In this document: piece after piece, positions 1-64,000 of the stretch
Layout: the number at the start of each line of letters is the position of its first letter
How positions within the stretch are numbered: position 1 is the stretch's first letter
Source: an uncultured Gammaproteobacteria bacterium
GTDB taxonomy: Bacteria; Patescibacteriota; Microgenomatia; UBA12405
Assembly (NCBI GenBank): GCA_964463925.1
Contig: CAYXDV010000004.1
Span: 13,080-77,079, forward strand
DNA: 64,000 bases
Direction: 5' to 3'
Notes under the pieces: model-generated
The model's database searches: none
What the model saw: the letters and a program-made list of their open reading frames with translations, nothing else
Told to the model about the DNA's origin: nothing
Program-made: the position numbers and the translations under genes

Positions 1-1
1 T

Positions 2-127
<126 letters not shown>

Positions 128-158
128 GGTTTTGGGCTTAAAGGTGTAAAATCAGCTT

Positions 159-560
159 ATGACAATTCTCTACAAATATATTCGTTACTTTGCAATTTTC
201 GGCCTATTTTTGGCTAGTTATCTACTTTATCTATATGCTTTTCATCCACCAAATTCCATTTGCTATGTTAACGCCAAAATAAATTGCAACCTGGTTACGA
301 CTGGTGCCTTGGCCACACTTTTTGGGCTGCCAGTTGGTTTATATGGTTTCCTGGGATTTAGCTTTATGCTCTTAGGAAGTTTTCTCAAACTTCCAAAACT
401 TATTTTAGGAATGGCTATTTTTGGATTTCTTTTTTGTGCCAGAATGCTTTATTACGAGATATTTATATATTCAGCCTATTGTCCTGTTTGCTTACTTTGT
501 ATGTTTACTATGATAAGCGAAATATTTTTATCTTGGCGCCTCTTTACCAATCGTTACTAA
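159..560 (+). CDS. Small polytopic membrane protein, VKOR-like thiol oxidoreductase (loop Cys pair plus CxxC at a TM start)
   Basis: 133 aa, about 4 hydrophobic helices; loop cysteines in CYVNAKINC and CPVC at the start of the last helix, as in the vitamin K epoxide reductase family. Confidence 0.4.
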   Translation: MTILYKYIRYFAIFGLFLASYLLYLYAFHPPNSICYVNAKINCNLVTTGALATLFGLPVGLYGFLGFSFMLLGSFLKLPKLILGMAIFGFLFCARMLYYEIFIYSAYCPVCLLCMFTMISEIFLSWRLFTNRY

Positions 561-579
561 TTTGAGTTAAAATATCTCC

Positions 580-1845
580 ATGATTGATCTTAATTTGGTT
601 CGAACTCAACCCGAATTAGTAGCCAAGGCTTTGGCCTCCCGAAGTCTCGACACTTCACTTCTGGAAAAAGTAAAAGAAATTGACACAAATCGTAAAAATA
701 TTTTACTTCAAGTCGAAGAAAAACGAGCCGCACAAAATAAAATCAGCAGAGATATCAAAGGAAAGCCACTGCCAGAACAGATTCAACAAGCCAGTGAAAT
801 CAAAGAAGTGTTAAAACAGCTGGAATCGCAGCTAAAATTTGTAGATGAAGAATTAAAAGAAGCACTCGAAGGCATTCCCAATTTACCCGCAACAGATGTA
901 CCTGTGGGTCGCGATGATTCTGCAAATGTAGTAATCAAAACCGTTGGTACTCCAAGAGATTTTGGATTCAAACCAAAAGATCATGTAGAGTTGGGGAAAA
1001 TTTGCGATATCATTGATATCGACAAATCTGCCCAAATATCTGGTAGTCGTTTTGGTTTTTACAAAAATGAAGCAGCAATTTTAGAAATGACAGTTATGTG
1101 GTATGTTTTTACTAAACTTGCCAAAAAAGGTTTTCATGCCATGATCCCGCCATACATGATTAAGCACGACACTGAATGGAGGATGGGGTACGTAAGTAAC
1201 AAAAATTTAGCTGGTACCTATTACTACATGCCAGAAGATGATCTTAAATTTATAAGTAGTAGTGAACACAGCGTGGGTCCGTATCATATGGAAGAAATTT
1301 TGGCCCTAAAAGATTTACCTCTAAAATACGTAAATTTTTCACCCTGTTTTCGCCGAGAAGCAGGCACCTATGGTAAAGATATGAAAGGAATGCTTCGACT
1401 CCATTGTTTTAATAAAGTAGAGATGATAGTTTTTTGTCCACCTGATTTTGCCATCTCCGATGCTATGTGTCTTGAAATGCTTTCAAACGAAGAAGAAATG
1501 CTTCAAGATTTCAAACTACCATATCAAGTACTTCAAGTTTGCACTGGAGACATGCCCTTTCCAAATCGACGTCAATATGACATAAATACTTATTTTCCCG
1601 GACAAGGAGCCTATCGTGAAACCAGTTCTTGTAGTAATTGTAGTGATTATCAAACTAGGAGATTAAACACCAGAGTCAAAACTAGCATGGGCTTAGAATT
1701 TGTACATTTACTAAACGCAACTGGTATCACCGACCGTGTAGTTTTAGCTATTTTAGAAAATAATCAGCAAAAAGATGGTTCCATACTTATGCCAAAAGTT
1801 CTGCAACCTCTGCTCGGTTTTGATATCATAAAACCCAAGCTATGA
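580..1845 (+). CDS. serS: Seryl-tRNA synthetase
   Basis: N-terminus MIDLNLVRTQPELV, N-terminal coiled-coil arm, class II motif 2 FRREAG, length 421 aa; stop overlaps the secA start (ATGA). Confidence 0.9.
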   Translation: MIDLNLVRTQPELVAKALASRSLDTSLLEKVKEIDTNRKNILLQVEEKRAAQNKISRDIKGKPLPEQIQQASEIKEVLKQLESQLKFVDEELKEALEGIPNLPATDVPVGRDDSANVVIKTVGTPRDFGFKPKDHVELGKICDIIDIDKSAQISGSRFGFYKNEAAILEMTVMWYVFTKLAKKGFHAMIPPYMIKHDTEWRMGYVSNKNLAGTYYYMPEDDLKFISSSEHSVGPYHMEEILALKDLPLKYVNFSPCFRREAGTYGKDMKGMLRLHCFNKVEMIVFCPPDFAISDAMCLEMLSNEEEMLQDFKLPYQVLQVCTGDMPFPNRRQYDINTYFPGQGAYRETSSCSNCSDYQTRRLNTRVKTSMGLEFVHLLNATGITDRVVLAILENNQQKDGSILMPKVLQPLLGFDIIKPKL

Positions 1846-4526
1846 TTGCCTTTCTAAACCAATTTGTTGACCCAACCGCCAGACGGTTATCAGCCTCCAA
1901 TAAAATAGTTTCTAAAATTAATCAGCTAGAGACTCAAATAAAATCATTATCTGACAATGATTTGTACAAAAAAACAACCTATTTCAAAGATCAGTTATCT
2001 AAAGGCAAAACTCTAGATGATATTCTTCCAGAGGCTTTTGCTGTAGTTCGTGAGTCTATCTTTAGAACTCTTGGTGAGCGTGCATACGATGTCCAGCTTT
2101 TGGCGGCCATCACTTTACACCAAGGCGACATTGCCGAACAAAAAACAGGAGAAGGAAAAACACATTCGGTAATCTTTGCAGCCTATTTAAATGCCCTGCT
2201 CGGTCGCGGTGTCCACATTGTTACTCCAAATGATTACTTGAGTCAGGTTGGAGCTGGCTGGTATCCACGCGCCCTTCATAAATTGGGCCTAAAAACTGGT
2301 TGCATTATTCATGAAAAATCATTTGTTTTTGATCCAGACTATGAGGCGGAAGGTGAATCTTTTGATTTGCGACTCTCTCATTTGCATCCCATCTCACGTC
2401 AAGAGGCATACTCGTGTGATTTGACTTACGGCACCAATAACGAATTCGGCTTTGATTATTTACGAGATCATATGGTTAATGATAGTAATCAATTGGTCCA
2501 AAAAGATCATTATTTTGCTATCGTTGACGAGGTCGATTTCGTTCTAATTGATGAAGCTCGTACTCCATTAATTATCAGCTCTCCCGATAATCGTCCAATT
2601 GGCAAATACGAAGACTATGCAGCTCTGGTTGAGCAGTTACAGCCAACGGACTATTCTATTGACGAGAAAACTAGATCGGCAAATTTGTCTGAATACGGTA
2701 TTCGAAAAATAGAAAGACTATTGAAAATCGGGAATCTGTATGAAGAATCATTCGAGACAATTCACTATATTGAAAACGCAATCAAAGCCAAGGCTCTGTT
2801 TAAAAAAGACAAAGATTACGTAGTTAAAGATGGTCAAATAATTATTGTTGATGAATTTACAGGACGCCTTATGAATGGTAGGCGCTGGTCAGATGGCTTA
2901 CATCAGGCTGTTGAGGCAAAAGAAGGAGTTGTTATACAGCAAGAATCACGCACTTGGGCAACTATCACCTTTCAGAATTATTTCCGCTTATATGAAAAAT
3001 TAGCTGGAATGACAGGGACTGCCGCTACTGAGTCTGAAGAATTTCGTAAAATCTACGATCTAGAAGTTGTTCCCATACCTACTCATAGGCCAACAAAACG
3101 CAAAGATACTAACGATTTGATTTTTAAAACTCAACGTGCCAAATATGCGGCTATTGCTAACGAGGTGGAAAAATTGCATGCCACTGGCCAACCAGTTTTG
3201 ATTGGAACCACTTCAGTAGAGAAAAATCAAATAGTTTCATCTCTATTGGCAAAGAAAAAAATTTCTCACCAGGTTTTGAATGCAAAAAATCATATGGCCG
3301 AAGCCGAGATAATTAGCAAAGCTGGTACTAAAGGGACGGTAACCGTAGCCACTAATATGGCCGGAAGGGGAGTTGATATCATCCTTGGTGGCCCGCGTCC
3401 CGAAGACAAAGAGAACAAAAAAATCCAAGAAGATTGGCAAAAAAAACATGATGATGTTGTCAATCTTGGTGGTTTATGTGTAATAGGAACCGAACGTCAT
3501 GAATCGCGTCGTATTGACAATCAGTTGCGAGGACGCGCAGGTCGTCAGGGAGACCCTGGATATTCACAATTTTACGTAGCACTTGACGATGATCTTATGA
3601 GAATTTTTGGAGGCGAAAAAATTGCCGGGGTGATGACTCGCATGAATATGCCTGAAGACGAAGCTATTTCTCACCCCATGGTCAGCAAGATTTTAGAACA
3701 AACCCAAATAAAAGTTGAGGGTTTCCATTTTGATACTAGAAAAAACGTCGTTGAATACGACGATGTGGTCAATAAACAACGTCAAATTATCTATCAAATA
3801 CGGGATAGTGTAGTCAAAACCACCATTAAAAATCCGACAGAAGTAACTCAACAAATTTTTAAATATTTACAAAAACAGCTTGATTTTATTTTTACTTCAA
3901 ATACAGATACTGCTAGTGGTTCTATAGACTTTTCTAAAGTAATTCCAGAATTTGCTGAAATTCTACCTCTTGACGATGCTAATCGTGGTCAGCTAACCAA
4001 GAAAGTAGAGTCAGAACTCGATCCCAAAACATACATGATGGGATTACTACAGAATGCCCTTCAGGAAAGAGAGAAAATATTCGGCCCTGAATTAAACTTA
4101 GAAATGGGACGTTATTGCATACTGTCTACTCTTGATCCATTGTGGGTTGATCACCTGACTGCCCTAGATGATCTGCGAAATGGCGTTCGTCTGCGCGGCT
4201 ATGCCCAAAAAGACCCCTTGGTTGAATACCGTAAAGAAGGTTTTGAAATGTTTCAAGCTCTGATGCATCAATTTGAATACAACGTTTGTCGAAAAATATT
4301 CCGCCTTCAACCAGTGCCTGCAAATCAAGTCCAGTCAAATGTTTCTCTTTCAGAGGGTAGGAGGGAAGAGCCAAACCCTGCCTCCAGCAGTCAAGATCTG
4401 CCGGTCTTACCAAAACAGGAGCAAGCCAAAACAGCTCATCCCAATCTTGGACGCAATGATGTTTGTTGGTGTGGATCTGGCAAAAAATACAAAAAATGCC
4501 ACCTAAACAGTGATGCTAACTCATAA
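1842..4526 (+). CDS. secA: Preprotein translocase ATPase SecA
   Basis: 894 aa; Walker A GEGKTHS, DEAD-like DEVDFVLIDEARTPLIIS, C-terminal zinc-binding tail CWCGSGKKYKKCH. Confidence 0.95.
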   Translation: MIAFLNQFVDPTARRLSASNKIVSKINQLETQIKSLSDNDLYKKTTYFKDQLSKGKTLDDILPEAFAVVRESIFRTLGERAYDVQLLAAITLHQGDIAEQKTGEGKTHSVIFAAYLNALLGRGVHIVTPNDYLSQVGAGWYPRALHKLGLKTGCIIHEKSFVFDPDYEAEGESFDLRLSHLHPISRQEAYSCDLTYGTNNEFGFDYLRDHMVNDSNQLVQKDHYFAIVDEVDFVLIDEARTPLIISSPDNRPIGKYEDYAALVEQLQPTDYSIDEKTRSANLSEYGIRKIERLLKIGNLYEESFETIHYIENAIKAKALFKKDKDYVVKDGQIIIVDEFTGRLMNGRRWSDGLHQAVEAKEGVVIQQESRTWATITFQNYFRLYEKLAGMTGTAATESEEFRKIYDLEVVPIPTHRPTKRKDTNDLIFKTQRAKYAAIANEVEKLHATGQPVLIGTTSVEKNQIVSSLLAKKKISHQVLNAKNHMAEAEIISKAGTKGTVTVATNMAGRGVDIILGGPRPEDKENKKIQEDWQKKHDDVVNLGGLCVIGTERHESRRIDNQLRGRAGRQGDPGYSQFYVALDDDLMRIFGGEKIAGVMTRMNMPEDEAISHPMVSKILEQTQIKVEGFHFDTRKNVVEYDDVVNKQRQIIYQIRDSVVKTTIKNPTEVTQQIFKYLQKQLDFIFTSNTDTASGSIDFSKVIPEFAEILPLDDANRGQLTKKVESELDPKTYMMGLLQNALQEREKIFGPELNLEMGRYCILSTLDPLWVDHLTALDDLRNGVRLRGYAQKDPLVEYRKEGFEMFQALMHQFEYNVCRKIFRLQPVPANQVQSNVSLSEGRREEPNPASSSQDLPVLPKQEQAKTAHPNLGRNDVCWCGSGKKYKKCHLNSDANS

Positions 4527-5118
4527 TAACGAAAATATTAAAGGATGTGTAGAAATATTTGGTACAATTCTGTTTGTTATGATTTTCATTCCTCTTAACA
4601 AATTTATTGTTAGTCACTTTTTTCCCTATAATAGTAAAAAAAATAATGACCCTGTCTCAAGTAAAACAAACCAGTATAACAAAAAAGGTAAGATCTTCTC
4701 CTTTGTAGCATTAAGATATTATGCAATCATATTAAATAGAACTTTTCGCATATTTGTTACAGATAAATATATTTTGGGTGCAAAGGTAGGAAATTTACTA
4801 GCTTCTCCGGGAGGAATTTTAGAAAACATAGAATCAGAGTGGCAAGATAAGGAGTTCTATGTAAACCATCAGCTTGATAACAAATATTCTAAAATTAATT
4901 CAGAATCACCTAAATTTTTAGCCAGTGACAGAGCCAATTTTAGAATATTAAAGTCAGATATTAAGGATGTGAAGTATTTTCCAACGAAATGGGGAATGGG
5001 AAATGTACCTTATTCAGGGCGGATAATAATTACAACAAAAAATCAAAAAAATATTGAATTGATTCTGCTGGGAAGCCAAAACTATAAAAGTATATTAAAG
5101 ATATTATCTGAGAATTAA
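4510..5118 (+). CDS. Hypothetical protein with an N-terminal TM helix (AT-rich, Lys/Asn-rich ORF)
   Basis: ORF only; hydrophobic segment VEIFGTILFVMIFIPL; no recognisable motifs; true start uncertain. Confidence 0.3.
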   Translation: MMLTHNNENIKGCVEIFGTILFVMIFIPLNKFIVSHFFPYNSKKNNDPVSSKTNQYNKKGKIFSFVALRYYAIILNRTFRIFVTDKYILGAKVGNLLASPGGILENIESEWQDKEFYVNHQLDNKYSKINSESPKFLASDRANFRILKSDIKDVKYFPTKWGMGNVPYSGRIIITTKNQKNIELILLGSQNYKSILKILSEN

Positions 5119-5166
5119 TTTACATAATTCCTCTATTTAGTAAGTGAGTTAAAATATAATTAACCA

Positions 5167-5553
5167 ATGTCTACAATTTTTGAGCAAATTATTTCAGGAC
5201 AAATTCCTTGCTACAAAGTTACAGAAAATGCCGACTTTTTCGCTTTTTTAGACATACACCCTCGTTCACCTGGCCATACTTTGGTAATTCCCAAAAACTC
5301 CTACCGCTGGGTTTGGGATGTGCCTAATTTTGGTGATTATTTGGAATTTTGCAAAAAAATCTCAATTGCTATCCAGTTGGCTTTAAAACCAGACTTAGTT
5401 TCGCTTTATACTTACGGTACCGATGTCCCGCATGCACACGTTCATCTGATACCAAAGTATTCTAGCGATACCGAACATACCCAAAAAGACATTTTCCTTT
5501 CATCCAAAGAATTTCAGCAAATTGCAAGTAGTATTTCAAAAATGCTAAAGTAA
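5167..5553 (+). CDS. HIT-family (histidine triad) nucleotide hydrolase, HinT-like
   Basis: HIT motif HAHVHLIP; N-terminus IISGQIPCYKVTENADFFAFLDIHPRSPGHTLVIPK is typical of HinT. Confidence 0.85.
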   Translation: MSTIFEQIISGQIPCYKVTENADFFAFLDIHPRSPGHTLVIPKNSYRWVWDVPNFGDYLEFCKKISIAIQLALKPDLVSLYTYGTDVPHAHVHLIPKYSSDTEHTQKDIFLSSKEFQQIASSISKMLK

Positions 5554-5556
5554 CTT

Positions 5557-5850
5557 ATGGATCCCGCTGAACAGCAACTACTACAAGATATTTTGCAAGA
5601 GCTGAAAAAAATAAATAATACAAAAAATAGCTACACCAGAAGTTTTTTAACAGGAATTTTACAAGCACTAGGATCTTTTTTGGGAACAGCAGTTTTTGCG
5701 GTAGCTATGGTTTATATCTTTAGTCAATTCAGTTCATATCTCATAAAACCAACAAGCCATTTTATAGAAAATGTTTTTAAACAGGTCAATTGGAGTCTTA
5801 TAGTTCCTGCCCCAAAACTTGATTTAAAAAATATTGACCTGCAATTCTAA
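5557..5850 (+). CDS. Small membrane protein, unknown function
   Basis: 97 aa ORF with one or two TM helices; its 3' end overlaps convergent nadK by 4 nt. Confidence 0.4.
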   Translation: MDPAEQQLLQDILQELKKINNTKNSYTRSFLTGILQALGSFLGTAVFAVAMVYIFSQFSSYLIKPTSHFIENVFKQVNWSLIVPAPKLDLKNIDLQF

Positions 5851-6533
5851 TTTTTTGGAGCCAAAATAATTGCTTTTTGTTCGGACTTTTTAATCTCAAT
5901 CTCTTCATTTTCTAAAAGTTCTATGATTTTTGGTTCGTTATCCCAGGCAAGCACTGCTGGCCCACGTAGCAATTTAAGAACAATTTTTGAATCCTCCTGC
6001 AAAACAAGTTCTTTTTTTGAGCTATTGTGTATATTATTTAAAGCCACCCCGATTCCAATTTTAAAAGACAATCGGGTTATAGAATAAAAATAACCTGTCG
6101 AACCAAAAGGGGATGAGCACACAAGTCCGTCACCTATAAAAACCTTTTCTCCGAAACAGTCAATTTGAAATCTTATGGCAGAATTTGGTCTTGCGTGAGC
6201 AATTACTATGTCATTAAAGGCCAATATTTTCTTATCTTTATATCTCGCTTCTAATTTAAGCATTTCCCTTGACATAAGCTTTTTACTGCTAAGCAATTCC
6301 AAAAGCTCTTCGTTGCTGTTGATGTAACAAAGGTGACAATTTTCACTATTTTTTAGCGGAAGCTTTGGAATTCCAGGATAGACAGCTTCCGACCCTATCA
6401 AAGTTCCATCACCTCCAAAAGTAACTACTACATCCGGATTTGTTTTAACTATTTCCAAGCCTTTGTATTTCGACACCAGATCAGCTAGATCCATTGGCAC
6501 TGTTCCGTTTCGACCATATAGTAGAACTTTCAT
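5847..6533 (-). CDS. nadK: NAD(+) kinase
   Basis: GGDGT motif (VVVTFGGDGTLIG); NDIVI; C-terminal GDGLVCSSPFGSTGY substrate-binding region. Confidence 0.85.
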   Translation of the reverse strand: MKVLLYGRNGTVPMDLADLVSKYKGLEIVKTNPDVVVTFGGDGTLIGSEAVYPGIPKLPLKNSENCHLCYINSNEELLELLSSKKLMSREMLKLEARYKDKKILAFNDIVIAHARPNSAIRFQIDCFGEKVFIGDGLVCSSPFGSTGYFYSITRLSFKIGIGVALNNIHNSSKKELVLQEDSKIVLKLLRGPAVLAWDNEPKIIELLENEEIEIKKSEQKAIILAPKN

Positions 6534-6563
6534 CTTACAATCATAACACTACATTCAAGATAG

Positions 6564-8414
6564 TTATCTCCTAGCCTTATCTCTTTCTACTTTTGTCAGC
6601 ATCTTTTTTCTAAGTCTGACATTTTTGGTAGTTACATCAACCAGTTCATCATTCTCAATAAAATCCAAAGCTTCTTCGATTGAATATTTTACCGCGGGAG
6701 GCAGAATAATATTGTCATCATTTCCAGCAGATCGCATATTAGTAAGCTGTTTACCTTTGCATATGTTCATTTCCAAATCTCCTTCTACCGGTCTTACACC
6801 AACCACTTGCCCTTCATATACTTCTTCGTTTGGATTAATAAACAAAATTCCTCTAGCCGTGGCTATATCCAAACCATAAGACAATGCTTTTCCGGTTTCT
6901 GAGGCAATAATTACTCCTGGTCTATTATTACCAGTCTCCTCAACTTTTGGCTCGAATCCCAAAAACAAATAATTTAGAGAAACCATTCCTCGGGTTTGAG
7001 TCATCAATACTGATCGCAAACCTAGCGCATTCCTTTCGCTAATTTTATATACCATTTTGGCATTACCATTTTCACTTATCATGTCAAGCATTTTGGCCTT
7101 TCGCTTTCCGAGTTCAGCGGTTATTACTCCAACATATTCATCTCCAGTAAGTACAGTAAGCTCATTAAACGGTTCGCATACTTGCCCATTAATGGTCTTT
7201 AAAATTACTTCAGGCTTCCCAACCTCCATTGCGTAGCCCTCACGCCTTAGATTTTCAATAAGAATTGCTAAATGTAATTCTCCGCGACCAGACACTATTG
7301 TACGAATACTATCTTCTGGATCTTCAGCCACACGAAGCCCCAAATCAGTTTCAGCAGCTTCATATAATCTGCTTTTTAGCTCTCTGCTAGTCAAAAATTG
7401 TGCTTCTTCCTTTGCAAATTTACCAGTATTTGGACCAAAACTAGCTTTCAATGTTGGTTCAGTTATAAAAATTGTTGGCAAAGCTGTGGTTACTTGGCTA
7501 CTACACACCGTCTGTCCAATTTTCATTTCGCCAACACCAGCAACATACACCACTTCTCCACTACTTGCTTCTTCACACTCAATTTTGTTGATACCTTCGT
7601 TAATATACATCCGCTCAACTCTAAATTGTCCAACTTTTTTACTTTCAGAATCAAGCAAAACTACCGAATCGTTTTTTTTAAGACTGCCGCTATATATTCG
7701 ACCAACGGCCAATTTACCCAAATATGGATTTTTTTCAAAAGCAGAAACCAACATACTAAAAGGCTTATCAGTGTTTTTAGCCGAACTTGGTACTGTTTTT
7801 AGTATTGCCTCAAAAAGAGGAGTGGTGTCGCCTGGCTGAGAAAAATCATCAACCAATGTATTCCAGGTTTTACCATCTCGACCAATGGCATAAACTACGG
7901 GAAAGTTTAATACATCATCATTGGTAGCCAATGACAAAAAAAGTTCCTCACAATCAGCTAAAACTCTTTGTGCCTGGGCATCTTTCCTATCAATTTTGTT
8001 TATGACTAGTATGATTTTGAGCCCAGCATCAAGTGCCTTTTTGAGCACAAATTTAGTTTGTGACAACGGACCCTCAGCTGCATCAACTATTAGCAAGGCA
8101 CCATCAGCCATATTCAAAACTCTTTCTACTTCTCCTCCAAAATCAGCATGTCCCGGAGTGTCAATAATATTAATCTTTACATCTCCAAAAAAGACAGAAG
8201 TATTTTTTGACAAAATAGTTATCCCTTTTTCACGCTCCAAATCATTACTATCCATGATTCTATCTTTACTCATTTCCGCTTGATTATCGCGAAAACTATG
8301 AGTTTGTTTTAGCATTGCATCGACTAGGGTAGTTTTCCCATGATCAACATGAGCGATTACTGCTACATTTCGAATGTCCGAATATTTGCGCATAAGCTTT
8401 CCATTATACAACAA
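6564..8414 (-). CDS. typA: Translational GTPase TypA/BipA
   Basis: N-terminus IRNVAVIAHVDHGKTTLVDAML, G-domain motifs DTPGHADF and NKID, 616 aa EF-G-like architecture. Confidence 0.95.
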   Translation of the reverse strand: MLYNGKLMRKYSDIRNVAVIAHVDHGKTTLVDAMLKQTHSFRDNQAEMSKDRIMDSNDLEREKGITILSKNTSVFFGDVKINIIDTPGHADFGGEVERVLNMADGALLIVDAAEGPLSQTKFVLKKALDAGLKIILVINKIDRKDAQAQRVLADCEELFLSLATNDDVLNFPVVYAIGRDGKTWNTLVDDFSQPGDTTPLFEAILKTVPSSAKNTDKPFSMLVSAFEKNPYLGKLAVGRIYSGSLKKNDSVVLLDSESKKVGQFRVERMYINEGINKIECEEASSGEVVYVAGVGEMKIGQTVCSSQVTTALPTIFITEPTLKASFGPNTGKFAKEEAQFLTSRELKSRLYEAAETDLGLRVAEDPEDSIRTIVSGRGELHLAILIENLRREGYAMEVGKPEVILKTINGQVCEPFNELTVLTGDEYVGVITAELGKRKAKMLDMISENGNAKMVYKISERNALGLRSVLMTQTRGMVSLNYLFLGFEPKVEETGNNRPGVIIASETGKALSYGLDIATARGILFINPNEEVYEGQVVGVRPVEGDLEMNICKGKQLTNMRSAGNDDNIILPPAVKYSIEEALDFIENDELVDVTTKNVRLRKKMLTKVERDKARR

Positions 8415-8438
8415 AATACAAGTTCCCCATATATCTAG

Positions 8439-8813
8439 TTAAGAATATATTTTATTTCTTGGCCCGTTGTATTCAACAAATTTCCCAGAACCATCATAAA
8501 TAAAAACACCAGATTTTAATTTTGGCCAGTTCGGATTATATACATCACTCTTTTGAGTTTTTTGTGATAAGTTATTAAGCTGACGAGTTATCCCATCACC
8601 TGGCTTTGCACCAGATGTGAGTGCCGCCCTCTGTCGTCTAAATTCTTCTCGGCGTATTATTTCATCATCTGTCATAGGATTGAAACTACGCGAATTTCGG
8701 CGTTCCCACCTTTTTCTCTCTCGTTTATTTCCCATTGCCAATTGTAAAATACTTTTTTTAAAAAACAATCTACTTATATCAAAAATGTTAAAATAAACCA
8801 ATGTTGTTTCCAT
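8439..8813 (-). CDS. Hypothetical basic protein upstream of typA (probable true start about 8735, MGNKRERKRW...)
   Basis: ORF only; Arg/Lys-rich N-terminus; no recognisable motifs; the longest ORF would overlap the divergent gene start. Confidence 0.3.
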   Translation of the reverse strand: METTLVYFNIFDISRLFFKKSILQLAMGNKRERKRWERRNSRSFNPMTDDEIIRREEFRRQRAALTSGAKPGDGITRQLNNLSQKTQKSDVYNPNWPKLKSGVFIYDGSGKFVEYNGPRNKIYS

Positions 8814-9409
8814 TAATTCTCCCTTTCACTCTACCTTCAAACACCATTCAAACAGCTTTTGTCGAACAAGCTCCTGAACGTAATTGGGATCAGCCGTGGC
8901 AAGATGCTTGCGAAGAAGCAGGTTTACTCACTGCCATTTACTACAAACAAAACCAAAAACCAAACACCAAAAAAATTGTTGCCGACCTAAAAGATATTTT
9001 TACTTACGAAACCAATCAGAGGTGGGGTCACGACATTCCATTATCTAAATTAAGTCAAATTGCTCAAAAAAAATTTGGTTATAAAACAAAAATTATCGAA
9101 AATCCGACACTTGAGGATCTGAAATCTCAAATTGATCAAAAACGGCCAATTATTGTTCCAGCAAACGGCAAAACTTTATATAAAGAAAATAAAAACTTTA
9201 ACTCTGGCGGACCTTATTATCATAATATTGTAATATTGGGCTATGATAAGGCAAAAAAACAGTTTATAGTTCACGATGTTGGTACCAAAAAAGGTGCCTT
9301 TTTTAGATACTCTTTTGATTTACTTCTTTCTGCCATTCATGATCTGCCCACTACTGACAAAAAGGAAGATATCCAAACTGGTGCCAAAAGGGTCATGGTA
9401 TTGCTATAA
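8801..9409 (+). CDS. Peptidase C39-like (papain-fold) domain protein
   Basis: NWDQPWQDACEEAGLLTAIYY (Q...C...A..YY like the Peptidase_C39_2 catalytic Cys region) and RPIIVPA...YHNIVILGYD...FIVHDVG (His region). Confidence 0.45.
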   Translation: MLFPLILPFTLPSNTIQTAFVEQAPERNWDQPWQDACEEAGLLTAIYYKQNQKPNTKKIVADLKDIFTYETNQRWGHDIPLSKLSQIAQKKFGYKTKIIENPTLEDLKSQIDQKRPIIVPANGKTLYKENKNFNSGGPYYHNIVILGYDKAKKQFIVHDVGTKKGAFFRYSFDLLLSAIHDLPTTDKKEDIQTGAKRVMVLL

Positions 9410-9417
9410 TTGTAAAT

Positions 9418-10029
9418 ATGAAAAAGTACATGCCCATTCTATTGGCCTTTACTATTACCGGTTGTAGCCTAACCGGACCACTTTCAACTCAAAATCAACC
9501 AACTTCTATGCCAACAAATTCACAAACAAACCCCACAACAATTATTAGCAATGCGCCAACTTCTCCAAGCTCCTTGGATTCCAATTCTGAATCAAATCAA
9601 ACTATTGTCAGTCTAAGCACCAAAGATGGAGATATTTTGCTAAAACTATACTCAGACGAATCTCCCAGCACAGTAAAGAATTTCCTGTCTAAGGCCAACT
9701 CTGGTTTTTACAAGAATTTAACCTTTCACCGAGTCGAGCCAGGTTTTGTGGTTCAGGGCGGTGATCCACTCGGAAATGGAACCGGTGGCGGAAACCAAAA
9801 GTCTGAAATCAACAACATACCTTTTAAAAGAGGTAGTTTGGGTTTAGCCAGAGCCAACAATATTGAAATTAGTAATGACAGCCAATTTTTCGTTTGTCTT
9901 GCAACTGAAACTTGCAAACATCTAACTAACCAATATGTCAATTTTGGGGAAGTGATTTCTGGAATGGATGTTGTAGACAAAATTCGCCAAGGTGACAAAA
10001 TCTTGGATTTGTCAGTCAATACCAAATAG
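9418..10029 (+). CDS. Cyclophilin-type peptidyl-prolyl cis-trans isomerase, lipoprotein
   Basis: Signal peptide with lipobox ITGC; S/T/N/P-rich linker of about 45 aa; cyclophilin core FHRVEPGFVVQGGDPLGNGTGG. Confidence 0.85.
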   Translation: MKKYMPILLAFTITGCSLTGPLSTQNQPTSMPTNSQTNPTTIISNAPTSPSSLDSNSESNQTIVSLSTKDGDILLKLYSDESPSTVKNFLSKANSGFYKNLTFHRVEPGFVVQGGDPLGNGTGGGNQKSEINNIPFKRGSLGLARANNIEISNDSQFFVCLATETCKHLTNQYVNFGEVISGMDVVDKIRQGDKILDLSVNTK

Positions 10030-10031
10030 CT

Positions 10032-10358
10032 ATGGCCTCTTTGGCTCGAATTCTTGTATTACTTTGCTTAATTTTTTTAGGCGTTCGCTATTTGACTCCG
10101 AAAAAGCAGCAGGATCTTAAAATAAAAATAGTACAATCCATTCCAAAAAACATAATCCAAGATAGCCCACCGCTGGTAATAAAATATTTAATATCACAAG
10201 TACCAGAAGAAAAACAATCTAAAATCGCTAGCCTATCTGCTGAAATTGCTAGTGCATCCACAAATTTTGACCCATGGAGTCAACAGAAAGTAAAGCAACT
10301 GAAATTAATGATATTAGACGAGATCTATAAATCTCTTTTGGAGAGAGTAAATAAATAA
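10032..10358 (+). CDS. Small membrane-anchored hypothetical protein
   Basis: N-terminal TM helix [12 protein letters not shown]; ORF only. Confidence 0.35.
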
Positions 10359-10359
10359 C

Positions 10360-11430
10360 ATGATCCAGGAGCTTCAGTCAAAACTGAAATTACTAAAATC
10401 AAAGTTAGAATTCGACAAATTAACTTCCGAAGAGTCAAGACTAGAGCAGCTTACGCAATCATCAGATTTTTGGCAAGACACATCTAGGGCCCAGCAGGTC
10501 TCCCAGCAGCTCAGCCATACCAGGTCTACTATCCAAATGCTAAATAATTTATCTACAGAATTAAACTCTTTGTATGAATTAGAAGAAATGCTCTTAAAAA
10601 CCCCAGATTCTCAGTTAACTCAGGAGTTAGATATTAGCACTGCAAAAGTGAATGCCGAGCTAGACAAACTGGAAATACAGGCATATTTGTCCGGACCCTA
10701 TGACAATAAAGATACTGTTTTTTCAATCCATTCTGGCCAAGGAGGTACTGAAGCAATGGACTGGGCAAGTATGTTGCAACGCATGTACATGCACTTTTTT
10801 GATCAAAAAAAATGGAAGTATGAAATCCTCGATATTAACGCAGGCGAAGAAGCTGGAATAAAGTCTATTACTCTAAAAGTAAATCATCCCTTTTCTTATG
10901 GCTATTTAAAGCATGAAGCGGGTGTGCACCGATTAGTGCGGCTTTCACCTTTTAATGCAAATAATTTACGTCAGACCAGCTTCGCTAAGGTCGAAGTTTT
11001 ACCTGTTCTCGATGAAATTACTGCTGTTTCAATCAATGAAGCCGATTTAGAGTTTTCAGCTTTTCGTTCTGGTGGACATGGCGGGCAAAATGTAAATAAA
11101 GTTTCCACAGCTGTTCGCTTGCTCCACAAGCCAACAGGTATTAGTGTCAGCTGTCAAACCCAACGTTCCCAAGAGCAAAATCGAGCTACGGCACTGCAGA
11201 TATTGTCTGCCAAACTTTGGCAGATTGAAGAGGAGAAAAGACATACAGAAACGAGTGGAATTAAAGGTGAGAATGTTCATGCTAGTTGGGGTCGACAGAT
11301 TAGATCCTATGTATTGCATCCATATAAATTGATAAAAGATCTTAGAACTGACTGTGAAACCAGCAATACAGATGACGTTTTAAACGGTAACTTAGATGAC
11401 TTTATCAATTCAGAGCTTAGAACCTTATGA
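10360..11430 (+). CDS. prfB: Peptide chain release factor 2
   Basis: GGQ motif ([11 protein letters not shown]) and the RF2-specific SPF motif (RLSPFNAN); the ORF is uninterrupted, with no +1 frameshift site. Confidence 0.9.
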
Positions 11431-12443
11431 TTAAAAAAATAGTTTTATTATCCTTATTATTAGTTTTCTTGTTAGGATACTTTTTTTATAAAAAGGCAGT
11501 ATTCTATACAGAATTATTTGGATATTCTCTTTCTGGGGCTGTTAATTTGCTAATTAAATCCAATTTGCTAGCAACAGGCATGGATCTTAAGTATTACCAC
11601 AAGCCCACAATACTAATCCTAGGTGTTGATGAACGTAATGACAAATTAGAGCACACTGAAGTAACCGACACCATAATGTTAGCCCAATTGAATCTACTAA
11701 AAAATACCATATCTGTAGTTTCCTTACCAAGAGACACCTGGGATGAAAAATTTAAGTTTAAACTAAATAGTTTTTATCCATATGCAATTAAAAACTACCC
11801 AAATGATTGGCAAATCTTTCTAAAAACCGAATTTGCCAGAGTAACTGGACAATCAATTGACAATATAATACTAATCAATACCCAAAGCTTTGATGAACTA
11901 GCCAGAATAATTGGCCCGGTATCCGTTGACTTGCCCTATTCTTTTACAGATACCCGCTATCCAAATCCAGCCCATATCCAAAATCCGAATTCAAATGCAC
12001 CAATATATAAAACAGTTTCTTTTTCAAAGGGTGCTAACCAAATTGATTCACAAAATGTATTAGAATTTGTTAGATCTCGCAAAAGCTCTGATAATCCAAA
12101 CGAAGGCGGTACCGATCTTGGCAGGATTGCAAGACAGCAACTACTACTTGATGCCTATCTTACCAAACTAAAATCAAAACCAAATGTAAAACTCTTTGCA
12201 TCTTTGTATCAGATATTCCACAGCCAAATAAAAACTGACATTACAGACGAAAGTGCTCTAATATATGCTCAGAGTTTTGAGAACCCAAAATTACTTCAGC
12301 TGAACAAAATTACCCTGCCCGTAAATACCAAAAATGCTGTTATCTCCGATCCTGGCTATCTGGTGGAAAATCAATCAGTTTTGCTCCCAACAAACAATAA
12401 TTTTCAGGCCCTAATTGATTTTCTTAAAACAACTCTCCCTTAG
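11427..12443 (+). CDS. LytR-CpsA-Psr (LCP) family cell-envelope polymer ligase
   Basis: N-terminal TM anchor, then [11 protein letters not shown]...[10 protein letters not shown]...[11 protein letters not shown], the hallmark of the LCP domain. Confidence 0.85.
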
Positions 12444-12460
12444 CTTGCTATACTGTTTAT

Positions 12461-12937
12461 ATGACTAACTTGAATATACCCAATTTTAGCTCTACTTCGA
12501 CTTCTATTAAACCTCAATTTAATATAATTTTACTTTTTGCAGTCCTTCTCCTGGGGCTTGCCTCTGGGCTTTTGCTCGGCAAACTGCAACTAATGCCAAA
12601 ATCAAACATTTCTAATCCAAACTCTCCAACACCAATTGTTTCGAATGTCGAAGAAGTTACAAAAGATAGTCAAATCGAGGTAGGAAAAACATATGGCACA
12701 TCTAAAAGTACATCTAAAGACAAAGCACAGGGTGTTATCAAAACCGGCAATATAAATGGAGTAGGCACCCATATTTTAGAGAGGCAAGGTGGTCAGAGCC
12801 AATGGGCATCCCTAACTTCTTCTGCCCTTGATCTAGATCTATTCGTTGGACGCCAAGTAGAAGTTACTGGTCAAACCAATTCGGCAGCAAAAACAGGTTG
12901 GCTTTTGGATGTCGATCAGATCAAAGTTTTGCAATGA
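12461..12937 (+). CDS. Membrane-anchored hypothetical protein with an S/T/P-rich linker
   Basis: TM helix IILLFAVLLLGLASGLLLG; linker NISNPNSPTPIVSN; ORF only. Confidence 0.4.
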   Translation: MTNLNIPNFSSTSTSIKPQFNIILLFAVLLLGLASGLLLGKLQLMPKSNISNPNSPTPIVSNVEEVTKDSQIEVGKTYGTSKSTSKDKAQGVIKTGNINGVGTHILERQGGQSQWASLTSSALDLDLFVGRQVEVTGQTNSAAKTGWLLDVDQIKVLQ

Positions 12938-13635
12938 GGATAGTTTTTCAGGAGGTTACTAAAACATATGCATCTCATCCAGTTCTTTCTGGTATTAATT
13001 TTACGATAGAAAGCGGAGAATTTGTAGTTTTAGTAGGCCCATCAGGCGTTGGTAAAACCACAATTTTAAAGCTAATCTTGCACCAAATTAAGCCAAATTA
13101 TGGAAAGATACTTGTTGATGATACAAACCTAAGCCAAGCATCATCCAATTTCCTTGATAAATTTCGTAGAAATATTGGAGTTGTCTTTCAAGATTATCAG
13201 CTAATCGGAACAAAAACCCTATCTGAGAACATAATTCTAGCTCTTGATATTAACAATATTTCACCAGATCAGTATCAATCCAGATTGCAGGCAGTACTTT
13301 CCAGAACGGGATTGCTAAACAAAGCAAACAATTTTCCTTCACAACTGTCTGGTGGCGAACTCCAGCGCGCCAGCCTTGCCAGAGCTTTGGCTATCGGTCC
13401 AAAACTTTTGCTTGCCGATGAGCCAACTGGAAACTTAGATCCGGAAAATGCCCAAAATCTTGTCGAAATTCTTAAAGAGATCAACCAAAGCGGCACCACC
13501 ATTATTATGACTACCCACAATATGGATATCGTATCCATGCTAAAAACTAGGGTGATGGTTTTGCAAAACGGAAGTCTAGAAGATAAAACACTACCAGTTA
13601 TTAGTTCTAAAAAAATTAGTTCGAAAAAGAAATAA
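12934..13635 (+). CDS. ftsE: Cell-division ABC transporter ATP-binding protein FtsE
   Basis: MRIVFQEVTKTY..., Walker A GPSGVGKTT, signature LSGGELQRASLARAL, Walker B LLLADEPTGNLD; start chosen at the ATG overlapping the upstream stop (ATGA). Confidence 0.85.
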   Translation: MRIVFQEVTKTYASHPVLSGINFTIESGEFVVLVGPSGVGKTTILKLILHQIKPNYGKILVDDTNLSQASSNFLDKFRRNIGVVFQDYQLIGTKTLSENIILALDINNISPDQYQSRLQAVLSRTGLLNKANNFPSQLSGGELQRASLARALAIGPKLLLADEPTGNLDPENAQNLVEILKEINQSGTTIIMTTHNMDIVSMLKTRVMVLQNGSLEDKTLPVISSKKISSKKK

Positions 13636-13638
13636 TAT

Positions 13639-14511
13639 ATGTCGACATTTTCTACTACATGGCATCATTTGCGCCGCTACCCATACCATACTTTGGCAAC
13701 AACATTAGTGATGACAATAAACATTTTTACACTAAGTTGTTTTCTAATCGCTAGTCTTGGATTTAATCGCGTCATCAATTTTTTTGAGACAAAGCCAGAA
13801 ATTACCATATTTTTAAAAGATGGGCTAGATAAATCTACTCTTGACTCAGCACAGCGAGAAATTGCTGCTGTTCCTGGGGTAAAGGAAATACGTTATATCT
13901 CCAAAGAAAAGGCTCTTGAAAATTATCGAGAACAAAATAAAAACAAACCGATTTTGTTAGAAATGGTGACAGCCAACATTCTTCCTTCTTCTTTTGAAGT
14001 CACCGCCCAGGACCAAAATATCTTATCTCAAGTTGTCCAAAATTTTAGTGTAAAAAAAGATCTAGTCGATGAGATTATCTATCCAGAAGATGTAATCAGA
14101 CCTTTGCTTCAAATAACCAATACATCAAGACTAGCAGGGATTGCTTTAATTATTTATCTTACAATAACTACTGTTCTTTTGGTTGTTGGAACTATAGGGC
14201 AAAAAATAACCACTAATAAAGAAGAAATTAAGGTGAGCAGGCTGCTTGGTGCTTCCTCTTGGTATGTTACAAGTCCCTTTATTTTTGAAGGTTTGGTTTA
14301 CGGCTTGTTCACAGGAGTTTTAGGTTGGTCTTTGGCTCTCGCTATTTTCTTATATTTTAAAAATCAGCTAAATGTTTTCTTTTACCCGGTCACCTTTGTC
14401 GACACTCAAGTTTCTTCACTTGGTGTTCCTCTGGCCGCTACTTTGCTTTTTTCTGTTTTTTGGGGAGTAGTTTCAGCTAGCTTTGCAGCCAGAAGACAGA
14501 TAAAATTTTAA
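13639..14511 (+). CDS. ftsX: Cell-division permease-like protein FtsX
   Basis: 290 aa; TM1, then a large extracytoplasmic loop, then 3 C-terminal TM helices; immediately downstream of ftsE. Confidence 0.75.
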   Translation: MSTFSTTWHHLRRYPYHTLATTLVMTINIFTLSCFLIASLGFNRVINFFETKPEITIFLKDGLDKSTLDSAQREIAAVPGVKEIRYISKEKALENYREQNKNKPILLEMVTANILPSSFEVTAQDQNILSQVVQNFSVKKDLVDEIIYPEDVIRPLLQITNTSRLAGIALIIYLTITTVLLVVGTIGQKITTNKEEIKVSRLLGASSWYVTSPFIFEGLVYGLFTGVLGWSLALAIFLYFKNQLNVFFYPVTFVDTQVSSLGVPLAATLLFSVFWGVVSASFAARRQIKF

Positions 14512-14515
14512 AATC

Positions 14516-15700
14516 ATGTTTTTAATCTTCGTAATCTTCTTTCTTCTAATCAATCCAAATTTCACTCGTGCTCAAAGTTCCGCAGACGAACTTCAAGCAA
14601 AAATAGTTGAGTATACCGCCAAAATTACACAGTTACAAAAAGCCCAAGATACCTTAGAAAATCAGCTAGCTTATTTAAACTCTCAAACACAATTAACTCA
14701 GTTAAAAATAACCCAAACAGAAGTAACAATCGATATTCTGAAAAAGGATATTAGTAAATTATCAAACGATATAGACAATCTTGATTCATCTCTAAACCAA
14801 CTTTCCTCAGCTTATTTAACTCAGATTAGTCAGTTGTACAAGCTAGGTAAAACCAACAACTTGCTTACTATGGTTTTAAAAAGAAATTTCAATGACTTTT
14901 ATCGTGATTACAGATATCTAAGTGATATCCAGACTAATCATAAAAGTTTATTAGTTAATATGGAAACTACTCGCACAAACTTCGACAATCAAAAGCAAGA
15001 AAAGCAAGAAAAGCAGACACAGTTACAAAAACTCCAAACTGAGTTAGACAGAGAAAAACAAAGCCTGGCTAGTCAAACAAAAGCCAAAAATAATTTACTT
15101 GCTGATACAAAAAATAGCGAACAAACATATCAGCAAAAATTATCAGAGGCCAAAGCACAACTTGCTTCTTTTCGCCGATTTATTACCAGCCAAGGAGGTG
15201 CTTCTATCCTTAAAAACCAAACCAAATGTGATGACTGGGGTTGTTATTATAATCAGCGGGATTCACAGTGGGGCAATATGGGGATTGGGCTAAGCCCAGA
15301 TTCTATGGCTGAATACGGTTGTCTTATTACGTCCTCGGCCATGATAGCTACTCATTATGGGAAAAATATAAAACCTTCAGATATAGCTGGAAATTCGAGC
15401 AACTTTTTTGGTAGGACAGCCTATATGCAGCAAGGGAGCATTACTGCCAATGGTGCAAGTATTACCAGAACTCGAGTTGCCGCAACCTTGGCAAATATTA
15501 CCTCCGAAGTTAGTGCTGGCCGGCCTGTAATCGTTGGTGTAAGAATATCCGGCGGTGAGCATTTTGTGGTCATAAAAAAGAAAGAAGGGGATCAATTTAT
15601 TATGAACGACCCATTTGTGGAATCAGGCAAAGATATCGTCTTTACTACTAAATATTCCTTATCCTCAATCTACAAAGTTGATTATATTAAAGTAAATTAG
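14516..15700 (+). CDS. Secreted coiled-coil protein with a C-terminal C39-like cysteine peptidase domain (PcsB/EnvC-like candidate FtsEX-regulated hydrolase)
   Basis: Signal peptide; about 200 aa of coiled coil (QKQEKQEKQTQLQKLQTELDREKQ); C-terminus YNQRDSQWGN...YGCLITSSAMIATHYG...GRPVIVGV...GGEHFVVIKK...FIMNDPF, matching the Peptidase_C39_2-like Cys/His pattern. Confidence 0.65.
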   Translation: MFLIFVIFFLLINPNFTRAQSSADELQAKIVEYTAKITQLQKAQDTLENQLAYLNSQTQLTQLKITQTEVTIDILKKDISKLSNDIDNLDSSLNQLSSAYLTQISQLYKLGKTNNLLTMVLKRNFNDFYRDYRYLSDIQTNHKSLLVNMETTRTNFDNQKQEKQEKQTQLQKLQTELDREKQSLASQTKAKNNLLADTKNSEQTYQQKLSEAKAQLASFRRFITSQGGASILKNQTKCDDWGCYYNQRDSQWGNMGIGLSPDSMAEYGCLITSSAMIATHYGKNIKPSDIAGNSSNFFGRTAYMQQGSITANGASITRTRVAATLANITSEVSAGRPVIVGVRISGGEHFVVIKKKEGDQFIMNDPFVESGKDIVFTTKYSLSSIYKVDYIKVN

Positions 15701-15724
15701 GCCGGGGCCTTCCAACTGATACAA

Positions 15725-15758
15725 CAAAAAACCGCCAGAGCTTCCTCTGGCGGCATCA
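15725..15758. terminator. Bidirectional intrinsic terminator between convergent genes
   Basis: aaaaaa-CCGCCAGA-gcttcc-TCTGGCGG hairpin (8-bp GC-rich stem); the A-run reads as a U-run on the minus strand. Confidence 0.6.
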
Positions 15759-15768
15759 TGTGTCTGTT

Positions 15769-16374
15769 TTAATATCCTCGGGCTAGTCTCCTTGCGGAGT
15801 AGCCAACAACGATCAAGCCAACAGATAACATAGTTTTTACAACAATATCAGCAGCTCCAGTATCTGGCACTGGTACTGCACCTACATATACAGCTGAAGT
15901 ATCAGAATCGCTAGCACCATTACTACAAACAGCTAAGCTAGCAGCAACTTTTTTGCTACTTACACAGTTCTCGCCAACTTTGGCTCTAACTGTATAAACT
16001 TTTTTCTCGCCAGCTTTTAGCTCATCAATTGTCCAACTCAGTTTATTATTGGTCATTTTATCTTGATTTGGGCCAAAAACTAGTGAAAAACACTGTGGCA
16101 AACTAAAATCTACTTTAACATTTGTCTGACTTACACTGTTTGGATTTTCAATAGATACCTGATATTCCACCAGATCACTCTTTTTGAAAATATACTGATT
16201 AATAGACAAATTATCAGAAAACTTATCAAGAGACATTGACCTTACTTGAACATCGTCAACTACACAGGAATTGTTACTACCCGTGCTGGTATATTGTGCC
16301 AAAACTACAGGTCTACTTAATAGTAGAACAGTCAAGGCAAGAGACAAGGTTATTAGTATATTTCTTTGTTTCAT
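15769..16374 (-). CDS. Secreted surface protein with a sortase-type C-terminal sorting signal (VPDTG + TM + RRLARGY)
   Basis: N-terminal signal peptide; C-terminus PVPDTGAADIVVKTMLSVGLIVVGYSARRLARGY has an LPXTG-like motif, a hydrophobic helix and a basic tail. Confidence 0.5.
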   Translation of the reverse strand: MKQRNILITLSLALTVLLLSRPVVLAQYTSTGSNNSCVVDDVQVRSMSLDKFSDNLSINQYIFKKSDLVEYQVSIENPNSVSQTNVKVDFSLPQCFSLVFGPNQDKMTNNKLSWTIDELKAGEKKVYTVRAKVGENCVSSKKVAASLAVCSNGASDSDTSAVYVGAVPVPDTGAADIVVKTMLSVGLIVVGYSARRLARGY

Positions 16375-16403
16375 ATTATTAATTATAAGTCATTTTGTTT
16401 AAT

Positions 16404-16423
16404 TTGTCAATCGCTGGTATACT
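16404..16423 (+). promoter_or_regulatory. Putative extended -10 promoter (TGgTATACT) giving a near-leaderless transcript for the downstream GT2 gene
   Basis: TGGTATACT at 16415-16423 lies only 6 nt before the ATG at 16430; TTGTCA lies upstream but with too short a spacer. Confidence 0.3.
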
Positions 16424-16429
16424 GTCTAC

Positions 16430-17158
16430 ATGAACTCAAATAGCAAATATCTTTTATCCGAGCTTTCAGTTTTTTTCCCTTGTTACAATGAATCCGAAAA
16501 TATCGAGAAAACAGTAACTTCAGCCATCACTGTTTTGAAAAAGATCGCAAAACAATGGGAAGTAATCATTGTTAATGATGGTTCAAAGGATGATACTCTG
16601 GGAAAAGCCAAGTCTTTACAGGTAAAGTATCCCAAAAATATTATCATTATTGATCATCCAAAAAATCTTGGTTATGGTGGTGCTTTTAAATCAGGCTTAT
16701 TTAAGGCCAAATATCAGTGGATAACTTTTACGGACTCTGATGGACAATTTGATTTTTCGGAATTAAAAAAACTTATCACTACTCAGCAAAAAGATCAGGC
16801 CGATGTAGTTGTCGGTTATCGCCTAAAACGACAAGACCCGAAAATTCGCAGTCTAATTGCCGGTATGCTTAAGGCTTGGAATTTTGTTTGGTTTGGCTTT
16901 CACGGAATAAAAGATGTTGATTGTGCTTTCAAGCTTTTTAAAAAAGAAGCAATTGATTCGGTTGCACCATTAAAAACCCAAAGTGCCATTACCACAACAG
17001 AATTACTAATTAAATTACAAAAGCACGGCTACAAAATCAGCCAAGTTGGCGTACATCATTACCCTAGAAAATTCGGTAGTCAAACAGGTTCTAACTTTAA
17101 AGTTATCAAACGTGCCGCAGTAGACAGTTTCAATTTATGGCGTGCTCTAAGCGCATAG
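16430..17158 (+). CDS. GT2 polyprenol-phosphate glycosyltransferase (DPM1/GtrB/ArnC-like)
   Basis: FFPCYNESENIEK...VIIVNDGSKDDT...DSDGQFD; 242 aa, DPM1-like. Confidence 0.85.
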   Translation: MNSNSKYLLSELSVFFPCYNESENIEKTVTSAITVLKKIAKQWEVIIVNDGSKDDTLGKAKSLQVKYPKNIIIIDHPKNLGYGGAFKSGLFKAKYQWITFTDSDGQFDFSELKKLITTQQKDQADVVVGYRLKRQDPKIRSLIAGMLKAWNFVWFGFHGIKDVDCAFKLFKKEAIDSVAPLKTQSAITTTELLIKLQKHGYKISQVGVHHYPRKFGSQTGSNFKVIKRAAVDSFNLWRALSA

Positions 17159-18552
17159 TTCTAACTAAAGTGCTTCTTGTTTTAGTCTTAATCTTTTCCG
17201 CTTTTTTGCGCCTATATAAAATAGATGGCTATATGGAATTTTTAGGAGACCAGGGCAGAGATGTCGTTCATGTTTGGGAATTTATAACCAAGGGTAATCT
17301 TATGTTTATTGGTCCCCAAACTTCAATCGGGAATATGTATCTTGGCCCCTGGTACTACTATTTGATCGCACCTTCTTTGTGGCTTTTCCATTTCAATCCC
17401 ATAGGTCCGGCAGTTTTTGTAGCAATTCTTGGAGTATTAACTACCTACTTGATTTACAAGGTCGGATCAAATTGGTTTGACAATAAAGCTGGCCTATTTG
17501 CTAGCCTAATTTTTGCTATTTCACCGGTAGTCATTAAATACACAAGTTTTTCATGGAATCCAAATATAATGCCTTTTTTTTCATTATTATTTATCTATTA
17601 TCTATCCAAAAAACGCTATCTCTTGGCAACTATCAGCTTTGTCTTTGTTCTAAATTCTCACTATCTCGGTTTATTGCTTTTAATTCCTGCCGCGTATATT
17701 TTTTATATAACTAATCCAAAACCAAACAAAAAAACCATTTTGACTAGTCTGTTTGTTTTACTACTTGGATTTCTGCCACTAATATTATTCGACCTAAAAC
17801 ATCATGGTCAAAACGTTGGAAATATATGGCATTTTTTTTCAAACAGACAAGAAACAGTTAATCTAAAAGCATATAAAGCATTACCAAACCTATGGCCACT
17901 ATTTACCCAAATTACTGGTCGAATCTTCTCATTGTGGGATCAATCTTTTTTAAATATCTTTTCATTACTCTTTTTGGGATTAACCATTCTTTTTATAGCA
18001 AAAAAACGCAGTCAAAATTTAATTTTAGTTTCAATCTGGATTTTTGGTGGCTTAGTTGGTTTTGGTCTTTATAAGCAACATATTTATGACCACTATTTTG
18101 GTTTTCTTTTCCCTGCCTTTTGTCTTTTAATGGGTTATATAGCTTCAAAAACCAAATTGCTTGGATCACTAATGGTTTTGCTAATTGTTTACTTTTCTTA
18201 TTATCATTCATCTCTACATTTTCAGCCAAACAATCAACTTCAGAGAACACAAAAAATTGCAGCAGAGATTTTATCAGATTCACGGGGGGATGATTTTAAT
18301 CTGGCCCTTCTTGCAAAACAAAATTATGATCCTCCATACCGCTATTTTCTGTGGCTAAATGAAGCACCAATGTATTCAATTACCGACAAAAAGACTTCGC
18401 AGCTATATGTAATTTGCGAGATGGAAATAGACCAATGCAAACCACTTGGTAATCCTGAATACAATATTGCTGCTTTTGGTGTTGCTAAACTCAAAAAGCA
18501 GTGGCAAGTAGACCAAATCACTATATATAAATTGGTAGCTGATAAAATTTAG
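17137..18552 (+). CDS. Polytopic membrane protein, putative GT-C fold glycosyltransferase; paralog of 58948-60267
   Basis: At least 10 predicted TM helices; shared N-terminal motif LRLYKI...FLGDQGRDV...IGPQTS...PWYYYL. Confidence 0.5.
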   Translation: MACSKRIVLTKVLLVLVLIFSAFLRLYKIDGYMEFLGDQGRDVVHVWEFITKGNLMFIGPQTSIGNMYLGPWYYYLIAPSLWLFHFNPIGPAVFVAILGVLTTYLIYKVGSNWFDNKAGLFASLIFAISPVVIKYTSFSWNPNIMPFFSLLFIYYLSKKRYLLATISFVFVLNSHYLGLLLLIPAAYIFYITNPKPNKKTILTSLFVLLLGFLPLILFDLKHHGQNVGNIWHFFSNRQETVNLKAYKALPNLWPLFTQITGRIFSLWDQSFLNIFSLLFLGLTILFIAKKRSQNLILVSIWIFGGLVGFGLYKQHIYDHYFGFLFPAFCLLMGYIASKTKLLGSLMVLLIVYFSYYHSSLHFQPNNQLQRTQKIAAEILSDSRGDDFNLALLAKQNYDPPYRYFLWLNEAPMYSITDKKTSQLYVICEMEIDQCKPLGNPEYNIAAFGVAKLKKQWQVDQITIYKLVADKI

Positions 18553-18553
18553 T

Positions 18554-19312
18554 ATGCAGTTGTCGATTGTTGTCCCATGTTATAACGAAGAAAATAATCT
18601 AAAACGTGGAGTCTTAGAAGAAATTTCCAAGTATCTCTTAAAGCAGGATTTTAGGTGGGAAGTAATAGTTGTTAACGATGAATCAACTGACTCAAGTGAA
18701 ACAATTTTACAAAAAAAGATTAAAAATCTACCAAATTTTTCACTTATCACCATAAAACATGGAGGCAAACCAGCAGCCGTTTGGGCAGGTATACAGCGAG
18801 CAAAATATTCCAACATTCTTTTTGCAGATATGGATCAATCTACCCCTATTACTGAATTACCAAAATTACTGCCCTGGCTAAAAGATGATTATTCTTTTGT
18901 AATAGGTTCCCGAGGTCACAGTAGAGATGGTACAACTTTGGTCAGAAAAGCAATGGCTTTTGCTTTTCTAAATTTTCGAAAAACAATGCTACTTTCAAAC
19001 ATAAACGACACCCAATGTGGCTTTAAAATAATAAATACTAAACTCGCAAAACGAATATTCCCTAAACTTGGTGTTTTCAATCAAACTGCCCAAACAGGTT
19101 GGCGTGTTTCTGCATTTGATGTAGAGCTACTATTTTTAGCCCAGAAAATGGGTTATAAAATTAAAGAAGTTGAAGTTGTTTGGAAAAATGAAGATACAAG
19201 CAATACTAAGGGTTCTGATTTGGCAAGATTTAAAAAAGAATCCAAGCAGATGCTAACAGAAATCATTCGAGTCAAAAAAAATGATTTATTAGGAAAATAT
19301 GAAAATATCTAA
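18554..19312 (+). CDS. GT2 polyprenol-phosphate glycosyltransferase (DPM1/GtrB-like)
   Basis: LSIVVPCYNEENNL...VIVVNDESTDSS...DMDQST. Confidence 0.85.
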   Translation: MQLSIVVPCYNEENNLKRGVLEEISKYLLKQDFRWEVIVVNDESTDSSETILQKKIKNLPNFSLITIKHGGKPAAVWAGIQRAKYSNILFADMDQSTPITELPKLLPWLKDDYSFVIGSRGHSRDGTTLVRKAMAFAFLNFRKTMLLSNINDTQCGFKIINTKLAKRIFPKLGVFNQTAQTGWRVSAFDVELLFLAQKMGYKIKEVEVVWKNEDTSNTKGSDLARFKKESKQMLTEIIRVKKNDLLGKYENI

Positions 19313-20807
19313 AGAATTATTCATCTTTTCCTTTTTTGCAATTGTTTTTTTCTCAAGCCGATTAGCCAATTTAACATCTCTACCAGTTTTTGCTGACGAA
19401 GCCATTTATATTCGTTGGGCCCAAATTATGAAAGCAGTAGAGACACTGCGTTTCCTTCCTCTAACTGACGGAAAACAACCATTGTTTATGTGGTCAATTA
19501 TTCCTTTTCTAAAATTCATATCTGATCCACTGTTAGCAGGTCGATTCGTTTCTGTTTTTTCTGGATTTTTATCTTTTACCGCTCTCTGGTTTCTTTGCGG
19601 ACTCGTCAACTTATCTGAAAAAAAACCTGAAAACCCCATAGATTTATTACAAGTTACCTTTTCCAAAAATTTGATATTAAAGTCAATCTTGAGTTTGTTA
19701 TTTTTAGCAAACACTTATACATTTTTCTTTGATCGTCTGGCAACTGCTGACAATTTATTGCTTGCCTTTTTGTTGCTGAGCCTAGATTTAGTTTTGCTAC
19801 AAACGGTCTATCTAAGGCTTGATTTAAGTTTGTTAATTGGCGGTTTTTTGGGGCTTGCCTGGCTAACCAAATCACCAGCAATCATTTTTCTTTTTCTAAC
19901 CACCATCTATCAATTAGTCTTTGCCAAAAACAAAATCAAATCGTTTTCTCTCTCTTTGATCTCTGCTTGCTTGATGTTTACAATTTACAATTTGCTACGC
20001 CTTGGTCCACAGTATCACATGATTGCCTTACGCAACCTTGATTATGTTTGGCCGCTCTCTGAAGTTATCAAACACCCCCTAGATCCACTAAAGCCACACT
20101 TTTTTAGTTATCTTCATCTGCTTTTTCAGTATCTTGGCCCAATAATCATCTTAATTCCCATTGGTTTGCTTCTCAATAATTTTAAAAATAAAATCTTTTT
20201 TCTCTTATTTTTTTTATTGCCAACTCTGGCAGTTTTATCCACCACTAAAGTTTTTACTGCAAGATATCTACTATTTACCTTACCGTTTTTACTTATATTT
20301 CTTGCAAATACTATAGATAACATTTTCAAAAAGAACAGATCCATATCAATCGGACTACTGTTGATTGCAGTCTTGCCCTGCCTTCTCTCAACCACCAAAA
20401 TCCTACTAGACCCCTATAAATATAAGTTCCCCACAAGTGAATCAGGATACAACTTGGATTGGACTAGTGGCTGGGGGATTAAAGAAGTTGCTAAATATGC
20501 CAAACAGCAAGCCGAAAAGGGTAACAACGTAATTCTCGCTGCTGAGGGGAATTTTGGAAATCCAAAAGATGGGCTTCAAATGTATCTAAATAATCAAAAA
20601 AATGTTACGGTCATACCTCAAGAACCACTCTTATACCAAGTATCCCCAGATTTGGAAAAAGCAAAATTGGCAGGAGATTTAGTGCTAATTGTTCACAATA
20701 GCCAACGTTTTCATATAACTGACCCAATTCAGCTTAGTCATTTAAAATCCATCGCCTCATATCCAAAACCTGATGGAAGTCAACTATTATTATTCCAATT
20801 AAAATGA
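19299..20807 (+). CDS. PMT_2/ArnT-like GT-C glycosyltransferase (GT39/GT83-like)
   Basis: FADEAIYIRWAQ...DGKQPLFMW...AGRFVSVFSG matches the DEx(Y)...KPPL...R loop of ArnT/Pmt enzymes; polytopic. Confidence 0.6.
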   Translation: MKISKELFIFSFFAIVFFSSRLANLTSLPVFADEAIYIRWAQIMKAVETLRFLPLTDGKQPLFMWSIIPFLKFISDPLLAGRFVSVFSGFLSFTALWFLCGLVNLSEKKPENPIDLLQVTFSKNLILKSILSLLFLANTYTFFFDRLATADNLLLAFLLLSLDLVLLQTVYLRLDLSLLIGGFLGLAWLTKSPAIIFLFLTTIYQLVFAKNKIKSFSLSLISACLMFTIYNLLRLGPQYHMIALRNLDYVWPLSEVIKHPLDPLKPHFFSYLHLLFQYLGPIIILIPIGLLLNNFKNKIFFLLFFLLPTLAVLSTTKVFTARYLLFTLPFLLIFLANTIDNIFKKNRSISIGLLLIAVLPCLLSTTKILLDPYKYKFPTSESGYNLDWTSGWGIKEVAKYAKQQAEKGNNVILAAEGNFGNPKDGLQMYLNNQKNVTVIPQEPLLYQVSPDLEKAKLAGDLVLIVHNSQRFHITDPIQLSHLKSIASYPKPDGSQLLLFQLK

Positions 20808-22477
20808 AATATTTTTTATCCCTAATCCTACTAATCATTCCTGCTTTTCTAGTTCTTTTAAAACCTGGCTATTACACCATGCATGATGATATGCAATTAA
20901 TACGCCAATTAGAAATGGACAAGTGTTTTTCAGATGGACAACTTCCGTGCCGTTGGGCTCCAGATCTTGGTTATGCTTATGGTTATCCTCTTTTTAATTT
21001 TTATCCACCATTGCCATATTATTTAGGGCACATAATTAGGCAGTTTGACTTCAGCTATATTGATACTGTAAAGATTCTTGGAATTTTGCAAATAATATTA
21101 TCAGCAACAACAATGTTTTTTCTTGGAAAAACACTACTAGGTGATCAAGGGGGTTTTATTTCTGGTCTGGTGTACACCTACGCACCATATCGCTTTAACA
21201 ATATCTATATTCGTGGTGCTTTTAATGAAGCCTGGGCTTCGGTATTTTTCCCGTTAGTCATCCTCTTTATTTATCGACAAATTCAAAAACCTAGCTTTTC
21301 CAACACAATACTGCTAAGTATGTCAATGGCAGGGGTTCTTCTATCACACAATCCGATGGCTTTGCTATTTTTTCCACTTGCAGGGTTTGTAGGAATCTTC
21401 TGGCTGGTTAAAAAGTTTTCATTCAAAACCATTTTGTATCTCATTTTTTCAGGAGTTCTTGCCCTTGGCTTGACCTCGTTTTTTACTCTGCCAGTTATTT
21501 TTGAAAGTAAACTAGTACAGATAGAAACAATGTTTAGTAATTATTATTCATTTGACGCACACTTTACCTCTATAAAACAGCTATTCTTTAGCAATTTTTG
21601 GGGAGATGGTCCATCACATTTTGGTCCACAGGACGGAATGTCTTTTTCCATCGGCTATATCCATTGGATGTTGCCACTTATTGGCTCTGTAAGTAGTTTA
21701 CTTTTAGTAATTAAGAAAAGAAAGTTCGACCATCTATCACAAACCATACTTATATCGTGTTTCATTGGTTTTATATGTCTTTTTTTATCACACGAGCGTT
21801 CGGCTTTCTTTTGGTCCCATATAAAGATTATTCAAAAAATACAGTTTCCTTGGCGCTGGTTAAACTTAGCAACTTTTTTTCTTTCCATTTCAACATCTAG
21901 CTCTCTCATAAGGCTTTCTAAAACTAAATTTTTTAAACCAAGTGTATTTTTTATATTAACAAGCGTCATTCTAGTTAATTATTATTATGCTTCACCTTTG
22001 CGTTGGGGGCCGCTAACTGACGAACAAAAATTCTCTGGACAATCATGGACAAATCAAATCACCTCGGGAATCTATGACTATTTACCAAAAACAGCCAGAA
22101 TTGCCGCTCAAAAACCCAGTGGGGGAGGTATCGATCAAACTATCCCTCCAGAAACTCTAAAAAACTTCACTCATCGTCAGGGTACTGATTGGGATCTTAT
22201 CAATCTGAATCTATCCTCAGCATCTACTGTTTATCTCAGTCGTCTAGATTTCCCAACTACCAATGTCTACGACAATGGTAAGCCTATTTCTCATACAGCC
22301 GAGCCAGAGCTGGGACGTATATCTGTTGACTTAACATCTGGTTACCACCAGCTTTATATTAAGTTAACAAATACGCCAATTAGAGAGTACGGAAATTTGC
22401 TATCTTTGTTTAGCGTATTACTTATTCTCTTGGGTGTTTTATGGAAACCTTATCTTCGTCAGATTCGAGCCAAATAA
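20804..22477 (+). CDS. Large polytopic membrane protein, putative GT-C/YfhO-like glycosyltransferase; paralog of 32544-34193
   Basis: 557 aa; shared N-terminal motif ...MHDD...R.L.......DGQ.PCR......G...GYPLFNFYPP. Confidence 0.5.
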   Translation: MKYFLSLILLIIPAFLVLLKPGYYTMHDDMQLIRQLEMDKCFSDGQLPCRWAPDLGYAYGYPLFNFYPPLPYYLGHIIRQFDFSYIDTVKILGILQIILSATTMFFLGKTLLGDQGGFISGLVYTYAPYRFNNIYIRGAFNEAWASVFFPLVILFIYRQIQKPSFSNTILLSMSMAGVLLSHNPMALLFFPLAGFVGIFWLVKKFSFKTILYLIFSGVLALGLTSFFTLPVIFESKLVQIETMFSNYYSFDAHFTSIKQLFFSNFWGDGPSHFGPQDGMSFSIGYIHWMLPLIGSVSSLLLVIKKRKFDHLSQTILISCFIGFICLFLSHERSAFFWSHIKIIQKIQFPWRWLNLATFFLSISTSSSLIRLSKTKFFKPSVFFILTSVILVNYYYASPLRWGPLTDEQKFSGQSWTNQITSGIYDYLPKTARIAAQKPSGGGIDQTIPPETLKNFTHRQGTDWDLINLNLSSASTVYLSRLDFPTTNVYDNGKPISHTAEPELGRISVDLTSGYHQLYIKLTNTPIREYGNLLSLFSVLLILLGVLWKPYLRQIRAK

Positions 22478-23874
22478 AATCGAAAACAATTCAAGGTGCA
22501 CTGTATTTAACCATAAGAAATTTGGGGCTTCAGGCGATATCCGCCATAGGTTTTTTTATACTAAGTATTTATTTATCTGTATCAGAAATTGGAATTTTTG
22601 GAGTTGTGGTAGAAATTGTTGGAATTTTGGGATATTTTTCTGACATCGGTTTAGCAGCTTCATTAATTCAAAAAAAAGAAGAAGTGACCACTTCAGCTCT
22701 CCAAACCGTGTTCTTAATTCAACAAATATTAACACTAGTGGGCATTTTAGTGGCTACAATAATATTTATACCCTTAGCTTCTCAGCGTGGCTATGGAACA
22801 ACAGAAATTACAATCTTTACCACCCTGTGTTTCGCATTTTTTATTTCTTCATTAAAAACTATACCTTCGGTTCTATTAGAAAGAAAATTGTCATTTGAAA
22901 AGCTAGCAAGTGTAGATATTATAGAAAATCTAACCTTTTATTTAGTAGCAATCCTTGGGGCAGCTGTTGGTTTGGGTGCCAAATCATACGCTCTGGCCAC
23001 GGTCATAAGGTCGCTTTTTGGTCTCTTATTGATATATCGCCAAATGCCTTGGAGAATCGGTTTTGCCTTAGATACAAAATCAATAAGAGAACTACTAAAA
23101 TTCGGAATTCCGTTTCAGCTGAACAGTTTTGTAGCTCTTGCCAAGGACCGGCTATCAAATCTAGCACTTTCGGGAATCTTAAGCAGGCAGCCGTTTGGCT
23201 ATCTAACATGGGCAAACAAAATATCTCGTCTTTCAATTAGCCTAATGGATGCATTTATGAGAGTTCTCTTTCCTGCGCTTTCCAGACTACAGCACGAACC
23301 TGAAACTATAAAAAAACTTTTGTCAAAATCTTCATTTTTAATTGCTTCAGCTTCTTTTGGATTACTTGGTTTTGCCAACTTTTTCATACCAGTTTTAGTC
23401 AACCTATTTCCTAATTATCAAAAGTGGCAACCGGCGCTTGTATTGCTCCCATATCTATCAATCAATGCAGGTATTGCAGCTTTAACTACTCCTTTAAACA
23501 ACGCATTTAGCGCAGTTGGCAAAATAAAAACTAATAGTAAATATATGTTTATGTGGTTAATCTTAACTTGGCTTACTTACCCAACCTTAACCACCCGTTT
23601 GGGCCTGCAAGGTAGTATCTTAGCCATTATGATTGTAGGATTTAGTTCCTTCTTTGTTTGGTTTGAGGCCAACTCTTATTTTAAGATCAATACTTTCTCT
23701 GACATAGCTGCACCACTTTTCTCTTGTTTTTTGGGAATTATCTTTGCACTTCTTTTGCCGATAAGTTTAATCAAAGGACCAGTATTTCTAGTTGTGTATA
23801 CCCTTTCACTATTCTTATTAAAAACAGCTGAGTTTCAAAATATTTATCAAAGCTTTCAAAAACACCGTGCTTAA
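22441..23874 (+). CDS. Wzx-type (MOP superfamily) oligosaccharide/polysaccharide flippase
   Basis: 477 aa; about 12-14 TM helices; N-terminus KTIQGALYLTIRNLGLQAISAIGFFILSIYLSVSEIGIFGVV is typical of polysaccharide biosynthesis protein (Wzx/RfbX). Confidence 0.75.
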   Translation: METLSSSDSSQIKSKTIQGALYLTIRNLGLQAISAIGFFILSIYLSVSEIGIFGVVVEIVGILGYFSDIGLAASLIQKKEEVTTSALQTVFLIQQILTLVGILVATIIFIPLASQRGYGTTEITIFTTLCFAFFISSLKTIPSVLLERKLSFEKLASVDIIENLTFYLVAILGAAVGLGAKSYALATVIRSLFGLLLIYRQMPWRIGFALDTKSIRELLKFGIPFQLNSFVALAKDRLSNLALSGILSRQPFGYLTWANKISRLSISLMDAFMRVLFPALSRLQHEPETIKKLLSKSSFLIASASFGLLGFANFFIPVLVNLFPNYQKWQPALVLLPYLSINAGIAALTTPLNNAFSAVGKIKTNSKYMFMWLILTWLTYPTLTTRLGLQGSILAIMIVGFSSFFVWFEANSYFKINTFSDIAAPLFSCFLGIIFALLLPISLIKGPVFLVVYTLSLFLLKTAEFQNIYQSFQKHRA

Positions 23875-25507
23875 AATAAAATATTTTGCCATAATCTTCA
23901 TTTTTTCATTAATAATTTGTTTAACTACTTTCCAAAGTGGCCTTGTCAAATCCTATGGAATGGGCTTCTGGGGTCCAAATGGCCACGATGCCATTTGGCA
24001 TTTGGCTTTAATTTCCCAAATAAACTTTTTAAAACCAATTATCAATCCAATATATGCACCAGAATATCTCCAGCATTACCATTTGGGATTTGATATTTTT
24101 GTTGCCTATGTATCTAAGTTATTACCACTCTTTTCGGTGTCAGATTTATATTTTCGTTTCTTACCACTAGTTTTCTCAATTTGTTTAGGAATTTTGTCAA
24201 TCAAATTATACGCAAGCTTAAATCAAAGCAAAAAAGGTACAATACCATTGTTATTTTTTATTTATTTTGCCGGATCTTTTGGTTGGATTATCAACTTAAT
24301 ACGTTTTAAATCTCTCGGAGGTGAATCGCTTTTTTGGTCAATGCAAGCAGCTTCCGCACTTCTTAATCCTCCATACATTCTGTCTTTATTATTATTACTT
24401 TTTGGTCTAATCTCGTTTGATAACAAAAAAAACCCATTGTTGGTTGGTATCATCTTTTCTCTTTCTACTGCAGTCAAAGTTTATGCAGGAATTTTAATCG
24501 GCTTTTCCCTTTTAACCTTAACAATTCTTAGACCTAATCGCTACAAATTAATCATCACATTAGTCCATGGCCTACTTTCATTTTTTGTATTGTATTTATA
24601 TGGTGCTTTGCGTGGACCGTCACTTTTACACTTCCAACCATTTTGGTTTACACACAGCCTCATTAGCGCCTATGACAAATTGTACCTACCTTCTCTGGCC
24701 ACGCTTCAAGCAAATCTTAGTCAGAATATCTTTAGCTACAAACTTCCAATCTTGGTAGCTATAGAGCTATTTCTTGTATTTGTTTTTTGGTTTGGCAATA
24801 TGGGTACTCGGATATTGGGATTAAAAGAAATATTTCAAACAAAAAATACAGATTTAGTCATCTTGCTTAGAACCACTGTTTTGCTAGGTTTCTTAACACC
24901 GGTTTTTTTTATTCAAAAGGGAACTGCTTGGAATACTATTCAATTCTTATATTATAGTCTGTTTTTTCTTTCGTTCTTCGCAACCTTTGCCGTCAAAGAC
25001 TTTTCAACTCCAGTGTTAATCGTCGTCTTGGTCTTTACCTGTATTGGTTCCATCTCAACCATAAAAGATTATCTTGGATTCCCACCCCCAACAGCTATTT
25101 ATCCAGCAGAGCTTGAAGCCTTGGGTTTTCTTAAACAACAGCCAAAAGGATTAGTATTGACCTATCCTTATGATCAGTTCGAAAAAGACAAATATGCAAA
25201 AACACCACTCCCAATATATGCCTACGAATCAACTGCCTACGTCAGTGCAATAAGCCATCAATCAACCTTTCTTAGCGACGAGGTGAATCTTACCATCATG
25301 GACATCCCGTATCAGAGTCGTTTAAAGGATATAAGAGACTTTTTTTCCAATCCGGAAAAGTACAAAAACCGCGGCTTTCTTCTAAACAACCAAATTACTT
25401 ATATTTATCTAACCCACCAGCAAAAGTTGCCTCTTTCTACCGAAATTTTACAAATTGATAAAATTTTTAACAACTCCCAAGTCGAGATTTATAAAGTTCG
25501 CAGGTGA
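23867..25507 (+). CDS. Large polytopic membrane protein, putative GT-C glycosyltransferase
   Basis: 546 aa, more than 10 TM helices; GFWGPNGHDAIWHL motif; family uncertain. Confidence 0.4.
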   Translation: MLKIKYFAIIFIFSLIICLTTFQSGLVKSYGMGFWGPNGHDAIWHLALISQINFLKPIINPIYAPEYLQHYHLGFDIFVAYVSKLLPLFSVSDLYFRFLPLVFSICLGILSIKLYASLNQSKKGTIPLLFFIYFAGSFGWIINLIRFKSLGGESLFWSMQAASALLNPPYILSLLLLLFGLISFDNKKNPLLVGIIFSLSTAVKVYAGILIGFSLLTLTILRPNRYKLIITLVHGLLSFFVLYLYGALRGPSLLHFQPFWFTHSLISAYDKLYLPSLATLQANLSQNIFSYKLPILVAIELFLVFVFWFGNMGTRILGLKEIFQTKNTDLVILLRTTVLLGFLTPVFFIQKGTAWNTIQFLYYSLFFLSFFATFAVKDFSTPVLIVVLVFTCIGSISTIKDYLGFPPPTAIYPAELEALGFLKQQPKGLVLTYPYDQFEKDKYAKTPLPIYAYESTAYVSAISHQSTFLSDEVNLTIMDIPYQSRLKDIRDFFSNPEKYKNRGFLLNNQITYIYLTHQQKLPLSTEILQIDKIFNNSQVEIYKVRR

Positions 25508-25523
25508 TAAACTATATTAGACC

Positions 25524-26456
25524 ATGAGTTCAATTTCAGCAGTCATCAATGTCACACAATCAGAGATATCAGATTTAAAACACGCACTACGATCAATTAG
25601 GAGTCTGGTAGATGAAATAATTCTCGTCGACATGGCCAGTGGTGTCAATCTGGCTCCACTGGCTCATCGCTATCAGGCAAAAATCTATCCACATGAGTTA
25701 ATACCTGTGGTTGAACCAGCAAGAAATTTTGGCATTAGTAAAGCCACTTGCGATTGGATACTACTTTTGGACCCAGACGAGCGCCTCACACCTGAGCTTA
25801 AATTAGAACTAAAACGAATTTCCAGTCGGGACGATATCGATTATGTCCGCATACCTAGAAAAAATATTATTTTTAAAAAATGGCTACATTATAGCGGTTC
25901 TTGGCCAGACTATTTAATTCGGTTTTTTCGCAAGGGAACCGTTACCTGGAGTTCAAAAATACATAGTCAACCAAATTTACGTGGCAACGGACTAAGCTTA
26001 CAAGAAGAACCAAATTTTGCAATAAAACATTATAACTATAAGTCAGTCAGCGCTTATTTATCTAAAGCACTTCGATATAGTCATAAAAAAGCCAGAGAAC
26101 TCCTACAAAATCCAAATTATCACTTTAAGCTTGCTGATCTATTGTTAAAGCCAACCCAAGAGTTCAATAGTCGTTATTTTAGTCAAAAAGGATACAAAGA
26201 TGGTTTGCCTGGACTTGTCTTTTGTCTTCTCCAGGCTGCCCAAGAAATTTTAATTTATTCTTTAGTTTGGGATCAATCAAAAGACAGAAGAGTTTTGGTT
26301 AACAGAAAATCACTCATATCAGCCTTTGGTCAGGCAATCTATGAATTTGGCCACTGGTACACGAGTTTTCTTTTCCAGGAATATACCAAGAACCCGTTAA
26401 AATTCTTAATTTTCAGACTACGTCAGTTGTTAAATCGAATTACAAAAAATTTGTGA
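25524..26456 (+). CDS. GT2 glycosyltransferase (WaaE/KdtX-like subfamily); paralog of 27372-28145 and 38729-39520
   Basis: DEIILVD...WILLLDPDERLTPEL pattern shared with the two paralogs. Confidence 0.65.
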   Translation: MSSISAVINVTQSEISDLKHALRSIRSLVDEIILVDMASGVNLAPLAHRYQAKIYPHELIPVVEPARNFGISKATCDWILLLDPDERLTPELKLELKRISSRDDIDYVRIPRKNIIFKKWLHYSGSWPDYLIRFFRKGTVTWSSKIHSQPNLRGNGLSLQEEPNFAIKHYNYKSVSAYLSKALRYSHKKARELLQNPNYHFKLADLLLKPTQEFNSRYFSQKGYKDGLPGLVFCLLQAAQEILIYSLVWDQSKDRRVLVNRKSLISAFGQAIYEFGHWYTSFLFQEYTKNPLKFLIFRLRQLLNRITKNL

Positions 26457-27385
26457 TTAATTTGAGCACGGTTATAGTTAACTGGAATCAGGCTAGATTA
26501 ACGATTGATACTCTAAATTCTATTTTGGATTCAAAATTTCGATTTGAAATAAATCATTCAATTTTCGTAGTCGACAACGGTTCAAGTACTAAAGAGGTAG
26601 ATGTGCTTCAAACCTACATCCAGCAGCATTCAAATCTGCACTTAATTAAACTGAATACCAATACGGGATTTTGTCATGGATACAATCAAGGTATTCAAAA
26701 AGCCCTTCAGAATAATCCAGACTACATTACAATTGCAAATAACGATATTCGCCTTAAAACTGACACCATCGAAAAACTCATATCATTTTTACAAAAAAAG
26801 ACTATCTATTCGGCAGTTTCTCCATTAATTTATTTTGAAAAAGGCTACGAGTATCAAAAGAATAGATACAACAAAAAACAACTTGGCCATGTCATCTGGG
26901 CTGCTGGGGGGAATATTGACTGGAAAAACATTTATGGTAGCAATAATCTGATTGACAAAGTAGATACAGACAACTTACCAAAAATTATCCAAAAAATAGA
27001 TTTACTCTCAGGTTGTTTTGCAATTTTCAGGGGTAATGCTATTGAGCAAATTGGTGGCTTTGATGAAAAATATTATTTGTACTACGAAGATGCAGATTTG
27101 TTTACCAGATTACGTCAAAAGAAACTAAAGTTTGCCTGCTATACACCTGCAAAACTTTGGCATTTAAATTCAGCTAGTTCTAGCGCTGGTTCTGCTCTAC
27201 ATGATTATTTTTTAACCAGGAATAGACTGATTTTTGGCTTTCAATATGCTTCAATCAGGACTAGGGCAGCTCTATTAAAACAAGCCCTTATTCAATATTT
27301 TAAGCCAAGAAATAATTGGGAGAAGCAAGCAATACATGATTTTTTTACAAAAAAGTTTGGAAAAGGGAGCTGGAATGTCACTTAG
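26453..27385 (+). CDS. GT2 glycosyltransferase
   Basis: STVIVNWNQARLTIDTL...VVDNGSSTKE...D(x)D region YYEDADLF. Confidence 0.8.
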   Translation: MINLSTVIVNWNQARLTIDTLNSILDSKFRFEINHSIFVVDNGSSTKEVDVLQTYIQQHSNLHLIKLNTNTGFCHGYNQGIQKALQNNPDYITIANNDIRLKTDTIEKLISFLQKKTIYSAVSPLIYFEKGYEYQKNRYNKKQLGHVIWAAGGNIDWKNIYGSNNLIDKVDTDNLPKIIQKIDLLSGCFAIFRGNAIEQIGGFDEKYYLYYEDADLFTRLRQKKLKFACYTPAKLWHLNSASSSAGSALHDYFLTRNRLIFGFQYASIRTRAALLKQALIQYFKPRNNWEKQAIHDFFTKKFGKGSWNVT

Positions 27386-28145
27386 TGTAATTTTGCTCAC
27401 AGGAAATGAAGAACAGATTATTTCAAATGCTGTTAATTCTGTTTCCAAATGGTGCGACGAATTAATCTTAGTTTGTGCCAATTCAAAGGACAAATCTGAA
27501 GACATTGTAAGGACTGCTTACCCTAAAGTAAGAGTGGTAAAAATTGACGATGACTATGGGAAAAATTTTTCAAAATGGCGTAATGCTGGTTTAAAACTAG
27601 CAAAGTGTTCATGGGTTTTATATTTAGATGCAGATGAAGTTGTCAGCCAAGAACTAAAAGAAGAGATTAGTAAAATTATAAAAGTTGACGGCAATTCTCA
27701 CTATGCAATTCCAAGAGCTAACCATTTCTTAGGAAAAAGGGTGTTTTACGGAGACTCATTTCCTGACTATCAAAAAAGATTATTTCAAAAAAATAAAATC
27801 ACAAAGTGGCAAGGAAATTTGCATGAATCGCCGGTAGTAATTGGTAAGTTAGGTTATTTGTCAAATCCAATAAATCATTTTACCCACCGCAACCTGTCAG
27901 ACATGTTTAAGAAAACAAATATTTGGACCGATCTTCAGGCAGAAAATTTATATCAATCCAAACACCCGCTAATTCGAAGTTGGCGACTTTTTAGGATGTT
28001 TTTTACCAAATTCTTTCAAAGATATCTGCAGCAATCCATGTACAAAGACGGAACAGTTGGTTTAATTTCAAGCATTTTTGAAAGTTACGATACAATAATT
28101 ATTTATTCCAAGTTGTGGGAAAAACAAAATGCGAATAATAATTAG
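27372..28145 (+). CDS. GT2 glycosyltransferase (WaaE/KdtX-like subfamily)
   Basis: MSLSVILLTGNEEQII...DELILVCANSKDKSEDIV...WVLYLDADEVVSQEL; start placed at the internal ATG to limit overlap. Confidence 0.7.
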   Translation, partial: GMSLSVILLTGNEEQIISNAVNSVSKWCDELILVCANSKDKSEDIVRTAYPKVRVVKIDDDYGKNFSKWRNAGLKLAKCSWVLYLDADEVVSQELKEEISKIIKVDGNSHYAIPRANHFLGKRVFYGDSFPDYQKRLFQKNKITKWQGNLHESPVVIGKLGYLSNPINHFTHRNLSDMFKKTNIWTDLQAENLYQSKHPLIRSWRLFRMFFTKFFQRYLQQSMYKDGTVGLISSIFESYDTIIIYSKLWEKQNANNN

Positions 28146-29175
28146 TAGTCCCTACCTAGATAGCCTTGGTGGTGGAGAACGCTATATATTAACCATTGCG
28201 GAAATTCTTAGCAAAAAACATGCTGTTAGTTTGCTTTGGGACGGTAACAAAAATATTCTAGTTGAGGCTAAAAGACGTTTTAATCTAAATTTAGAGCAGG
28301 TAACTTTAATTCATAAATCACTGGCAAAAACTAATCTATTCCAAAGATATTTCTTGCTAAAAAACTACGACATTTCAATCGTTCTAACCGATGGAAGCAT
28401 ACCTTTCTTATTTGCTAAAAAAAATTTTCTCCATATTCAAGTACCCTTTAATAAAATTCAACACCACAATTTCTTGGCCAAACTAAAATTCAAATTTATT
28501 GACGGCGTTATTTGTAATTCAAAATTTACAAATACTTGGGTAAAGGAGACTTACCCTGCAAATAATTATTTCATACTATATCCACCAGTAGATACCTTAA
28601 ATATTACTTCAGCTACAAAGGAAAATATTGTATTTTCAGTTGCCAGGTTTGCCAGTCATTTAAACAGCAAACGTCAGGACATATTATTAGAAGCCTTCAA
28701 GAAATTTTATAAAAAAAATCCAGATTATCAGCTGGTTCTCGCTGGCTCGAGTAATCAGGAAAATAGCTATTTGTCACACTTGATAAAAAAGTCTTCTGGC
28801 CTGCCGGTAAAGTTTTTAGTCAATCCATCAAACGAAGAACTACTTTCATATTATAAAAAAGCTAAATATTTTTGGCATGCTGCTGGTTATGGTGTGGATC
28901 AACAGCTGAACCCAGAACAAACGGAACATTTTGGCATAGTTCTAGTTGAGGCTATGGCCGCAAAATGCCTTGTTTGTGCAGTTAATCGAGGTGGCGCAAC
29001 CGAAATAATCCAGTCTGGAAAAAACGGTTTTCTCTGGGAAAAAATTGATGAGCTTGCTAATTGTCAACAATATTTAAAACCAAAAATTATAGCTCAAGCA
29101 AAAGTTGACTCTGCAAAATTTTCAAAACAAAAATTCCAACAGTCGCTATTAAAAATTTTAAATATATCTCAATGA
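28129..29175 (+). CDS. GT4 (glycosyltransferase group 1) enzyme
   Basis: C-terminal EHFGIVLVEAMAAKCLVCAVNRGGATEII (E-x7-E GT4 motif). Confidence 0.8.
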   Translation: MRIIISSPYLDSLGGGERYILTIAEILSKKHAVSLLWDGNKNILVEAKRRFNLNLEQVTLIHKSLAKTNLFQRYFLLKNYDISIVLTDGSIPFLFAKKNFLHIQVPFNKIQHHNFLAKLKFKFIDGVICNSKFTNTWVKETYPANNYFILYPPVDTLNITSATKENIVFSVARFASHLNSKRQDILLEAFKKFYKKNPDYQLVLAGSSNQENSYLSHLIKKSSGLPVKFLVNPSNEELLSYYKKAKYFWHAAGYGVDQQLNPEQTEHFGIVLVEAMAAKCLVCAVNRGGATEIIQSGKNGFLWEKIDELANCQQYLKPKIIAQAKVDSAKFSKQKFQQSLLKILNISQ

Positions 29176-30044
29176 AAATATCAGTAGTTATTACTAATTG
29201 GAACGGACTTAATTTAATTACCAAGAGCCTACCAGAAGTGCTTAAATACAGCCAAGAAGCCTATGAATTTATTTTCGTAGATGATGGGTCTACAGACAAT
29301 AGTCTGTCATTTGTAAACAATCTGGCCAAAAAGAACAAAAAGATAAAAATTATTGCCCAAAAACAAAACAAAGGTTTTATTCATTCTTCAAACGAGGGCG
29401 TTTCTAAATCTTCTGGCGAATTGGTTGTACTGCTAAACAACGATATCTATCCAAAAAGAAATTATATAAAGGAATCGTTGTCTCATTTTCAAGATAAAAC
29501 AGTGTATGGAGTTGGTTTTGCTGAAATTGGTCAGGAAAATTGGCCACGCCTTTTTTGGAGTGAAGGCTATCTCCAATACGAACCTGTTTTTTCAACCAGC
29601 ACCCACATTACCGGTTGGTTATCAGGGGGTAGTAGTATAGTCCGCAAGGAATACTTTCAAAAGTTGAAAGGTTTTGATCCGGTGTATGAGCCATTTTATT
29701 CCGAAGATTTAGATTTAGGATACCGCGCCTGGAAGTCGGGTTATAAGCTTTTGTGGGAACCATTATGTCGTGTTCTACACCAGCATGAATCAACAACGTC
29801 TAAGTTCAACAAACACTTTACTGATTATGTCAAAGAAAGAAACAGACTGCTTGTGGTTTGGCGAAATATAACAGATGTAGACCTGCGAGCAAGCAACACC
29901 AGAGGTATTATTTTTAGGACACTTTTGGGTCCAAACTACATTAAAATCATCCGTTCAGCCAAAAGACAATTGGGTTCCTATCCACCAGCCACAGTCTTTC
30001 CATTACTAACTGATCGTCAAATATTTTCACTTTTTTCAAAGTAA
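29172..30044 (+). CDS. GT2 glycosyltransferase
   Basis: ISVVITNWNGLNLITKSLP...FVDDGSTDNS...LLNNDIYP. Confidence 0.8.
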   Translation: MKISVVITNWNGLNLITKSLPEVLKYSQEAYEFIFVDDGSTDNSLSFVNNLAKKNKKIKIIAQKQNKGFIHSSNEGVSKSSGELVVLLNNDIYPKRNYIKESLSHFQDKTVYGVGFAEIGQENWPRLFWSEGYLQYEPVFSTSTHITGWLSGGSSIVRKEYFQKLKGFDPVYEPFYSEDLDLGYRAWKSGYKLLWEPLCRVLHQHESTTSKFNKHFTDYVKERNRLLVVWRNITDVDLRASNTRGIIFRTLLGPNYIKIIRSAKRQLGSYPPATVFPLLTDRQIFSLFSK

Positions 30045-30838
30045 TGACACCTGAATTTTCAATAATAATTGTTAACTACAACACAAAACAACTATTATTA
30101 AACTGCATCCACAGTTTACAAATAAAACTTAAAAATGGGCCGAAATACGAAATTATTGTTTTAGATAACGCCTCCACCGATGGTTCACCAATTGCCCTTA
30201 AAAAAATAAGCCTAAAAAATTTAAAAGTGATTCAATCGAAAATTAATCTTGGTTTTGCCAAAGGAAACAATATAGCTGCAAAACAAGCCAAGGGAAAGTA
30301 CCTTTTTTTTCTTAATTCCGATACTCTTATAAAAGAGATAAATCTATCCAAAATTGCACAGCTATTCGAGAAAGACCAGCATATTGGACTAATAGCACCT
30401 AAACTACTTAATATAGATAACACAATTCAACCTTCTTGCTATCATAGTCAAAACCTTAAAAATGCCATAAAAGAATACTGGCTTGGTCAGAAAAACGCCT
30501 TTTCCAAATACACTCCTAACAAAAAAACAGCTTCAGAAGTAGATTTGGTAGTTGCTGCTGCAATCTTTCTGCCGACAAAACTCTTTTGGCAAATTGGCGG
30601 TTGGGATGAACGCTATTTTATGTATTTTGAAGATCTAGAATTATGTAAAAAATTAAAAAGTGCCAACAAAAAAATTTTATATGTACCTGATTTGCAGGTT
30701 GTTCATCTACATGGTTCAAGTCCACACTCGCAGAATCCTCCATCAAACACTTTGGTCAAAAGCAGCAAGATTTTTCATGGGCATGTAAAATACTATTTAC
30801 TCTATCTAATCTTATGGACAGGACAAAAAAAATCCTAA
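30044..30838 (+). CDS. GT2 glycosyltransferase
   Basis: FSIIIVNYNTKQLLLNCIHSL...VLDNASTDGS...FLNSDTL. Confidence 0.8.
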   Translation: MTPEFSIIIVNYNTKQLLLNCIHSLQIKLKNGPKYEIIVLDNASTDGSPIALKKISLKNLKVIQSKINLGFAKGNNIAAKQAKGKYLFFLNSDTLIKEINLSKIAQLFEKDQHIGLIAPKLLNIDNTIQPSCYHSQNLKNAIKEYWLGQKNAFSKYTPNKKTASEVDLVVAAAIFLPTKLFWQIGGWDERYFMYFEDLELCKKLKSANKKILYVPDLQVVHLHGSSPHSQNPPSNTLVKSSKIFHGHVKYYLLYLILWTGQKKS

Positions 30839-31995
30839 TTTTTGCCTCACTTTTAAGATTTTTACTTTTACCTTTCTTATACCATCCAGACTTAAAGTCT
30901 CAATATTTCCAAGCACAATTCTTATCCAAAGGATATTTAAATATATACACTTTCCTTTCCCAAAACTCAGCAAATTTACCATACAGAGACACATTTAATT
31001 ACACCCCGCCCATCTATCTGATCCAAGGTGGCTGGTATTATATTGTTTCCCACTTAGCTCCAGGGAATATCTCTCAGTGGATAAATGACTGGAGTCAGAA
31101 TCAATACGGTTACTCGAATCTTCCATGGTTTCTTTTGCTCCTAAAATTACCATATTTTCTAGCTGATATGCTCTTGGGTTATTTTATTCTAAAAAGGTTT
31201 GGCAGAAAAGCAGGTATCTTATGGTTATTTAACCCATTTCCAATTTACGCCATTTATTTTCACTCAAATTTCGATATTCTTCCAGCTGCTTTAGCTTTTA
31301 TTGGACTCACGCTAATTGAAAAGAAAAAAAATCCTATATTTTCTGCTCTTTGTATCTCAACAGCAGTTTCCCTAAAAATTTTTCCTATTTTTATCTTACC
31401 GATTGTCTGGATACAATCTGCAAATGTTCAAAAAAAATTCTATTTTTATACTACGGTTTTTATATTTTTATATTTGATCATATTTCAACTGTATTTCCCG
31501 GGCTGGTGGCAATCACTAAGCTCGTCCGGATTACTTCAAAAAGCATACGAAACAAAGGTATTGGTTTTTCCTATTTTCCCTTTGGTGTATTTATCTTCTT
31601 TATTTTTCTTGCTCTTTAATAAAATAAAACCTTGGTTTTTTATTTTATTATTATCTACTAGTTTTTGGATCTTTGTACCCATGCATGGCCAATGGCTTGT
31701 TTGGTTTTTGCCACTCTTAATTACCCAAGAAGAAATCTACAATTCAAAATTGAACATGGTTGTCATCAGCCTAGTTTTATCCGTGGCGGTTTTTAAAATT
31801 TTTTCTTTAAACGATTTATTTATGACTTTTGGCCATTTTGTGCCAATAAATCAACTTTTTCAATTTCAAACTATTCCGTATGATTATCTTTCTAACCACT
31901 TGCCATTAAAAATGGTGAATGGTTTTTCATCACTAATCCAAGCTTTTTCTTTTATTCTACTTATTGGTAAATATGTTCACAAAAATATTACTTAG
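30814..31995 (+). CDS. Polytopic membrane protein, putative GT-C (DUF2029/GT87-like) mannosyltransferase-type enzyme
   Basis: 393 aa, about 10 TM helices; N-terminal loop motif YRDTFNYTPP; family uncertain. Confidence 0.4.
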   Translation: MDRTKKILIFASLLRFLLLPFLYHPDLKSQYFQAQFLSKGYLNIYTFLSQNSANLPYRDTFNYTPPIYLIQGGWYYIVSHLAPGNISQWINDWSQNQYGYSNLPWFLLLLKLPYFLADMLLGYFILKRFGRKAGILWLFNPFPIYAIYFHSNFDILPAALAFIGLTLIEKKKNPIFSALCISTAVSLKIFPIFILPIVWIQSANVQKKFYFYTTVFIFLYLIIFQLYFPGWWQSLSSSGLLQKAYETKVLVFPIFPLVYLSSLFFLLFNKIKPWFFILLLSTSFWIFVPMHGQWLVWFLPLLITQEEIYNSKLNMVVISLVLSVAVFKIFSLNDLFMTFGHFVPINQLFQFQTIPYDYLSNHLPLKMVNGFSSLIQAFSFILLIGKYVHKNIT

Positions 31996-32533
31996 CTTAA
32001 CTACTTTACTGTGTCTTTGGGTCATTACACCCACATTGTTTTTAAGAAAAATTCCAGTATTAATCCAAGAAGGAACTGGTTATACACAAGAAATAGGTCC
32101 CGGAAAGAGTAAAGATATTGATTTATTTGTTAAAGCAGAAAGTTTGAGTCAATTACAACTTTTGCTAAAAAACAAAGGACTTCAAAACAACGACCAATTT
32201 ATTGTTACCATATCTAGTGGTAAAAATGCCAAGGCTTTTCTATTAAATGGTTCTAATGTTGGCGATCCTTCGTGGTTAAAGATTAAGCTAAGTAATTTTG
32301 CAGTTACAGACAATCTAATTAATATTAAATTGTCTGTGGCCAGTACTAGCAAATACTCACTTTTTTGGCATGGACAAGCAGAGAAACATTTAAGCCTTCA
32401 ACTATATACAACGCCAGATTATAAACAAAGATTTATCTCCTCTTTAAGAAATCTGGCAGCTTGGCTACAAACGACAGATAAAAGTTATCTAATACTATAT
32501 ATATCCGTTTTACTGTTTTTATGTATAATTTAA
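31964..32533 (+). CDS. Hypothetical protein with TM helices at both termini
   Basis: ORF only; N-terminal TM, about 130-aa soluble domain, C-terminal TM. Confidence 0.35.
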   Translation: MVNMFTKILLSLTTLLCLWVITPTLFLRKIPVLIQEGTGYTQEIGPGKSKDIDLFVKAESLSQLQLLLKNKGLQNNDQFIVTISSGKNAKAFLLNGSNVGDPSWLKIKLSNFAVTDNLINIKLSVASTSKYSLFWHGQAEKHLSLQLYTTPDYKQRFISSLRNLAAWLQTTDKSYLILYISVLLFLCII

Positions 32534-32543
32534 GGCTATAATT

Positions 32544-34193
32544 TTGGTTATGTACAGATTTTTTCCAATATTTTTGTTTTTTTTGCTTTTATCATGTCTT
32601 GCGGGAAGCCAATTTTTCAGGGCTGGTTTTTTTGACACTCAGGATAACATGCATCCCCTGCGACTATTGCAGTATGAAGAATGTCAAAAGGACGGTCAGT
32701 TCCCTTGTCGTTATGTCCAGCAATTAGGATTGAACTGTGGATATCCTTTGTTTAATTTTTATCCGCCAGCAAGTTATGAATTTGCCCTAGGGATAAAAAC
32801 ACTTTTTTTAGGACACATAGGTTATCTCTCAACTATCAAAGCATATTATTTCCTTACGATCTTATTAGGGTCCGCTGGAATGTTTTTTCTATCAAAGTAT
32901 TTATCAAAGAACCAGTACACCGCACTCTTGGCTACTACCTTATATACTTTGGCTCCTTACAGATCAGTTAATATTTATGTTCGAGGTGCTTTTGCAGAAC
33001 ATTTTTTACTTAGCATAGTTCCCTGGTTAGTATTTTTCTTACTCTCCTGGTTAAAAAGTTTTATTCGCCGCCTGCTTTATATTTTAATTTTATGCTTATC
33101 AATCCTTTCTCACAGTCTATTTCCTATTCTTTTTGGACCAATTTTTATTACCATCCTAATTCATAAACTAATTGCTGACAAACAAAGCTGGTCAACAAAA
33201 GGAAAATTATTGCTAGATAGTTTTTTCAGTCTTTTACTATCCTCCTTTTTCTTACTACCAGCGCTATTAGAAAGAAAAAATACAACCAATTATTTGATGT
33301 CTACTGGATACTTTAACTTCATAAACCATTTTGTAACTTTTAAACAACTTTTTTTAAATACCTTTTGGGGTTATGGTCCCTCAACCTGGGGAAACCTAGA
33401 CGGAATGTCTTTTCAGATTGGCCCCATCCATCTATTGGCGATCTTATTTTGTCTTATTAGTTTTTTTATAAACAAATCAGTTAAGAAAAATTCACTCTTT
33501 GCAATCACGGGACTTTCTTTTTTTATTTTTTTAACCCACAATCGTTCAACATTTTTGTGGCAAATTGTGCCTTTTATTTCGTATGTTCAGTTTCCCTGGC
33601 GTTTTCTGGGTCCAATAATCTTTACAGTTGCAATCCTAGTTTCAATTAACATAAAGGATAAGCATGTTATTTTTTTTCTAATTCTATCTTGTGTAATATT
33701 TTATTCTAAACTCTTTTATTCAAATAACTGGAATCTATTCGAAACTGACCAGCTCAAGTTTTCTGGCAGCTATCTTTATGACCAGCAAGCAGCAGGATTG
33801 GGGGATTATTGGCCATCATATGGTAAAACCATGCCAAACGAAGCTTGCCAGAACATGCCAACTTTTACATCAGGAAAAGGCAACATTGAATTTTTTTCCA
33901 AAAAAACAAACCGTGTATCTGGAAAAGTTCTTTCCAATGGAAATTCAACTATCACCCTACCTCTAGTTTTCTTTCCAGGTTGGCAAATATCCCAAAATGG
34001 ATCAATTTTTACCAGTCCTAATTATGAACCAAAATACGGATTAATATCACTAAATTTACAACCAGGAGAGAATAACTTCACACTTACTTATGTTGGTACC
34101 AATGTTCAGCAGTTATCAAATCTCCTATCTCTTATCAGCCTCGGTTTAATGCTTTATTATTTGATAATCAGTCATGACCCAAAAAATAACTAA
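32544..34193 (+). CDS. Large polytopic membrane protein, putative GT-C/YfhO-like glycosyltransferase; paralog of 20804-22477
   Basis: 549 aa; conserved ...DNMHPLRLL...DGQFPCRYV...CGYPLFNFYPP block shared with 20804-22477. Confidence 0.5.
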   Translation: MVMYRFFPIFLFFLLLSCLAGSQFFRAGFFDTQDNMHPLRLLQYEECQKDGQFPCRYVQQLGLNCGYPLFNFYPPASYEFALGIKTLFLGHIGYLSTIKAYYFLTILLGSAGMFFLSKYLSKNQYTALLATTLYTLAPYRSVNIYVRGAFAEHFLLSIVPWLVFFLLSWLKSFIRRLLYILILCLSILSHSLFPILFGPIFITILIHKLIADKQSWSTKGKLLLDSFFSLLLSSFFLLPALLERKNTTNYLMSTGYFNFINHFVTFKQLFLNTFWGYGPSTWGNLDGMSFQIGPIHLLAILFCLISFFINKSVKKNSLFAITGLSFFIFLTHNRSTFLWQIVPFISYVQFPWRFLGPIIFTVAILVSINIKDKHVIFFLILSCVIFYSKLFYSNNWNLFETDQLKFSGSYLYDQQAAGLGDYWPSYGKTMPNEACQNMPTFTSGKGNIEFFSKKTNRVSGKVLSNGNSTITLPLVFFPGWQISQNGSIFTSPNYEPKYGLISLNLQPGENNFTLTYVGTNVQQLSNLLSLISLGLMLYYLIISHDPKNN

Positions 34194-35748
34194 ACTTCTA
34201 ATATTACTTCTAGTAGTCACACGAATTCTATTTCTAAACAGCTTTCCAATTTCTCTAAATTGGGATGAAGTTAGTCATGGTTATAATGCCTACAGCATTT
34301 TGCACACATCTTATGATCAGTGGGGCAAGAAACTGCCAATGTTCAATTTTCGTGCTTATGGTGATTACCCAACCACTTTAAACATGTACGCCTCCATTCC
34401 TTTTATTTCGATATTTGGACTAAATTCCTTTTCAATACGAATATTTTCAGCAATTATGGGAATTTTAATTGTTCTTTCAGTTTACAAACTATCTGACTTT
34501 CTCAAACTAAGACACAGAAATCTATTCTTCCTAATTTTGTTATTTTCCAACACACTCTTTTTTACCAGTCGTGGTGTTTTTCAGTCAACAGTTGCCTCGG
34601 GTCTTTATTTCCTGGGACTTTATCTGATTTTGTCAAAAAGTAAATATAATTGGTTTGGACTTTTAAGTCTAACATTTAGCCAATATGCTTATCACAATGC
34701 TCGTATTGTTACACCATTTGTTCTGATCTTCTTGTTTATTAAAGGAAAAGAGTATATTCAAAAAATTCCAATATTTGTAATCTTAATTTCCATAATTTTC
34801 AGTATCTTTTCCATAAACAATTTACTAACAAATAAAGATGCATCTGCTCGTAACAAATGGGTTTCAATTGTCGGCATTGAGGCAACAAATCAAATAATTG
34901 TTAATCGTCAGAATTTTTCAGGACCTCCGCAGCTGAATCGAATCCTAAACAACAAGCTGACATATGCAGTAAAAGCAATTTCGAAAAATTACCTATGGTA
35001 CATATCTCCGTATCCTTTATTCTTTCAAGGAACGGGGAACTATCAGTTTAATTTGCCGCACCTTGGACTTTGGCCAACCGTGGCTTTACCATTTTTCTAT
35101 TTTGGACTCTTTTTTGTTCTCAAAAATAGGAAAAAGTACCAATTCTTTCTATTTTTTATAATTATAGGGTTTTTACCGGCAGCCATTACCCAAGGTGATT
35201 TTCCTGTTCTCAGATTAAGTTTAGTCTTACCACTATATGCTGTCTTGATTTCAATGGGAGTCGAACAGGTTTCTAGGCGCATCTTTTGGATCGTTCCAAT
35301 ATTTGTTTTTGTATATTCAATACAATTTTTGCAGTTTGCAAGAGATTATTTCACAAATTACCCCTTTGCCTATGCCGATACTTGGCAATACGGCTACAAA
35401 CAAATCGTCGATATTTCTAAGGAAAATTATAGCCGATATTCAAATATCGTAGTTACAAAAAAATACGGTGAACCCCATGAGTTCTTTTTATTCTATTGGC
35501 CATGGAATCCAATACAATATCTGCTAGATCCTAAGAAAAAAACTGATATGCATTCAGATTGGTATTGGGTTGATTCTTTTGACAAATTTCACTTTGTAAA
35601 TGATTGGGATTTGCAAAAATACGTCCAAAATACACCAGGTAAAAAATTAGTTTTTTCCAGTCAAAACAATCTCTCTGGATCACTAATGGGTATAATAAGA
35701 TATCCAAACCAAGATCCAGTGTTCTATGTATACAACTATGAAAATTAA
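34174..35748 (+). CDS. PMT_2/ArnT-like GT-C glycosyltransferase, tandem paralog 1 of 3
   Basis: WDEVSHGYNAYSIL...FRAYGDYP...GLNSFSIRIFSAI; more than 10 TM helices. Confidence 0.65.
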   Translation: MTQKITKLLILLLVVTRILFLNSFPISLNWDEVSHGYNAYSILHTSYDQWGKKLPMFNFRAYGDYPTTLNMYASIPFISIFGLNSFSIRIFSAIMGILIVLSVYKLSDFLKLRHRNLFFLILLFSNTLFFTSRGVFQSTVASGLYFLGLYLILSKSKYNWFGLLSLTFSQYAYHNARIVTPFVLIFLFIKGKEYIQKIPIFVILISIIFSIFSINNLLTNKDASARNKWVSIVGIEATNQIIVNRQNFSGPPQLNRILNNKLTYAVKAISKNYLWYISPYPLFFQGTGNYQFNLPHLGLWPTVALPFFYFGLFFVLKNRKKYQFFLFFIIIGFLPAAITQGDFPVLRLSLVLPLYAVLISMGVEQVSRRIFWIVPIFVFVYSIQFLQFARDYFTNYPFAYADTWQYGYKQIVDISKENYSRYSNIVVTKKYGEPHEFFLFYWPWNPIQYLLDPKKKTDMHSDWYWVDSFDKFHFVNDWDLQKYVQNTPGKKLVFSSQNNLSGSLMGIIRYPNQDPVFYVYNYEN

Positions 35749-37297
35749 ATTGCTCCTTGTGCTTCTTTTTATCCTAGGAACTTTTTTTCGCCTTTACAGA
35801 TTGAGTTCATATCCACCACTACTATGGGATGAGGCAGCTCTTGGCTACAACAGCTATTCAATTCTAAAAACTGGGCGTGATGAATTTGGTCAAGTTTTAC
35901 CTCTAATTTTTAAATCATTTGGCGACTATAAGCCTGGCTTGTATATCTACCTGACCCTTCCTTTTGTAAAGCTTTTAGGACTCTCTGTTTTATCAGTCCG
36001 TCTACCTGGCGTGATCTTTGGGCTAATATCTTGCTATCTTTTATATCTAATATTAAGAAACTTTGGGAAAAATCTGGCTATCACCACCACAGCTATAGCT
36101 CTATTTTTCCCATGGAGTATTCATTTTAGTCGCGGTGCCTGGGAAAGCAATCTTGCCACTATGCTCTTATTGCTGTCCTTTTATCTCTATTCCCAAAACA
36201 AATATGTTCTTTCTAGTTTGATCCTTGGTCTTAATCTTTACGCATATCAATCATCAAAATTTTTTTGTCTTGTATTTTTATTATTTTTTATAATTTCAAA
36301 CTTTAAATCTAAAAATACTCTTGTAAAGTTAATCATTCCTGTTTTCCTATTATCTTTGCCATTATTGTTTGGTGTATTTTCAGGAAATGATGCCAATAGG
36401 TTAAAAATATTAAGTATTCTTAGCTACCCACAAACCAGCACAGAAATAGCCAAAGTTCAGAATCTAACTAGCCCTTTCTTGCAAAAAGTTTTTTTTAATA
36501 ATCATTTTTATTTTTTGCGAGAAATATCTAGACGTTATTTAAATAACTTCTCACCACAGTTTCTTTTTTGGCAAGGTGATTGGCAAAACCCAAGACATTC
36601 AGCCCCATATACAGGGCTTCTTTTGTGGCCACTAATTTGGCTATTGCCATTAGGGCTTCTAAAAGCATTGACGTGGCCAAGACGAAAAATAAGCCTATTT
36701 TTTCTACTCTGGCTTCTAACTGCTCCGCTGCCTGCAGCACTAACACGTGATGAGATACAGGCAAACAGAACATTGGGCTTGTTCTTACCCATAAGCTACT
36801 TCTCAGCAATGGGCTACATAAATTTAAAAAATAATTTCTACAAATACTCTACGATCCTTATTTTTCTTTTTAGTCTTGGATATTATCTCGATTTGTATCA
36901 CATACACATGGTACAGAAGTCTCCAGACCAATGGCTATCAGGATACCAAACGGCAGTAGATCTTGCTCAAAACCATAATTACAATCAGATCTATTTTACT
37001 GATTTCTATGGTCAACCATACATCTACTTTTTATTCTTTAGTCAATACAATCCGCTAATCTATCAGCAGAAAAACCATTTCACAGATAATAAAGCAGGGG
37101 ATGTAGGCTCAGTATCTACTTTAGATAATATTTCATTTGGCTCATTTAATTTTAACAATTTAAAGAGCAAACCAAACTCATTGATTGTTCTCTCAAGAGA
37201 CGAACTGTTAAGACAGGGACTCAATTTTAACCAATTCAAAGCCATAGCTCCAGAAAACGGAGTATCTAATTTCTATGCATATTCTACGCAGCCATAA
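35726..37297 (+). CDS. PMT_2/ArnT-like GT-C glycosyltransferase, tandem paralog 2 of 3
   Basis: WDEAALGYNSYSILKTGRDEFG...FKSFGDYKPG...GLSVLSVRLP. Confidence 0.65.
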   Translation: MYTTMKIKLLLVLLFILGTFFRLYRLSSYPPLLWDEAALGYNSYSILKTGRDEFGQVLPLIFKSFGDYKPGLYIYLTLPFVKLLGLSVLSVRLPGVIFGLISCYLLYLILRNFGKNLAITTTAIALFFPWSIHFSRGAWESNLATMLLLLSFYLYSQNKYVLSSLILGLNLYAYQSSKFFCLVFLLFFIISNFKSKNTLVKLIIPVFLLSLPLLFGVFSGNDANRLKILSILSYPQTSTEIAKVQNLTSPFLQKVFFNNHFYFLREISRRYLNNFSPQFLFWQGDWQNPRHSAPYTGLLLWPLIWLLPLGLLKALTWPRRKISLFFLLWLLTAPLPAALTRDEIQANRTLGLFLPISYFSAMGYINLKNNFYKYSTILIFLFSLGYYLDLYHIHMVQKSPDQWLSGYQTAVDLAQNHNYNQIYFTDFYGQPYIYFLFFSQYNPLIYQQKNHFTDNKAGDVGSVSTLDNISFGSFNFNNLKSKPNSLIVLSRDELLRQGLNFNQFKAIAPENGVSNFYAYSTQP

Positions 37298-38732
37298 ATT
37301 ATTATTTTTAATCTGTTTATTTGGCTTATTTCTCAGATCTTATCATCTCGATTCTTATCCTAGTTTAAATCCCGACGAAGCATCCCTGGGATACAATGCC
37401 TATTCGTTAATAAAAACAGGTAAAGATGAACATGGAACATCATGGCCTATTCATTTCAAATCATTTGGTGATTACAAGCCCGGTGGCTATGTTTATGTTC
37501 TATTACCCTTTATTAAATTTTTTGGACTCAATACTCTGTCAGTTAGATTGCCAAATCTTATAGCTTCGGTTTTGATTCTAGCCTTAGCTTACAAAATAGT
37601 TAACTTTCTATCAAAAAACACCTCTTTGTCGTTACTTACAACTTTTTTCTTATCTATATCTCCTTGGGCTATTCATTTTAGTCGTGGTGCTTGGGAAAGT
37701 AATTTTGCCTTTTTCTTAATTTTGGCAGCAACTTATTGTTTCCTTAAAAATCATTTAATTTTTTCAGCCCTCTTCTTCTCGGCTAGTCTTTACACCTATC
37801 ATTCTGCACGATTGTTTGTGCCACTCTTAATAATATTTCTAATAACCTCAAATATTGTAAATAGAAAAAAATTTGTGTCTAAGAAACATATAATTTTTTT
37901 ACTATCTATGGCTTTCTTTTCTCTACCGGTAGTTTTCTCCTTCCTAAACACAGGGGGCACATCTCGATTTGCGGGAGTGGGATTAGGAGCTGATCAAGGG
38001 CCTATATGGCGCGCAAATGAACTTATAAATGATCATCATACAACAAAACTAGCAGTTAGACTTTTGCACAACAAGCGAGTTTTATATTTACTCTCCTGGG
38101 CAGAAAAATACACCAGCCATTTCAATCTAAATTTTCTCTTCTTGAATGGCGATCAGGTACCTCGATCCAAAGTTCCAAATATGGGAGAGTCATATCTTAT
38201 TTTTTTACCTTTTTTTCTTTTTGGACTTCTTTCTTTGCTTAATAAAGAAACCCCACCCAAATTTAGAAATCTACTCATTTTTTGGTTGCTTGCGTCTCCG
38301 CTTGCTTCGTCGCTCACTTATCAGGCTCCATCAAGTTTGCGCTCTTTACCTGAGGTTTTTGCAGTTGAAGCCATCAGTGCTTTTGGGTTGTATCATTTTA
38401 TATATCATATAAAACAAAAAGCAAAACTATTATTATCTACATCCATAGTTTTTTGTTTACTGATTGTCTATTCAGTCGGATTTTATCTTGTAAATTACTA
38501 TCTACTTTATACATCAGAATATCCACAAGCTTGGCCATGGGGAGCAAAAGAAGCAATTGCCAAAAAAGATTATGATCAAATAAATGCGGACCAACCCTAT
38601 ATTATGTATTTGTTTTATACCGCTTACGATCCCCAAAAACTGCAAAAGCAGATTCAGCTCACTCCACCGGATCAATACGGTTTTTCAACCGTTAATAAAA
38701 TTGATAACATTACTTTTAGTAGTAAAAAATGA
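37275..38732 (+). CDS. PMT_2/ArnT-like GT-C glycosyltransferase, tandem paralog 3 of 3
   Basis: PDEASLGYNAYSLIKTGKDEHG...FKSFGDYKPG...GLNTLSVRLP. Confidence 0.65.
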   Translation: MHILRSHKLLFLICLFGLFLRSYHLDSYPSLNPDEASLGYNAYSLIKTGKDEHGTSWPIHFKSFGDYKPGGYVYVLLPFIKFFGLNTLSVRLPNLIASVLILALAYKIVNFLSKNTSLSLLTTFFLSISPWAIHFSRGAWESNFAFFLILAATYCFLKNHLIFSALFFSASLYTYHSARLFVPLLIIFLITSNIVNRKKFVSKKHIIFLLSMAFFSLPVVFSFLNTGGTSRFAGVGLGADQGPIWRANELINDHHTTKLAVRLLHNKRVLYLLSWAEKYTSHFNLNFLFLNGDQVPRSKVPNMGESYLIFLPFFLFGLLSLLNKETPPKFRNLLIFWLLASPLASSLTYQAPSSLRSLPEVFAVEAISAFGLYHFIYHIKQKAKLLLSTSIVFCLLIVYSVGFYLVNYYLLYTSEYPQAWPWGAKEAIAKKDYDQINADQPYIMYLFYTAYDPQKLQKQIQLTPPDQYGFSTVNKIDNITFSSKK

Positions 38733-39520
38733 AACCCAATAAAAAAATATTACTTTCAGTAGCCATTGCTACTTTTAATGAACAAGAATTCATCGGCAGA
38801 TGTCTCGATTCTGTCAAAAATTTGGCTGACGAAATAATTATTGTTGATGGCCAATCAACCGACAGGACAGTGTCTATTGTGGATAAATATCAAAACTCTA
38901 AAATAATTTCCACTAATAACAAGCCCATGTTTCACATTAACAAACAGCTTGCCTTGGATAATTGTTCTGGAAAATGGATATTGCAATTAGATGCCGACGA
39001 AGTCGTCTCACCTAGTCTGTCAAAAGAAATAAAATCAACAATACAACAAGATCATTCATATGATGGTTATTGGTTAAAAAGAGCTAACTACTTTCTTGGC
39101 AGGTTCTTAAAAAAGGGGGGGCAGTACCCAGATCCGACATTGCGACTATACAAAAATAAACTAGCCAGCTTTCCATGTAAAACTGTTCATGAACAAGTAA
39201 AACTAGAAGGAACAAGTGGATATCTAAACGCAGACCTTTTGCACTACGCGGATTATTCCTTTTCTCGTTACATCCTCAGACAAAATCGTTATACCACCGA
39301 GATGGCAACCCAACTTTTTGATCAAAAAAAGACTCCATCTTTTTTACTTTTCACAAAATATTTCTTTGTTTTTCCCACTTTCTGGTTTTTAAAAACATAT
39401 CTAAGACATAAAGGCTTTTTAGATGGCTTCCCAGGATTTGTTTTTAGTCTTTATTCAAGTCTTCGGTATCCAGCCGCCTATGTTAAGCTTTACGAACTTT
39501 ATAACCGTGAAAAAACATAA
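38729..39520 (+). CDS. GT2 glycosyltransferase (WaaE/KdtX-like subfamily)
   Basis: LSVAIATFNEQEFIGRCLDSV...DEIIIVDGQSTDRT...WILQLDADEVVSPSL. Confidence 0.75.
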   Translation: MKPNKKILLSVAIATFNEQEFIGRCLDSVKNLADEIIIVDGQSTDRTVSIVDKYQNSKIISTNNKPMFHINKQLALDNCSGKWILQLDADEVVSPSLSKEIKSTIQQDHSYDGYWLKRANYFLGRFLKKGGQYPDPTLRLYKNKLASFPCKTVHEQVKLEGTSGYLNADLLHYADYSFSRYILRQNRYTTEMATQLFDQKKTPSFLLFTKYFFVFPTFWFLKTYLRHKGFLDGFPGFVFSLYSSLRYPAAYVKLYELYNREKT

Positions 39521-40586
39521 AGTAGTTATAAACATAGCCGCTCTGCATACTCAAAGTTCAAATAGAGGTATTGGATTCTACACAAAAAGGCTAATAGATT
39601 CTTTACAAAAAGTTGTCAAAACTAACCCAACTTACAAGGATTTTCAAATAGATGTTTTCGATGGCAACGACCAGAAAATAATAAGCGATTGCAATCTGAT
39701 CCATTATCCTTATTTCGACATATTCCAAAAAACGCTAATTATAAATGACAAGCCAACTATTGTTACAGTGCACGATTTAATTCCACTTTCATTTCCAAAT
39801 CAGTATCCAGTCGGCATTCGCGGTCGAATCAATTGGATGCTGCAAAAAAAGGAGCTTACAAAAGCATCCTATATCATTACCGATTCAATTAGTTCCCGTT
39901 TTGAAATTACCAGGCATTTAAAGTTTCCGCAGGATCGTATTTTTAGTATATATCTAGCAGCTGATGGTGACTTTAAACCAATAGAAAAGAGAAAGGCCAG
40001 ACTACTAACAAAAAATCTAGGCTTGCCAGATAAATTTGTGCTATATGTTGGTGACGTAAATTGGAACAAAAATCTAGAAAGTCTGGCCAATGTTTGCATT
40101 TCTCTCAATTATCCGCTAATAGTCGTTGGCGCGGCAGCGGCAACTGCAATAGCACCCATTCACCCCTGGACCAAAAGTTTACAAAATTTTAAGCTACTGC
40201 AAGCAAAAAATGAAAATCTAGTCAAAACATTGGGCTATCTTCCAAATGATGTTTTAAATTCTCTCTACAATTTAGCAACTTTTTACTGCCAACCATCACG
40301 GGCCGAGGGTTTTGGTTTACCACTTGTTGAAGCTATGCAAGCTGGTTGCCCTGTGGTCTACTCACAGACTAGCAGTTTACCTGAAATCACAAACTATCTA
40401 GGCCTTTTTTTTGATCCTAATTCATTACAAGAAATGAAAAAGAGTTTTAAACAAATGTGGCATGATGACTCTTTACAAAAAAGGACAAGACAAGACGGTA
40501 TGCAAAGAGCAAAAATGTTTACTTGGGAATCTACCGCAATTCAGACCCTAGAAGTCTATCGATTAGCATTATTGGAAAATGCTTAA
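39480..40586 (+). CDS. GT4 (glycosyltransferase group 1) enzyme
   Basis: EGFGLPLVEAMQAGCPVVYSQTSSLPEI; start placed at the internal ATG (or GTG 39507) to limit overlap with the upstream gene. Confidence 0.8.
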   Translation: MLSFTNFITVKKHKVVINIAALHTQSSNRGIGFYTKRLIDSLQKVVKTNPTYKDFQIDVFDGNDQKIISDCNLIHYPYFDIFQKTLIINDKPTIVTVHDLIPLSFPNQYPVGIRGRINWMLQKKELTKASYIITDSISSRFEITRHLKFPQDRIFSIYLAADGDFKPIEKRKARLLTKNLGLPDKFVLYVGDVNWNKNLESLANVCISLNYPLIVVGAAAATAIAPIHPWTKSLQNFKLLQAKNENLVKTLGYLPNDVLNSLYNLATFYCQPSRAEGFGLPLVEAMQAGCPVVYSQTSSLPEITNYLGLFFDPNSLQEMKKSFKQMWHDDSLQKRTRQDGMQRAKMFTWESTAIQTLEVYRLALLENA

Positions 40587-41319
40587 CTCTAAACATTTTT
40601 TATCTGTTGTTGTTCCAGTATATAAACAAGAAAAAACAATAAAACAAGATCTGTTAAACATCATAAAAACACTAAATCAAATACGGTATGCCTACGAGGT
40701 GATTGTAGTTGTAGATGGTACTTCTATCGATCATTCTTACAATAAAGCTAAAACTTTAAAAAATAAAAACTTAAAAGTTTTTGGATACTCCAAAAATAAA
40801 GGCAAAGGATATGCTGTTCGATTTGGCATGAGAAAAAGTCGTGGAGACTATGTTGCCTTTTTAGATTCAGGTATGGAAATAGATCCAAATGGAGTTTCTA
40901 TGCTGATTGAGCACTTAGAATGGTACAGGGCAGACATTGTTGTTGCAAGTAAACGACATCCAGCATCACAAGTTTCTTATCCACCCACTCGTCGTTTAAT
41001 AAGTTTTGGAGCTCAAATTTTTGCTAGAGTATTTTTGGGCCTAAAAGTTCGCGATACCCAAGCAGGTCTTAAGATCTTCAAAAGACAAGTACTTGAAAAG
41101 GTTTTGCCTAAACTATTGGTCAAACGCTATGCTTTTGATTTAGAAATGCTTGCAGTAGCTTCACATCTTGGATATTCCAGGATTTACGAGTCACCAATCC
41201 GTTTAAAATACAACTTCCAGGATCTCACCCATGCTTCAGATTTAATCACTATCTACAATTCTCTGATAGATGCTATGGCAGTGGTATATCGTTTAAGAAT
41301 AAAAAAATTCTATGACTAA
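40579..41319 (+). CDS. GT2 glycosyltransferase (DPM1-like)
   Basis: LSVVVPVYKQEKTIKQDL...VIVVVDGTSIDHS...FLDSGMEIDP. Confidence 0.8.
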   Translation: MLNSKHFLSVVVPVYKQEKTIKQDLLNIIKTLNQIRYAYEVIVVVDGTSIDHSYNKAKTLKNKNLKVFGYSKNKGKGYAVRFGMRKSRGDYVAFLDSGMEIDPNGVSMLIEHLEWYRADIVVASKRHPASQVSYPPTRRLISFGAQIFARVFLGLKVRDTQAGLKIFKRQVLEKVLPKLLVKRYAFDLEMLAVASHLGYSRIYESPIRLKYNFQDLTHASDLITIYNSLIDAMAVVYRLRIKKFYD

Positions 41320-42271
41320 AATTCTCTTTTTTTCGGTAATCATACCTGTGAGAAAAGAAACAACGTATTTGAAACAGAATTTAGCTATTTTAAAAAAAAT
41401 ACCCAACCTTGAAGTCATCGTGGTTACCGATAAATTAAGCCATTCTCCAAATCCTGCATTTAAAAGAAATCTAGGAGCCAAAAAGGCAAAAGGGGATATC
41501 CTAGTATTTTTAGATGACGATTCATATCCAACAAAATCATACTTCGTCAAAGCTGCTAAGATATTCTCAAACCAAGAAATTCAAGCCGCCTGTGGTCCAC
41601 AGCTGACACCGCCAGATGACAATGCAGAACAACAAGCTTCGGGACTCATTCTGGCTTCCATTTTAGGAAGTGGCGGCGCGGGAACCTATCGCAACACCGT
41701 ATCATCTGCACGTTTTTTAGATGATTATCCATCTGTAAATCTGCTTGTTAGAAAAAAAACATTTTGGAAAGTTAATGGATTTGACACTTCCCATTGGCCA
41801 GGTGAAGATACTCTCTTTTGCCGACAGTTAAACCTTGTTGCAAATACAAAATTATTTTATTCACCAGAACTAGTTGTTTATCACCATCGTCGACCCATTG
41901 GAATCTCATTCTTAAAACAACATAGTCGTTATGGACAACATCGAGGTTATTTTGCAAAAAAATATCCAGAAAATAGTGCAAAGATTGGTTATTTTATACC
42001 AACACTTTTTACATTTTATCTCGTATCTTTAATATTTTTTCACCCAAGTTTTTATTTTCTTCCTGCCCTTCTCTATATTACTTTGTTAATTGCTCAGTTC
42101 TTGAACTTTATCTACTTGAAAAACTCTGTAAAAATCAGTCTGTTGGCAATTATGTTTATTCCTCTAACACATATTGTTTATGGGTTCTTTTTTGTTTTCG
42201 GACTATTGAAATCAGATCTAAAGTTTCAGCCACACCAAACAAAGCCAAATGGAAACTATTTAGGTGGCTAA
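41312..42271 (+). CDS. GT2 glycosyltransferase with a C-terminal 4-TM domain
   Basis: FSVIIPVRKE...FLDDDSYP...; C-terminal hydrophobic block. Confidence 0.75.
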   Translation: MTKILFFSVIIPVRKETTYLKQNLAILKKIPNLEVIVVTDKLSHSPNPAFKRNLGAKKAKGDILVFLDDDSYPTKSYFVKAAKIFSNQEIQAACGPQLTPPDDNAEQQASGLILASILGSGGAGTYRNTVSSARFLDDYPSVNLLVRKKTFWKVNGFDTSHWPGEDTLFCRQLNLVANTKLFYSPELVVYHHRRPIGISFLKQHSRYGQHRGYFAKKYPENSAKIGYFIPTLFTFYLVSLIFFHPSFYFLPALLYITLLIAQFLNFIYLKNSVKISLLAIMFIPLTHIVYGFFFVFGLLKSDLKFQPHQTKPNGNYLGG

Positions 42272-42289
42272 GTTTGCTACACTTATCTA

Positions 42290-43795
42290 ATGACTAAAGG
42301 TAAAAAACTATCAATTAGTATTAGCTACCCACCTCTAGAAACCAACAAAGGTACTGCATTTTTGTCACAAAACAGACAGTTCCAATGGACAAATACAGGC
42401 AATGTAATATACCCAGTTATCCCAGCTTATGCTGCTTCTCTCTTAAAAGAAAACGGATATCATGTCTTTTGGGATGACGCCATTGCAGAAAAATTAACCA
42501 AAGACCAATGGCTTCAGCGTTTATTAGACAACAAACCAGACGTTATTGCAATTGAATCTAAAACACCTACGATCAAGGGGTATTGGCGGCTTATTGATGA
42601 AATAAGACAATATCAAACAAAATCTTGGCAGCCAACAATCATATTGTATGGAGATCATTTAACTGCCCTACCAGAAGAGTCCCTAAACAATAGTTCAGTT
42701 GATATTGTCTTAACTGGTGGAGACTATGACTTTATGTTGTTAAACCTTTGCAATCATTTATCAACCGGCTCGGATTTAGAGCCTGGCTTTTACTACAAGG
42801 ATGACAGCGGAAAAATAAAAAATACTGGACCATATGCCCTAAAACATCACAATTTAGATTCTTTACCTTTTATTGATAGAGATCTTACTCGCTGGGAGCT
42901 TTATGCTTATCACAATGGTAACTACAAATACACTCCTGCCACATATCTGATGACTGGACGTGATTGCTGGTGGGGTAAATGTACCTTTTGTTCTTGGACC
43001 ACCATCTTTCCCGGTAAAGGATATCGTTTTTTTAGCCCCAAAAGAACCCTATCTGAGGTAAAGCATCTAGTAGAAAATTATGGGATCAGAGAGATCTTTG
43101 ATGATGCTGGAACTCTTACACCAGGCGCCTGGATACACGAATTCACAGCAGGATTAATAACTTCAGGCTTGCATAAAAAAGTAAGATATGGAGCCAATAT
43201 GCGCTTTAATGCTGTTGGGGAAAAAGAATATGCAGCTATGGGCCGGGCAAATTTCCGCTTCATGCTTTATGGACTAGAATCTAGTAATCAAAAAACCCTG
43301 GATATGCTCGAAAAGGGCACAAAAACAGAAGATGCCAGAAAATCCTTGTCTTTGGCCAAAAAGTACGGAATGGAACCACATTTGACAATTATGATCGGCT
43401 ATCCTTGGGAAACCAGACAAGATGCCCTAAATACTTTAGAAGAAGCAAGGCGCTTGTTTCGCGATTGTCTTGCAGATTCCATGCAGGCCACTATCGTGAT
43501 CCCTTATCCTGGAACACCTCTCTTCAAACAATGCCAAGAAAACGGATGGCTTTTAACAACCGACTGGGATGACTATGATATGCGTCAAGCTATCATGAAA
43601 TGCCCAATGGATACTCAAGAATTGAATATCTTGGTTCAAAGCCTATTTAAAGGTGTGCTTACTCCTAACTTTTTATTTAAAAAAATTGCTTCTATTCGCA
43701 ACCCAGATGATGTAAAGCACCTAGCAAGTTATGCTTACAAATTCGTAAAAAAACTTTCAGATTTCCCAGTTGGACATGTTAATCCAAGTCGCTAA
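42290..43795 (+). CDS. B12-binding-domain radical SAM enzyme
   Basis: N-terminal Rossmann-like B12-binding region (DVIAIESKTP); radical SAM cluster cysteines GRDCWWGKCTFCSW, a non-canonical Cx4Cx2C spacing; about 500 aa, typical of class B radical SAM enzymes. Confidence 0.75.
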   Translation: MTKGKKLSISISYPPLETNKGTAFLSQNRQFQWTNTGNVIYPVIPAYAASLLKENGYHVFWDDAIAEKLTKDQWLQRLLDNKPDVIAIESKTPTIKGYWRLIDEIRQYQTKSWQPTIILYGDHLTALPEESLNNSSVDIVLTGGDYDFMLLNLCNHLSTGSDLEPGFYYKDDSGKIKNTGPYALKHHNLDSLPFIDRDLTRWELYAYHNGNYKYTPATYLMTGRDCWWGKCTFCSWTTIFPGKGYRFFSPKRTLSEVKHLVENYGIREIFDDAGTLTPGAWIHEFTAGLITSGLHKKVRYGANMRFNAVGEKEYAAMGRANFRFMLYGLESSNQKTLDMLEKGTKTEDARKSLSLAKKYGMEPHLTIMIGYPWETRQDALNTLEEARRLFRDCLADSMQATIVIPYPGTPLFKQCQENGWLLTTDWDDYDMRQAIMKCPMDTQELNILVQSLFKGVLTPNFLFKKIASIRNPDDVKHLASYAYKFVKKLSDFPVGHVNPSR

Positions 43796-44777
43796 AAAAC
43801 TACCACTTGTATCTGTTGTTATTGCCACCAGAAATTCTGACAAAACTTTATATGATTGTTTATCTAGTCTCAAAAAACAATCATATACAAATTACGAATT
43901 ACTCATACTAGACGCAAACTCTATTGATTCAACCCTGAAAATCGCTAAAAGTTTTGACGGAAAGATATATACAAACCCTCTGAAAACTGCTGAGGCTGGG
44001 AAGGCTCTTGGTCTTAAAAAAGCCAAAGGGGAATACATATTATTGCTAGATTCAGACAACATGCTGACTAGCCAAAATTATTTAGAAGACTCAATCAACT
44101 TGCTTTTAGCTAACAATAAGATTGTTGGCGTAGAACCATGGGCCTTCACTTATAGGAACAAATCTGGATACATTGAACGCTATTGCGCACTTATTGGGGC
44201 CAATGATCCCTATGCCTGGTTTACTAAACATTTAGACAAAATAAATTACCTAGACCACTCTTGGCCACATCCAGAATTGGTTATTAAAGACAAAAAAAAT
44301 TTTTTATTACTAAAACTAACTCATAAAAAAACTATTCCTACTATTGGCGCCAATGGAACAATATTTAAAACTGATTTTCTTAATAAATATCAACAAGGAG
44401 ACTATCTTTTTGATATTGATATTTTAAACAGGGCGATACAAAATCATTCTGTTGTTTTTGCCAAAATAAAACAGGGGATAATCCATACTTATTGCGAGTC
44501 ATCATTGACTAAGTTTATTAAAAAACAGTCACGGAGAATTAGTGACTTTTATATCTATCAACCTCTAAGAAAAACCAATTGGGAGACTAGCCCTAGCTCT
44601 AGCAATAATTTACTATTTCTACTTTATAGCTTTACTCTTGCTGGACCACTTTTAACCGCTCTAAAAGGTTATTTGAATAAACCAGATTTTGCCTGGTTTT
44701 TTCACCCGATAGCCTGTATTGTAACCTCCACAATTTATATTTATTTTTCACTAAAACATGAGATTTTTAAAAGTTAG
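43770..44777 (+). CDS. GT2 glycosyltransferase
   Basis: LVSVVIATRNSDKTLYDCLSSLKKQSY...LLILDANSIDST...LLDSDNML. Confidence 0.75.
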   Translation: MDMLIQVAKKLPLVSVVIATRNSDKTLYDCLSSLKKQSYTNYELLILDANSIDSTLKIAKSFDGKIYTNPLKTAEAGKALGLKKAKGEYILLLDSDNMLTSQNYLEDSINLLLANNKIVGVEPWAFTYRNKSGYIERYCALIGANDPYAWFTKHLDKINYLDHSWPHPELVIKDKKNFLLLKLTHKKTIPTIGANGTIFKTDFLNKYQQGDYLFDIDILNRAIQNHSVVFAKIKQGIIHTYCESSLTKFIKKQSRRISDFYIYQPLRKTNWETSPSSSNNLLFLLYSFTLAGPLLTALKGYLNKPDFAWFFHPIACIVTSTIYIYFSLKHEIFKS

Positions 44778-45756
44778 TATTTTGCTCCCAATTTACAACG
44801 GTGCCAAATATTTGCCAAAAACCATAGAAAATATATTGAGCCAAGACTTTTACGAATTAATCATTCAAGATGATTGTTCTACTGACAATAGTTTAGAAAT
44901 TGTTAAATCCTACAATGATCCGCGTGTCAAAATTTTTACTAATTTTCATAATCTAGGCTACCCCAAAAATCTAGAAAAGGCCCGTCTAAATGCAAGGGGA
45001 GACTTATTATTTTTAATGGGACAAGATGATTTGCTAAAAATAGGGACAATAAAAAAAATCCAAAAAATTTTTTCTGGTAATCCAAACATTGGAGCTCTCA
45101 CTCGATCATATTATTGGTTCGAAAATGATCCGAATTCTCCCAATCGGGCTAAGCCAAATTTAAAACAAGACCAAATAGTTTCTCTTTCCAGCAGTTATAC
45201 CAAACTCCAAGTTGTGATCGATTCATTAGATCAACTTTCAGGCCTAACTTTTCGCACAAAAAGCTTTCCCGGCAAATTCCATGAAGATGTTTTTCCTTGC
45301 CATATTTATCCCTTCCTAAAAATTCTAACCAAGCAACCAGTTTACTTTTTAGCCGATTACTGTGTTGCCGTAAGAACTGAAAGTAGTCAAACTCGCTCTC
45401 ATCCAGAAATCTACAAGAAGTCCCCCTTGCTAAGCTGGGTAGAAATGATTCAACAAACCTTTTTTAAAACCCCAAATCTTTCCGCAAAAATCATCAAAAA
45501 TTTTGTCGCCAAAAATTATTTTGGTCTTTTTCAAATAAAAAATTATGGTACCTATTGGCAATTTTTAAGAGAAAGCTTTTATCTAATAAAATATAGAATA
45601 AAAAATATTTTTTCTCCAACCTTTTGGCTAATTTTTCTATTTCTCTTATTTACTCCAAAAAAAGTGAGTATATTTTCTGTCTACTTTTACAAAAACAAAT
45701 TCCTAAAATCAAGATTAAGTTCTATAATACCAATCACTTATGTCACTGCTAGCTAA
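44758..45756 (+). CDS. GT2 glycosyltransferase
   Basis: [26 protein letters not shown]...[12 protein letters not shown]. Confidence 0.7.
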
Positions 45757-46276
45757 ATTCATTTTGTTTTTAGCAAACATCCCGGCTAGAATTAAAGGCC
45801 TAAAATTTTCTAAGAATAGTTATTTAGTCCCTCCTTACGATTTCTATCAAAATAATTTATCTGATGTTTCAATAGGCCGGAATGTTTTGATAGGCAAAAA
45901 TTCTTGGCTTGACTGCCTACATAATGGAAAAATTTGTATTGGCGATAATACGGCAATTGGCCGAAATGTAGTTATCTCAAGCAATAATTCAATTAAAATA
46001 GGGGCAAACTGTTTGTTTTCCTACAATGTTTCCATAATTGATCATGATCATATACTTAATTCCAGTAGCAATTCACCTATAAACAGCGGAATAACCAAAG
46101 GTTTACCCATATCTATTGGGGATAACACCTTTTTAGGTGCACACAGTTTTATCTTCAAAGGTGTTACGCTGGGAAAACATGTTGTTGTTGGTGCCAACTC
46201 AGTGGTCACAAACAACTTTCCAAGTTACAGTGTAATTGCAGGAAATCCAGCTAGATTAATCCGAAAAAACAAATGA
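45740..46276 (+). CDS. Hexapeptide-repeat (left-handed beta-helix) sugar O-acetyltransferase, WbbJ/Mac-like
   Basis: Tandem hexapeptide repeats [13 protein letters not shown] / [13 protein letters not shown] / [13 protein letters not shown], then DHDH. Confidence 0.8.
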
Positions 46277-47439
46277 AGTCTAAAAAACCAAATGTCTTTA
46301 TATATGGTTTTTTACCAAATTACCCAAAATATGTGTTAAGTGGCAGCGACAGTCGTTTTTTAAACATATTTAGCCGCCTACATACAAAGTTGAATCTGCA
46401 TTTTTTAGGAACCAAAAACTTCAAGTCCAGATTAGACAATTTCTTCAATGTCAAAAACTATACTTTTATTAAAATATCTTGCCCCTTTACTTATACGAAT
46501 CAAATAGACTTCAGTTTCTATAGTTTTTTATTGTTTGTTTTTTCAATACCAAAATTGATTTTCTACAAATATCCAATTAATAGTTATCATTACGCCACTT
46601 CTGACCTGCCTTGGGATACACTTCCTTGTTTATTTGCAAAAAAATTTCATAAAAAACAGCTATGGATTCAGTGTATTCATCATTTATATCCACATTGGTC
46701 AACCAGAGAAGGCAATAAATTAATCAGTTTTTGCGGTTACCATATTCAGCAGCTTTCACTTTTTTTAGCAAAACATAATGCCGACGGTGTTATTGTTGTA
46801 AACCCAAATCTGAAAAATTCACTTGAAAAAATCGGTTTTAGATCAAATGTTATTTTTGTAAACCAAAACGGAATTTGCACACCACCAAAAACTCCGAAAA
46901 AACACAACAAAGATCAGGTGATTTATCTGGGTCGCCTCTCAAAATCAAAAGGCATAGATCAATTACTTGAGTCATGGAGCTACGTTACCAGGCAAATTCC
47001 AAGATCACTTTTATATTTAGTTGGTCACTATCTCAATTCCGACTTTGAAAAATACCAGCAAAAAATAAAAAAGCTAAACATAGACAAAAAAGTAGTTTTC
47101 ACAGGTTATGTCTCAGAGTCACAAAAGCACAGACTGTTGTCCCAAAGTAGTTTGTTTGTATCTTTGTCAAACGAAGAAGGGTTTGGGATTACAATTTTAG
47201 AAGCGATATCGCATCACCTTCCGATAATTTTAAAGCCGCTAAATAACTATTATCCAATATACGGAAAATGTCCTATATATACAAAAAAAGAAGACGGCGC
47301 TCAGGAGATTGCTAACAAAATAATTGATACTCTTAAAAATCCCAAAATAAACAAGCAAGAATATCAAAATCTCTTAAACAAATACTCGTGGCAATCAATA
47401 TCTGGCAATGAATTTAAAATATTAAAGAATATAAAATGA
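46273..47439 (+). CDS. GT4 (glycosyltransferase group 1) enzyme
   Basis: C-terminal [23 protein letters not shown] motif. Confidence 0.7.
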
Positions 47440-48236
47440 AAACAGTTCCAGCAAACATTTACAATCACAAATATTTTAAACGATACATTGACCAGAGTAT
47501 TACCGACCCAAAATATATATCCAAAAAAAACCAAGAAATATTAAATTATTTGATATTAAACCCAGCTAAAAAAATTGTCGACTTTGGTTGTGGAGCCGGA
47601 GTTTTATCTATATTAATGGCTAAATCTTTTAACTCAAAAATAATCGGACTTGATTATTCTATGTCGGCTATAAAAATTTGCAAAGAAAACTTAAAGAAGG
47701 CATCCAAAGAAAAACTAAAAAACATACCCATTTTCACACTTGCAACTATTAGCCAAGTCCCCAAACAAAAAAACATTGACCTTATTATCCTAGCTGATGT
47801 AATCGAACATCTAACTGATAAAGAAATCGTCAAAATTTTTACGATTTTTAAAAGCTGGGGTAAAGAATGCAAAATACTAATACATACTGATAATAATTTT
47901 TATCTAAAAACTATTGGCAGATTATTGTACTATTTGAATTTCATAATTTATCCAGCATCTCGTAAAAAATTACTACAACAGAAACATGAAGATGAGATTA
48001 TGCATATCAATCTAACCACCCCAAAAGAACTCAGACAAAAATTATACAGTCTTGGTTATGAACAAAATGAGCTATTCTTCCCAAAAGTTACCAAAAATGC
48101 CATCAAGATCCAGTTAGGGATCTTTTCTAAAGTCCCATTTCTAGTCAATTTTTGCCTCTTCCTACTTAAAAAAATGACTTTAAAGAATTTTTTTTATCCA
48201 AGTTTCTACGCAGTATATTCCCTTCCTAAGTCGTAG
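47436..48236 (+). CDS. Class I SAM-dependent methyltransferase
   Basis: Motif I KIVDFGCGAGVLS; post-I acidic LDYS; motif II/III LILADVIEHL. Confidence 0.7.
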   Translation: MKTVPANIYNHKYFKRYIDQSITDPKYISKKNQEILNYLILNPAKKIVDFGCGAGVLSILMAKSFNSKIIGLDYSMSAIKICKENLKKASKEKLKNIPIFTLATISQVPKQKNIDLIILADVIEHLTDKEIVKIFTIFKSWGKECKILIHTDNNFYLKTIGRLLYYLNFIIYPASRKKLLQQKHEDEIMHINLTTPKELRQKLYSLGYEQNELFFPKVTKNAIKIQLGIFSKVPFLVNFCLFLLKKMTLKNFFYPSFYAVYSLPKS

Positions 48237-50019
48237 AACTCAATTGTATTCTTGCTTGGTTAAAGTTGGGATCAATTTGCAATGCTTTCGTAAATGCCTT
48301 CTTTGCCTCTTCACTCTTTCCTATCTGTTTATACAAAACACCAAAAATATAATGGACTAGGGGATTATTTGGTTGATATTTCAAAAGAGTATTGCCATAA
48401 GAAAAAGCCTCCTCTACTTTGTTTTCTGACATAGCAACTTGAATAAGTGCAACATAACTTTGATACAAGCCTGGATTATATTTTAAGGCAGTCAGATAAC
48501 TATCTCGTGCCAAGTCCAATCTGTTTATCTTAAAAAAGATGTTGGCTCGATTATGATAAGCATCTGCATAATCATTTTTTACAACAGTAGATTGGGTAAA
48601 GCCTTTAACTGCATTTTCATACTGTTTTAATTTATCGTAATCATCTCCAATATTATTCCAGGCATTATGAGAATTCGGAGAAACCTGACAAGTATTAACC
48701 CACAGATTATGATTAGTCTGCCAATTAATATTTCGCAAAAAAATTCTGTAACCAAAAAAAGATATCAGAATAGCTGTTAGCAACCACTTAAATAAATTTA
48801 GCTTTTCAGAAAAATTTTCAAGCATCAGGGCTAAAACAATAGCGATACCCAATCCTCCTAAAAACATATATCTCTCGGCCACCATCCAGCTAACTTTTAA
48901 CGGGGTCATTGATCCGGCAGAAACAATAAAAACAAAGGCCATTGCAAAAGCCAAATTTATATTACCCCTTAGATAAAAGTAAAAGGTTGTCAAAACATAC
49001 AAAACTAAAACTAACCAATTTAGCCAATTCGGAATAACCTGAAGCATTGTGTGATATAAAGTCAAGTCAATAGGGAAAAGAATGAGTTGTAAATATTTTG
49101 TAACAGACGTTGGATATTGAAACCATGGTTCATAAAATTTATCCCAGACACCACCACCGCTAGCGGCAACAACACTCAATCTTGTCATAATCATCGGCAA
49201 AAATATCAATACGCCAACTGCCAACACAGAAAGAATTGTAGTAACCACCTTTATCAGTTCACTTTTACTTTTAGCACCAAAACAAAGCCAGTATAGTAGA
49301 AAAAGTAGCAGTACAACTAAACCTCTCGGACCAAAACAAAAACATGCAAAAACCACCGAAGCCACAAGAATAGTCATATTAACAAGATTTCTTTTTTTAA
49401 ACCATTTTAAAAATGCCAAAAAACTAGCCAAAAAGGATATTGCCCCTAGCAAATATGGTTTACCCGAAATCCAAGTAACAGCTTCTACATTAATCGGCAA
49501 GAAAGCAAAAATTAGGGTTGCCGTAAAAGCTAGCTTTTCGTTGTAAATTTTAGTAACTACAATAAACGCCAAAAGTAAAACCAACTCAAACAAAAACAGA
49601 TTAGTCAGATGGAAAGGGATAGGGTTATTTTTTCCAAAAACTGCAGCAACAAAAAAATTCACCACAGCTGAACCAGTGAAAGTAACTCCGGGATCTGAAA
49701 AATAAGCAGTCGAAAGTATTGTTTGACTGTTTATGATAGTAGCATAGTCGTCAGACACAAAATCAGCTTTAATCCCATTAAAATATACAATAAGCGACAA
49801 AGCACAAATTAATAACAGCTGCTTCCAGTTGCCAGATATCACTTTGGCTATTGAGTCATTTTTTGGAAAAGTCGAATCAATAGGCTCAAAAACAGATTTA
49901 AACTTTGCCGCACGTCTTTCTTTTTTACTCAAACCCATGTAGCTAGTATAATCAAAACAATGCTGCTTATCATCAACGAAATAAAACTTCTGTTTAAATA
50001 TCACGAATTGCTCCTGCAA
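48226..50019 (-). CDS. TMTC-like membrane protein: N-terminal polytopic PMT_2/DUF1736-type domain plus C-terminal TPR repeats (true start possibly 49938)
   Basis: About 10 TM helices, followed by WNNIGDDYDKLKQYENAVKGF...AYHNRANIFFKINRLDLARDSYLTALKYNP...YIFGVLYKQIGKSEEAKKAFTKALQIDP, which are TPR units. Confidence 0.7.
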   Translation of the reverse strand: MQEQFVIFKQKFYFVDDKQHCFDYTSYMGLSKKERRAAKFKSVFEPIDSTFPKNDSIAKVISGNWKQLLLICALSLIVYFNGIKADFVSDDYATIINSQTILSTAYFSDPGVTFTGSAVVNFFVAAVFGKNNPIPFHLTNLFLFELVLLLAFIVVTKIYNEKLAFTATLIFAFLPINVEAVTWISGKPYLLGAISFLASFLAFLKWFKKRNLVNMTILVASVVFACFCFGPRGLVVLLLFLLYWLCFGAKSKSELIKVVTTILSVLAVGVLIFLPMIMTRLSVVAASGGGVWDKFYEPWFQYPTSVTKYLQLILFPIDLTLYHTMLQVIPNWLNWLVLVLYVLTTFYFYLRGNINLAFAMAFVFIVSAGSMTPLKVSWMVAERYMFLGGLGIAIVLALMLENFSEKLNLFKWLLTAILISFFGYRIFLRNINWQTNHNLWVNTCQVSPNSHNAWNNIGDDYDKLKQYENAVKGFTQSTVVKNDYADAYHNRANIFFKINRLDLARDSYLTALKYNPGLYQSYVALIQVAMSENKVEEAFSYGNTLLKYQPNNPLVHYIFGVLYKQIGKSEEAKKAFTKALQIDPNFNQARIQLSSTT

Positions 50020-50760
50020 TTGGCTGGCAGAGAAATAAAATCACGATACAAACAATCAATTCTTGGCTATTTTTGGGTAATTATCCAGCCATTATCCCAA
50101 TTGTTAGTCATGACTTTTGCCTTTTCAGTAATTTTAAAAGTTCAAACATTTGCAACAGGTAGCATTCCCTACATAATATTTCTTTCTGTTGCCCTTCTTC
50201 CTTGGAATTTATTTGTAAATAGCCTCAATTCTGCTTCCGGATCACTGGTAGCAAACGCAGGTTTAATTTCCAAAACATACCTTCCAAAATCAGTTTTTAT
50301 ATTGGCAACTTTAATCGCCAAACTAGTTGATTTCGGATTCTCACTTTTAGTTCTTATTCTATTTTTTATTTGGTACCAGCTTCCAGTACTATCTAGCTTT
50401 TTATGGATTGTACCAATTTTTTTACTTCAAAATATTTTCACTTTAGGACTCTCATATTTCTTAGCAACAGCAAATCTAATTTACAGAGATATTCAATATC
50501 TGTTGTCGCTAATATTGATGCTTTGGATGTACTTTACCCCAATTTTTTATTCAATCGACAACATCCCGCTTAAATTTCGGTTTATTTTTCAATTAAACCC
50601 AATGTCAGTAATTGTTAATGCCTATCGTCAAGTAATTCTTGCTGGCGGAAGTCCAAACTATAGTAGTTTGTTACTATGTACCATAGTTTCTTTTTTGACT
50701 TTATATCTTGGCGTTAAATCATTTAAATCCGCAGAACCAACTCTAGCTGACCATGTCTAA
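49960..50760 (+). CDS. ABC-2 type polysaccharide/teichoic-acid exporter permease (Wzm/TagG-like)
   Basis: REIKSRYKQSILGYFWVIIQPL N-terminal motif; 6 TM helices; translationally coupled to the downstream ATPase. Confidence 0.75.
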   Translation: MLLIINEIKLLFKYHELLLQLAGREIKSRYKQSILGYFWVIIQPLSQLLVMTFAFSVILKVQTFATGSIPYIIFLSVALLPWNLFVNSLNSASGSLVANAGLISKTYLPKSVFILATLIAKLVDFGFSLLVLILFFIWYQLPVLSSFLWIVPIFLLQNIFTLGLSYFLATANLIYRDIQYLLSLILMLWMYFTPIFYSIDNIPLKFRFIFQLNPMSVIVNAYRQVILAGGSPNYSSLLLCTIVSFLTLYLGVKSFKSAEPTLADHV

Positions 50761-51439
50761 TCAAAACAATGTACCACCTACCGTAATAAAATTTGAACAT
50801 GTAACTAAAGTTTTTAGCCTTCAAAAACAAAAAACTTTCAAAGAATTCCTCCCAGCTCTTGCTTCTGGCAAAGATACAAAGACAACTTTTACTGCCCTAA
50901 ATAATATCAGTTTTGAAATTAAAAAAGGAGAATGTGTCGGTATCGTTGGGCCAAACGGTTCAGGTAAATCAACAATTCTAAAAATAATTGCTGGAGTTAC
51001 CGCACCCACTTCTGGATCAGTTTTTGTCAATGGAAAAGTATCGCCTTTAATCGAATTGGGTTCAGGAATGCATCCAGAGCTTTCCGGACGGGAAAATGTT
51101 TTTTTAAATGGGGCCATTTTGGGACTTAGTCAAAAGCAAATCCATGATAGATTTAAAGAAATTGTTGATTTTGCCGAACTATGGGACTTTATTGATGAAC
51201 CAATCAAGCATTATAGTAGTGGAATGTTCATGCGACTAGCATTCTCTGTTGCCATTCATGTTGACCCCGAGATATTGTTAATTGACGAGATTTTGGCTGT
51301 AGGTGATGCCGCCTTTCAGGACAAATGCTTCAAGAAAATGGAAGAGTTTAAAAAACAAGGCATAACCATGCTATTGGTATCACATAATACAAAACAAATT
51401 GCAGATTACTGCGATAGAAGTCTATCCTTCGATAGGTAG
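50753..51439 (+). CDS. ABC exporter ATP-binding protein (Wzt/TagH/KpsT-like), short form without a C-terminal carbohydrate-binding domain
   Basis: Walker A GPNGSGKST, signature YSSGMFMRLAFSVA, Walker B LLIDEILAVGD; only 228 aa. Confidence 0.85.
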   Translation: MSNQNNVPPTVIKFEHVTKVFSLQKQKTFKEFLPALASGKDTKTTFTALNNISFEIKKGECVGIVGPNGSGKSTILKIIAGVTAPTSGSVFVNGKVSPLIELGSGMHPELSGRENVFLNGAILGLSQKQIHDRFKEIVDFAELWDFIDEPIKHYSSGMFMRLAFSVAIHVDPEILLIDEILAVGDAAFQDKCFKKMEEFKKQGITMLLVSHNTKQIADYCDRSLSFDR

Positions 51440-51448
51440 ATAATATTT

Positions 51449-54400
51449 ATGAAGATTAAAAAACAAACAATCGATAAACCAAATCCAAAAATATGGGATC
51501 TTGTTTCTAAAAAATACACATTCAAAATCACAGACAGCGATCTTGAAATAGGGAGTTTTTTGCTTGATTTTCTTGGTAAGAATAAAAAGGCAAAAAAACA
51601 AACTATTGCCGAATTTGGTTCTGGAAGTGGACACATATCGGCAGTTTTAGCTCAGAAGAAATTCAATACAACTTTAGTTGATTTTAGTACGGAAGCTCTT
51701 AAAAAATCCAAATTATTGTATTCCAAACTTAATCTTAGTGGAAATTTCATAAATGCAGATATTTTAAACTTCCACAAAAATACATCCTATGATTTGGTAT
51801 GGAATAGTGGAGTTATGGAGCATTTTAACGACAAAATGCTTTTAAAAGCATTTGAAGAGATTTACAAACACACAAATTCCTATTTTATTTTTATTGTTCC
51901 AAATCCAAAATCAATCCCATATTTATTATGGAGATCGAAATTAATATGTGAGAAAGAATGGGATTTTGGATATGAATATTTAAGGGATAATTATGAAGAA
52001 TTCATAGAGCATTCAGGGTTTTTATTACAAAAAAAAACCTACATTGGAAAAAACATCTCCAGTTGGCAGTTAACGCAAACAACAAATGAACAATCTCTAA
52101 AAGACTTTTATAAAGAAATGTATCAGGAGGATATAATTACACCTGAAAATTATTATTTAACAGTATACGTATGTAAAAAAAATAATAACTTCACAAGTAA
52201 AGATGCAAAATTTATTTTAGATGAGGATACAACAAGAAAAACAAATTTATTTCTTGAAATTGTAAATCACTCTAATCTCAAAGAAAAAACTAATGCAGTA
52301 GATAACTTAAAAAATGATTTAGAAGATCTAAAAATAAAAAACCAGCAAAAAGATAAGTGTTTAGAAAACCTCAAGGGAGATATTGATATGGCAAACCTAA
52401 AAATAAGTCAATTATCTGTGGCCTTGAACAAAATATATAATTCGAAAACTTGGAGATTACTTTATTTGTACAAAAAATTTGCTGAAAAAAGCAAAAATTG
52501 CCTAAAATTATTAATACCAATAAAAACAAGAAAGGCAATAGTTTCAAGTGTAGAGCTGGTCAAATTGACTAGAACCATCAAAAACAAAATACCAGAAATT
52601 GTAATTTCAGACTGGCAAGATCATTTAAAGAGTCAATATAGTAAACAGATAGTAGATTACATCATCTTTTCTGTAATTGCTTGGGATTTTAGATATCAAA
52701 GACCACAACAATTATCTAAGTTTTTGGCACAAAAAAATGAAGGTACAAGGGTTTTTTACATAAAAAACGAATTCTTAGTATCTCCATCTGCCAAGGCCAG
52801 CCCATCGATCAGAGTAGAGAAAAAAGAAAGCATGGTCTACGAAATAACTCTCTCTGCATCCAAAAATCTCTTCATATATTCTGATACTCCAACCATGAAA
52901 GATAAACAAACTATCTTTGAGTCTTTAAAAACTCTTATATATGAAGCAGGGATAATCAATCCAATTGCCGTTATCGATCACCCTTTTTGGGCAAATCTTT
53001 TAGAAAGTTATGGTATGCCTGTTATCTACGACTGTATGGACAACCATCAGGGTTTCCTTGAAAATGATAAAAGGTTGGCAGTCTTGGAGCAAGAATTATT
53101 CACAAAATCAGATATTGTGCTTACAACTTCCAAGTATTTGAGTAATATGGCCAAAAAGGCAGGTTCAAAATCAGTTAGTTTGTTACCAAATGCAGGAGAT
53201 TATAAACATTTTGCAAAAGCGCTTAATCCAAAAAATTTTACAAGACCAGCAGATCTACCTAGAAACAAAAACCCAATAGTTGGCTACTACGGGGCAATCG
53301 CAGAATGGTTCGACACAGAAATACTTAGTGATGTAGCCCAAAAAAACAAAGACAAAACGATTGTCCTGATCGGTTCTGTTACCAACAAAAAGGTAGTAGA
53401 CTTGACAAAAATCAATAAAAACATCTATTTATTAGGCGAAAAGCCATATTCCGAATTACCTGCATATTTGGCACATTTTGATGTTTGTATAATTCCTTTT
53501 AAGTTGACAGAATTAATAAAAGCAACACACCCTGTAAAAGTCTTTGAATATTTAGCTGCAGGCAAGCCAATAGTCGCAAGCAGAATGCCAGAAATATCTA
53601 ATTTACACAAAGTTGTTACTTTTGCCAGCAAAAAAGACTTCTCAGAACAAATTAATTTTCTTCTAAAGAGTGGTAACCAAAAGAGTAAAAAAGATAGGCA
53701 AAAATTGGCTCTAAAAAACACATGGATAGAAAGGGCAGATAAACTTACAAATTTAGTAATGAAAAAATTTTTTCCAAAAGTTTCTATTGTCGTACTCTCG
53801 TATAATAAGCCAGAAATGCTTAAAAAAACTTTGGATAGTATTATCCAAAGATCATATTATTCAAATTTAGAAGTCATTGTTGTAGACAATGCATCTAACA
53901 AAGAAACAATCAGTCTTCTAGAAAATTATAAAACAAATCCGATAGTGAAAGTAATATACAATAAACAAAATTATGGGTTTGCAAAAGGCAACAACATTGG
54001 TCTAAAAGTATCAACAGGAGATTATATTGTTGTTTTGAATAATGATGTGATTATAACCCCCGGTTGGATAAGCCGTCTTATTTTTCATTTGTCCAAAAAT
54101 AAAAAAACAGCAATCGTTGGTCCTGTAACCAATAACATAGGGAATGAAGCAAAGATAGATATAACATATGATGCGGAAAATGCTTCTGAACTAGAAAAAA
54201 AGTCCAGAGAGTATACTTCAAAACACTGGAACCAAAGCCTTGGTGTAAATAATCTTGCGGCTTTTTGCTGGATTTTCTCTAGAAAAACTTATAAAGAATA
54301 TGGAGGGTTTGACGAAAGGTATGGGATGGGACTTTTTGAGGACGACGATTACTGCTACATGATAAAAAAAGCAGGACTAAATCTAAAAATCTCAGATGAT

Positions 54401-54544
54401 GTATTTGTTCATCATTTTGGAAGCATGTCATTCAAACAACTTAATAAAGAAAAATACCAAAATTTATTTAACGACAATAAAAGAAAGTTTGAAACCAAAT
54501 GGAAAATTAAATGGAAAAAACATGTGAATAGAAATATTAATTAA
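51449..54544 (+). CDS. Multidomain glycan assembly protein: N-terminal SAM methyltransferase, coiled coil, GT4 domain and C-terminal GT2 domain
   Basis: 1031 aa; MT motif I AEFGSGSGHIS; coiled coil about residues 265-340 (NLKNDLEDLKIKNQQKDKCLENLKGDIDMANLKISQLSVALNKIY); GT4 region (GYYGAIAEWFD...VFEYLAAGKPIVAS); GT2 region (VSIVVLSYNKPEML...VVDNASNKET...LNNDVI). Confidence 0.8.
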   Translation: MKIKKQTIDKPNPKIWDLVSKKYTFKITDSDLEIGSFLLDFLGKNKKAKKQTIAEFGSGSGHISAVLAQKKFNTTLVDFSTEALKKSKLLYSKLNLSGNFINADILNFHKNTSYDLVWNSGVMEHFNDKMLLKAFEEIYKHTNSYFIFIVPNPKSIPYLLWRSKLICEKEWDFGYEYLRDNYEEFIEHSGFLLQKKTYIGKNISSWQLTQTTNEQSLKDFYKEMYQEDIITPENYYLTVYVCKKNNNFTSKDAKFILDEDTTRKTNLFLEIVNHSNLKEKTNAVDNLKNDLEDLKIKNQQKDKCLENLKGDIDMANLKISQLSVALNKIYNSKTWRLLYLYKKFAEKSKNCLKLLIPIKTRKAIVSSVELVKLTRTIKNKIPEIVISDWQDHLKSQYSKQIVDYIIFSVIAWDFRYQRPQQLSKFLAQKNEGTRVFYIKNEFLVSPSAKASPSIRVEKKESMVYEITLSASKNLFIYSDTPTMKDKQTIFESLKTLIYEAGIINPIAVIDHPFWANLLESYGMPVIYDCMDNHQGFLENDKRLAVLEQELFTKSDIVLTTSKYLSNMAKKAGSKSVSLLPNAGDYKHFAKALNPKNFTRPADLPRNKNPIVGYYGAIAEWFDTEILSDVAQKNKDKTIVLIGSVTNKKVVDLTKINKNIYLLGEKPYSELPAYLAHFDVCIIPFKLTELIKATHPVKVFEYLAAGKPIVASRMPEISNLHKVVTFASKKDFSEQINFLLKSGNQKSKKDRQKLALKNTWIERADKLTNLVMKKFFPKVSIVVLSYNKPEMLKKTLDSIIQRSYYSNLEVIVVDNASNKETISLLENYKTNPIVKVIYNKQNYGFAKGNNIGLKVSTGDYIVVLNNDVIITPGWISRLIFHLSKNKKTAIVGPVTNNIGNEAKIDITYDAENASELEKKSREYTSKHWNQSLGVNNLAAFCWIFSRKTYKEYGGFDERYGMGLFEDDDYCYMIKKAGLNLKISDDVFVHHFGSMSFKQLNKEKYQNLFNDNKRKFETKWKIKWKKHVNRNIN

Positions 54545-56000
54545 CAACTATCTTTTGTATCAAAAATTCAGGATTATTTTCCGGAAACGACACTTCATTC
54601 TGCAAGCTATAACCAAACGAATTAATCAACTTCTCAAAATTTTTGCCGCAGGTTACATTTTCGTCACCACTAACAACTCTTACATATCTATATTCAGCAT
54701 TAACTAGATAGGTTTGTCTTATCCATTCTTGTGTCTTTGGTTCAAGATTTTCAGTACAAAAAAAGGGCCAATAGTCATAATATTTGTTCTTTATATGATC
54801 AAAAGCAATTAGCTCATTATTTATTCCCCAATCTACTGATACAAATTTACTATCACTTTTTTTTACATGCTCGACCAAACTAAACACACTCCGAGACCAA
54901 TATTTATTAAGCAATCTGCCGTTATTCAAATTGTAAATAAAAAAAACATTTATTGCAAAAAATAAAAATGGAAGAAATTCAAAAATAAATTTAGGAAATA
55001 GATCTATCATAACATAATAAGCATATGGGAAAAGCATGTAAAAATGCCAAGAAGCTCCAGCTTTATTTGTCATCAATATTTGAAAAAAGATCCCAACAAA
55101 GAACATTCCATTCAATACTTTTACATCACAAATATTCCTTCTAATTTTTAAAACATTTAGTAAAAAAACGTAAGTCAATAGGAGTAAAACAAACACAGAT
55201 GAAACTATCTGGGGTACTGAGAACTGTGGTTTGTACAAATAATCATAAATGCTAAGACCTGAAAAGAAATGCAAAAAAGATTCACTCACGGTGACAAAGC
55301 GACTGACAAAAGATGTATTCGATGTCAACTCTGTGGTAAGTCTAAAATTTGAAAAAATAGTAAAAAAAAGAACATATGGGATTAAGAAACATTTAACAAT
55401 GAAAAAAAGATCCGAGAGTGTTCCTCTCCTCACAAAAAATGCATACACAACACAAACAACAAAAACTACATTTATGAACCAAATAAAATTTAGCTTGTTG
55501 AAAACTCCTAAAGACAGTAAAAAAGATAATAAAAAAGGCGATACTTTTTTTATCTCAGACATATTTATAAGCAAAGCAAATATGATTGTTCTAAGAAATA
55601 AATCGATTATCACTGGACCAAAGTCAGTTATAGACAAAAAAAGGATCGTGGGATTTAACAAAAAAGTTGCAACGAGGAAAAAAGTATATTTTTTTTCTAC
55701 CACACGCAAATTTAATAGTGTAAAAATCGTAACAATGAACAAACACAAAGTGGGTATTCTGATACTCAACAAACTAACGCTAAATATTTTAAAAATAAAA
55801 AAATACAAAGCAGATTTAAGAGCTCCGATGTATGGCATCAACATTATCGGAAAACCTAACAAACGTTTAAACACAAAATCGTTTGTTACTCCTCCTAATG
55901 CTGCATTTATCCAAAAAACTTCATCGTAATGTATGCCGATCGTGTTAAACCATAAAAATACTAAAACAAAAAAAGCAATTACCAATATAAAGTACCTCAT
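54537..56000 (-). CDS. PMT_2/ArnT-like GT-C glycosyltransferase
   Basis: HYDEVFWINAA...PIMLMPYIGALKS...SLLSIRIP loop followed by more than 10 TM helices. Confidence 0.55.
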   Translation of the reverse strand: MRYFILVIAFFVLVFLWFNTIGIHYDEVFWINAALGGVTNDFVFKRLLGFPIMLMPYIGALKSALYFFIFKIFSVSLLSIRIPTLCLFIVTIFTLLNLRVVEKKYTFFLVATFLLNPTILFLSITDFGPVIIDLFLRTIIFALLINMSEIKKVSPFLLSFLLSLGVFNKLNFIWFINVVFVVCVVYAFFVRRGTLSDLFFIVKCFLIPYVLFFTIFSNFRLTTELTSNTSFVSRFVTVSESFLHFFSGLSIYDYLYKPQFSVPQIVSSVFVLLLLTYVFLLNVLKIRRNICDVKVLNGMFFVGIFFQILMTNKAGASWHFYMLFPYAYYVMIDLFPKFIFEFLPFLFFAINVFFIYNLNNGRLLNKYWSRSVFSLVEHVKKSDSKFVSVDWGINNELIAFDHIKNKYYDYWPFFCTENLEPKTQEWIRQTYLVNAEYRYVRVVSGDENVTCGKNFEKLINSFGYSLQNEVSFPENNPEFLIQKIVVN

Positions 56001-57652
56001 AATGGCATGGAACCTTCCAACAAAACAATTCTCTGATATTTATACCCCAAAAAATTATCAATTTCTTTTTCATTTTCAATTTTGCCACCTAAGTTTATAA
56101 TATTCAGCTTACAATCATTTAAGTTCACAGGTGAAACCATACTATAAAAGTATACATTTTTCATTTTTACTTTACCGCTGATTACAGCTCGTTGCATATT
56201 CATATATTTTTCAGACCCTGTCAGTTGACCATATGATCTTTTGTCTATGTTGTAAACCGGCATTGAGCTCAAATCTGAAACAACTAAATACCCAAGTGAA
56301 GGCAAAGAACAATTCAAATAAATCGTTTTATCTTTAGTCTCATCGACATTTTCTCCTGTTATCAATGTATTTTCAAATAGAAACTTTTTCTGAGAAATAT
56401 AGTTACTCTGATTGTCAATATAGCTACCCCTCCAAGACCAATCATAAGTTAAGGCAGACATATATGTGTCTTTTATATTTAAAAGAAAAAAGATAAAAAA
56501 GAAGAAAGATATCAATAAATTATGACTTTTTTCACTAACCACAATCTGATACACTGCAGATGCAACAACTCCAGAAAAAAATTCCATTGCAATAAAATAT
56601 CTAGAATATCCAAACAATAATGACCATGTAAAGAAACATAGTAAACAGTAGGCAGACAATATTAATAGTGTTTTGTTTATTTTCTTTGGTAAAAACAAAA
56701 TGGCAACTACAGTTGTCAAAAAAAAGTATGTTAGTCTGTTATCAAAATAAAATCTTGATAGTTCAGAAAGTCTATTCTGGTGCAGTATGGAAAAAACAGG
56801 CCAAAAAATAATCTCAACGACGCTTCTTCCTCCAAAATTACCATTCTGAAAATTTTCTCTTAAGGCATAAGGTGAATTAAAAAATGCATTATAAAATGGG
56901 AAAAAGGGATTACTCGATTTTGTAAAATTCACAAATAAAAAATGAGACGAAGGCAATAAAATCAATAACACGCACATAAACAAAGATGAAATCCCTATCT
57001 TCCTGTCTAGAAAAAAATAAAATAGAAAAAAAATAAAAGGAAGTGTGTAGATAATATTTGTATTTTTCAAGAAAAAAGATAGGCCGAAGAAAAATGATGA
57101 GAAGAATAAGAATTTATTCTTGGTAAGGGTGAGGAACAAAGAAAAGAAATACAGGGCGACAAGGACAATAAAAGCTGACGGCAGATCATTGTAGTAAGTA
57201 GATATTTGAGACAAAGCCTCAAAATTAAATATTGCCAATATAAAAATAAATAAGGCGAAGAAACTGTTAAAAAAATATTTGTTTATGTTCAAAACAAGTA
57301 TGATTTTTATTGAAAGAAGCACAATCATAAAATAAACTATCAAGTTAGATACGGTTCCTAATCTATACCCAAGTAGTTTTCTAAACAGATATCCAAAAAC
57401 TTCAATAAATGGAGGGAAATTCTGTAGACCGGTAGGAAAAAAATCTACATTGCCGGCTATTGAAAAGAACTTCCATGGAAGAAATAGGTGATAATTAATG
57501 GTATCAAAAGATAAATCTGGGTATAAGAATTTATTTAAAAAAACCGAGAGAGGAAGAACGAAGCAAAAAACAAAAAAAACTACAAAAAGCGTGGATGATT
57601 TTAAAAAAAATCTCTTTTTGGCTAAACAAATCGATACTTTATTAGTGTCCAT
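55997..57652 (-). CDS. Large polytopic membrane protein, putative GT-C glycosyltransferase
   Basis: 551 aa, more than 12 TM helices; downstream (minus strand) of a DPM1-like GT2. Confidence 0.45.
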   Translation of the reverse strand: MDTNKVSICLAKKRFFLKSSTLFVVFFVFCFVLPLSVFLNKFLYPDLSFDTINYHLFLPWKFFSIAGNVDFFPTGLQNFPPFIEVFGYLFRKLLGYRLGTVSNLIVYFMIVLLSIKIILVLNINKYFFNSFFALFIFILAIFNFEALSQISTYYNDLPSAFIVLVALYFFSLFLTLTKNKFLFFSSFFFGLSFFLKNTNIIYTLPFIFFLFYFFLDRKIGISSLFMCVLLILLPSSHFLFVNFTKSSNPFFPFYNAFFNSPYALRENFQNGNFGGRSVVEIIFWPVFSILHQNRLSELSRFYFDNRLTYFFLTTVVAILFLPKKINKTLLILSAYCLLCFFTWSLLFGYSRYFIAMEFFSGVVASAVYQIVVSEKSHNLLISFFFFIFFLLNIKDTYMSALTYDWSWRGSYIDNQSNYISQKKFLFENTLITGENVDETKDKTIYLNCSLPSLGYLVVSDLSSMPVYNIDKRSYGQLTGSEKYMNMQRAVISGKVKMKNVYFYSMVSPVNLNDCKLNIINLGGKIENEKEIDNFLGYKYQRIVLLEGSMPL

Positions 57653-58332
57653 GCTGCATCAAAAAAATCTGAAAATTTAATTTTTTTACCTTGGTCAACA
57701 TGTCTCGGATTATAGATAATTGGCACCTCGTGTATTGATTCTCCAGATCTTAAAACTTTAGATGTAACCTCAGGACAAAATTCAAATCTCTTCGATACTA
57801 AATTTAGAGAATCTAACAACTTTTTATCAAACATTTTGTAACAAGTGGGTTCATCAGTAATATTTGAACCATATAAAAAGTTTGTTAAGTGTGTAAGTAA
57901 CAAGCCACCCATATAAAAACTCAGGCCGGAATACTGCTTGTTTTGTCTTTCTAATCTACGAGACCCGTATACTACTTTCACTCCCTTTCTTTTCATAACA
58001 TCAAGCATTTTTATAAAATCTTTCGGATCATATTCCATATCTCCGTCTTGAACAACAACAACATCACCTTTCGAATGTTTAAATCCCGTCCTAAGCGCAG
58101 AACTTTTTCCTTTGTTAATTTCGTGGGAGATCAGAGTAAAATCGATCTTTTTACTTTTTTTGAGATCAGTCAATAATTTTAAAGAAGAATCTGTTGAACC
58201 ATCGTCAATTACTATGATCTCTTTTTTCACACTGCCAAAATCTACCGCATTTACCTTGTTCAAGACATCCAATACAGTTCTTTCCTCATTAAAAACTGGT
58301 ATAACTATCGAAATCGTTTTAATATTTTTCAT
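57622..58332 (-). CDS. GT2 polyprenol-phosphate glycosyltransferase (DPM1/GtrB-like)
   Basis: ISIVIPVFNEERTVLDVL...IIVIDDGSTDSS...VVQDGDMEYDP. Confidence 0.85.
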   Translation of the reverse strand: MKNIKTISIVIPVFNEERTVLDVLNKVNAVDFGSVKKEIIVIDDGSTDSSLKLLTDLKKSKKIDFTLISHEINKGKSSALRTGFKHSKGDVVVVQDGDMEYDPKDFIKMLDVMKRKGVKVVYGSRRLERQNKQYSGLSFYMGGLLLTHLTNFLYGSNITDEPTCYKMFDKKLLDSLNLVSKRFEFCPEVTSKVLRSGESIHEVPIIYNPRHVDQGKKIKFSDFFDAAWTLIKYRFV

Positions 58333-58895
58333 TTTACAAAAACAATTTTACTGTTTAACCCAAACTGGAACAATTCATAGTTAGATACACTGAAGCCATT
58401 ATTTTTACCCAGTAATAAAACATCACTTTCAGAATAATACTTTTTATGATCTTTAATTTCGTCTTTATTTATTATGTTTAATGAAGCCAAAAGCTCCAAA
58501 AGCGGTTTTGAAAGTTGAGTTGGTGTTGTCATAACAATCTTACCTTTCGTTTTTAAAACACGAGAAAATTCTTTAAAAAGCAAATCTACCTTGTTAGGGT
58601 CAATATGTTCCAAAACGGCTAGCATAAAAATACTATCAAAATAATCATTAGTAAATGGCAATTTATCAATAAAATTAAACTTCTTCAAAACCAAATTATT
58701 AAAACTAGTATCGTCAACATCGTAGTCTAGACCATAACCTAACCTAATACTTTGACTAATTTGTTTCAAAAAATATGCTTGAGAGCCGCAACCAAAATCT
58801 AAAACGCAACTATTTATCTTAGATTCATTCATTATTTTCGATAATCTAAGTTTTGCAATCAGCTTGTCAAAAACATTAAAATCTTTTGTCCCCAT
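58329..58895 (-). CDS. Class I SAM-dependent methyltransferase
   Basis: Motif I CVLDFGCGSQAY; LDYD acidic residue; IFMLAVLEHI. Confidence 0.7.
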   Translation of the reverse strand: MGTKDFNVFDKLIAKLRLSKIMNESKINSCVLDFGCGSQAYFLKQISQSIRLGYGLDYDVDDTSFNNLVLKKFNFIDKLPFTNDYFDSIFMLAVLEHIDPNKVDLLFKEFSRVLKTKGKIVMTTPTQLSKPLLELLASLNIINKDEIKDHKKYYSESDVLLLGKNNGFSVSNYELFQFGLNSKIVFVK

Positions 58896-58947
58896 TTATT
58901 TTTTAGAGTTTTTAAATAAGATTAAGTAAATACTGCATTCTACACTA

Positions 58948-60267
58948 ATGAAAAAAATTTTAATCACTTTAGTAATACTCTTTTTTCTCTTTCTTCGTCT
59001 TTACAGGATAAACTCATCTTTTTTTTATTTTAACGATATGGGCAGAGATTCTTTAGTCTTGTACCAATGGCAACAAACCGGCAAACCACCTCTATTAGGA
59101 CCACAGAATAGCGCCCTTCCATTTAACCAAAGTCCGATCTATTTTTACCTGCTTTACCCTATTTTTTTAATAACAAATGGCAGCCCATTGTCAGCCATAT
59201 ACACCAATTTGCTACTTTATCTGTTTACTTTTACGATATTATTTATCAGTTTTAGAAAAAGTCCACATTTTTGGGCAACAATCTTCACCATTCTTGTTAT
59301 TTCAGTCCATCCACAACAAGTAATTCAGTCACGGTTTGTTTGGAACCCGTCGTTTGTAAGTGCATTCTTGTTGCTGGGACTGTGGGCACTTGTAGAAGAA
59401 AGGATTAAGTTAGCAACCATATGTTTATCGCTTGCCATTGCCTGTAGTTTTTCAGTTCTACCTACAATTATTGCGCTTACCATAGGAATACTTTTCTGCA
59501 AAAGAAAAATCTTTGTTCGTTTTTTGTTGAATATGTTTTTATTTACCTTGATTTTTCATTTTCCCATAATCCTATTCGAACTGCGTCACCATTTTCAGCT
59601 AACAAAATCCGTATTTCTGCGAGGAACTGAGATGCAAATTGGTTTTTCATATGTACAGCAAATCAATAAAATTAATCAGTATGTTTTTTTAAACCAAAAT
59701 ATTTTTTGGTTTACTTCTATGCTTTTTATCACACTGCTAGTGGGTATTTTTTATTACAAGACAAAAAACAAAAATGGCTTATTCTTTTTTATTATTTTTA
59801 CAATAAATCTAATATCAACCACTATTTTACCAATAAACTTCCAGAGTCATTATATATTCGGTCTTTTAGTTACTTTTATATTTCTTTTATCATTTTTGCC
59901 AAAACCAATTTTCATAATTCTCTTAACTCCGTTTTTATTAAAATCTGTAAATCCTAATCAAATACTTTCATATTTTTCCCCAGCTCCAAGGACTTATGAG
60001 CAGCTGATGGCCTGTTTCCAGAACTATTGCCAAACTAATAAAACACCCACCTTTGTATCTGTCCAGTCAGAATACCATCCCTTCCATAATGGACCAGAGC
60101 ACAGGTATTTGTTACAAAAATCTGGTTGTATTGTTTACAATATTGAAGATGATTCAAACAAAACTAATCAAATGACTGTAGTTGTCGACGGAGGACAATT
60201 CTCGCCTGAAAAAACTAGTTACAACGAATTAACAACTTTTGGTCCTTATACTGTCAAAAGAACTTAG
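58948..60267 (+). CDS. Polytopic membrane protein, putative GT-C glycosyltransferase; paralog of 17137-18552
   Basis: LRLYRIN...FNDMGRDS...LGPQNS...PIYFYLLYP shared with 17137-18552. Confidence 0.5.
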   Translation: MKKILITLVILFFLFLRLYRINSSFFYFNDMGRDSLVLYQWQQTGKPPLLGPQNSALPFNQSPIYFYLLYPIFLITNGSPLSAIYTNLLLYLFTFTILFISFRKSPHFWATIFTILVISVHPQQVIQSRFVWNPSFVSAFLLLGLWALVEERIKLATICLSLAIACSFSVLPTIIALTIGILFCKRKIFVRFLLNMFLFTLIFHFPIILFELRHHFQLTKSVFLRGTEMQIGFSYVQQINKINQYVFLNQNIFWFTSMLFITLLVGIFYYKTKNKNGLFFFIIFTINLISTTILPINFQSHYIFGLLVTFIFLLSFLPKPIFIILLTPFLLKSVNPNQILSYFSPAPRTYEQLMACFQNYCQTNKTPTFVSVQSEYHPFHNGPEHRYLLQKSGCIVYNIEDDSNKTNQMTVVVDGGQFSPEKTSYNELTTFGPYTVKRT

Positions 60268-60280
60268 AAATTTACCAACT

Positions 60281-61204
60281 TTATAAAAACACAAATAACC
60301 CCGATAGAAGTGCTCCTAACAACTGAATTACTCCTATGAAGGCAGATAAGGCTAACAACGGCTCTACTGCAAATCCCATCGGAACAAAAAATAATTTATA
60401 CATTGCCTCTCTTGCTCCAAAACCACCAAAACTGATAGGGAATGCCAAAAAAAGACTGATTATCGGCATGTACACATATATAGCCAGAATTGGCAATCCT
60501 GGAACAAAAAAAATGGAAGAAAAAACAATTGGTAGAATCCAAACAATTTGAGCAAATACTGAAACCATAACAGCTATAAAAATCGTTTTTCTTTGTTCCT
60601 GCCTAAATGCTTGATCAATCCTAATCAGTTTATCTAAATATTTATTTTTACCAAGAAATCGTTCAAAATCAAATGCCAGTAAAAGCAAATAAAAAATAAT
60701 TATGCCCACAAAAAGCATGGTTATCATTAACTCGGCTTCAAATACGAGCTTGTATTTGAAAAATTTAGAAATTATCAAAGATATGAATCCCATTATCCCT
60801 AAAGTAGACAAGCCTATCACTCGGTCGACTAAAATAGAAGCTAAAATTTTTCCTTTTGGAATATTCGCAAAGCTTGAAGCATTTTTTACCCACTTTATAC
60901 CATCGCCAGCCAGTGGCGTGGGCAAGAACATAGAATAAAAACTAGCCACATTAGCATTTTTGTACATTGTTAGAAGCTGTCTAAAACTAGGTTGTCCAAA
61001 CAACACAATTCCCCAGCGAACCACAGCCAAAAAACCAACCAAAAAAGTGTAAATCAACAAAAAAATCACGAACCAAAGCGGAACTTTTGAGATTCGATTA
61101 AAAACACTAACAAAATCAACAGTTTTGTATACATAGTACAAGGCCACTGCCGATAAACCAAGCTGTACCACACGATTGTTTAAAAGATTTATAATTTTAT
61201 GCAT
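60281..61204 (-). CDS. Flippase-like domain membrane protein (LPG-synthase-TM/UPF0104-like)
   Basis: 307 aa, 7-8 TM helices; N-terminus LGLSAVALYYVYKTVDFVSVFNRISKVPLWFVIFLLIYTFLVGFLAVVRWGIVL resembles the flippase-like domain pattern. Confidence 0.5.
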   Translation of the reverse strand: MHKIINLLNNRVVQLGLSAVALYYVYKTVDFVSVFNRISKVPLWFVIFLLIYTFLVGFLAVVRWGIVLFGQPSFRQLLTMYKNANVASFYSMFLPTPLAGDGIKWVKNASSFANIPKGKILASILVDRVIGLSTLGIMGFISLIISKFFKYKLVFEAELMITMLFVGIIIFYLLLLAFDFERFLGKNKYLDKLIRIDQAFRQEQRKTIFIAVMVSVFAQIVWILPIVFSSIFFVPGLPILAIYVYMPIISLFLAFPISFGGFGAREAMYKLFFVPMGFAVEPLLALSAFIGVIQLLGALLSGLFVFL

Positions 61205-62234
61205 GCGAATATTAGCATTATCACATATTTTCCCTCCAGCTATCGATGGTGGCAGTCAGATTGTCTATCAAGCTGCTAAAAGTTTGCAGGATAGGGGACA
61301 CATCCTTCATTTTTTAAGCAGTAGTCATGCTTCCACAGACACATTTATACAAAATCCACCAGGGCGAGTATTAAGAAAGCTTGGTCAACCACCAGGACCT
61401 ATTTTGAACCCCCTAAAAATCATCAAAGCAATATTCTTTAGGCCGCAAATTATCATCGCTGGACCGCTACCTACTTCTATAATTTTTTATGCCAGATTTT
61501 TACAGCTTATGACTGGGTCAAAAGTCATATTTATACCTTGTTTTCACCCTGATAATCAGGATTTTTACAAAAAAGGTTCACTCGATTTGCTAAAACACTT
61601 TTCGCTTTGGACCTTTACTGATTTTGAAGCGGCAATATTAAAACCTTATTCACTGGATATTAAAACTCATTTTCCTGGTATCTTGCAATTGTTTTTTGAC
61701 GCCAAAACTATTCCAAAAATAATTACAAAAAAACGTAAAATATTATTCTTAGGCAATTTTGCCGCCCACAAAGGTATCTTGCCACTAATCCAATCTGTTA
61801 AATATCTACCTAAAAGCTTTTATTTGACACTGTGTGGACAACCGACACTTTACAGTAAATCCTTGGAAAAATTTTCTTCTAACTCTAGGTTAAAAATAAT
61901 ACCTCAAAAGTACTCAGCCAAAGAGGCTATCGTGCTTTTAGACCAGCACGACTTATTAGTTTTGCCTTCTCACGAAGAAAGCTTTGGTTTGGTCTTTGCC
62001 GAGGCATTGTCTAGGAAAGTTCCAGTCTTAGGGTTAAAACAATCTAGTACCACCGAGGTGTTTTCAAAATTAAAAACTGGTTATCAATTAAATAATTTAG
62101 GCCCAAAAGAACTAGCAACTGCAATTAAGTTAGCCGCAGAACAAAAAGTTACCCCCGCAACCTACACACTAGTACACCAGCTTTGTTCATGGGAAAATGT
62201 TGCTATATGGCTAGAAAGGGAATTCTTATCTTAG
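61203..62234 (+). CDS. GT4 (glycosyltransferase group 1) enzyme
   Basis: MRILALSHIFPPAIDGG (typical GT4 N-terminus) and ESFGLVFAEALSRKVPVLG. Confidence 0.75.
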   Translation: MRILALSHIFPPAIDGGSQIVYQAAKSLQDRGHILHFLSSSHASTDTFIQNPPGRVLRKLGQPPGPILNPLKIIKAIFFRPQIIIAGPLPTSIIFYARFLQLMTGSKVIFIPCFHPDNQDFYKKGSLDLLKHFSLWTFTDFEAAILKPYSLDIKTHFPGILQLFFDAKTIPKIITKKRKILFLGNFAAHKGILPLIQSVKYLPKSFYLTLCGQPTLYSKSLEKFSSNSRLKIIPQKYSAKEAIVLLDQHDLLVLPSHEESFGLVFAEALSRKVPVLGLKQSSTTEVFSKLKTGYQLNNLGPKELATAIKLAAEQKVTPATYTLVHQLCSWENVAIWLEREFLS

Positions 62235-62668
62235 TTTTATTTACCTTAAGTTTTTTAATCTATTTAAAATTCAGTACACAAGCTACAAAACCAGCTAAAT
62301 TTTCAAAACTCATACTAAAAGATAAGATTATCCAATTAGAAGTGGCCGATACTGATAATCTAAGAGCCCTTGGTTTATCAAACAGGACCAGTTTGTGTCA
62401 AAATTGCGGCATGATTTTTACCTTTACAAACCCAGGAATTTATCCATTTTGGATGAAAGACACTCTAATTCCCTTAGATATGCTTTGGCTTGACGAAAAT
62501 TTCAAAATCACAACAATCCACACGGCACTTCCAGAACCAAATCATTCTACTTGGGAGCTTACTTTGTACCAAAACGACACACCTTCCAAATACGTCCTAG
62601 AACTAAATCAGAATTTTGCTAAAAACAATGGATTAAAAATAGGAGGTCAACTTGAAATTCGCCTTTAG
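62183..62668 (+). CDS. DUF192 (COG1430) family protein with an N-terminal TM anchor
   Basis: LEVADTDNLRALGLSNRTSL...CGMIFTF...PFWMKDTLIPLDMLWLDEN matches the DUF192 signature (GLM.R..L...GMLF.F...FWMKNT.IPLD). Confidence 0.65.
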   Translation: MFMGKCCYMARKGILILVLFTLSFLIYLKFSTQATKPAKFSKLILKDKIIQLEVADTDNLRALGLSNRTSLCQNCGMIFTFTNPGIYPFWMKDTLIPLDMLWLDENFKITTIHTALPEPNHSTWELTLYQNDTPSKYVLELNQNFAKNNGLKIGGQLEIRL

Positions 62669-63443
62669 TATTATTATTCCAAATTACAACGGCAAAAAAT
62701 TTTTAAAAGAATGTCTTAGTTCAATCAAGAAACAAAAATATCAACCAATAGAAATTATTATAGTCGACAATTGCTCTACTGATTCTAGTCTAAAACTCCT
62801 AGCAAACTTCCGAAGCCTAATAATATTAGAAAATTCTCAAAATGTTGGTTTTGGACAAGCAGTCAATCAAGCTGCACAAGTAGCCAAATATCCGCATTTA
62901 ATAGTCTTGAATAATGATGTAATTTTGGAAAGTAATTGGATAGACAAAATTTCCCAAACCATAGAGAAAAACCCAAATTTTTTTGCTTACTGTGGCATTA
63001 TTTTAAAACCAGACAAAACTATCGAAAATACTGGCTTTGATTTTTACCATTTTGGACGTGCAACTTTACGTCAGCAAACAAAATCAACTGCTATTTGGGG
63101 TGCGCCGGCTACCGCCACAATTTACAACAAAGAAAAATTCCAACAGTTAAATGGTTTTTCACCAAGCTATTTTGCCTATATTGAAGACGTAGATCTTCAC
63201 TATAGGGCCAATAAATATAAATTCCAAACTTATTTTTCAAACAACATATATGCAACTCATTATGGTGGGGGAACCGCTGGCAAGGACACTGTTTTTAGAG
63301 CCTGGCACAGTTTCAAAGGCTGGCTAATTTTTATCAAACAAAATTATTCTTTTAAAGAAATTATTCAAAATTTTCCAGAGATTACAACTGAACGCCTCCG
63401 CAACATTAGCTATTTACTTAGATGTTTAGTAAAAGTAAAATAA
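62652..63443 (+). CDS. GT2 glycosyltransferase
   Basis: FSIIIPNYNGKKFLKECLSSIKKQKY...IIIVDNCSTDSS...VLNNDVIL. Confidence 0.8.
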   Translation: MKFAFSIIIPNYNGKKFLKECLSSIKKQKYQPIEIIIVDNCSTDSSLKLLANFRSLIILENSQNVGFGQAVNQAAQVAKYPHLIVLNNDVILESNWIDKISQTIEKNPNFFAYCGIILKPDKTIENTGFDFYHFGRATLRQQTKSTAIWGAPATATIYNKEKFQQLNGFSPSYFAYIEDVDLHYRANKYKFQTYFSNNIYATHYGGGTAGKDTVFRAWHSFKGWLIFIKQNYSFKEIIQNFPEITTERLRNISYLLRCLVKVK

Positions 63444-63446
63444 AAC

Positions 63447-63695
63447 ATGTCTCATACTAGGGAAGAAATATTAAATAGACAGAGGGATCAGCTTTTGAGT
63501 GGAGTCGCTCGTTTGACAGTTGATGACGAAGGTCATGCTATTCATCGCAACATGCCGCCAAAGAATCTACCAGGTAGGCATTCACACCGAAGATGCTATC
63601 CAAGCTCCGCTAGACGGATCAGTTTTGATTTTGATCCTAATGGGATATTGTATATAGACGGAACACGCGTAGATACTTCTCTGCATAAAACATGA
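63447..63695 (+). CDS. Small hypothetical ORF with atypical (Arg/His-rich, apparently higher-GC) composition
   Basis: 82-aa ORF only; no motifs; its composition differs visibly from the neighbouring Lys/Asn-rich genes. Confidence 0.2.
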   Translation: MSHTREEILNRQRDQLLSGVARLTVDDEGHAIHRNMPPKNLPGRHSHRRCYPSSARRISFDFDPNGILYIDGTRVDTSLHKT

Positions 63696-64000
63696 TCATC
63701 GGCATCGATATTTCCAGTATTCCCTATGGCACCGGAGTATCCGAATATACCAGGCAGTTAGTTTTAAACCTTTTACTAATCGACTCCAAAAACCAATACA
63801 AACTCTTCTTTGGTTCATTGCGCCAAAAGCTTCCTGTTGATTTCTTAAATCAAATTAAAAAACATCCAAACTGCAAACTCTATTCTTATCCTTTACCACC
63901 AACTCTTTTAGATTTATTGTGGAACAAGCTACATATTCTCCCAATAGAATATTTCATTGGATCTTGTGATATTTTTCATACCAGTGATTGGACTCAGCCA
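63692..64000 (+). CDS. GT4 (glycosyltransferase group 1) enzyme, N-terminal fragment continuing beyond the window
   Basis: MIIGIDISSIPYGTGVSEYTRQLV... is the typical GT4 N-terminal domain start; start overlaps the upstream stop. Confidence 0.55.
   Translation, partial: MIIGIDISSIPYGTGVSEYTRQLVLNLLLIDSKNQYKLFFGSLRQKLPVDFLNQIKKHPNCKLYSYPLPPTLLDLLWNKLHILPIEYFIGSCDIFHTSDWTQP

Follow-up and report, generated by a model that had tools for sequence, protein, structure and literature searches.

FtsEX and its coiled-coil partners

In bacterial division, the control of cell-wall cleavage by FtsEX is a well-studied principle. The partner PcsB of S. pneumoniae (4CGK) is a secreted protein of about 390–400 aa, in which a multi-helix coiled coil of about 200 aa at the N-terminus precedes a C-terminal Cys/His hydrolase of the papain superfamily; in pneumococcus, pcsB is unlinked to ftsEX. 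CwlO of Bacillus subtilis and RipC of Mycobacterium tuberculosis (8IDC) are FtsEX-activated NlpC/P60 endopeptidases in which a pair of long antiparallel helices is connected by a short FtsX-binding loop. In RipC, helix α1 spans residues 45–110, the loop 110–128, and α2 starts at 128 (PMC11627006). EnvC (E. coli, V. cholerae and P. aeruginosa; 6TPI, 8HD0, 8TZL, 8I6O) ends in a degenerate, inactive LytM domain and acts as an amidase activator.

Classical C39 enzymes, on the other hand, are proteases with Gly-Gly leader peptides as their substrates. The C39 domains (e.g., ComA PEP, 3K8U, and PCAT1) are cytoplasmic, lie at the N-terminus of ABC exporters and remove double-glycine leaders, whereas proteins of the Peptidase_C39_2 family have been described as single-domain peptidases (PMC10318531). 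We found no paper in the literature describing an FtsEX-linked coiled-coil C39_2 protein.

An ftsE-ftsX-peptidase operon

We examined a window of 64 kb, i.e., the whole stretch of DNA analyzed here, from a Patescibacteria-like bacterium with a small genome. The genes ftsE (12934-13635), ftsX (13639-14511) and a gene coding for a 394-aa protein (14516-15700) follow each other on the plus strand, in agreement with the initial annotation, which had proposed an ftsE-ftsX pair followed by a secreted coiled-coil peptidase. A conserved gene for a 158-aa membrane protein, here called TM158 (12461-12937, plus strand), lies directly 5' of ftsE. The stop codon of TM158 overlaps the start of ftsE in the sequence ATGA, and the two genes are predicted from this overlap to be translationally coupled, while the gaps from ftsE to ftsX and from ftsX to the peptidase gene measure only 3 and 4 nt, respectively. 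A G+C-rich 10-bp hairpin with a T-run, a terminator-like site (15731-15754), is located 31 nt past the stop codon of the peptidase gene (15700), and separates this gene from a convergent DUF11 gene. The operon likely ends at this hairpin, which was called as a site on the minus strand and would act as a terminator on the plus strand as well.

The product of the first gene of the pair is an FtsE-type ABC ATPase, with the Walker A (GPSGVGKT), signature (LSGGE) and Walker B (LLLADEPT) motifs all present in the translation and a match to Pfam ABC_tran (E 1.9e-35). Its best NCBIfam match is the FtsE model TIGR02673 (E 4e-70), which scores 235.8 bits and so falls short of the curated cut-off (264.85). 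The second product is a four-TM, permease-like FtsX with a large extracellular domain at approximately residues 45–165, matching PF18075 FtsX_ECD over residues 54–137 (E 1e-16; 61.8 bits vs 23.5) and PF02687 (E 5e-9). The NCBIfam FtsX models were matched with E 1e-51 and 4e-45, both under their cut-offs (175.8 vs 255 bits for the best one). It also matches the solved FtsX chains 8i6o, 8hd0, 8tzj and 8idb (E 1e-16 to 3e-10), which come from P. aeruginosa, E. coli, V. cholerae and M. tuberculosis.

Upstream of the module, the gene prfB for release factor 2 (10360-11430, plus strand; PCRF E 1.5e-51, RF-1 E 2.3e-36) is also present in most of the related loci. A prfB-ftsE-ftsX linkage also occurs in streptococci. 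The initial annotation had placed the module next to an LCP ligase and prfB; the plus-strand prfB proved to be a recurrent neighbor, but LCP was seen in one related locus only (L019). We read the TM158-ftsE-ftsX-peptidase operon as most likely encoding a cell-wall hydrolase module of the divisome, similar in type to PcsB, CwlO and RipC.

An EnvC/PcsB-type coiled coil in an exported protein

The 394-aa protein starts with a signal peptide or anchor (residues 1–22, 14516-14581, plus strand), read from the sequence, in which the hydrophobic core FLIFVIFFLLI is followed by TRA/QS. The N-termini of its homologues are composed of MKK, a hydrophobic stretch and an alanine, and the AlphaFold2 (AF2) model shows a helix at residues 2–12 with low pLDDT at 14–19. 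Based on this predicted signal peptide, the protein would be exported.

The following coiled coil (residues 23–225, 14582-15190, plus strand) is composed in the AF2 model (pLDDT 90.9) of helices at 23–41, 47–113, 125–198 and 202–225, with the tip of the hairpin at 114–124. The residues flanking the tip are conserved, with Tyr108 present in 91/107 and Tyr134 in 82/107 of the representative relatives, and the last helix (186–225) matches the catalytic domain in its degree of conservation. When compared with the PDB, the A1 family profile aligned with EnvC (8hd0_E, E 2.6e-10), collinear over residues 23–232, and with PcsB (4cgk, E 2.4e-4), the alignments being collinear along the entire coiled coil, although sequence matches of coiled coils are prone to compositional bias. 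The best whole-chain Foldseek matches were EnvC 8tzl_E, from the FtsEX-EnvC cryo-EM complex (E 1.7e-4), EnvC-FtsX 6tpi and, in third place, PcsB 4cgk, and the list also holds RipC 8idc_E and Cg1735 8aud. In addition, Pfam CC_PcsB was matched by 12/57 members of the family, and the NCBIfam EnvC model aligned with the protein over residues 23–224 (E 1e-10). Considering both profile and fold, we conclude that this region is a homologue of the EnvC and PcsB coiled coils; the approximately 200 aa of coiled coil noticed earlier in this secreted protein correspond to a two-helix hairpin of this type. Relatives of the protein are labelled 'peptidoglycan hydrolase CwlO-like protein' by the JGI pipelines.

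In its secretion, length and domain layout, the protein resembles PcsB, while its coiled coil finds its best match in EnvC both in sequence and in structure, and the last helix before the globular domain occupies the position of the EnvC 'restraining arm'. The lengths of the helix 47–113 and of the tip 114–124 match those of the helix and loop of RipC. On the other hand, the linker to the catalytic domain is short and conserved, unlike the Ala-rich linker of PcsB and the long Pro-rich linker of CwlO and RipC.

A Peptidase_C39_2 domain with an intact catalytic site

The C-terminal part of the protein (residues 226–394 plus the stop codon, 15191-15700, plus strand) is a papain-like Peptidase_C39_2 domain. 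PF13529 Peptidase_C39_2 was matched over residues 244–366 (E 2.4e-10; 41.6 bits vs a cut-off of 24), and the same family was assigned to 49/57 relatives, while no Pfam match to CHAP, NLPC_P60 or M23 was obtained in the protein at E<0.1. Foldseek searches with the catalytic domain retrieved the ComA peptidase domain (3k8u, 5xe9), a C39-like protein of B. anthracis (3erv) and PCAT1 (7n87), with C39, C39_2 and C70 folds ranking first and Tse1/Tae1, a papain-like effector with peptidoglycan amidase activity, far down the list. The Cys/His pattern of the C39_2 type, rather than of CHAP or LytM, reported in the initial annotation is confirmed by the agreement of Pfam with the fold matches to 3k8u and 3erv, and the motifs quoted there (EYGCLITSSAMI, GGEHFVVIKK and MNDPF) all occur in the translation.

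The catalytic residues correspond to the oxyanion Gln247 (15254-15256), Cys269 (15320-15322), His349 (15560-15562) and Asp365 (15608-15610), the same Gln/Cys/His/Asp arrangement as in 3ERV and the C39 domains. The third catalytic residue is thus an aspartate, whereas PcsB has Glu360 (PMC11627006). None of these four residues varies among 107 representatives (clustering at 50% identity), and the same holds for alignments of 41 and 57 sequences. The conservation of the Cys/His dyad, on which the earlier proposal had been made to depend, therefore holds for the whole family sampled. Because of this invariance, the 394-aa protein is predicted to be an enzyme, like CwlO and RipC with their active C-terminal Cys/His domains, and not a dead activator like EnvC. 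An EnvC-like role, in which a degenerate C39_2 scaffold would activate a separate amidase, would fit a coiled coil closer in sequence to EnvC than to PcsB, but the intact catalytic site is the opposite of what is seen in the EnvC LytM domain and the conserved operon holds no amidase gene, making such an adaptor highly improbable.

Known identities were also considered for the protein as a whole. An identity with PcsB was rejected by the score of NCBIfam NF046104 (17.9 bits vs a cut-off of 450), together with the lack of a CHAP match, and a CwlO/RipC-type identity by the lack of an NLPC_P60 match, both at E<0.1. An identity with EnvC was discarded since NF008644 reached 41 bits vs a cut-off of 270, with the coiled coil alone aligning and no Peptidase_M23. 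A bacteriocin-processing C39 domain was ruled out by the C-terminal position, the signal peptide and the lack of a fused transporter; the C39_2 domain found here is instead fused to an EnvC/PcsB coiled coil, predicted to be extracellular, and linked to the non-transporting FtsEX.

The nature of the substrate is a further point to consider. With the coiled coil docked on FtsX in the same way, the freed C39_2 domain could cut a protein or peptide rather than peptidoglycan, such as a propeptide of the Gly-Gly type, a protein of the surface or anchored by sortase, or one involved in division. The closest solved catalytic domains, ComA PEP and PCAT1, are indeed leader-peptide proteases, and PF03412 Peptidase_C39 also scored above its gathering score (27.1 vs 22; E 4e-6), although it was outscored by C39_2. 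Besides, a classification of papain-like enzymes from 2023 assigned C39 and C39_2 to the papain/cathepsin cluster and not to the NlpC/P60-CHAP cluster, where the catalytic fold of CwlO and RipC belongs (PMC10318531), and the literature searched yielded no C39_2 protein for which hydrolysis of peptidoglycan has been demonstrated. On the other hand, the characterized FtsEX coiled-coil partners all act on peptidoglycan or its amidases (PMC11627006), and Peptidase_C39_2 figures among the catalytic domains listed for the endolysins of phages that infect Gram-positive bacteria (PMC8223927). Relatives of the catalytic domain form 838 clusters (50% identity) at E<=1e-3, and in most of them the protein is about 400 aa long and carries the domain C-terminally. 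Two relatives (P0215 and P0262, 34% identical to the catalytic domain) carry two LysM peptidoglycan-binding modules each, and these fusions point to peptidoglycan as the substrate. The catalytic domain gave no tblastn match among 50,697 phage records. As the conserved operon also lacks a candidate gene for a Gly-Gly-leader substrate, we consider an FtsEX-coupled protease unlikely and favor a cell-wall hydrolase.

Linkage to ftsEX among relatives

The gene order ftsE-ftsX-coiled-coil-peptidase is maintained in metagenomic loci whose peptidases share 37–50% protein identity. All 59 of those with at least 1 kb of upstream sequence have ftsE-ftsX upstream on the same strand, adjoining the peptidase gene in 58 of them, and the same order is present in eight further loci (L001-L006, L008 and L009). 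The adjacency of ftsE-ftsX and the peptidase is therefore not due to chance, and the position of the peptidase gene directly after ftsX differs from that of pcsB.

More distant relatives follow a different pattern, with the ftsEX linkage absent in two of the three with enough context. P0256 (L012) and P0264 (L016) have the same architecture and are sited after gltX, away from ftsEX. In L014 (72% G+C), the gene after ftsE-ftsX codes for a coiled-coil M23 (EnvC-like) protein, and a C39-type paralogue lies two genes upstream.

These distant loci bear on the possibility that the hydrolase is simply co-transcribed with ftsEX and controlled otherwise, adjacency reflecting only a shared timing of expression and TM158 or another factor being the real regulator. 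Both the relatives sited away from ftsEX and the adjoining M23 protein of L014 agree with this, and there is a precedent in RipA of Corynebacteriales, reported to be SteAB-controlled and FtsEX-independent despite the same kind of coiled coil (PMC9897464), with which the A1 profile also aligns (E 0.065). However, an adjacency kept in all but one of 59 informative loci despite such divergence, with gaps of 3–4 nt, goes beyond what co-regulation needs, and it is EnvC chains from FtsX complexes that rank best in the structural comparison. Moreover, no other coiled-coil hydrolase was seen within the 64-kb window, although a further FtsEX partner may be encoded outside this part of the genome. Control by a factor other than FtsEX is thus quite improbable, and activation by FtsEX is the reading that we retain.

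TM158, a conserved membrane protein encoded next to ftsE

TM158, which was absent from the initial annotation, is a bitopic protein. Its short cytoplasmic tail and TM helix (22–44) are connected by a variable linker to a C-terminal beta-barrel of high conservation (77–156), and the alignment A3 has 27 invariant columns. The protein had no Pfam or NCBIfam match, and its 125 homologues, all annotated as 'hypothetical', belong to Shapirobacteria, Woesebacteria and Patescibacteria. Foldseek searches with the AF2 model (pLDDT 81.9) retrieved only weak OB-fold-like matches, with DUF3299 (4hsp, E 0.013) as the best one. In nearly all related loci, the TM158 gene occupies the interval from prfB to ftsE. 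Its product may add a fourth component to the FtsEX module. A four-gene module in Microgenomates-type Patescibacteria, in which FtsEX drives the C39_2 peptidase and the lineage-specific OB-fold protein TM158 serves as an extra extracellular subunit or regulator, is a tentative extension of this view, which we hold to be possible rather than probable.

A potential mechanism for septal cleavage

We propose, with a probability of roughly 0.6, that the 394-aa protein is a septal cell-wall hydrolase activated by FtsEX. In this theoretical scheme, the protein would be exported and its antiparallel helices 47–113 and 125–198 would form a hairpin, the tip region of which (approximately residues 108–134) would dock on the FtsX dimer at the extracellular domains of the latter. 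At rest, the C39_2 domain would be kept inactive against the coiled coil, probably by the very conserved last helix and linker (186–243). Indirect hints of this docking and restraint are the conservation of Tyr108 and Tyr134 beside the tip and that of the helix 186–225. When FtsE binds and hydrolyzes ATP at the division site, FtsX would pass the signal on to the coiled coil, and this would free the Cys269/His349/Asp365 active site. The freed domain would then cut an amide bond in septal peptidoglycan, either in the stem peptide or in a cross-link, allowing the daughter cells to separate.

The initial annotation had counted such a system as a third variant of the FtsEX-regulated hydrolases, a number that has to be corrected given that NlpC/P60 partners (CwlO, RipC) already exist. 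The C39_2 protein would be a fourth type of FtsEX effector, beside CHAP (PcsB), NlpC/P60 (CwlO, RipC) and degenerate LytM (EnvC).

Implications

The overall concept of FtsEX would not be changed by a C39_2 version. If it proves true and widespread, however, it would show the coiled-coil 'handle' to be a portable regulatory module, which here would have captured a papain-like domain from another branch of the superfamily. For the poorly understood Peptidase_C39_2 family, it would provide a concrete and testable function, as well as a first physiological role and a first activity directed at peptidoglycan. TM158, if confirmed, would be a subunit or regulator without a counterpart in the PcsB, CwlO, RipC and EnvC systems. 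Overall, the module would offer a way into the mechanism of cell division in the Patescibacteria, which are largely uncultured and for which few such handles exist.

Organization of the module and identity of FtsE and FtsX

Four closely packed genes, all on the + strand, occupy positions 12461-15700 of the window, which has a G+C content of 34.6%. The first encodes TM158, a 158-aa membrane protein (12461-12937, +), whose stop codon shares the sequence ATGA with the start codon of ftsE (12934-13635, +). The ftsX gene (13639-14511, +) follows after a 3-nt gap, and after a further 4 nt comes the gene of the 394-aa coiled-coil C39_2 peptidase (14516-15700, +). Between the latter and a convergent gene lies a G+C-rich hairpin with a T-run (15731-15754). 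Upstream of the module are prfB (10360-11430) and an LCP-family (LytR_cpsA_psr) gene (11427-12443, +) that overlaps the prfB stop, with secA and serS located farther upstream.

The ABC protein matched Pfam ABC_tran (E 1.9e-35), and its top NCBIfam model was TIGR02673 FtsE (E 4e-70); the score of 235.8 bits is slightly short of the curated cut-off (264.85), which fits a divergent lineage. The translation retains intact Walker A, signature and Walker B motifs. In FtsX, the FtsX permease domain is accompanied by the diagnostic FtsX_ECD domain (residues 54-137; PF18075, E 1e-16), and the protein is homologous to the solved FtsX chains of the EnvC and RipC complexes (8i6o, 8hd0, 8tzj, 8idb).

Domain architecture and fold of the peptidase

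The initial annotation described a coiled coil of about 200 aa followed by a C39_2-like domain in place of CHAP or LytM, and the profile searches bear this out. The C-terminal domain matches Pfam Peptidase_C39_2 over residues 244-366 with 41.6 bits (cut-off 24, E 2.4e-10) and Peptidase_C39 at E 4e-6, and no CHAP, NlpC/P60 or M23 domain was found with Pfam at E<0.1. The N-terminal 200 residues match NCBIfam's EnvC model, residues 23-224 aligning with model positions 6-207 (E 1e-10), and, weakly, the PcsB model; both scores are far under the equivalog cut-offs. A bacteriocin-type C39 processing domain was excluded on the basis of topology and context.

The AlphaFold2 model, built from 41 homologues (pLDDT 90.9), predicts an N-terminal hydrophobic helix, helices at residues 23-41, 47-113, 125-198 and 202-225, and a compact alpha/beta domain from about residue 240. 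The top Foldseek matches in the PDB were EnvC in the V. cholerae FtsE/FtsX/EnvC complex (8tzl_E), PcsB (4cgk_A) and EnvC with the FtsX periplasmic domain (6tpi_A), followed by catalytic-domain matches to the ComA peptidase domain (3k8u) and a C39-like protein of B. anthracis (3erv), with RipC (8idc_E) and Cg1735 (8aud) at lower ranks. When the family profile was compared with all PDB sequences, EnvC was matched collinearly at 2.6e-10 (profile 23-232, chain 29-238). The E-values were 2.4e-4 for PcsB and 0.065 for RipA, and coiled coils of unrelated proteins aligned over short stretches only.

Catalytic residues and conservation

Gln247, Cys269, His349 and Asp365 are invariant in 41 close homologues. 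A search with the catalytic domain alone against 1.84 billion representatives returned 838 clusters at E<=1e-3, 163 of them at E<=1e-10; most of these proteins are about 400 aa long and carry the domain C-terminally. In 107 representatives of 350-520 aa taken from this search, the same four residues, together with Gly268 and Pro366, were 100% conserved, and they were likewise invariant in the 57-sequence family alignment A2 (mean column identity 24%). The Cys/His dyad recognized initially is thus retained across the family as Cys269 and His349. The invariance of the catalytic residues makes it very unlikely that the protein is a dead adaptor of the EnvC kind, despite the EnvC-like coiled coil, and we rejected this reading.

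Conservation of the distal helix and linker (residues 186-243), at 1.8-2.0 bits, is close to that of the catalytic domain (2.0 bits), the remaining coiled coil reaching 1.3-1.7 bits. The hairpin tip is flanked by Tyr108 and Tyr134, found in 91 and 82 of the 107 sequences, respectively. By analogy with EnvC, PcsB and RipC, we infer that the 186-243 segment and the two tyrosines are candidate autoinhibitory and FtsX-binding elements. Just ahead of the catalytic domain, Cys238 and Cys243 (KCDDWGC, 15227-15244) are near-invariant in the close clade and present as a pair in only 38/107 of the broader relatives; they may form a clade-specific disulfide stapling the linker.

Conservation of gene order

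The order prfB-TM158-ftsE-ftsX-peptidase was found in all six related genome loci (40-45% identity), wherever the flank exists, and on two contigs carrying the related protein P0086. The family also occurs in complete Microgenomates genomes, an example being P0073 in the 801-kb genome of Ca. Chazhemtobacterium aquaticus. A metagenome scan yielded 80 loci at 37-50% identity. Upstream sequence of 1 kb or more was available for 59 of these, and every one has ftsE-ftsX upstream on the same strand. The pair is directly adjacent in 58; the exception is L063, where about 1.8 kb are inserted. Nine loci flagged as lacking ftsX upstream owed this flag to the 400-nt gap threshold of the script, and eight of these nevertheless have their ftsX match immediately upstream, the truncated local alignments being separated by about 400-600 nt. 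The anticipated conservation of ftsE-ftsX-peptidase therefore holds. The LCP gene, which the initial annotation had included in the operon, was seen here in L019 alone among the related loci, so we regard it as a recent insertion into the prfB-TM158-ftsEX string and not as a conserved part of it. The records of L001-L005 and L007 are titled 'uncultured Gammaproteobacteria' or 'uncultured Pseudomonadales', yet contain clear homologues of this Patescibacteria-type operon. Since the other named homologues all belong to Patescibacteria lineages, these MAG records look like mislabelled submissions.

TM158, which the first reading overlooked, lies between prfB and ftsE in almost every related locus. 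This includes nearly all of the metagenome loci, most of which also have prfB. It has no Pfam or NCBIfam family, and its 125 homologues, all 'hypothetical', are confined to Microgenomates-type lineages; all but one of 27 invariant columns lie in the C-terminal domain. In the model (pLDDT 81.9) of this bitopic protein, a disordered linker connects the TM helix to a small beta-barrel, assigned to the extracellular side, that has only weak OB-fold-like matches in the PDB, the best being the DUF3299 protein PA4066 (4hsp, E 0.013), which we take to be encoded beside a MacB/FtsX-type ABC transporter. Being translationally coupled to ftsE and present in nearly all syntenic loci, TM158 is a candidate additional component of the FtsEX-peptidase module.

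Genomic surroundings

The convergent gene (15769-16374, -) encodes a DUF11 protein, and the same gene also comes after the peptidase gene in L019. Its C-terminus, VPVPDTGAAD followed by a hydrophobic stretch and RRLARGY, resembles an LPXTG-type sortase sorting signal; if this is correct, the organism would have wall-anchored surface proteins. Directly downstream of the division module, about 30 kb (16430-47439, +) of nearly continuous overlapping genes opens with GT2, PMT_2-type and polysaccharide-synthesis (flippase-like) proteins and, from these first genes scanned, is a large envelope glycan/polysaccharide cluster. A second, stand-alone Peptidase_C39_2 protein of 202 aa (PF13529, E 5.6e-9) is encoded 5 kb upstream (8801-9409, +). 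It shares only 26% identity with the coiled-coil peptidase's catalytic domain (BLASTP E 0.011), with a candidate Cys in ACEEAG and a candidate His in YYHNIV, and has no clear signal peptide after the first ATG.

Probable substrate and proposed mechanism

Peptidoglycan is the likely substrate on indirect evidence: the characterised coiled-coil FtsEX partners all act on the wall (PMC11627006), and PMC8223927 lists Peptidase_C39_2 as one catalytic domain used by endolysins of phages that infect Gram-positive bacteria. The only domain-fusion hint comes from two catalytic-domain relatives, P0215 (450 aa) and P0262 (448 aa), with two tandem LysM repeats before the C39_2 domain (E 8e-25 and 5e-16). 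On the other side, a tblastn search of 50,697 phage records with the catalytic domain gave no match; Foldseek against viral models gave marginal matches, including a cyanophage 'lysozyme' (E 2.8e-4) and a Siphoviridae amidase (E 0.01), which we took as uninformative. The closest solved catalytic domains are leader-peptide proteases, which speaks for an FtsEX-coupled protease acting on a protein substrate; we consider this rather unlikely.

We propose that the 394-aa protein would be exported and dock with its hairpin tip on the extracellular domains of FtsX, and that the C39_2 domain would be kept inactive by the distal helix and linker, both of them conserved. The FtsE ATPase cycle at the septum would then release this domain, which would cleave an amide bond in septal peptidoglycan. 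We give this full chain a probability of about 0.6; coupling of the peptidase to FtsEX, taken alone, is highly probable.

Comparison with known FtsEX partners and distribution of the architecture

The protein appears to work like PcsB, CwlO and RipC, yet is a member of none of these families. Helix lengths and tip are similar to those of RipC (alpha1 45-110, loop 110-128; PMC11627006), the tip of the peptidase having 11 residues. It belongs to Pfam Peptidase_C39_2, but is unusual there in its fusion to an EnvC/PcsB-type coiled coil and its tie to FtsEX; in a 2023 classification, which points away from peptidoglycan as the substrate, C39_2 proteins are single-domain peptidases near transporters, with coiled coils and FtsEX unmentioned (PMC10318531). 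Annotation pipelines name the family 'C39 family peptidase' or 'CwlO-like', and the full-text literature, as far as it was covered, yielded no description of a coiled-coil C39/C39_2 partner of FtsEX. The tests for CHAP, NlpC/P60 and LytM fail. The proposal of a further catalytic variant of the FtsEX-hydrolase theme stands; the protein counts as a fourth FtsEX effector-domain type, not a third.

The linkage to ftsEX is weaker in distant relatives: P0256 and P0264, with catalytic-domain identities of 32% and 30%, are both encoded downstream of gltX. A RipA-like hydrolase merely co-transcribed with ftsEX would fit such cases, and the adjacency in the closer loci fits FtsEX coupling; we consider mere co-transcription unlikely and retain the coupled reading. 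In locus L014 (contig CAYLIP010000017.1, 1168-10595, 72% G+C), P0188, a C39-type paralogue with a CC_PcsB coiled coil, is encoded two genes upstream of ftsE-ftsX. Here ftsX itself is followed by a coiled-coil Peptidase_M23 (EnvC-like) protein, and a coiled-coil CHAP protein (300 aa, opposite strand) lies nearby, so that three coiled-coil hydrolase types surround ftsEX. In the window, tblastn with the coiled-coil M23, coiled-coil CHAP and other proteins of L014 and the related locus L008 matched ftsX alone. The gltX-linked relatives and the layout of L014 indicate that the coiled-coil C39 architecture is older and broader than strict ftsX adjacency. Coiled-coil hydrolase paralogues coexist in some genomes, and L014 offers a natural case for the question of which paralogue FtsEX controls.

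Follow-up and report, generated by a model that had tools for sequence, protein, structure and literature searches.

The window analysed here is a 64,000-nucleotide stretch of DNA, in which 42 ORFs occupy 99.7% of the sequence between positions 16430 and 63443. A run of 29 consecutive plus-strand genes (16430-48236) has gaps of no more than 18 nt, and the majority of these genes overlap, as anticipated in the original prediction. Terminator-like sites occurred only at chance level, and neither mobility genes nor a tRNA was found there. By combining Pfam scans with the GT-C assignments described below, we identified glycosyltransferases in 32 of the 42 genes, which is not a chance pattern. Pfam recognized 14 stand-alone GT2 genes, the number predicted (starts at 16430, 18554, 25524, 26453, 27336, 29172, 30044, 38729, 40579, 41312, 43770, 44758, 57622 on the minus strand, and 62652), and an additional GT2 domain within a 1031-aa fusion protein at 51449. 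GT4 enzymes were also present as predicted, but as four stand-alone genes (28129, 39423, 46273 and 61176) and one domain of the 51449 fusion rather than about six. A partial ORF (63698-64000), for which no assignment was obtained, runs to the window end, and the locus probably continues beyond it. Pfam scans of the window revealed no initiating phosphoglycosyltransferase, Wzy polymerase, WaaL-type ligase, chain-length regulator or nucleotide-sugar synthesis genes, and no GtrA, SMR or MATE flippases were present.

The plus-strand block contains a Wzx-type (MOP) flippase (22441..23874; Pfam Polysacc_synt_3, 9e-36). Six cytoplasmic glycosyltransferases recognized by Pfam lie further downstream in conserved order, comprising five GT2s (25524..26456, with order conserved in the relatives L005, L006, L027 and L029; 26453..27385; 27336..28145; 29172..30044; 30044..30838) and a GT4 of GT-B fold (28129..29175; Glycos_transf_1, 1.6e-25). 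A conserved partner is a 189-aa protein (31964..32533) with N- and C-terminal hydrophobic segments, which matched nothing in Pfam or NCBIfam and whose orthologues occupy the equivalent place in L005/L027 (45%) and L029 (30%). The block continues with a GT2 (38729..39520; Pfam, with an L027 orthologue) and a GT4 (39423..40586; Pfam), whose true start is probably ~28 codons downstream and whose L027 orthologue has 359 aa. A GT2-like protein with C-terminal membrane segments follows (41312..42271; partial matches to Glyco_trans_2_3 and GT2; three hydrophobic segments), as do two further GT2s (43770..44777 and 44758..45756; Pfam) and a GT4 (46273..47439; Pfam). Among these lie a B12-binding radical SAM enzyme (42290..43795), possibly a sugar C-methylase, and a hexapeptide-repeat acyl/acetyltransferase (45740..46276; Hexapep_2, 1e-18). 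The Radical_SAM match of the former was above the gathering score (1.2e-11), and that of its B12-binding domain was under it (5e-6, 26.8 bits vs 32.1). A SAM-dependent methyltransferase (47436..48236; Methyltransf_31, 1e-14) closes the block.

The distal part carries plus-strand genes for Wzm, an ABC-2 permease (49960..50760; Pfam ABC2_membrane, 1.4e-18), and Wzt, a 228-aa ABC ATPase (50753..51439; ABC_tran, 7e-24) of the short form, without a carbohydrate-binding extension. The fusion protein follows on the same strand (51449..54544) and combines SAM methyltransferase, GT4 and GT2 domains by Pfam. The best PDB matches of its GT2 domain were chondroitin/heparosan synthases, with a weak DPMS match (5e-5) and neither ArnC nor GtrB among the matches, and we consider the protein a candidate polymerising and capping enzyme. 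The minus strand encodes a SAM-dependent methyltransferase (58329..58895; Methyltransf_23, 1.5e-12) and a PF03706 (MprF flippase-domain/UPF0104) membrane protein (60281..61204; LPG_synthase_TM, 3e-24). The latter, whose family is also found fused to AglD-type and other glycosyltransferases, is a candidate translocator of lipid-linked sugars. A GT4 (61176..62234; Pfam), a DUF192 protein (62183..62668; 1.4e-27) and a GT2 (62652..63443; Pfam, 6.7e-30) complete the plus strand. All predicted accessory genes were thus located: two SAM methyltransferases, an acetyltransferase, a B12-radical SAM enzyme, Wzx, Wzm/Wzt and a flippase-like protein. In addition, a LytR-CpsA-Psr (LCP) protein is encoded on the plus strand 4 kb upstream of the locus (11427..12443; LytR_cpsA_psr, 1.9e-21), with an orthologue at the same relative position in L001, and possibly attaches the product to the wall.

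Polytopic GT-C proteins

Exactly 13 polytopic proteins, the number predicted, were counted, each with roughly 7-11 hydrophobic segments (starts at 17137, 19299, 20804, 23867, 30814, 32544, 34174, 35726, 37275, 48226, 54537, 55997 and 58948; 48226, 54537 and 55997 on the minus strand). Their predicted GT-C identity received some support in all 13 cases, with uneven strength, and a transporter or O-antigen ligase/polymerase identity emerged for none. Four scored above the Pfam gathering thresholds of PMT_2, PMT or PTPS_related (PF10131), which all belong to GT-C clan CL0111. For four, the family homologues partly matched PMT_2 or GT87 (12/21 to 14/18 of those examined), and three are clear paralogues of better-supported GT-Cs. 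Wzx and the PF03706 protein, used as controls, scored <1.5% in the same hhalign test.

Twelve of the GT-Cs are assigned to three structural types: PMT/ArnT-like, PTPS_related and PIG-M/ALG3/PimE-like. On the plus strand, 17137 (17137..18552; 36.3 bits vs gathering 26.1; eight hydrophobic segments; orthologues in L001, L005 and L006) is of PMT_2 type and has a paralogue, 58948 (58948..60267; BLASTP 1e-19, hhalign 99.2%). Also of PMT_2 type is 35726 (35726..37297; 26.6 bits vs 26.1). The adjacent 37275 (37275..38732) is of PMT type (33.6 bits vs 22.7; PMT_2, 28.6 bits), and 34174 (34174..35748) is PMT-like (BLASTP 9e-38 to 35726; weak PMT_2 match). No direct Pfam match was obtained for the GT39/PMT_2-like 19299 (19299..20807; hhalign 95.7% to the 35726 family), whose orthologues (~45% identity) bear PF13231 and are named GT39/ArnT-like. 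The PTPS_related type comprises 20804 (20804..22477; 32.1 bits vs 26.4; PMT_2, 1.2e-4), whose C-terminal part bears a large outside domain and a TM, and its paralogue 32544 (32544..34193; BLASTP 1e-61, hhalign 100%). The PIG-M/ALG3/PimE (GT87-like) class is represented by 30814 (30814..31995).

On the minus strand, 48226 (48226..50019) has a GT-C membrane domain and C-terminal TPRs, the TMTC-like architecture that had been predicted, and its start is more likely the ATG at 49938. Its TM part yielded 6402 homologues; among 37 sampled, PMT_2 was matched by 14 and TPRs by all 37, and hhalign gave 95% to the 35726 family. The divergent PMT_2 type protein 54537 (54537..56000) reached 96.8% to that family, with PMT_2 matches in 14/18 homologues (best 6.5e-15). 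The weakest of the 13 assignments is the divergent 55997 (55997..57652; eight hydrophobic segments), with a PMT_2 match under the gathering score (1.8e-4) and an hhalign match to the 48226 (TPR) family of 86% (E 4.9e-6, 343 columns).

The remaining protein, 23867 (23867..25507, plus strand), has an OST/Pmt/AftA-like fold of ~11 TM helices followed by a C-terminal alpha/beta domain, and lies directly downstream of Wzx. Its family has no Pfam/NCBIfam model. Since sequence comparison linked it neither to STT3 nor to a GT family, its role is read from fold and position.

An acidic residue follows TM1 in all 13 proteins and is invariant in the four families having real alignments. Invariant pairs include D33-E34 of 19299 (41/41 sequences), D63-D64 of the 48226 family and D26-E27 of the 54537 family. 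The original prediction assigned a DE...KPPL signature to at least five GT-Cs. The DE pair held up in exactly five (19299, 34174, 35726, 37275 and 54537), with D/DD/HD/PD variants in the other eight, but literal KPPL occurred only in 58948, as GKPPL; 35726 and 37275 have DYKPG.

Small GT2 enzymes resembling polyprenyl-phosphate sugar synthases

Four GT2s formed a single BLAST subfamily of polyprenyl-phosphate sugar synthase type and are positioned beside or near GT-C genes: 16430 (16430..17158; Pfam Glycos_transf_2, 8.6e-31), 18554 (18554..19312; Pfam GT2, 2e-23) and 40579 (40579..41319; Pfam) on the plus strand, and 57622 (57622..58332; Pfam GT2, 3.7e-32) on the minus strand. The small, soluble 16430 lacks a TM segment, and its best PDB sequence matches were ArnC (4e-14), DPMS and GtrB; those of 57622 were ArnC (6e-17), DPMS (1e-13) and GtrB (1e-13). 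Whereas ArnC, GtrB and archaeal DPMS have membrane helices, these four enzymes do not. Two GT-C genes lie downstream of 57622 on the same strand. Among 20 metagenome loci, nine contained both a 57622-type GT2 and a 54537-type GT-C, directly adjoining in at least five, and Wzm or Wzt lay nearby in four.

Source lineage and conservation of the locus

The closest named relatives were Candidatus Shapirobacteria, Woesebacteria and Patescibacteria, and the source genome belongs to the Patescibacteria (CPR) and is related to Candidatus Shapirobacteria, in line with the small-genome organism that had been guessed. The block from 16.4 to ~42 kb (~26 kb) kept the same gene order in relatives, at 38-86% amino-acid identity. 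In L005/L027, the PTPS-like gene, Wzx, the 23867-like gene, six glycosyltransferases, the GT87-like gene and the 189-aa protein followed one another at 45-86% identity; this core had the identical order in L029/L030 at 30-56%. L001 and L006 retained the initial order as far as each extends, with rearrangements in L006. In each of the four lineages of relatives examined (L001, L005/L027/L028, L006 and L029/L030), Wzx preceded the orthologue of 23867. The label 'island' was misleading: the first ~26 kb are conserved and collinear on the chromosome of relatives, mobility genes and tRNAs are absent, and the locus is neither mobile nor strain-specific.

For 54537, the sole distal gene searched, no close relative was found, and the full-length relatives recovered were only 23-30% identical. 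GC content was also lower in the distal region (48-63 kb; 0.305-0.32 vs 0.345). On both grounds, the distal part may serve a functionally distinct pathway. The locus looks composite, with a conserved Wzx-centred core, a variable PMT-like GT-C array and a lower-GC distal ABC-transporter module.

Proposed assembly route

A GT2 donor synthase, a flippase and a GT-C form an established three-component logic, and coupling of such glycosylation to ABC-exported glycans is also established (PMC11127046). For the enzymes of this locus, we infer all donors, acceptors and products. An oligosaccharide would be built on a polyprenyl carrier by the six conserved cytoplasmic GT2/GT4 enzymes (25524-30838), with a primer enzyme encoded outside the locus, and flipped across the membrane by Wzx (22441). 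With its AglB-like C-terminal domain, 23867 would act on the flipped oligosaccharide, either transferring it en bloc or priming it onto an acceptor. The GT2s 16430, 18554, 40579 and 57622 would load polyprenyl phosphate with single sugars; these donors would cross the membrane, for which the PF03706 protein is the only candidate mover in the locus, and be used by the 12 other GT-Cs to extend and branch the glycan outside. A second chain may be made and exported by Wzm/Wzt plus the 1031-aa enzyme, and then decorated by the nearby opposite-strand GT2/GT-C genes (54537-58332). Methyl and acetyl groups would come from the methyltransferases, the radical SAM enzyme and the acetyltransferase.

The finished glycan may be anchored to the wall by the LCP enzyme encoded close by, carried by surface proteins, or both, which would make wall-polymer synthesis and/or protein glycosylation the function. 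Lipid-linked assembly followed by extensive extracytoplasmic elongation would resemble mycobacterial arabinogalactan/LAM synthesis and ER N-glycan assembly. We put at roughly 60% the probability that the locus is a lineage-conserved chromosomal factory for a cell-envelope glycan, working through lipid-linked intermediates and with an extracytoplasmic assembly line of unusual length. Given its glycosyltransferase-rich content, with 13 GT-Cs, and its conserved first ~26 kb, the locus probably builds an unusually elaborate surface glycan.

Gene content and layout of the locus

We read the stretch from 16430 to 63443, whose 42 ORFs cover 99.7% of the DNA, as a conserved envelope-glycan factory, and we give this reading a probability of about 0.6. 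Its first 29 genes (16430-48236) run consecutively on the + strand with spacings of at most 18 nt, the majority overlapping, and the strands alternate beyond them. Promoter and terminator scans inside this block stayed at chance level and did not define operon ends.

Pfam scans of the 42 ORFs identified 14 stand-alone GT2 genes. GT4 was found in four stand-alone genes and as one domain of a 1031-aa methyltransferase-GT4-GT2 fusion (51449, + strand); the original prediction had named GT4 enzymes here, although its figure of about six was slightly high. The same scans gave a Wzx flippase (22441, +; Polysacc_synt_3, 9e-36), a Wzm ABC-2 permease (49960, +; ABC2_membrane, 1.4e-18), a Wzt ABC ATPase (50753, +; ABC_tran, 7e-24) and a PF03706 (MprF-flippase-domain) protein (60281, −), together with a B12-radical SAM enzyme, a hexapeptide acyltransferase, two SAM methyltransferases and a DUF192 protein. 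Wzm/Wzt adjoins glycosyltransferases, the fusion being the next gene, and the 228-aa Wzt has no C-terminal glycan-binding domain. A hydropathy scan revealed 13 further large proteins with 7-11 hydrophobic segments each, exactly the number of polytopic GT-C glycosyltransferases predicted, and GT-C coding bases make up 42% of the ~47 kb. No Wzy polymerase, WaaL-type ligase or initiating phosphoglycosyltransferase was found in the locus, nor any chain-length regulator or nucleotide-sugar gene within the window.

The longest ORF of one GT-C gene (48226-50019, −) begins at a TTG and overlaps the divergent Wzm gene (49960, +) by 60 nt; an ATG at 49938 is the more plausible start and would leave ~21 nt between the two genes. 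A 226-aa ORF (55249-55929, +) lies antisense within the GT-C gene 54537-56000 and is probably spurious, such ORFs being common in AT-rich sequence. After the last GT2, the + strand of 63447-64000 carries one ORF of 82 aa and, from 63698 onwards, a partial one that the window end cuts off, neither of which matched any Pfam family, window protein or relative-locus protein. The partial ORF looked GT4-like by eye, and it was not counted as a glycosyltransferase because Pfam and BLAST gave it no support.

Assignment of the polytopic proteins to GT-C

Four of the 13 polytopic proteins, named here by their ORF start coordinates, scored above the Pfam gathering score: 17137 (PMT_2), 20804 (PTPS_related), 35726 (PMT_2) and 37275 (PMT and PMT_2). 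These families and GT87 are members of the Pfam GT-C clan CL0111 (PMC7801869). Three further proteins are paralogous to this set, namely 32544 to 20804 (1e-61), 34174 to 35726 and 37275 (1e-25 to 1e-38), and 58948 to 17137 (1e-19). For others the assignment came through homologues. Orthologues of 19299, which has no Pfam match of its own, are ~45% identical to it, carry PF13231 and are named 'glycosyltransferase family 39' or ArnT-like (NCBI, JGI). PMT_2 was matched by 14 of 18 distant relatives of 54537, and GT87 is carried by 12 of 21 homologues of 30814. The membrane part of 48226 has 6402 homologues; among 37 sampled, all carried TPR and 14 matched PMT_2. The PMT_2 match of 55997 fell below the gathering score, with an hhalign probability of 86% over 343 columns to the 48226 family, and this is the weakest of the 13 assignments.

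An hhalign network joined 17137, 58948, 19299, 34174, 35726, 37275, 48226 and 54537 at 77-100% probability, and the Wzx and PF03706 controls never exceeded 1.5%. For 23867 and 30814 the assignment has a structural basis, from AF2 models, both of them all-helical membrane bundles. An NCBIfam scan of ten polytopic proteins gave TPR matches only. Single-sequence and profile searches of PDB sequences with 19299, 23867, 54537, A1 and A2 matched nothing meaningful, and the A3 profile search was dominated by TPR proteins.

All 13 proteins have TM1 at the N-terminus in the hydropathy scan, with an acidic residue right after it that is invariant wherever a real alignment exists. The first loop carries DE in 19299 (41 of 41 sequences), 34174, 35726, 37275 and 54537 (invariant), a count that agrees with the at least five predicted. 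It carries DD in 20804 and 48226 (D63-D64, invariant in the latter), an invariant HD in 23867, an invariant H-P-D in 30814, and D variants in 17137, 58948, 32544 and 55997. In 48226 this acidic pair belongs to an N-terminal GT-C membrane domain followed by TPR repeats; DUF1736 (PF08409) was not detected in the protein at E ≤ 0.01, nor was it among the 25 most frequent families in 37 homologues. We also considered the polytopic proteins as transporters or as Wzy/WaaL proteins and rejected both, given the low hhalign control values and the lack of such fold matches. The predicted GT-C identity stood because no match to a transporter or to an O-antigen polymerase or ligase (Wzy, WaaL) appeared.

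A predicted oligosaccharyltransferase-like fold next to Wzx

The gene at 23867 directly follows Wzx in every relative examined. Its product found no match in Pfam, NCBIfam or PDB sequence searches; among 51 family members there was no convincing GT-family match even at E ≤ 10, and STT3 was matched by none of them. The family comprises at least 1399 homologues and has no Pfam or NCBIfam model. The AlphaFold model (pLDDT 92, pTM 0.91) shows a GT-C core and a C-terminal alpha/beta domain of the AglB/PglB type. In Foldseek, the 17 best PDB neighbours were oligosaccharyltransferase (OST) catalytic subunits and DPY19, and the C-terminal domain matched that of AglB.

The WWDYG motif is absent from the family. 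A K400-D401-Y402-F-G404 segment sits right behind the last TM helix, and its resemblance to WWDYG is positional only. The DSSP string of the model suggests ~11 membrane helices, versus 13 in STT3, AglB and PglB. Membership of the STT3 family proper (GT66) was rejected, as the STT3 profile and the WWDYG tests both failed. Because of these failures and the helix number, we name 23867 by its predicted fold, which appears OST/Pmt/AftA-like, and do not file it under GT66.

Candidate donor synthases and translocation

The GT2 proteins form three BLAST groups, one of which consists of 16430, 18554, 40579 and 57622. For the two members examined (16430 and 57622), the best solved-structure sequence matches were ArnC, an archaeal Dol-P-Man synthase (DPMS) and GtrB; proteins of this type have 236-252 aa and no membrane helices. 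The GT2 domain of the fusion, in contrast, matched chondroitin and heparosan synthases best and DPMS only weakly. The four group members are thus candidate polyprenyl-phosphate sugar synthases, as judged by homology. Three of them directly adjoin GT-C genes, giving the sets 16430/17137, 18554/19299 and 57622/55997/54537, and 40579 sits between a GT4 and a GT2-like gene. In 20 metagenome loci retrieved with 54537, a 57622-type GT2 was co-located with the 54537-type GT-C in nine and directly adjacent in at least five, and Wzm or Wzt lay nearby in four.

Extracytoplasmic glycosylation from polyprenyl-phosphate sugar donors, including the decoration of ABC-exported glycans, has been reviewed (PMC11127046), and by analogy the GT2/GT-C co-location would be a signature of it. 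The presence of four ArnC/DPMS/GtrB-like GT2s lends contextual support to polyprenyl-phosphate sugars on the outer membrane face as the putative donors of the 13 GT-Cs. GtrA, SMR and MATE flippases had no Pfam match among the 42 genes, in which we found only Wzx (MOP) and the PF03706 protein. The latter (60281) is the sole candidate donor translocator encoded here. Archaeal members of its family occur as fusions with the AglD glycosyltransferase, and fusions with other GT domains are found elsewhere.

The DPM1-like GT2s and the GT4s would also suit a membrane-anchored lipoglycan resembling actinobacterial PIM/LM/LAM, in which GT4s start on a lipid anchor in the cytoplasm and GT87/PIG-M-like and PMT-like GT-Cs extend the chain outside with polyprenyl-phosphate sugars. 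The fold of 30814, whose homologues match GT87, is closest to GPI mannosyltransferase I, ALG3 and PimE, and for Saccharibacteria the presence of PIM-type genes, among them GT87 and Dol-P-Man synthases, has been reported (PMC6031116). However, an inositol-phosphate or phosphatidylinositol synthase and a PIM-pathway acyltransferase were not found in the window, Wzx and Wzm/Wzt imply polyprenyl-diphosphate-linked intermediates, and an LCP gene lies nearby. We consider such a lipoglycan improbable as the product.

Conservation and composite structure

Named homologues of 23867, 19299 and 30814 come from Candidatus Shapirobacteria, Woesebacteria or the 'Patescibacteria group', and the window is therefore assigned, on 44-49% identity for these three proteins, to a CPR bacterium related to Shapirobacteria. 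A 15-kb MAG contig (CAYTYZ010000021.1) has the order LCP, hypothetical, FtsE, FtsX, DUF11, GT2, GT-C, GT2, GT-C, GT-C, Wzx and 23867-like, at 45-66% identity. This record is labelled 'uncultured Gammaproteobacteria' and is syntenic with the CPR-like window; the label is probably wrong.

L005/L027, from Logan assemblies, have the same genes as the window in the same order between 16430 and ~42 kb, with identities of 45-86%. The locus L029/L030, on a metagenome contig of 795 kb, keeps the order PTPS-like GT-C, Wzx, 23867-like, three GT2s, GT4, two GT2s, GT87-like and a ~190-aa protein, at 30-56% identity. The Shapirobacteria genome GCA_028685145.1 (L006) keeps this order through the last two GT2s, and its GT87-like gene has moved. 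Beyond the conserved part, L006 and L029/L030 each have more PMT-like GT-Cs in a reshuffled array. High GT-C density is a lineage trait, since both of these distant loci hold nine polytopic genes within ~21 kb.

In L006 the position of window gene 30814 is occupied by an extra polytopic protein with a weak Alg6_Alg8 match (17195-18490, +), and the actual homologue of 30814 (28% identity) is found close to the locus start, in opposite orientation (3322-4533, −); GT-C genes are being shuffled within the locus. The ~190-aa protein corresponds to a 189-aa protein of the window (31964-32533, +) with a hydrophobic segment at each end, a middle of ~130 aa and no family match. It always lies between the GT87-like and the PTPS-like GT-C in relatives (45% identity in L005/L027 and 30% in L029).

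GC content falls from 0.37 in the housekeeping flank to 0.345 in the 29-gene block and 0.305-0.32 in the distal part (0.305 in 51449-60267). Full-length relatives of 54537 in the metagenome scan were only 23-30% identical. The low GC and these distant relatives suggest that the distal module is more variable or was separately acquired. Given the synteny of the core, the reshuffled GT-C array and the distal differences in GC and homology, we divide the locus into a core that is conserved, a GT-C array that varies and a distal module that varies more.

The composite structure raises the alternative that the 47 kb hold several unrelated glycan pathways, adjacent by chance in a compact genome; one would use Wzx, another the ABC exporter, and independent three-component decorations would make up the rest. 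Two different exporters, strand switches that start beyond 48.2 kb, the lower distal GC, the reshuffling of the PMT-like array in L006 and L029, and the occurrence of distant 54537 relatives in other contexts would all fit. Yet all enzyme classes are intermingled in the 29 genes, which overlap and run on without interruption, L027 shares their order one by one up to 42 kb, and the context is GT-rich and GT-C-dense in all relatives examined, L006 and L029 among them. We regard a chance neighbourhood of pathways as highly improbable and keep to the reading of one envelope-glycan factory.

A mobile genomic island was rejected on the conserved synteny and on the absence of mobility genes and tRNA; Rfam and tRNA scans of the window found nothing. 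The original prediction's term 'island' is misleading, as the first ~26 kb form a locus that is not strain-specific and has counterparts in L001 (the 15-kb MAG contig), L005/L027, L006 and L029/L030.

Flanking genes

The window starts with a housekeeping flank (SerRS, SecA, an NAD-kinase-like gene, BipA, cyclophilin, RF1, an LCP protein, FtsE/FtsX and two C39-like proteins), none of whose genes encodes a glycosyltransferase. In the region 12898-15700 (+), the gene immediately behind FtsE and FtsX encodes a protein that combines a signal peptide, a coiled coil of ~200 aa and a Peptidase_C39_2 domain. A wall hydrolase partner under FtsEX control (PcsB/EnvC-like) would be expected to have this architecture, here with a C39-like domain as the catalytic part, and the protein may act as such a partner. 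A second C39_2 protein lies at 8801-9409.

Between this flank and the block lies the gene of a DUF11/CLIPPER surface protein with a signal peptide (15769-16374, −). Its C-terminus, with 'VPDTG', a hydrophobic stretch and then RRLARGY, resembles a sortase sorting signal. The gene has a promoter with a perfect 12/12 sigma-70 consensus (16410-16382, −) and a strong terminator (15754-15731, −; 10 bp stem, 7 GC), and from these elements it looks like a highly expressed single-gene unit. It neighbours the GT block in L001 and L006 too, and its product is a possible glycosylation target.

Such a neighbour bears on the alternative that the locus serves general protein glycosylation. PMT-like and TPR GT-Cs would then O-glycosylate secreted or surface proteins, with one substrate set per paralogue, 23867 would be an OST for the Wzx-flipped glycan, and pilins and sortase-anchored DUF11 proteins would be candidate targets. 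Besides the conserved presence of the DUF11 protein with its sortase signal, this would agree with the score of 37275 above the PMT threshold, with the TMTC-like architecture of 48226, TPRs being protein-binding repeats, and with the OST subunits and AglB-type C-terminal domain recovered by Foldseek for 23867. PMT_2 profiles, however, also cover ArnT-type lipid- and glycan-modifying enzymes, and 23867 has neither an STT3 profile match nor WWDYG. Polymer synthesis is the better fit for Wzm/Wzt, for the LCP gene, and for the fusion and the 18 cytoplasmic GTs. A mainly protein-directed system is unlikely in our view, and an envelope glycan remains our preferred reading.

Comparison with known systems

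Four known systems are closest to the locus. Mycobacterial arabinogalactan and lipoarabinomannan assembly employs the GT-Cs EmbA/B/C, AftA-D, PimE and Mpt, the Wzm/Wzt-type exporter Rv3781/Rv3783, GlfT GT2s, decaprenyl-phosphate donors and Lcp1. As in that system, many GT-Cs would extend a glycan outside from polyprenyl-phosphate sugars, cytoplasmic GT2/GT4 steps would come first, an ABC-2 exporter stands alongside the GT-Cs, and an LCP-type attachment enzyme is encoded near the locus. Several different GT-C arabinosyltransferases have been described that act on a galactan (PMC11127046). Unlike the mycobacterial system, 13 GT-Cs are packed into one 47-kb CPR locus that also has a Wzx flippase and lacks DPPR synthase/UbiA and DprE-type genes. 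The sequence families differ as well, with no Arabinose_trans or AftA_N Pfam matches and no Emb-type carbohydrate-binding domains detected in the locus.

Three-component systems (GtrA/GtrB/Gtr*, CsbB/GtcA/YfhO, Citrobacter ORF12-15) share with the locus a GtrB/DPM1-type GT2 that adjoins a GT-C, and the same kind of GT2 recurs near 54537-type GT-Cs, and near Wzm/Wzt, in other metagenome contigs. In contrast to these systems, the locus has no GtrA, SMR or MATE flippase and its GT2s lack membrane helices. It also has 13 GT-Cs and not one, and so looks like assembly rather than the decoration of a single side chain.

Actinobacterial Pmt/Ppm1 O-mannosylation resembles the locus in its PMT/PMT_2 profile matches and the DE motif in loop 1, and the soluble DPM1-like GT2 recalls Ppm1. 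Like eukaryotic TMTC enzymes, protein 48226 has TPRs and a DD motif along with its GT-C domain. Unlike in Pmt/TMTC systems, MIR domains and DUF1736 were not detected, GT-C multiplicity is far higher, and the GT-Cs share their locus with 18 cytoplasmic GTs and two glycan exporters.

The ER/archaeal N-glycan pathway consists of ALG GTs, RFT1, DPM1/ALG5, the lumenal ALG3/9/12/6/8/10 and STT3/AglB. The locus likewise has cytoplasmic GTs, a MOP-superfamily flippase, DPM1-like donor synthases, and ALG3/PIG-M-like and PMT/ALG9/12-like GT-Cs. The nearest Foldseek neighbours of 23867 are STT3, AglB and PglB, with an AglB-like C-terminal domain, whereas the protein has no sequence-level STT3 match, no WWDYG and ~11 rather than 13 TM helices. 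This likeness holds at the level of architecture only and does not imply protein acceptors.

It is conceivable, if rather unlikely, that Shapirobacteria-like CPR possess a bacterial counterpart of this lipid-linked-oligosaccharide pathway. Cytoplasmic GTs would build an oligosaccharide, the Wzx/RFT1-type flippase would translocate it, and ALG3/PIG-M-like and PMT/ALG9-12-like GT-Cs, fed by the DPM1-like donor synthases, would elongate it stepwise outside, with the hitherto unclassified 23867 family as the final en bloc transferase. That family would then be a new, highly diverged oligosaccharyltransferase lineage founding a new CAZy GT family.

Discussion

For the preferred reading, a conserved envelope-glycan factory, we infer all substrates and the order of steps from the observed gene content, family and fold membership, synteny and gene co-location. 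Six cytoplasmic GTs would assemble a polyprenyl-linked oligosaccharide that Wzx flips and 23867 handles. The four donor synthases would supply polyprenyl-phosphate sugars, with which twelve GT-Cs of three structural types could lengthen and branch the glycan on the outer side of the membrane. A second chain may come from Wzm/Wzt and the multi-domain enzyme and be decorated by the GT2/GT-C set next to them. Methylation and acetylation would also take place, and the LCP enzyme may link the product to the wall, with proteins as an additional or alternative site of attachment. Protein glycosylation, an LM/LAM-like lipoglycan and unrelated pathways partly overlap with this model.

Every part of the locus belongs to known enzyme classes, and several genes of its type are already labelled GT39 in public annotation. 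What is unusual is that so many and such diverse GT-Cs are gathered in a single operon-like locus, that this locus occurs and is conserved in CPR bacteria, and that one large GT-C family lacks a profile model. The literature on glycosyltransferases of CPR, Patescibacteria, Microgenomates and Shapirobacteria, as far as our incomplete search covered it, held no description of such loci, which is weak evidence of novelty; for Saccharibacteria, GT87 and Dol-P-Man synthase genes are mentioned (PMC6031116).

The fold of the 23867 family, which is large and has no profile model, places it between oligosaccharyltransferases, Pmt and AftA. Should 23867 transfer oligosaccharides en bloc, bacterial OST-like enzymes would prove more widespread and more diverse than is known. 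The locus offers testable parts, including the four candidate polyprenyl-phosphate sugar synthases and a compact Wzx-plus-six-GT cassette that might be expressed in E. coli.

CPR/Patescibacteria have very small cells, which for the most part are uncultured and probably live attached to hosts, and to our knowledge their surface chemistry is essentially unknown. In a genome of CPR size (~1 Mb), the locus would account for several percent of the total. Its core gene order appears to have been kept by selection across relatives that share only ~30-56% protein identity, which suggests that an elaborate coat of envelope glycan or glycoprotein is important to these organisms, with possible roles in host attachment, phage defence or wall integrity without an outer membrane.

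Follow-up and report, generated by a model that had tools for sequence, protein, structure and literature searches.

In Streptococcus pyogenes, the GlcNAc side chain of the group A carbohydrate depends on GacI/GacJ/GacK/GacL, a "type b" multi-component system for transmembrane glycosylation as classified by Rismondo, Gillis and Gruendling 2021 (PMC8035078). GacI/K/L combine a cytoplasmic GT-A enzyme with a Wzx-type flippase (GacK) and a GT-C enzyme (PMC8035078). Several GT2/GT-C pairs per genome are found in Bacillus subtilis (CsbB/YfhO, YkoT/YkoS, and YkcC/YkcB), Lactococcus lactis (CsdAB, CsdCD, and CsdEF), and Listeria (GtlA/GtlB and GttA/GttB); each pair decorates a different wall polymer, and the donor is sometimes common to two GT-Cs (PMC8035078).

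The DNA analyzed here, termed the window, is a stretch of 64 kb from an uncultured bacterium of the Microgenomates (candidate phyla radiation). Like the genomes of these Firmicutes, it contains several adjacent GT2-to-GT-C pairs, and its overall logic is that of the GtrA/GtrB/GtrC and ArnC/ArnE-F/ArnT systems. With TM-less GT2 enzymes and a Wzx-type flippase, the locus comes closest to the GacI/K/L variant of S. pyogenes. Both have cytoplasmic GT-A/GT2 enzymes devoid of a TM anchor of their own, a polysaccharide operon that also codes for a Wzx-type flippase and a GT-C, and an ABC transporter-dependent polymer and an LCP protein nearby. Unlike the streptococcal system, the window is without a GacJ-like small membrane activator, two GT-Cs are found after one GT2, two modules are arranged in tandem, its Wzx protein has an obvious alternative substrate, and there is no sequence orthology.

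TM-less catalytic GT2 domains are also present in Ppm1 and PpgS (Rv3631) of mycobacteria and corynebacteria. There, Ppm1 and PpgS feed arrays of GT-C enzymes (Pmt, MptA-D, PimE, Rv3779, and Aft/Emb). Ppm1 needs a Ppm2/Lnt-like membrane domain, and the TM-less class comprising GacI, PpgS, and type-II DPM1 needs a membrane partner. By analogy, the many GT-C paralogs of the window may draw on Pren-P-sugars for building or decorating envelope glycans on the outer side of the membrane; the actinobacterial genes, however, are scattered, whereas one locus of 46 kb is found here, and orthology is lacking.

Organization of the Locus

An initial annotation had proposed three modules, each consisting of a short DPM1/GtrB-like GT2 gene followed by one or two GT-C genes. 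All eight ORFs concerned were found exactly at the positions given there, five on the plus and three on the minus strand (Table 1). The three modules stand, but the inventory was incomplete: the short GT2s have a fourth paralog, and the GT-C genes number ten or more, at least five of which, at 32544-38732 and 58948-60267, come in addition to the five listed. The step from three modules to at least three different polyprenol-P-sugar donors, taken in the initial annotation, is conjectural. In total, some 15 GT2/GT4 genes and ten or more polytopic proteins are encoded in the window.

Table 1: Features of the locus (positions are those of the window).
Feature	Description	Position	Strand	Basis
LCP	LytR-CpsA-Psr family protein, 4 kb upstream	11427-12443	+	PF03816 1.9e-21
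G2a	TM-less GT2, 242 aa, module 1	16430-17158	+	PF00535 8.6e-31
Ca	GT-C, PMT_2/GT39-GT83-like, 471 aa, ~9 TM helices, module 1	17137-18552	+	PMT_2
G2b	TM-less GT2, 252 aa, module 2	18554-19312	+	PF00535 2e-23
Cb	GT-C, GT39-like, 502 aa, module 2	19299-20807	+	homolog annotation
Cc	GT-C, PTPS_related PF10131, 557 aa, module 2 (second GT-C)	20804-22477	+	Pfam
Wzx	Wzx/MOP-family flippase, 477 aa	22441-23874	+	Polysacc_synt_3 9e-36
Cd	conserved polytopic protein, 546 aa, ~12 TM helices and C-terminal soluble domain	23867-25507	+	
Five cytoplasmic GTs	order GT2, GT2, GT2, GT4, GT2	25524-30044	+	Pfam
GT-C array	Cc2 32544-34193, Ce1 34174-35748, Ce2 35726-37297, Ce3 37275-38732	32544-38732	+	
G2d	fourth TM-less GT2 of the subgroup, 246 aa	40579-41319	+	phmmer to G2a/G2b/G2c
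ABC system	ABC-2 permease, ABC ATPase, 1031-aa methyltransferase-GT4-GT2 fusion	49960-54544	+	Pfam
Cg	membrane glycosyltransferase with GT-C fold, 487 aa, module 3	54537-56000	-	AF2 and Foldseek
Cf	membrane glycosyltransferase with GT-C fold, 551 aa, module 3	55997-57652	-	AF2 and Foldseek
G2c	TM-less GT2, 236 aa, module 3	57622-58332	-	PF00535 3.7e-32
MT	SAM-dependent methyltransferase, head of module 3 operon	58329-58895	-	Methyltransf_23/11
Ca2	paralog of the GT-C Ca, 439 aa, divergent from module 3	58948-60267	+	phmmer, hhalign
PF03706 protein	MprF-flippase-like membrane protein (LPG_synthase_TM)	60281-61204	-	PF03706 3.3e-24

The region 16430-30044 is a conserved Microgenomates operon, which adjoins the LCP gene and ftsEX. 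It comprises modules 1 and 2, the genes for Wzx and the polytopic protein Cd, and those of five cytoplasmic glycosyltransferases, by which the operon is completed and whose order is the same in relatives. The latter enzymes have no match to the ArnC, AglJ, or PpgS models and presumably synthesize a backbone or repeating unit; an initiating phosphoglycosyltransferase is not encoded in the window. The ftsEX genes are located upstream of the operon. Immediately ahead of it, there is a conserved gene for a C-terminally anchored surface protein (DUF11/CLIPPER), and the LCP gene, coding for a candidate ligase of glycopolymer to peptidoglycan, has the same position in the relative L001. In all modules, neighboring genes overlap or abut (overlaps of 22, 14, and 4 nt and a gap of 1 nt).

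Conservation was assessed in 80 related loci, with counts referring to loci in which both genes were found. G2a is directly adjacent to Ca in 49/49 loci (median gap -8 nt) and G2b to Cb in 67/77 (median gap -20 nt), which bears out the proposed pairing of the GT2s with adjacent GT-Cs; this adjacency is far beyond chance. Cb is followed by Cc in 58 of 71 loci, Cc by Wzx in 59 of 65, and Wzx by Cd in 57 of 58. The order G2a-Ca-G2b-Cb-Cc-Wzx-Cd-GTs is preserved in relatives at about 45% protein identity.

A variable accessory part of lower GC content harbors module 3 and, at 32.5-38.7 kb, the GT-C array. One relative (L082/L083) has kept module 3 in the order MT-GT2-GT-C-GT-C, together with the methyltransferase, an ortholog of Ca2 (470 aa), the PF03706 protein, and the ABC system. 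The three genes of the latter, which also flank module 3 in that relative, are predicted to serve ABC transporter-dependent polymer synthesis.

The Short GT2 Enzymes

G2a, G2b, and G2c are, as judged from their sequences, predicted polyprenyl-phosphate sugar synthases. Their proposed assignment to the DPM1/GtrB/ArnC type is supported by the finding that GtrB, ArnC, and archaeal Dol-P-Man synthase are their best structural relatives over the full length. A GT2 profile (A5) aligned with GtrB at 6e-36, with ArnC at 3e-33 (positions 5-232 of 244), and with Pyrococcus furiosus DPMS (5mlz) at 8e-32 (positions 5-226); GT2 structures of non-Pren-P enzymes align to it only over the N-terminal ~125 residues. 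In individual PDB searches, ArnC was the best match of G2a (3.8e-14 over residues 10-226, with DPMS and GtrB also found) and of G2c (5.6e-17 over residues 4-211, followed by DPMS and GtrB), while G2b matched GtrB best (8e-10), then ArnC and DPMS. The best solved relatives are thus GtrB (5ekp) and ArnC (9bhc, 8vxh, 9hwj). G2c is matched by the AglJ model at 3e-25. Conserved residues of G2a include D102-x-D104, the invariant D162, K168, E191, and R..G..TG; G2b has the motifs D-x-D-Q-S-T-P, IGSR, and D-T-Q-C-G-F-K, the last of which presumably resembles that of ALG5. No QxxRW motif is present at the processive position, and a processive synthase is not indicated. The nine other GT2s in the window, used as control, gave no match at E<1e-8 to the models for ArnC, AglJ, PpgS, and Dol-P-hexose.

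According to phmmer, G2a-d form one subgroup, separate from the other GT2s of the window, with pairwise identities of 23-29%. G2d, which matches the three others at 1e-18 to 1e-19, aligns with the PpgS model over 4-220 of 226 positions; an end-to-end alignment with this model is also obtained for G2a. In G2d, the DxD motif is degenerate (D-S-G), and the gene located 3' encodes a TM-tailed GT2 instead of a GT-C; the order GT4-G2d-TM-tailed GT2-rSAM is also found in the relative L085.

NCBIfam equivalog cut-offs are reached by none of the GT2s (64-89 bits versus cut-offs of 325-529; for ArnC, 64-78 versus 529 bits), and none is an ortholog of ArnC, AglJ, PpgS, or PgfS. The Dol-P-sugar synthase fold and motifs are shared with DPM1, ALG5, and AglJ, which operate with the GT-Cs PMT/ALG/STT3; lipid carrier and acceptors of the eukaryotic and archaeal systems differ, however, and the scores stay below all curated cut-offs. 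The window's enzymes are short (236-252 aa versus ~310-330 aa of GtrB and ArnC with their two TM helices): no TM helices are predicted for G2a, G2b, and G2c, and the TM helices found in GtrB, ArnC, and P. furiosus DPMS are missing, among them those at the C-terminus of GtrB and ArnC, which the GT2s of the Firmicutes pairs have as well. In this respect, the enzymes are similar to the TM-less class of GacI, PpgS, and type-II DPM1; a GacJ-, DPM3-, or Ppm2-like membrane partner is not encoded anywhere in the 64 kb.

The GT-C Enzymes

The five neighboring membrane proteins, described as GT-Cs in the initial annotation, are indeed GT-C by fold and motif, on the evidence of Pfam, homolog annotation, or AlphaFold2/Foldseek; from this we infer transferase activity. 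Because PDB-sequence profile searches with Ca, Cb, Cc, Cf, and Cg gave nothing significant, the assignment of Ca, Cb, and Cc is based on Pfam, homolog annotation, and hhalign rather than on a structural model. Ca and Cc exceed the Pfam gathering scores of PMT_2 (36.3 bits) and PF10131 (32.1 bits), respectively; Cc has a weak match to PMT_2 in addition. PF10131 is a member of the GT-C clan CL0111 (PMC7801869). Cb has no Pfam match of its own, but many of its 2455 homologs match PMT_2/PF13231 and are named GT39 or ArnT-like; its relatives occur in at least 587 species-level genomes. By hhalign, Ca is connected to Ce (96%), Cg (93%), and Cb (83%), and Cb to Ce (96.5%), in a network that includes Ca, Cb, Ce, Cg, Cc, and Cf.

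For Cf and Cg of module 3, AF2 models were obtained with pLDDT values of 83.5 and 86.2, respectively, and a pTM of 0.88 each. In Foldseek searches against the PDB, the best match of Cf is ArnT (5ezm, 5.6e-6), followed by ALG12, STT3, PglB, Pmt4, AftA, and Emb; Cg matches PglB, STT3, ArnT (TMq 0.56), DPY19, and AftD/B/A, and its homologs carry the name GT39.

Each of these GT-Cs has the expected acidic signature just past TM1. The motif is F-L-G-D37-x-G-R-D42 in Ca (at least 95% conserved in 62 sequences), F-x-D-E-A-I-Y-x-R-W with invariant D33-E34 in Cb, M-H27-D28-D29 in Cc, P45-D46...D50 (invariant) in Cf, and Y-D-E in Cg (D26 invariant, E27 at least 90%). It recurs as F-N-D-M-G-R-D in Ca2, which matches Ca at 2e-18 (phmmer) and 99.5% (hhalign), and as W-D-E or P-D-E in the array at 32544-38732. 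In this array, Cc2 is a paralog of Cc (phmmer 1e-67), Ce1, Ce2, and Ce3 match one another at 1e-30 to 1e-70, and Ce2 and Ce3 have PMT/PMT_2 matches in Pfam. One GT-C-like protein carries a TMTC-like TPR tail.

Flippase Candidates

A flippase of the GtrA or ArnE/F type, as used in the Gtr and Arn systems, is not encoded within the window; in the Firmicutes with GT2/GT-C pairs, the GtrA-type flippase (GtcA/CflA) is encoded elsewhere in the genome. Two proteins had been put forward for this function. The protein at 60281-61204 covers positions 2-302 of the 302 of the PF03706 profile; its synteny with module 3 in a relative makes it a reasonable candidate, though for this module only. For the TM-tailed GT2 at 41312-42271, no evidence for flipping was found.

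The conserved Wzx protein encoded after modules 1 and 2, overlooked in the initial annotation, is matched by MOP flippase, TuaB, and O-glycosylation Wzx models. With GacK as the precedent (PMC8035078), it is a candidate flippase for the lipid-linked glycan and/or Pren-P-sugars; since five cytoplasmic glycosyltransferases are encoded downstream, their Und-PP-oligosaccharide is the obvious alternative substrate, and Wzx may simply flip this. The adjacent protein Cd, fused to Wzx in P0251, has an invariant G-F-W-G-x-N-G-H40-D41 motif past TM1; it gave no Pfam, NCBIfam, or PDB match, profile search included.

Proposed Pathway and Acceptors

The GT2 profile, the GT-C evidence, and the absence of refuting motif patterns uphold the core of the initial annotation, that is, DPM1/GtrB/ArnC-type GT2s and GT-Cs in a three-component logic. 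With a probability of roughly 0.72, the genes of this region specify multi-component systems for transmembrane glycosylation, in which a wall-linked glycopolymer is the most likely acceptor. At the cytoplasmic face, G2a-d would each transfer one sugar from its nucleotide-activated form to polyprenyl (undecaprenyl) phosphate, as suggested by homology. The lipid-linked monosaccharide would then be flipped to the outer face, possibly by Wzx or, in the accessory module, by the PF03706 protein. There, the downstream GT-Cs would transfer the sugar to the extracytoplasmic acceptor by means of the Asp/Glu motif in the first outer loop; two GT-Cs following one GT2 would probably have a common donor but distinct acceptor sites or linkages. 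Synthesis of the lipid-linked backbone would fall to the cytoplasmic GT2/GT4 enzymes that the same operon encodes (25524-30044) and, in the accessory part, to the ABC transporter-dependent ones at 49960-54544, whereas attachment of the polymer to the wall would be catalyzed by the LCP enzyme encoded upstream.

By the same mechanism, secreted or surface proteins (pilins, S-layer, or the upstream DUF11 protein) could be O-glycosylated, with the GT-Cs acting like actinobacterial or eukaryotic Pmt or like PgfM1/M2 of Streptococcus mutans; this is considered rather unlikely. The families matched in Pfam, PMT and PMT_2, are those of protein mannosyltransferases, but PMT_2 is a catch-all family including ArnT- and YkcB-like enzymes. 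Protein acceptors would also suit the GT2 matches to PgfS and AglJ of protein glycosylation, the DUF11/CLIPPER protein conserved directly upstream, and the TPR tail; yet some 15 cytoplasmic glycosyltransferases, Wzx, an ABC-2 exporter, and an LCP protein are the setting of a typical glycopolymer locus, and MIR or WW-like protein-binding domains were not detected with Pfam.

It is quite improbable that the GT2s extend an Und-PP-oligosaccharide and that the GT-Cs are PglB/WaaL/Wzy-like polymerases, ligases, or oligosaccharyltransferases, with no Pren-P-monosaccharide involved. The scores below equivalog cut-offs, the lack of TM helices and of a GtrA/GacJ partner, the presence of Wzx in the operon, and the best Foldseek match of Cg, PglB/STT3, which use PP-linked donors, would be compatible with this. 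However, the similarity of the GT2s over their full length, C-terminal 100 residues included, is specific to Pren-P GT2 structures and is not shared by the window's other GT2s; the lineage-wide one-to-one GT2/GT-C adjacency with translational overlap is a signature of donor synthase and transferase and not of polymerases; and at least ten polymerases or ligases at one locus would be unprecedented. That the genes of a GT-rich locus lie side by side by chance, or that the annotation is in error, is rejected by the synteny counts as practically negligible: with so many GT2/GT4 genes and polytopic proteins some adjacency is expected, but the same pairs, order, and overlapping stop/start codons are found, at 40-50% protein identity, in independent species-level genomes (49/49 and 67/77), and the DPM1-like subgroup is limited to four GT2s, 3/4 of them directly followed by GT-Cs.

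Most likely, the gene pairs serve to charge a membrane lipid with single sugars in the cell interior, which are then attached on the outside to a polymer or protein of the surface. This GT2/GT-C logic is well known elsewhere; here, two such pairs are part of a lineage-conserved operon.

Organization of the Glycan Locus

The window is gene-dense, with a G+C content of ~35%, and from 16.4 to ~63.4 kb it is occupied by a single large glycan-biosynthesis region. The eight ORFs in which the initial annotation had recognized GT2/GT-C modules are all present, with exact coordinates. Gene spacing inside the modules is tight, comprising overlaps of 22 nt, 14 nt, and 4 nt and a gap of 1 nt. Upstream of the region, genes of housekeeping and envelope function encode SerRS, SecA, BipA, RF2, an LCP-family protein, FtsE and FtsX, together with a DUF11 surface protein and a protein of coiled-coil/C39-like type.

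Features of the glycan locus and its surroundings (window positions)
Feature	Position	Strand	Assignment	Length or motif
C39-1	8801-9409		Peptidase_C39_2-like protein	
LCP	11427-12443		LCP-family protein	
C39-2	14516-15700		Peptidase_C39_2-like protein	long N-terminal coiled coil
DUF11	15769-16374	-	DUF11/CLIPPER surface protein	C-terminal PDTGA, hydrophobic stretch, RRLARGY
Core operon	16430-30044	+	conserved operon, G2a to GT run	
G2a	16430-17158	+	short GT2, module 1	D-S-D
Ca	17137-18552	+	GT-C, module 1	G-D37-x-G-R-D42
G2b	18554-19312	+	short GT2, module 2	D-M-D
Cb	19299-20807	+	GT-C, module 2	D33-E34
Cc	20804-22477	+	GT-C, module 2	H-D28-D29
Wzx	22441-23874	+	MOP-family flippase	
Cd	23867-25507	+	polytopic protein	546 aa
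GT run	25524-30044	+	glycosyltransferases	
393-aa protein	30814-31995		polytopic protein	393 aa
Cc2	32544-34193		GT-C	
Ce1-3	34174-38732		GT-Cs	
G2d	40579-41319	+	short GT2	246 aa; D-S-G
TM-tailed GT2	41312-42271		Glyco_trans_2_3/MftF-like GT2	319 aa; QHSRYG
Radical SAM	42290-43795		B12-binding radical SAM protein	
GT2 pair	43770-44777, 44758-45756		GT2s with C-terminal TM segments	332-335 aa
TPR-tailed protein	48226-50019	-	polytopic protein	597 aa; S-D-D
Export block	49960-54544		ABC-2 permease, ATPase, methyltransferase-GT4-GT2 fusion	fusion, 1031 aa
Cg	54537-56000	-	GT-C, module 3	D26-E27
Cf	55997-57652	-	GT-C, module 3	P-D46...D50
G2c	57622-58332	-	short GT2, module 3	D-G-D
Ca2	58948-60267		GT-C	
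PF03706 protein	60281-61204		MprF-flippase-like protein	

Several neighbouring genes merit mention. The second of the two Peptidase_C39_2-like proteins is located after FtsEX, that is, in an EnvC-like position, which suggests an FtsEX-controlled wall hydrolase. The C-terminus of the DUF11/CLIPPER protein is reminiscent of a sortase sorting signal; the gene is kept immediately upstream of the operon in L001, a related locus, and its product is a possible candidate for a glycosylation substrate. Within the glycan locus, a B12-binding radical SAM protein has an HpnJ-like best match (146 bits, well under the cut-off) and may serve in sugar or lipid modification, for example, C-methylation or ring contraction.

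Short GT2 Enzymes

The short GT2 enzymes were initially assigned to the DPM1/GtrB/ArnC type, and this assignment holds. The three enzymes originally listed are confirmed, while a fourth paralog, G2d, had been overlooked. All carry the GT2 domain PF00535 (Pfam, E values from 1e-23 to 1e-32), and in an all-against-all phmmer comparison of the window proteins they form one subgroup, with mutual E values of 1e-10 to 1e-20, apart from the nine other GT2s. The best solved relatives of G2a, G2b, and G2c are in each case ArnC, the Dol-P-Man synthase of Pyrococcus furiosus (PfDPMS), and GtrB of Synechocystis. A profile of 244 positions (A5), built from the four short GT2s and their orthologs, matches GtrB with 6e-36 (positions 4-182), ArnC with 3e-33 (positions 5-232), and DPMS with 8e-32 (positions 5-226). 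The next structures, among them chondroitin and heparosan synthases and TagF, are aligned up to about position 125 only, which corresponds to the nucleotide-binding half; the similarity to enzymes of proven polyprenyl phosphate (Pren-P) specificity thus extends through the acceptor half of the domain. In NCBIfam, the four enzymes match the ArnC, AglJ, PpgS, and Dol-P-hexose transferase models across nearly their full length, while none of the nine control GT2s of the window matches any of these models at E<1e-8.

The DxD motif is degenerate in G2d, in which the second Asp is lost. Other conserved residues of the short GT2s are an invariant Asp in the context D-x-x-C-G/A-F-K, one Lys, and one Glu. 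A Q(Q/R)xRW motif, which would be indicative of processive synthases, does not occur at the synthase position; the sole match of this type, QDFRW at residue 31 of G2b, lies in the N-terminal strand, so that the DPM1-like reading stands. Two other GT2s, 332-335 aa long and ending in TM segments, were considered as the "true" GtrB-like enzymes and rejected, as they match none of the ArnC, AglJ, and PpgS models. Against the curated cut-offs, the best scores of the GT2s are 54-89 bits versus 325-529 bits required (ArnC, AglJ, PpgS, PgfS, and Dol-P-hexose transferase models), and among the GT2s and GT-Cs there is none that scores above the cut-off of an NCBIfam model. Since no score approaches an equivalog cut-off, sugar specificity and product cannot be named.

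GT-C Enzymes

The membrane proteins encoded next to G2a, G2b, and G2c are GT-C enzymes, as had been proposed. By Pfam, Ca has a match to PMT_2 and Cc to PF10131, both above the gathering score; PF10131 is a member of the GT-C clan CL0111 (PMC7801869). Cb has no Pfam match of its own, and many of its 2455 homologs match PF13231 and are named "glycosyltransferase family 39" or "ArnT-like". The families of Cf and Cg are small (36 and 24 homologs, resp.); the GT-C Pfam match of Cf stays under the gathering score (22 bits), and Cg is without its own match, with PF13231 found in its homologs. By a Kyte-Doolittle scan, which is crude and both over- and under-counts, the GT-Cs possess 7-13 hydrophobic segments, with 8-13 given for the neighbours of the short GT2s.

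Confident, alignment-based AlphaFold2 models of Cf and Cg (pLDDT 83.5 and 86.2, resp.; pTM 0.88 each) display a helical bundle followed by a C-terminal alpha/beta domain. Upon Foldseek comparison with the PDB, exclusively GT-C enzymes are among the top matches, which are ArnT (5.6e-6), ALG12, STT3, PglB, ALG9, Pmt4, AftA, and Emb for Cf, and PglB, STT3, ArnT (TMq 0.56), DPY19, and AftD/B/A for Cg; for these two proteins, the probability is 1.00 and TMq to GT-C structures is 0.48-0.56. Ca, Cb, and Cc are linked with the other GT-C families by local profile-profile alignment with hhalign, at 70-96%. The values are 96% for Ca-Ce, 96.5% for Cb-Ce, 96% for Ce-Cg, 93% for Ca-Cg, 83% for Ca-Cb, 70% for Ca-Cc, and 69% for Ce-Cf. 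The assignment is drawn from Pfam, homolog annotation, hhalign, and the two AlphaFold2 models, because none of the PDB chains, all of which were searched, was matched significantly by the sequence profiles of Ca, Cb, Cc, Cd, Cf, and Cg (best match, GPI mannosyltransferase for Ca, E 0.037).

Lack of an Asp/Glu signature would speak against GT-C enzymes, and a conserved acidic motif is present in every family. In all five proteins it lies no more than ~20 residues past the first TM helix and is invariant or at least 90% conserved among 17-80 homologs; from the topology, the acidic loop would be extracytoplasmic. The original tally of GT-Cs was too low, with Cc2, Ce1-3, and Ca2 also belonging to this class. 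Further polytopic proteins, namely, Cd, the TPR-tailed protein, and the 393-aa protein, are possible additional members. The TPR-tailed protein has ~12 TM helices, with its S-D-D motif after the first of them, and ends in TPR repeats, so that its architecture is of the TMTC-like GT-C-plus-TPR kind; no Pfam family matches the membrane portion.

Conservation of the Core Operon

In a scan with the Cb alignment, using one genome per species, at least 587 genomes proved to contain relatives. Of these loci, the best 80 belong to Shapiro-, Woese-, Ames-, and Blackburnbacteria and other Microgenomates, with identities up to 47%. Their ORFs were mapped to the window proteins, and adjacency was counted where both genes were present. 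Almost all of these 80 loci with a sufficiently long flank exhibit the order G2a-Ca-G2b-Cb-Cc-Wzx-Cd-GT2-GT2-GT2-GT4-GT2. G2a is followed by Ca in 49/49 loci (median gap, -8 nt) and G2b by Cb in 67/77 (median gap, -20 nt); adjacency was further counted for Cb and Cc in 58 of 71 loci, for Cc and Wzx in 59 of 65, and for Wzx and Cd in 57 of 58. Independent look-ups revealed the same order in L001 (a 45% relative), with genes for RF, LCP, FtsEX, and a DUF11 protein upstream, and in L087 (a 66% relative). Because the gene order is kept across related loci, positions 16430-30044 represent a core operon that is conserved in the lineage. The claim that GT2 and GT-C enzymes are encoded as pairs is thereby borne out, given the adjacent or overlapping genes and the retention of this adjacency in the counted loci as well as in L082/L083, the locus related to module 3.

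The interval between Ca and G2b is a variable slot in an otherwise fixed operon. In the window Ca abuts G2b directly, while the median gap among relatives is 1381 nt, and many of them (L003, L010, L012, L016, L023, L037, L053-L057, and others) have up to three additional ORFs here that are weakly similar to Ca. Many GTDB/INSDC records with the Microgenomates operon (L002, L005, L007-L012, and others) bear the title "uncultured Gammaproteobacteria bacterium", while a single record is entitled "Candidatus Methanoperedens sp."; these titles are probably placeholder or mis-binned labels. In the limited literature covered, no paper describing the operon in Microgenomates, Patescibacteria, or CPR was found, which is accordingly weak evidence.

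Module 3 and the Accessory Region

Around module 3 (52000-60000), the G+C content is 0.30 versus 0.34-0.37 in the conserved operon, and homologs of the encoded proteins number tens, not thousands. This region is probably an accessory, exchangeable part of the locus. In the single related organism found for module 3 (L082/L083), the whole block is retained, including a methyltransferase, a GT2, Cf-like, Cg-like, and Ca2-like proteins, a PF03706 protein, a 975-aa MT-GT4-GT2 fusion, and an ABC-2 exporter. The window's own ABC-2 permease, ATPase, and methyltransferase-GT4-GT2 fusion, kept beside module 3 in L082/L083, resemble WbdD/WbdA-type chain-length-controlled, ABC transporter-dependent polymer synthesis. 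As to G2d, its context in L085, another related locus, is GT4-G2d-TM-tailed GT2-B12 radical SAM, as in the window, with no GT-C directly after G2d.

Membrane Attachment and Flipping

According to a hydropathy scan, all four short GT2s are devoid of TM helices, whereas GtrB, ArnC, and PfDPMS have C-terminal TM helices. The short GT2s therefore fall into the TM-less class of GacI, PpgS, and type-II DPM1. In known cases, PpgS and type-II DPM1 depend on a membrane partner, and the same applies to GacI (PMC8035078). No small membrane-protein gene that could encode a partner of the DPM3/GacJ/Ppm2 type is present in the locus or the window. G2a and G2b have a C-terminal amphipathic helix; when membrane-binding helices of this type were sought by a scan of the hydrophobic moment, the DPM1-like GT2s were not distinguishable from the control GT2s. 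G2d overlaps by 8 nt with the TM-tailed GT2, which possesses four C-terminal TM helices; the two may constitute a two-protein enzyme, with the TM-tailed GT2 anchoring G2d.

With regard to flipping of the lipid-linked sugar, genes for GtrA (PF04138), GacJ-like (DUF2304), or ArnE/F-like proteins were not found by Pfam in the 64-kb window, nor was a free-standing small ORF found in the locus. The TM-tailed GT2, initially suggested as a flippase, was dropped, since it is a Glyco_trans_2_3/MftF-like GT2, with four TM helices at the C-terminus and the motif QHSRYG, and nothing ties it to flipping. The other protein suggested for this function, the full-length MprF-flippase-like PF03706 protein, shows synteny with module 3 and remains a fair candidate, though for that module only. 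Missed at the time was the MOP-family flippase Wzx, which is present and syntenic in the core operon and is the conserved flippase candidate there. In S. pyogenes, flipping of Pren-P-GlcNAc is ascribed, as a proposal, to GacK, which is likewise of the Wzx type, and the GT-A enzyme of that system is also cytoplasmic (PMC8035078). The assignment of Wzx to Pren-P-sugar stays at candidate level, because the protein also has an obvious conventional substrate.

Cd has ~12 TM helices, the first of which is followed by the invariant sequence G-F-W-G-x-N-G-H-D-x-x-W-H; the protein is without a match in Pfam, NCBIfam, or the PDB, profile search included. An exhaustive search yielded 939 relatives, many of which comprise 850-1170 aa; the long ones have an additional N-terminal extracytoplasmic domain that is not found in the window. 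In P0251, a 1639-aa protein, Wzx, this additional domain, and Cd are united. Cd may function in polymerization or ligation or as the partner of a flippase.

Proposed Pathway and Acceptor

For the two types of enzyme, family and fold are observed features, as are the catalytic-type motifs and the conserved gene coupling, and the modules most likely follow the known logic of three-component or multi-component transmembrane glycosylation. The three-component system was reportedly treated as a class by Mann and Whitfield in 2016. In multi-component systems, a cytoplasmic GT-A enzyme makes Pren-P-sugar, the lipid is flipped, and a GT-C enzyme transfers the sugar outside (PMC8035078; Rismondo et al. 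2021). Accordingly worded for the window, the short GT2s would act as cytoplasmic GT-A enzymes, with Pren-P as the presumed lipid acceptor; the resulting Pren-P-sugar would be flipped across the membrane, and the GT-Cs would move the sugar to an acceptor outside the membrane. The two GT-Cs of one module would presumably draw on a common donor.

The closest described system is GacI/J/K/L of S. pyogenes. The same logic underlies GtrABC and ArnC/ArnT, the sets of several GT2/GT-C pairs known from L. lactis, B. subtilis, and Listeria, and the network of Ppm1/PpgS plus GT-C enzymes in mycobacteria. The window differs from known systems in its TM-less GT2s without a recognisable partner, in having two GT-Cs per GT2 and modules in tandem, in the presence of at least 10 GT-C genes within one 46-kb locus of a small-genome organism, and in the lineage-wide conservation of the first two modules.

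The acceptor is deduced from gene context, which favours a wall glycopolymer, because 5-15 cytoplasmic GTs are present along with Wzx, an LCP gene, and an ABC-2 exporter that is accompanied by a fusion enzyme of WbdA/WbdD-like type. Set against this context, transfer to protein in a Pmt- or Pgf-like manner is rather unlikely. Still more doubtful is a far-reaching version of the wall glycopolymer reading, according to which a major wall glycopolymer that defines the lineage would be assembled by Microgenomates for the most part on the outer face of the membrane, in a mycobacterial-like line of at least 10 GT-Cs fed by four TM-less Pren-P-sugar synthases without a known partner type or GtrA. If true, synthases would have to be recruited to the membrane, and Pren-P-sugars flipped, in a new way, for example, via Cd, an unclassified protein that is regularly located beside Wzx in the loci counted and sometimes fused to it.

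Significance

Genomes of CPR/Patescibacteria are ~1 Mb in size, and the cell surface of Microgenomates, whose lifestyle is thought to be attached to other cells, is almost uncharacterised. Despite genomes of this scale, ~46 kb are given to glycan assembly in the organism of the window. The first 14 kb, encoding two GT2/GT-C modules, Wzx, Cd, and five GTs, are a probable core envelope pathway of the lineage, because their order is kept across hundreds of Microgenomates species, next to LCP and FtsEX genes. Concrete, testable candidates are provided by the four small soluble GT2s, which should be easy to express, and by GT-Cs with defined catalytic motifs, and attention is drawn to the flipping of lipid-linked sugar and the membrane recruitment of TM-less synthases. 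As the mechanism would be that of textbook three-component glycosylation, known biology is extended to a new lineage and not altered; the locus offers no new mechanism and is a solid lead into the Microgenomates envelope.
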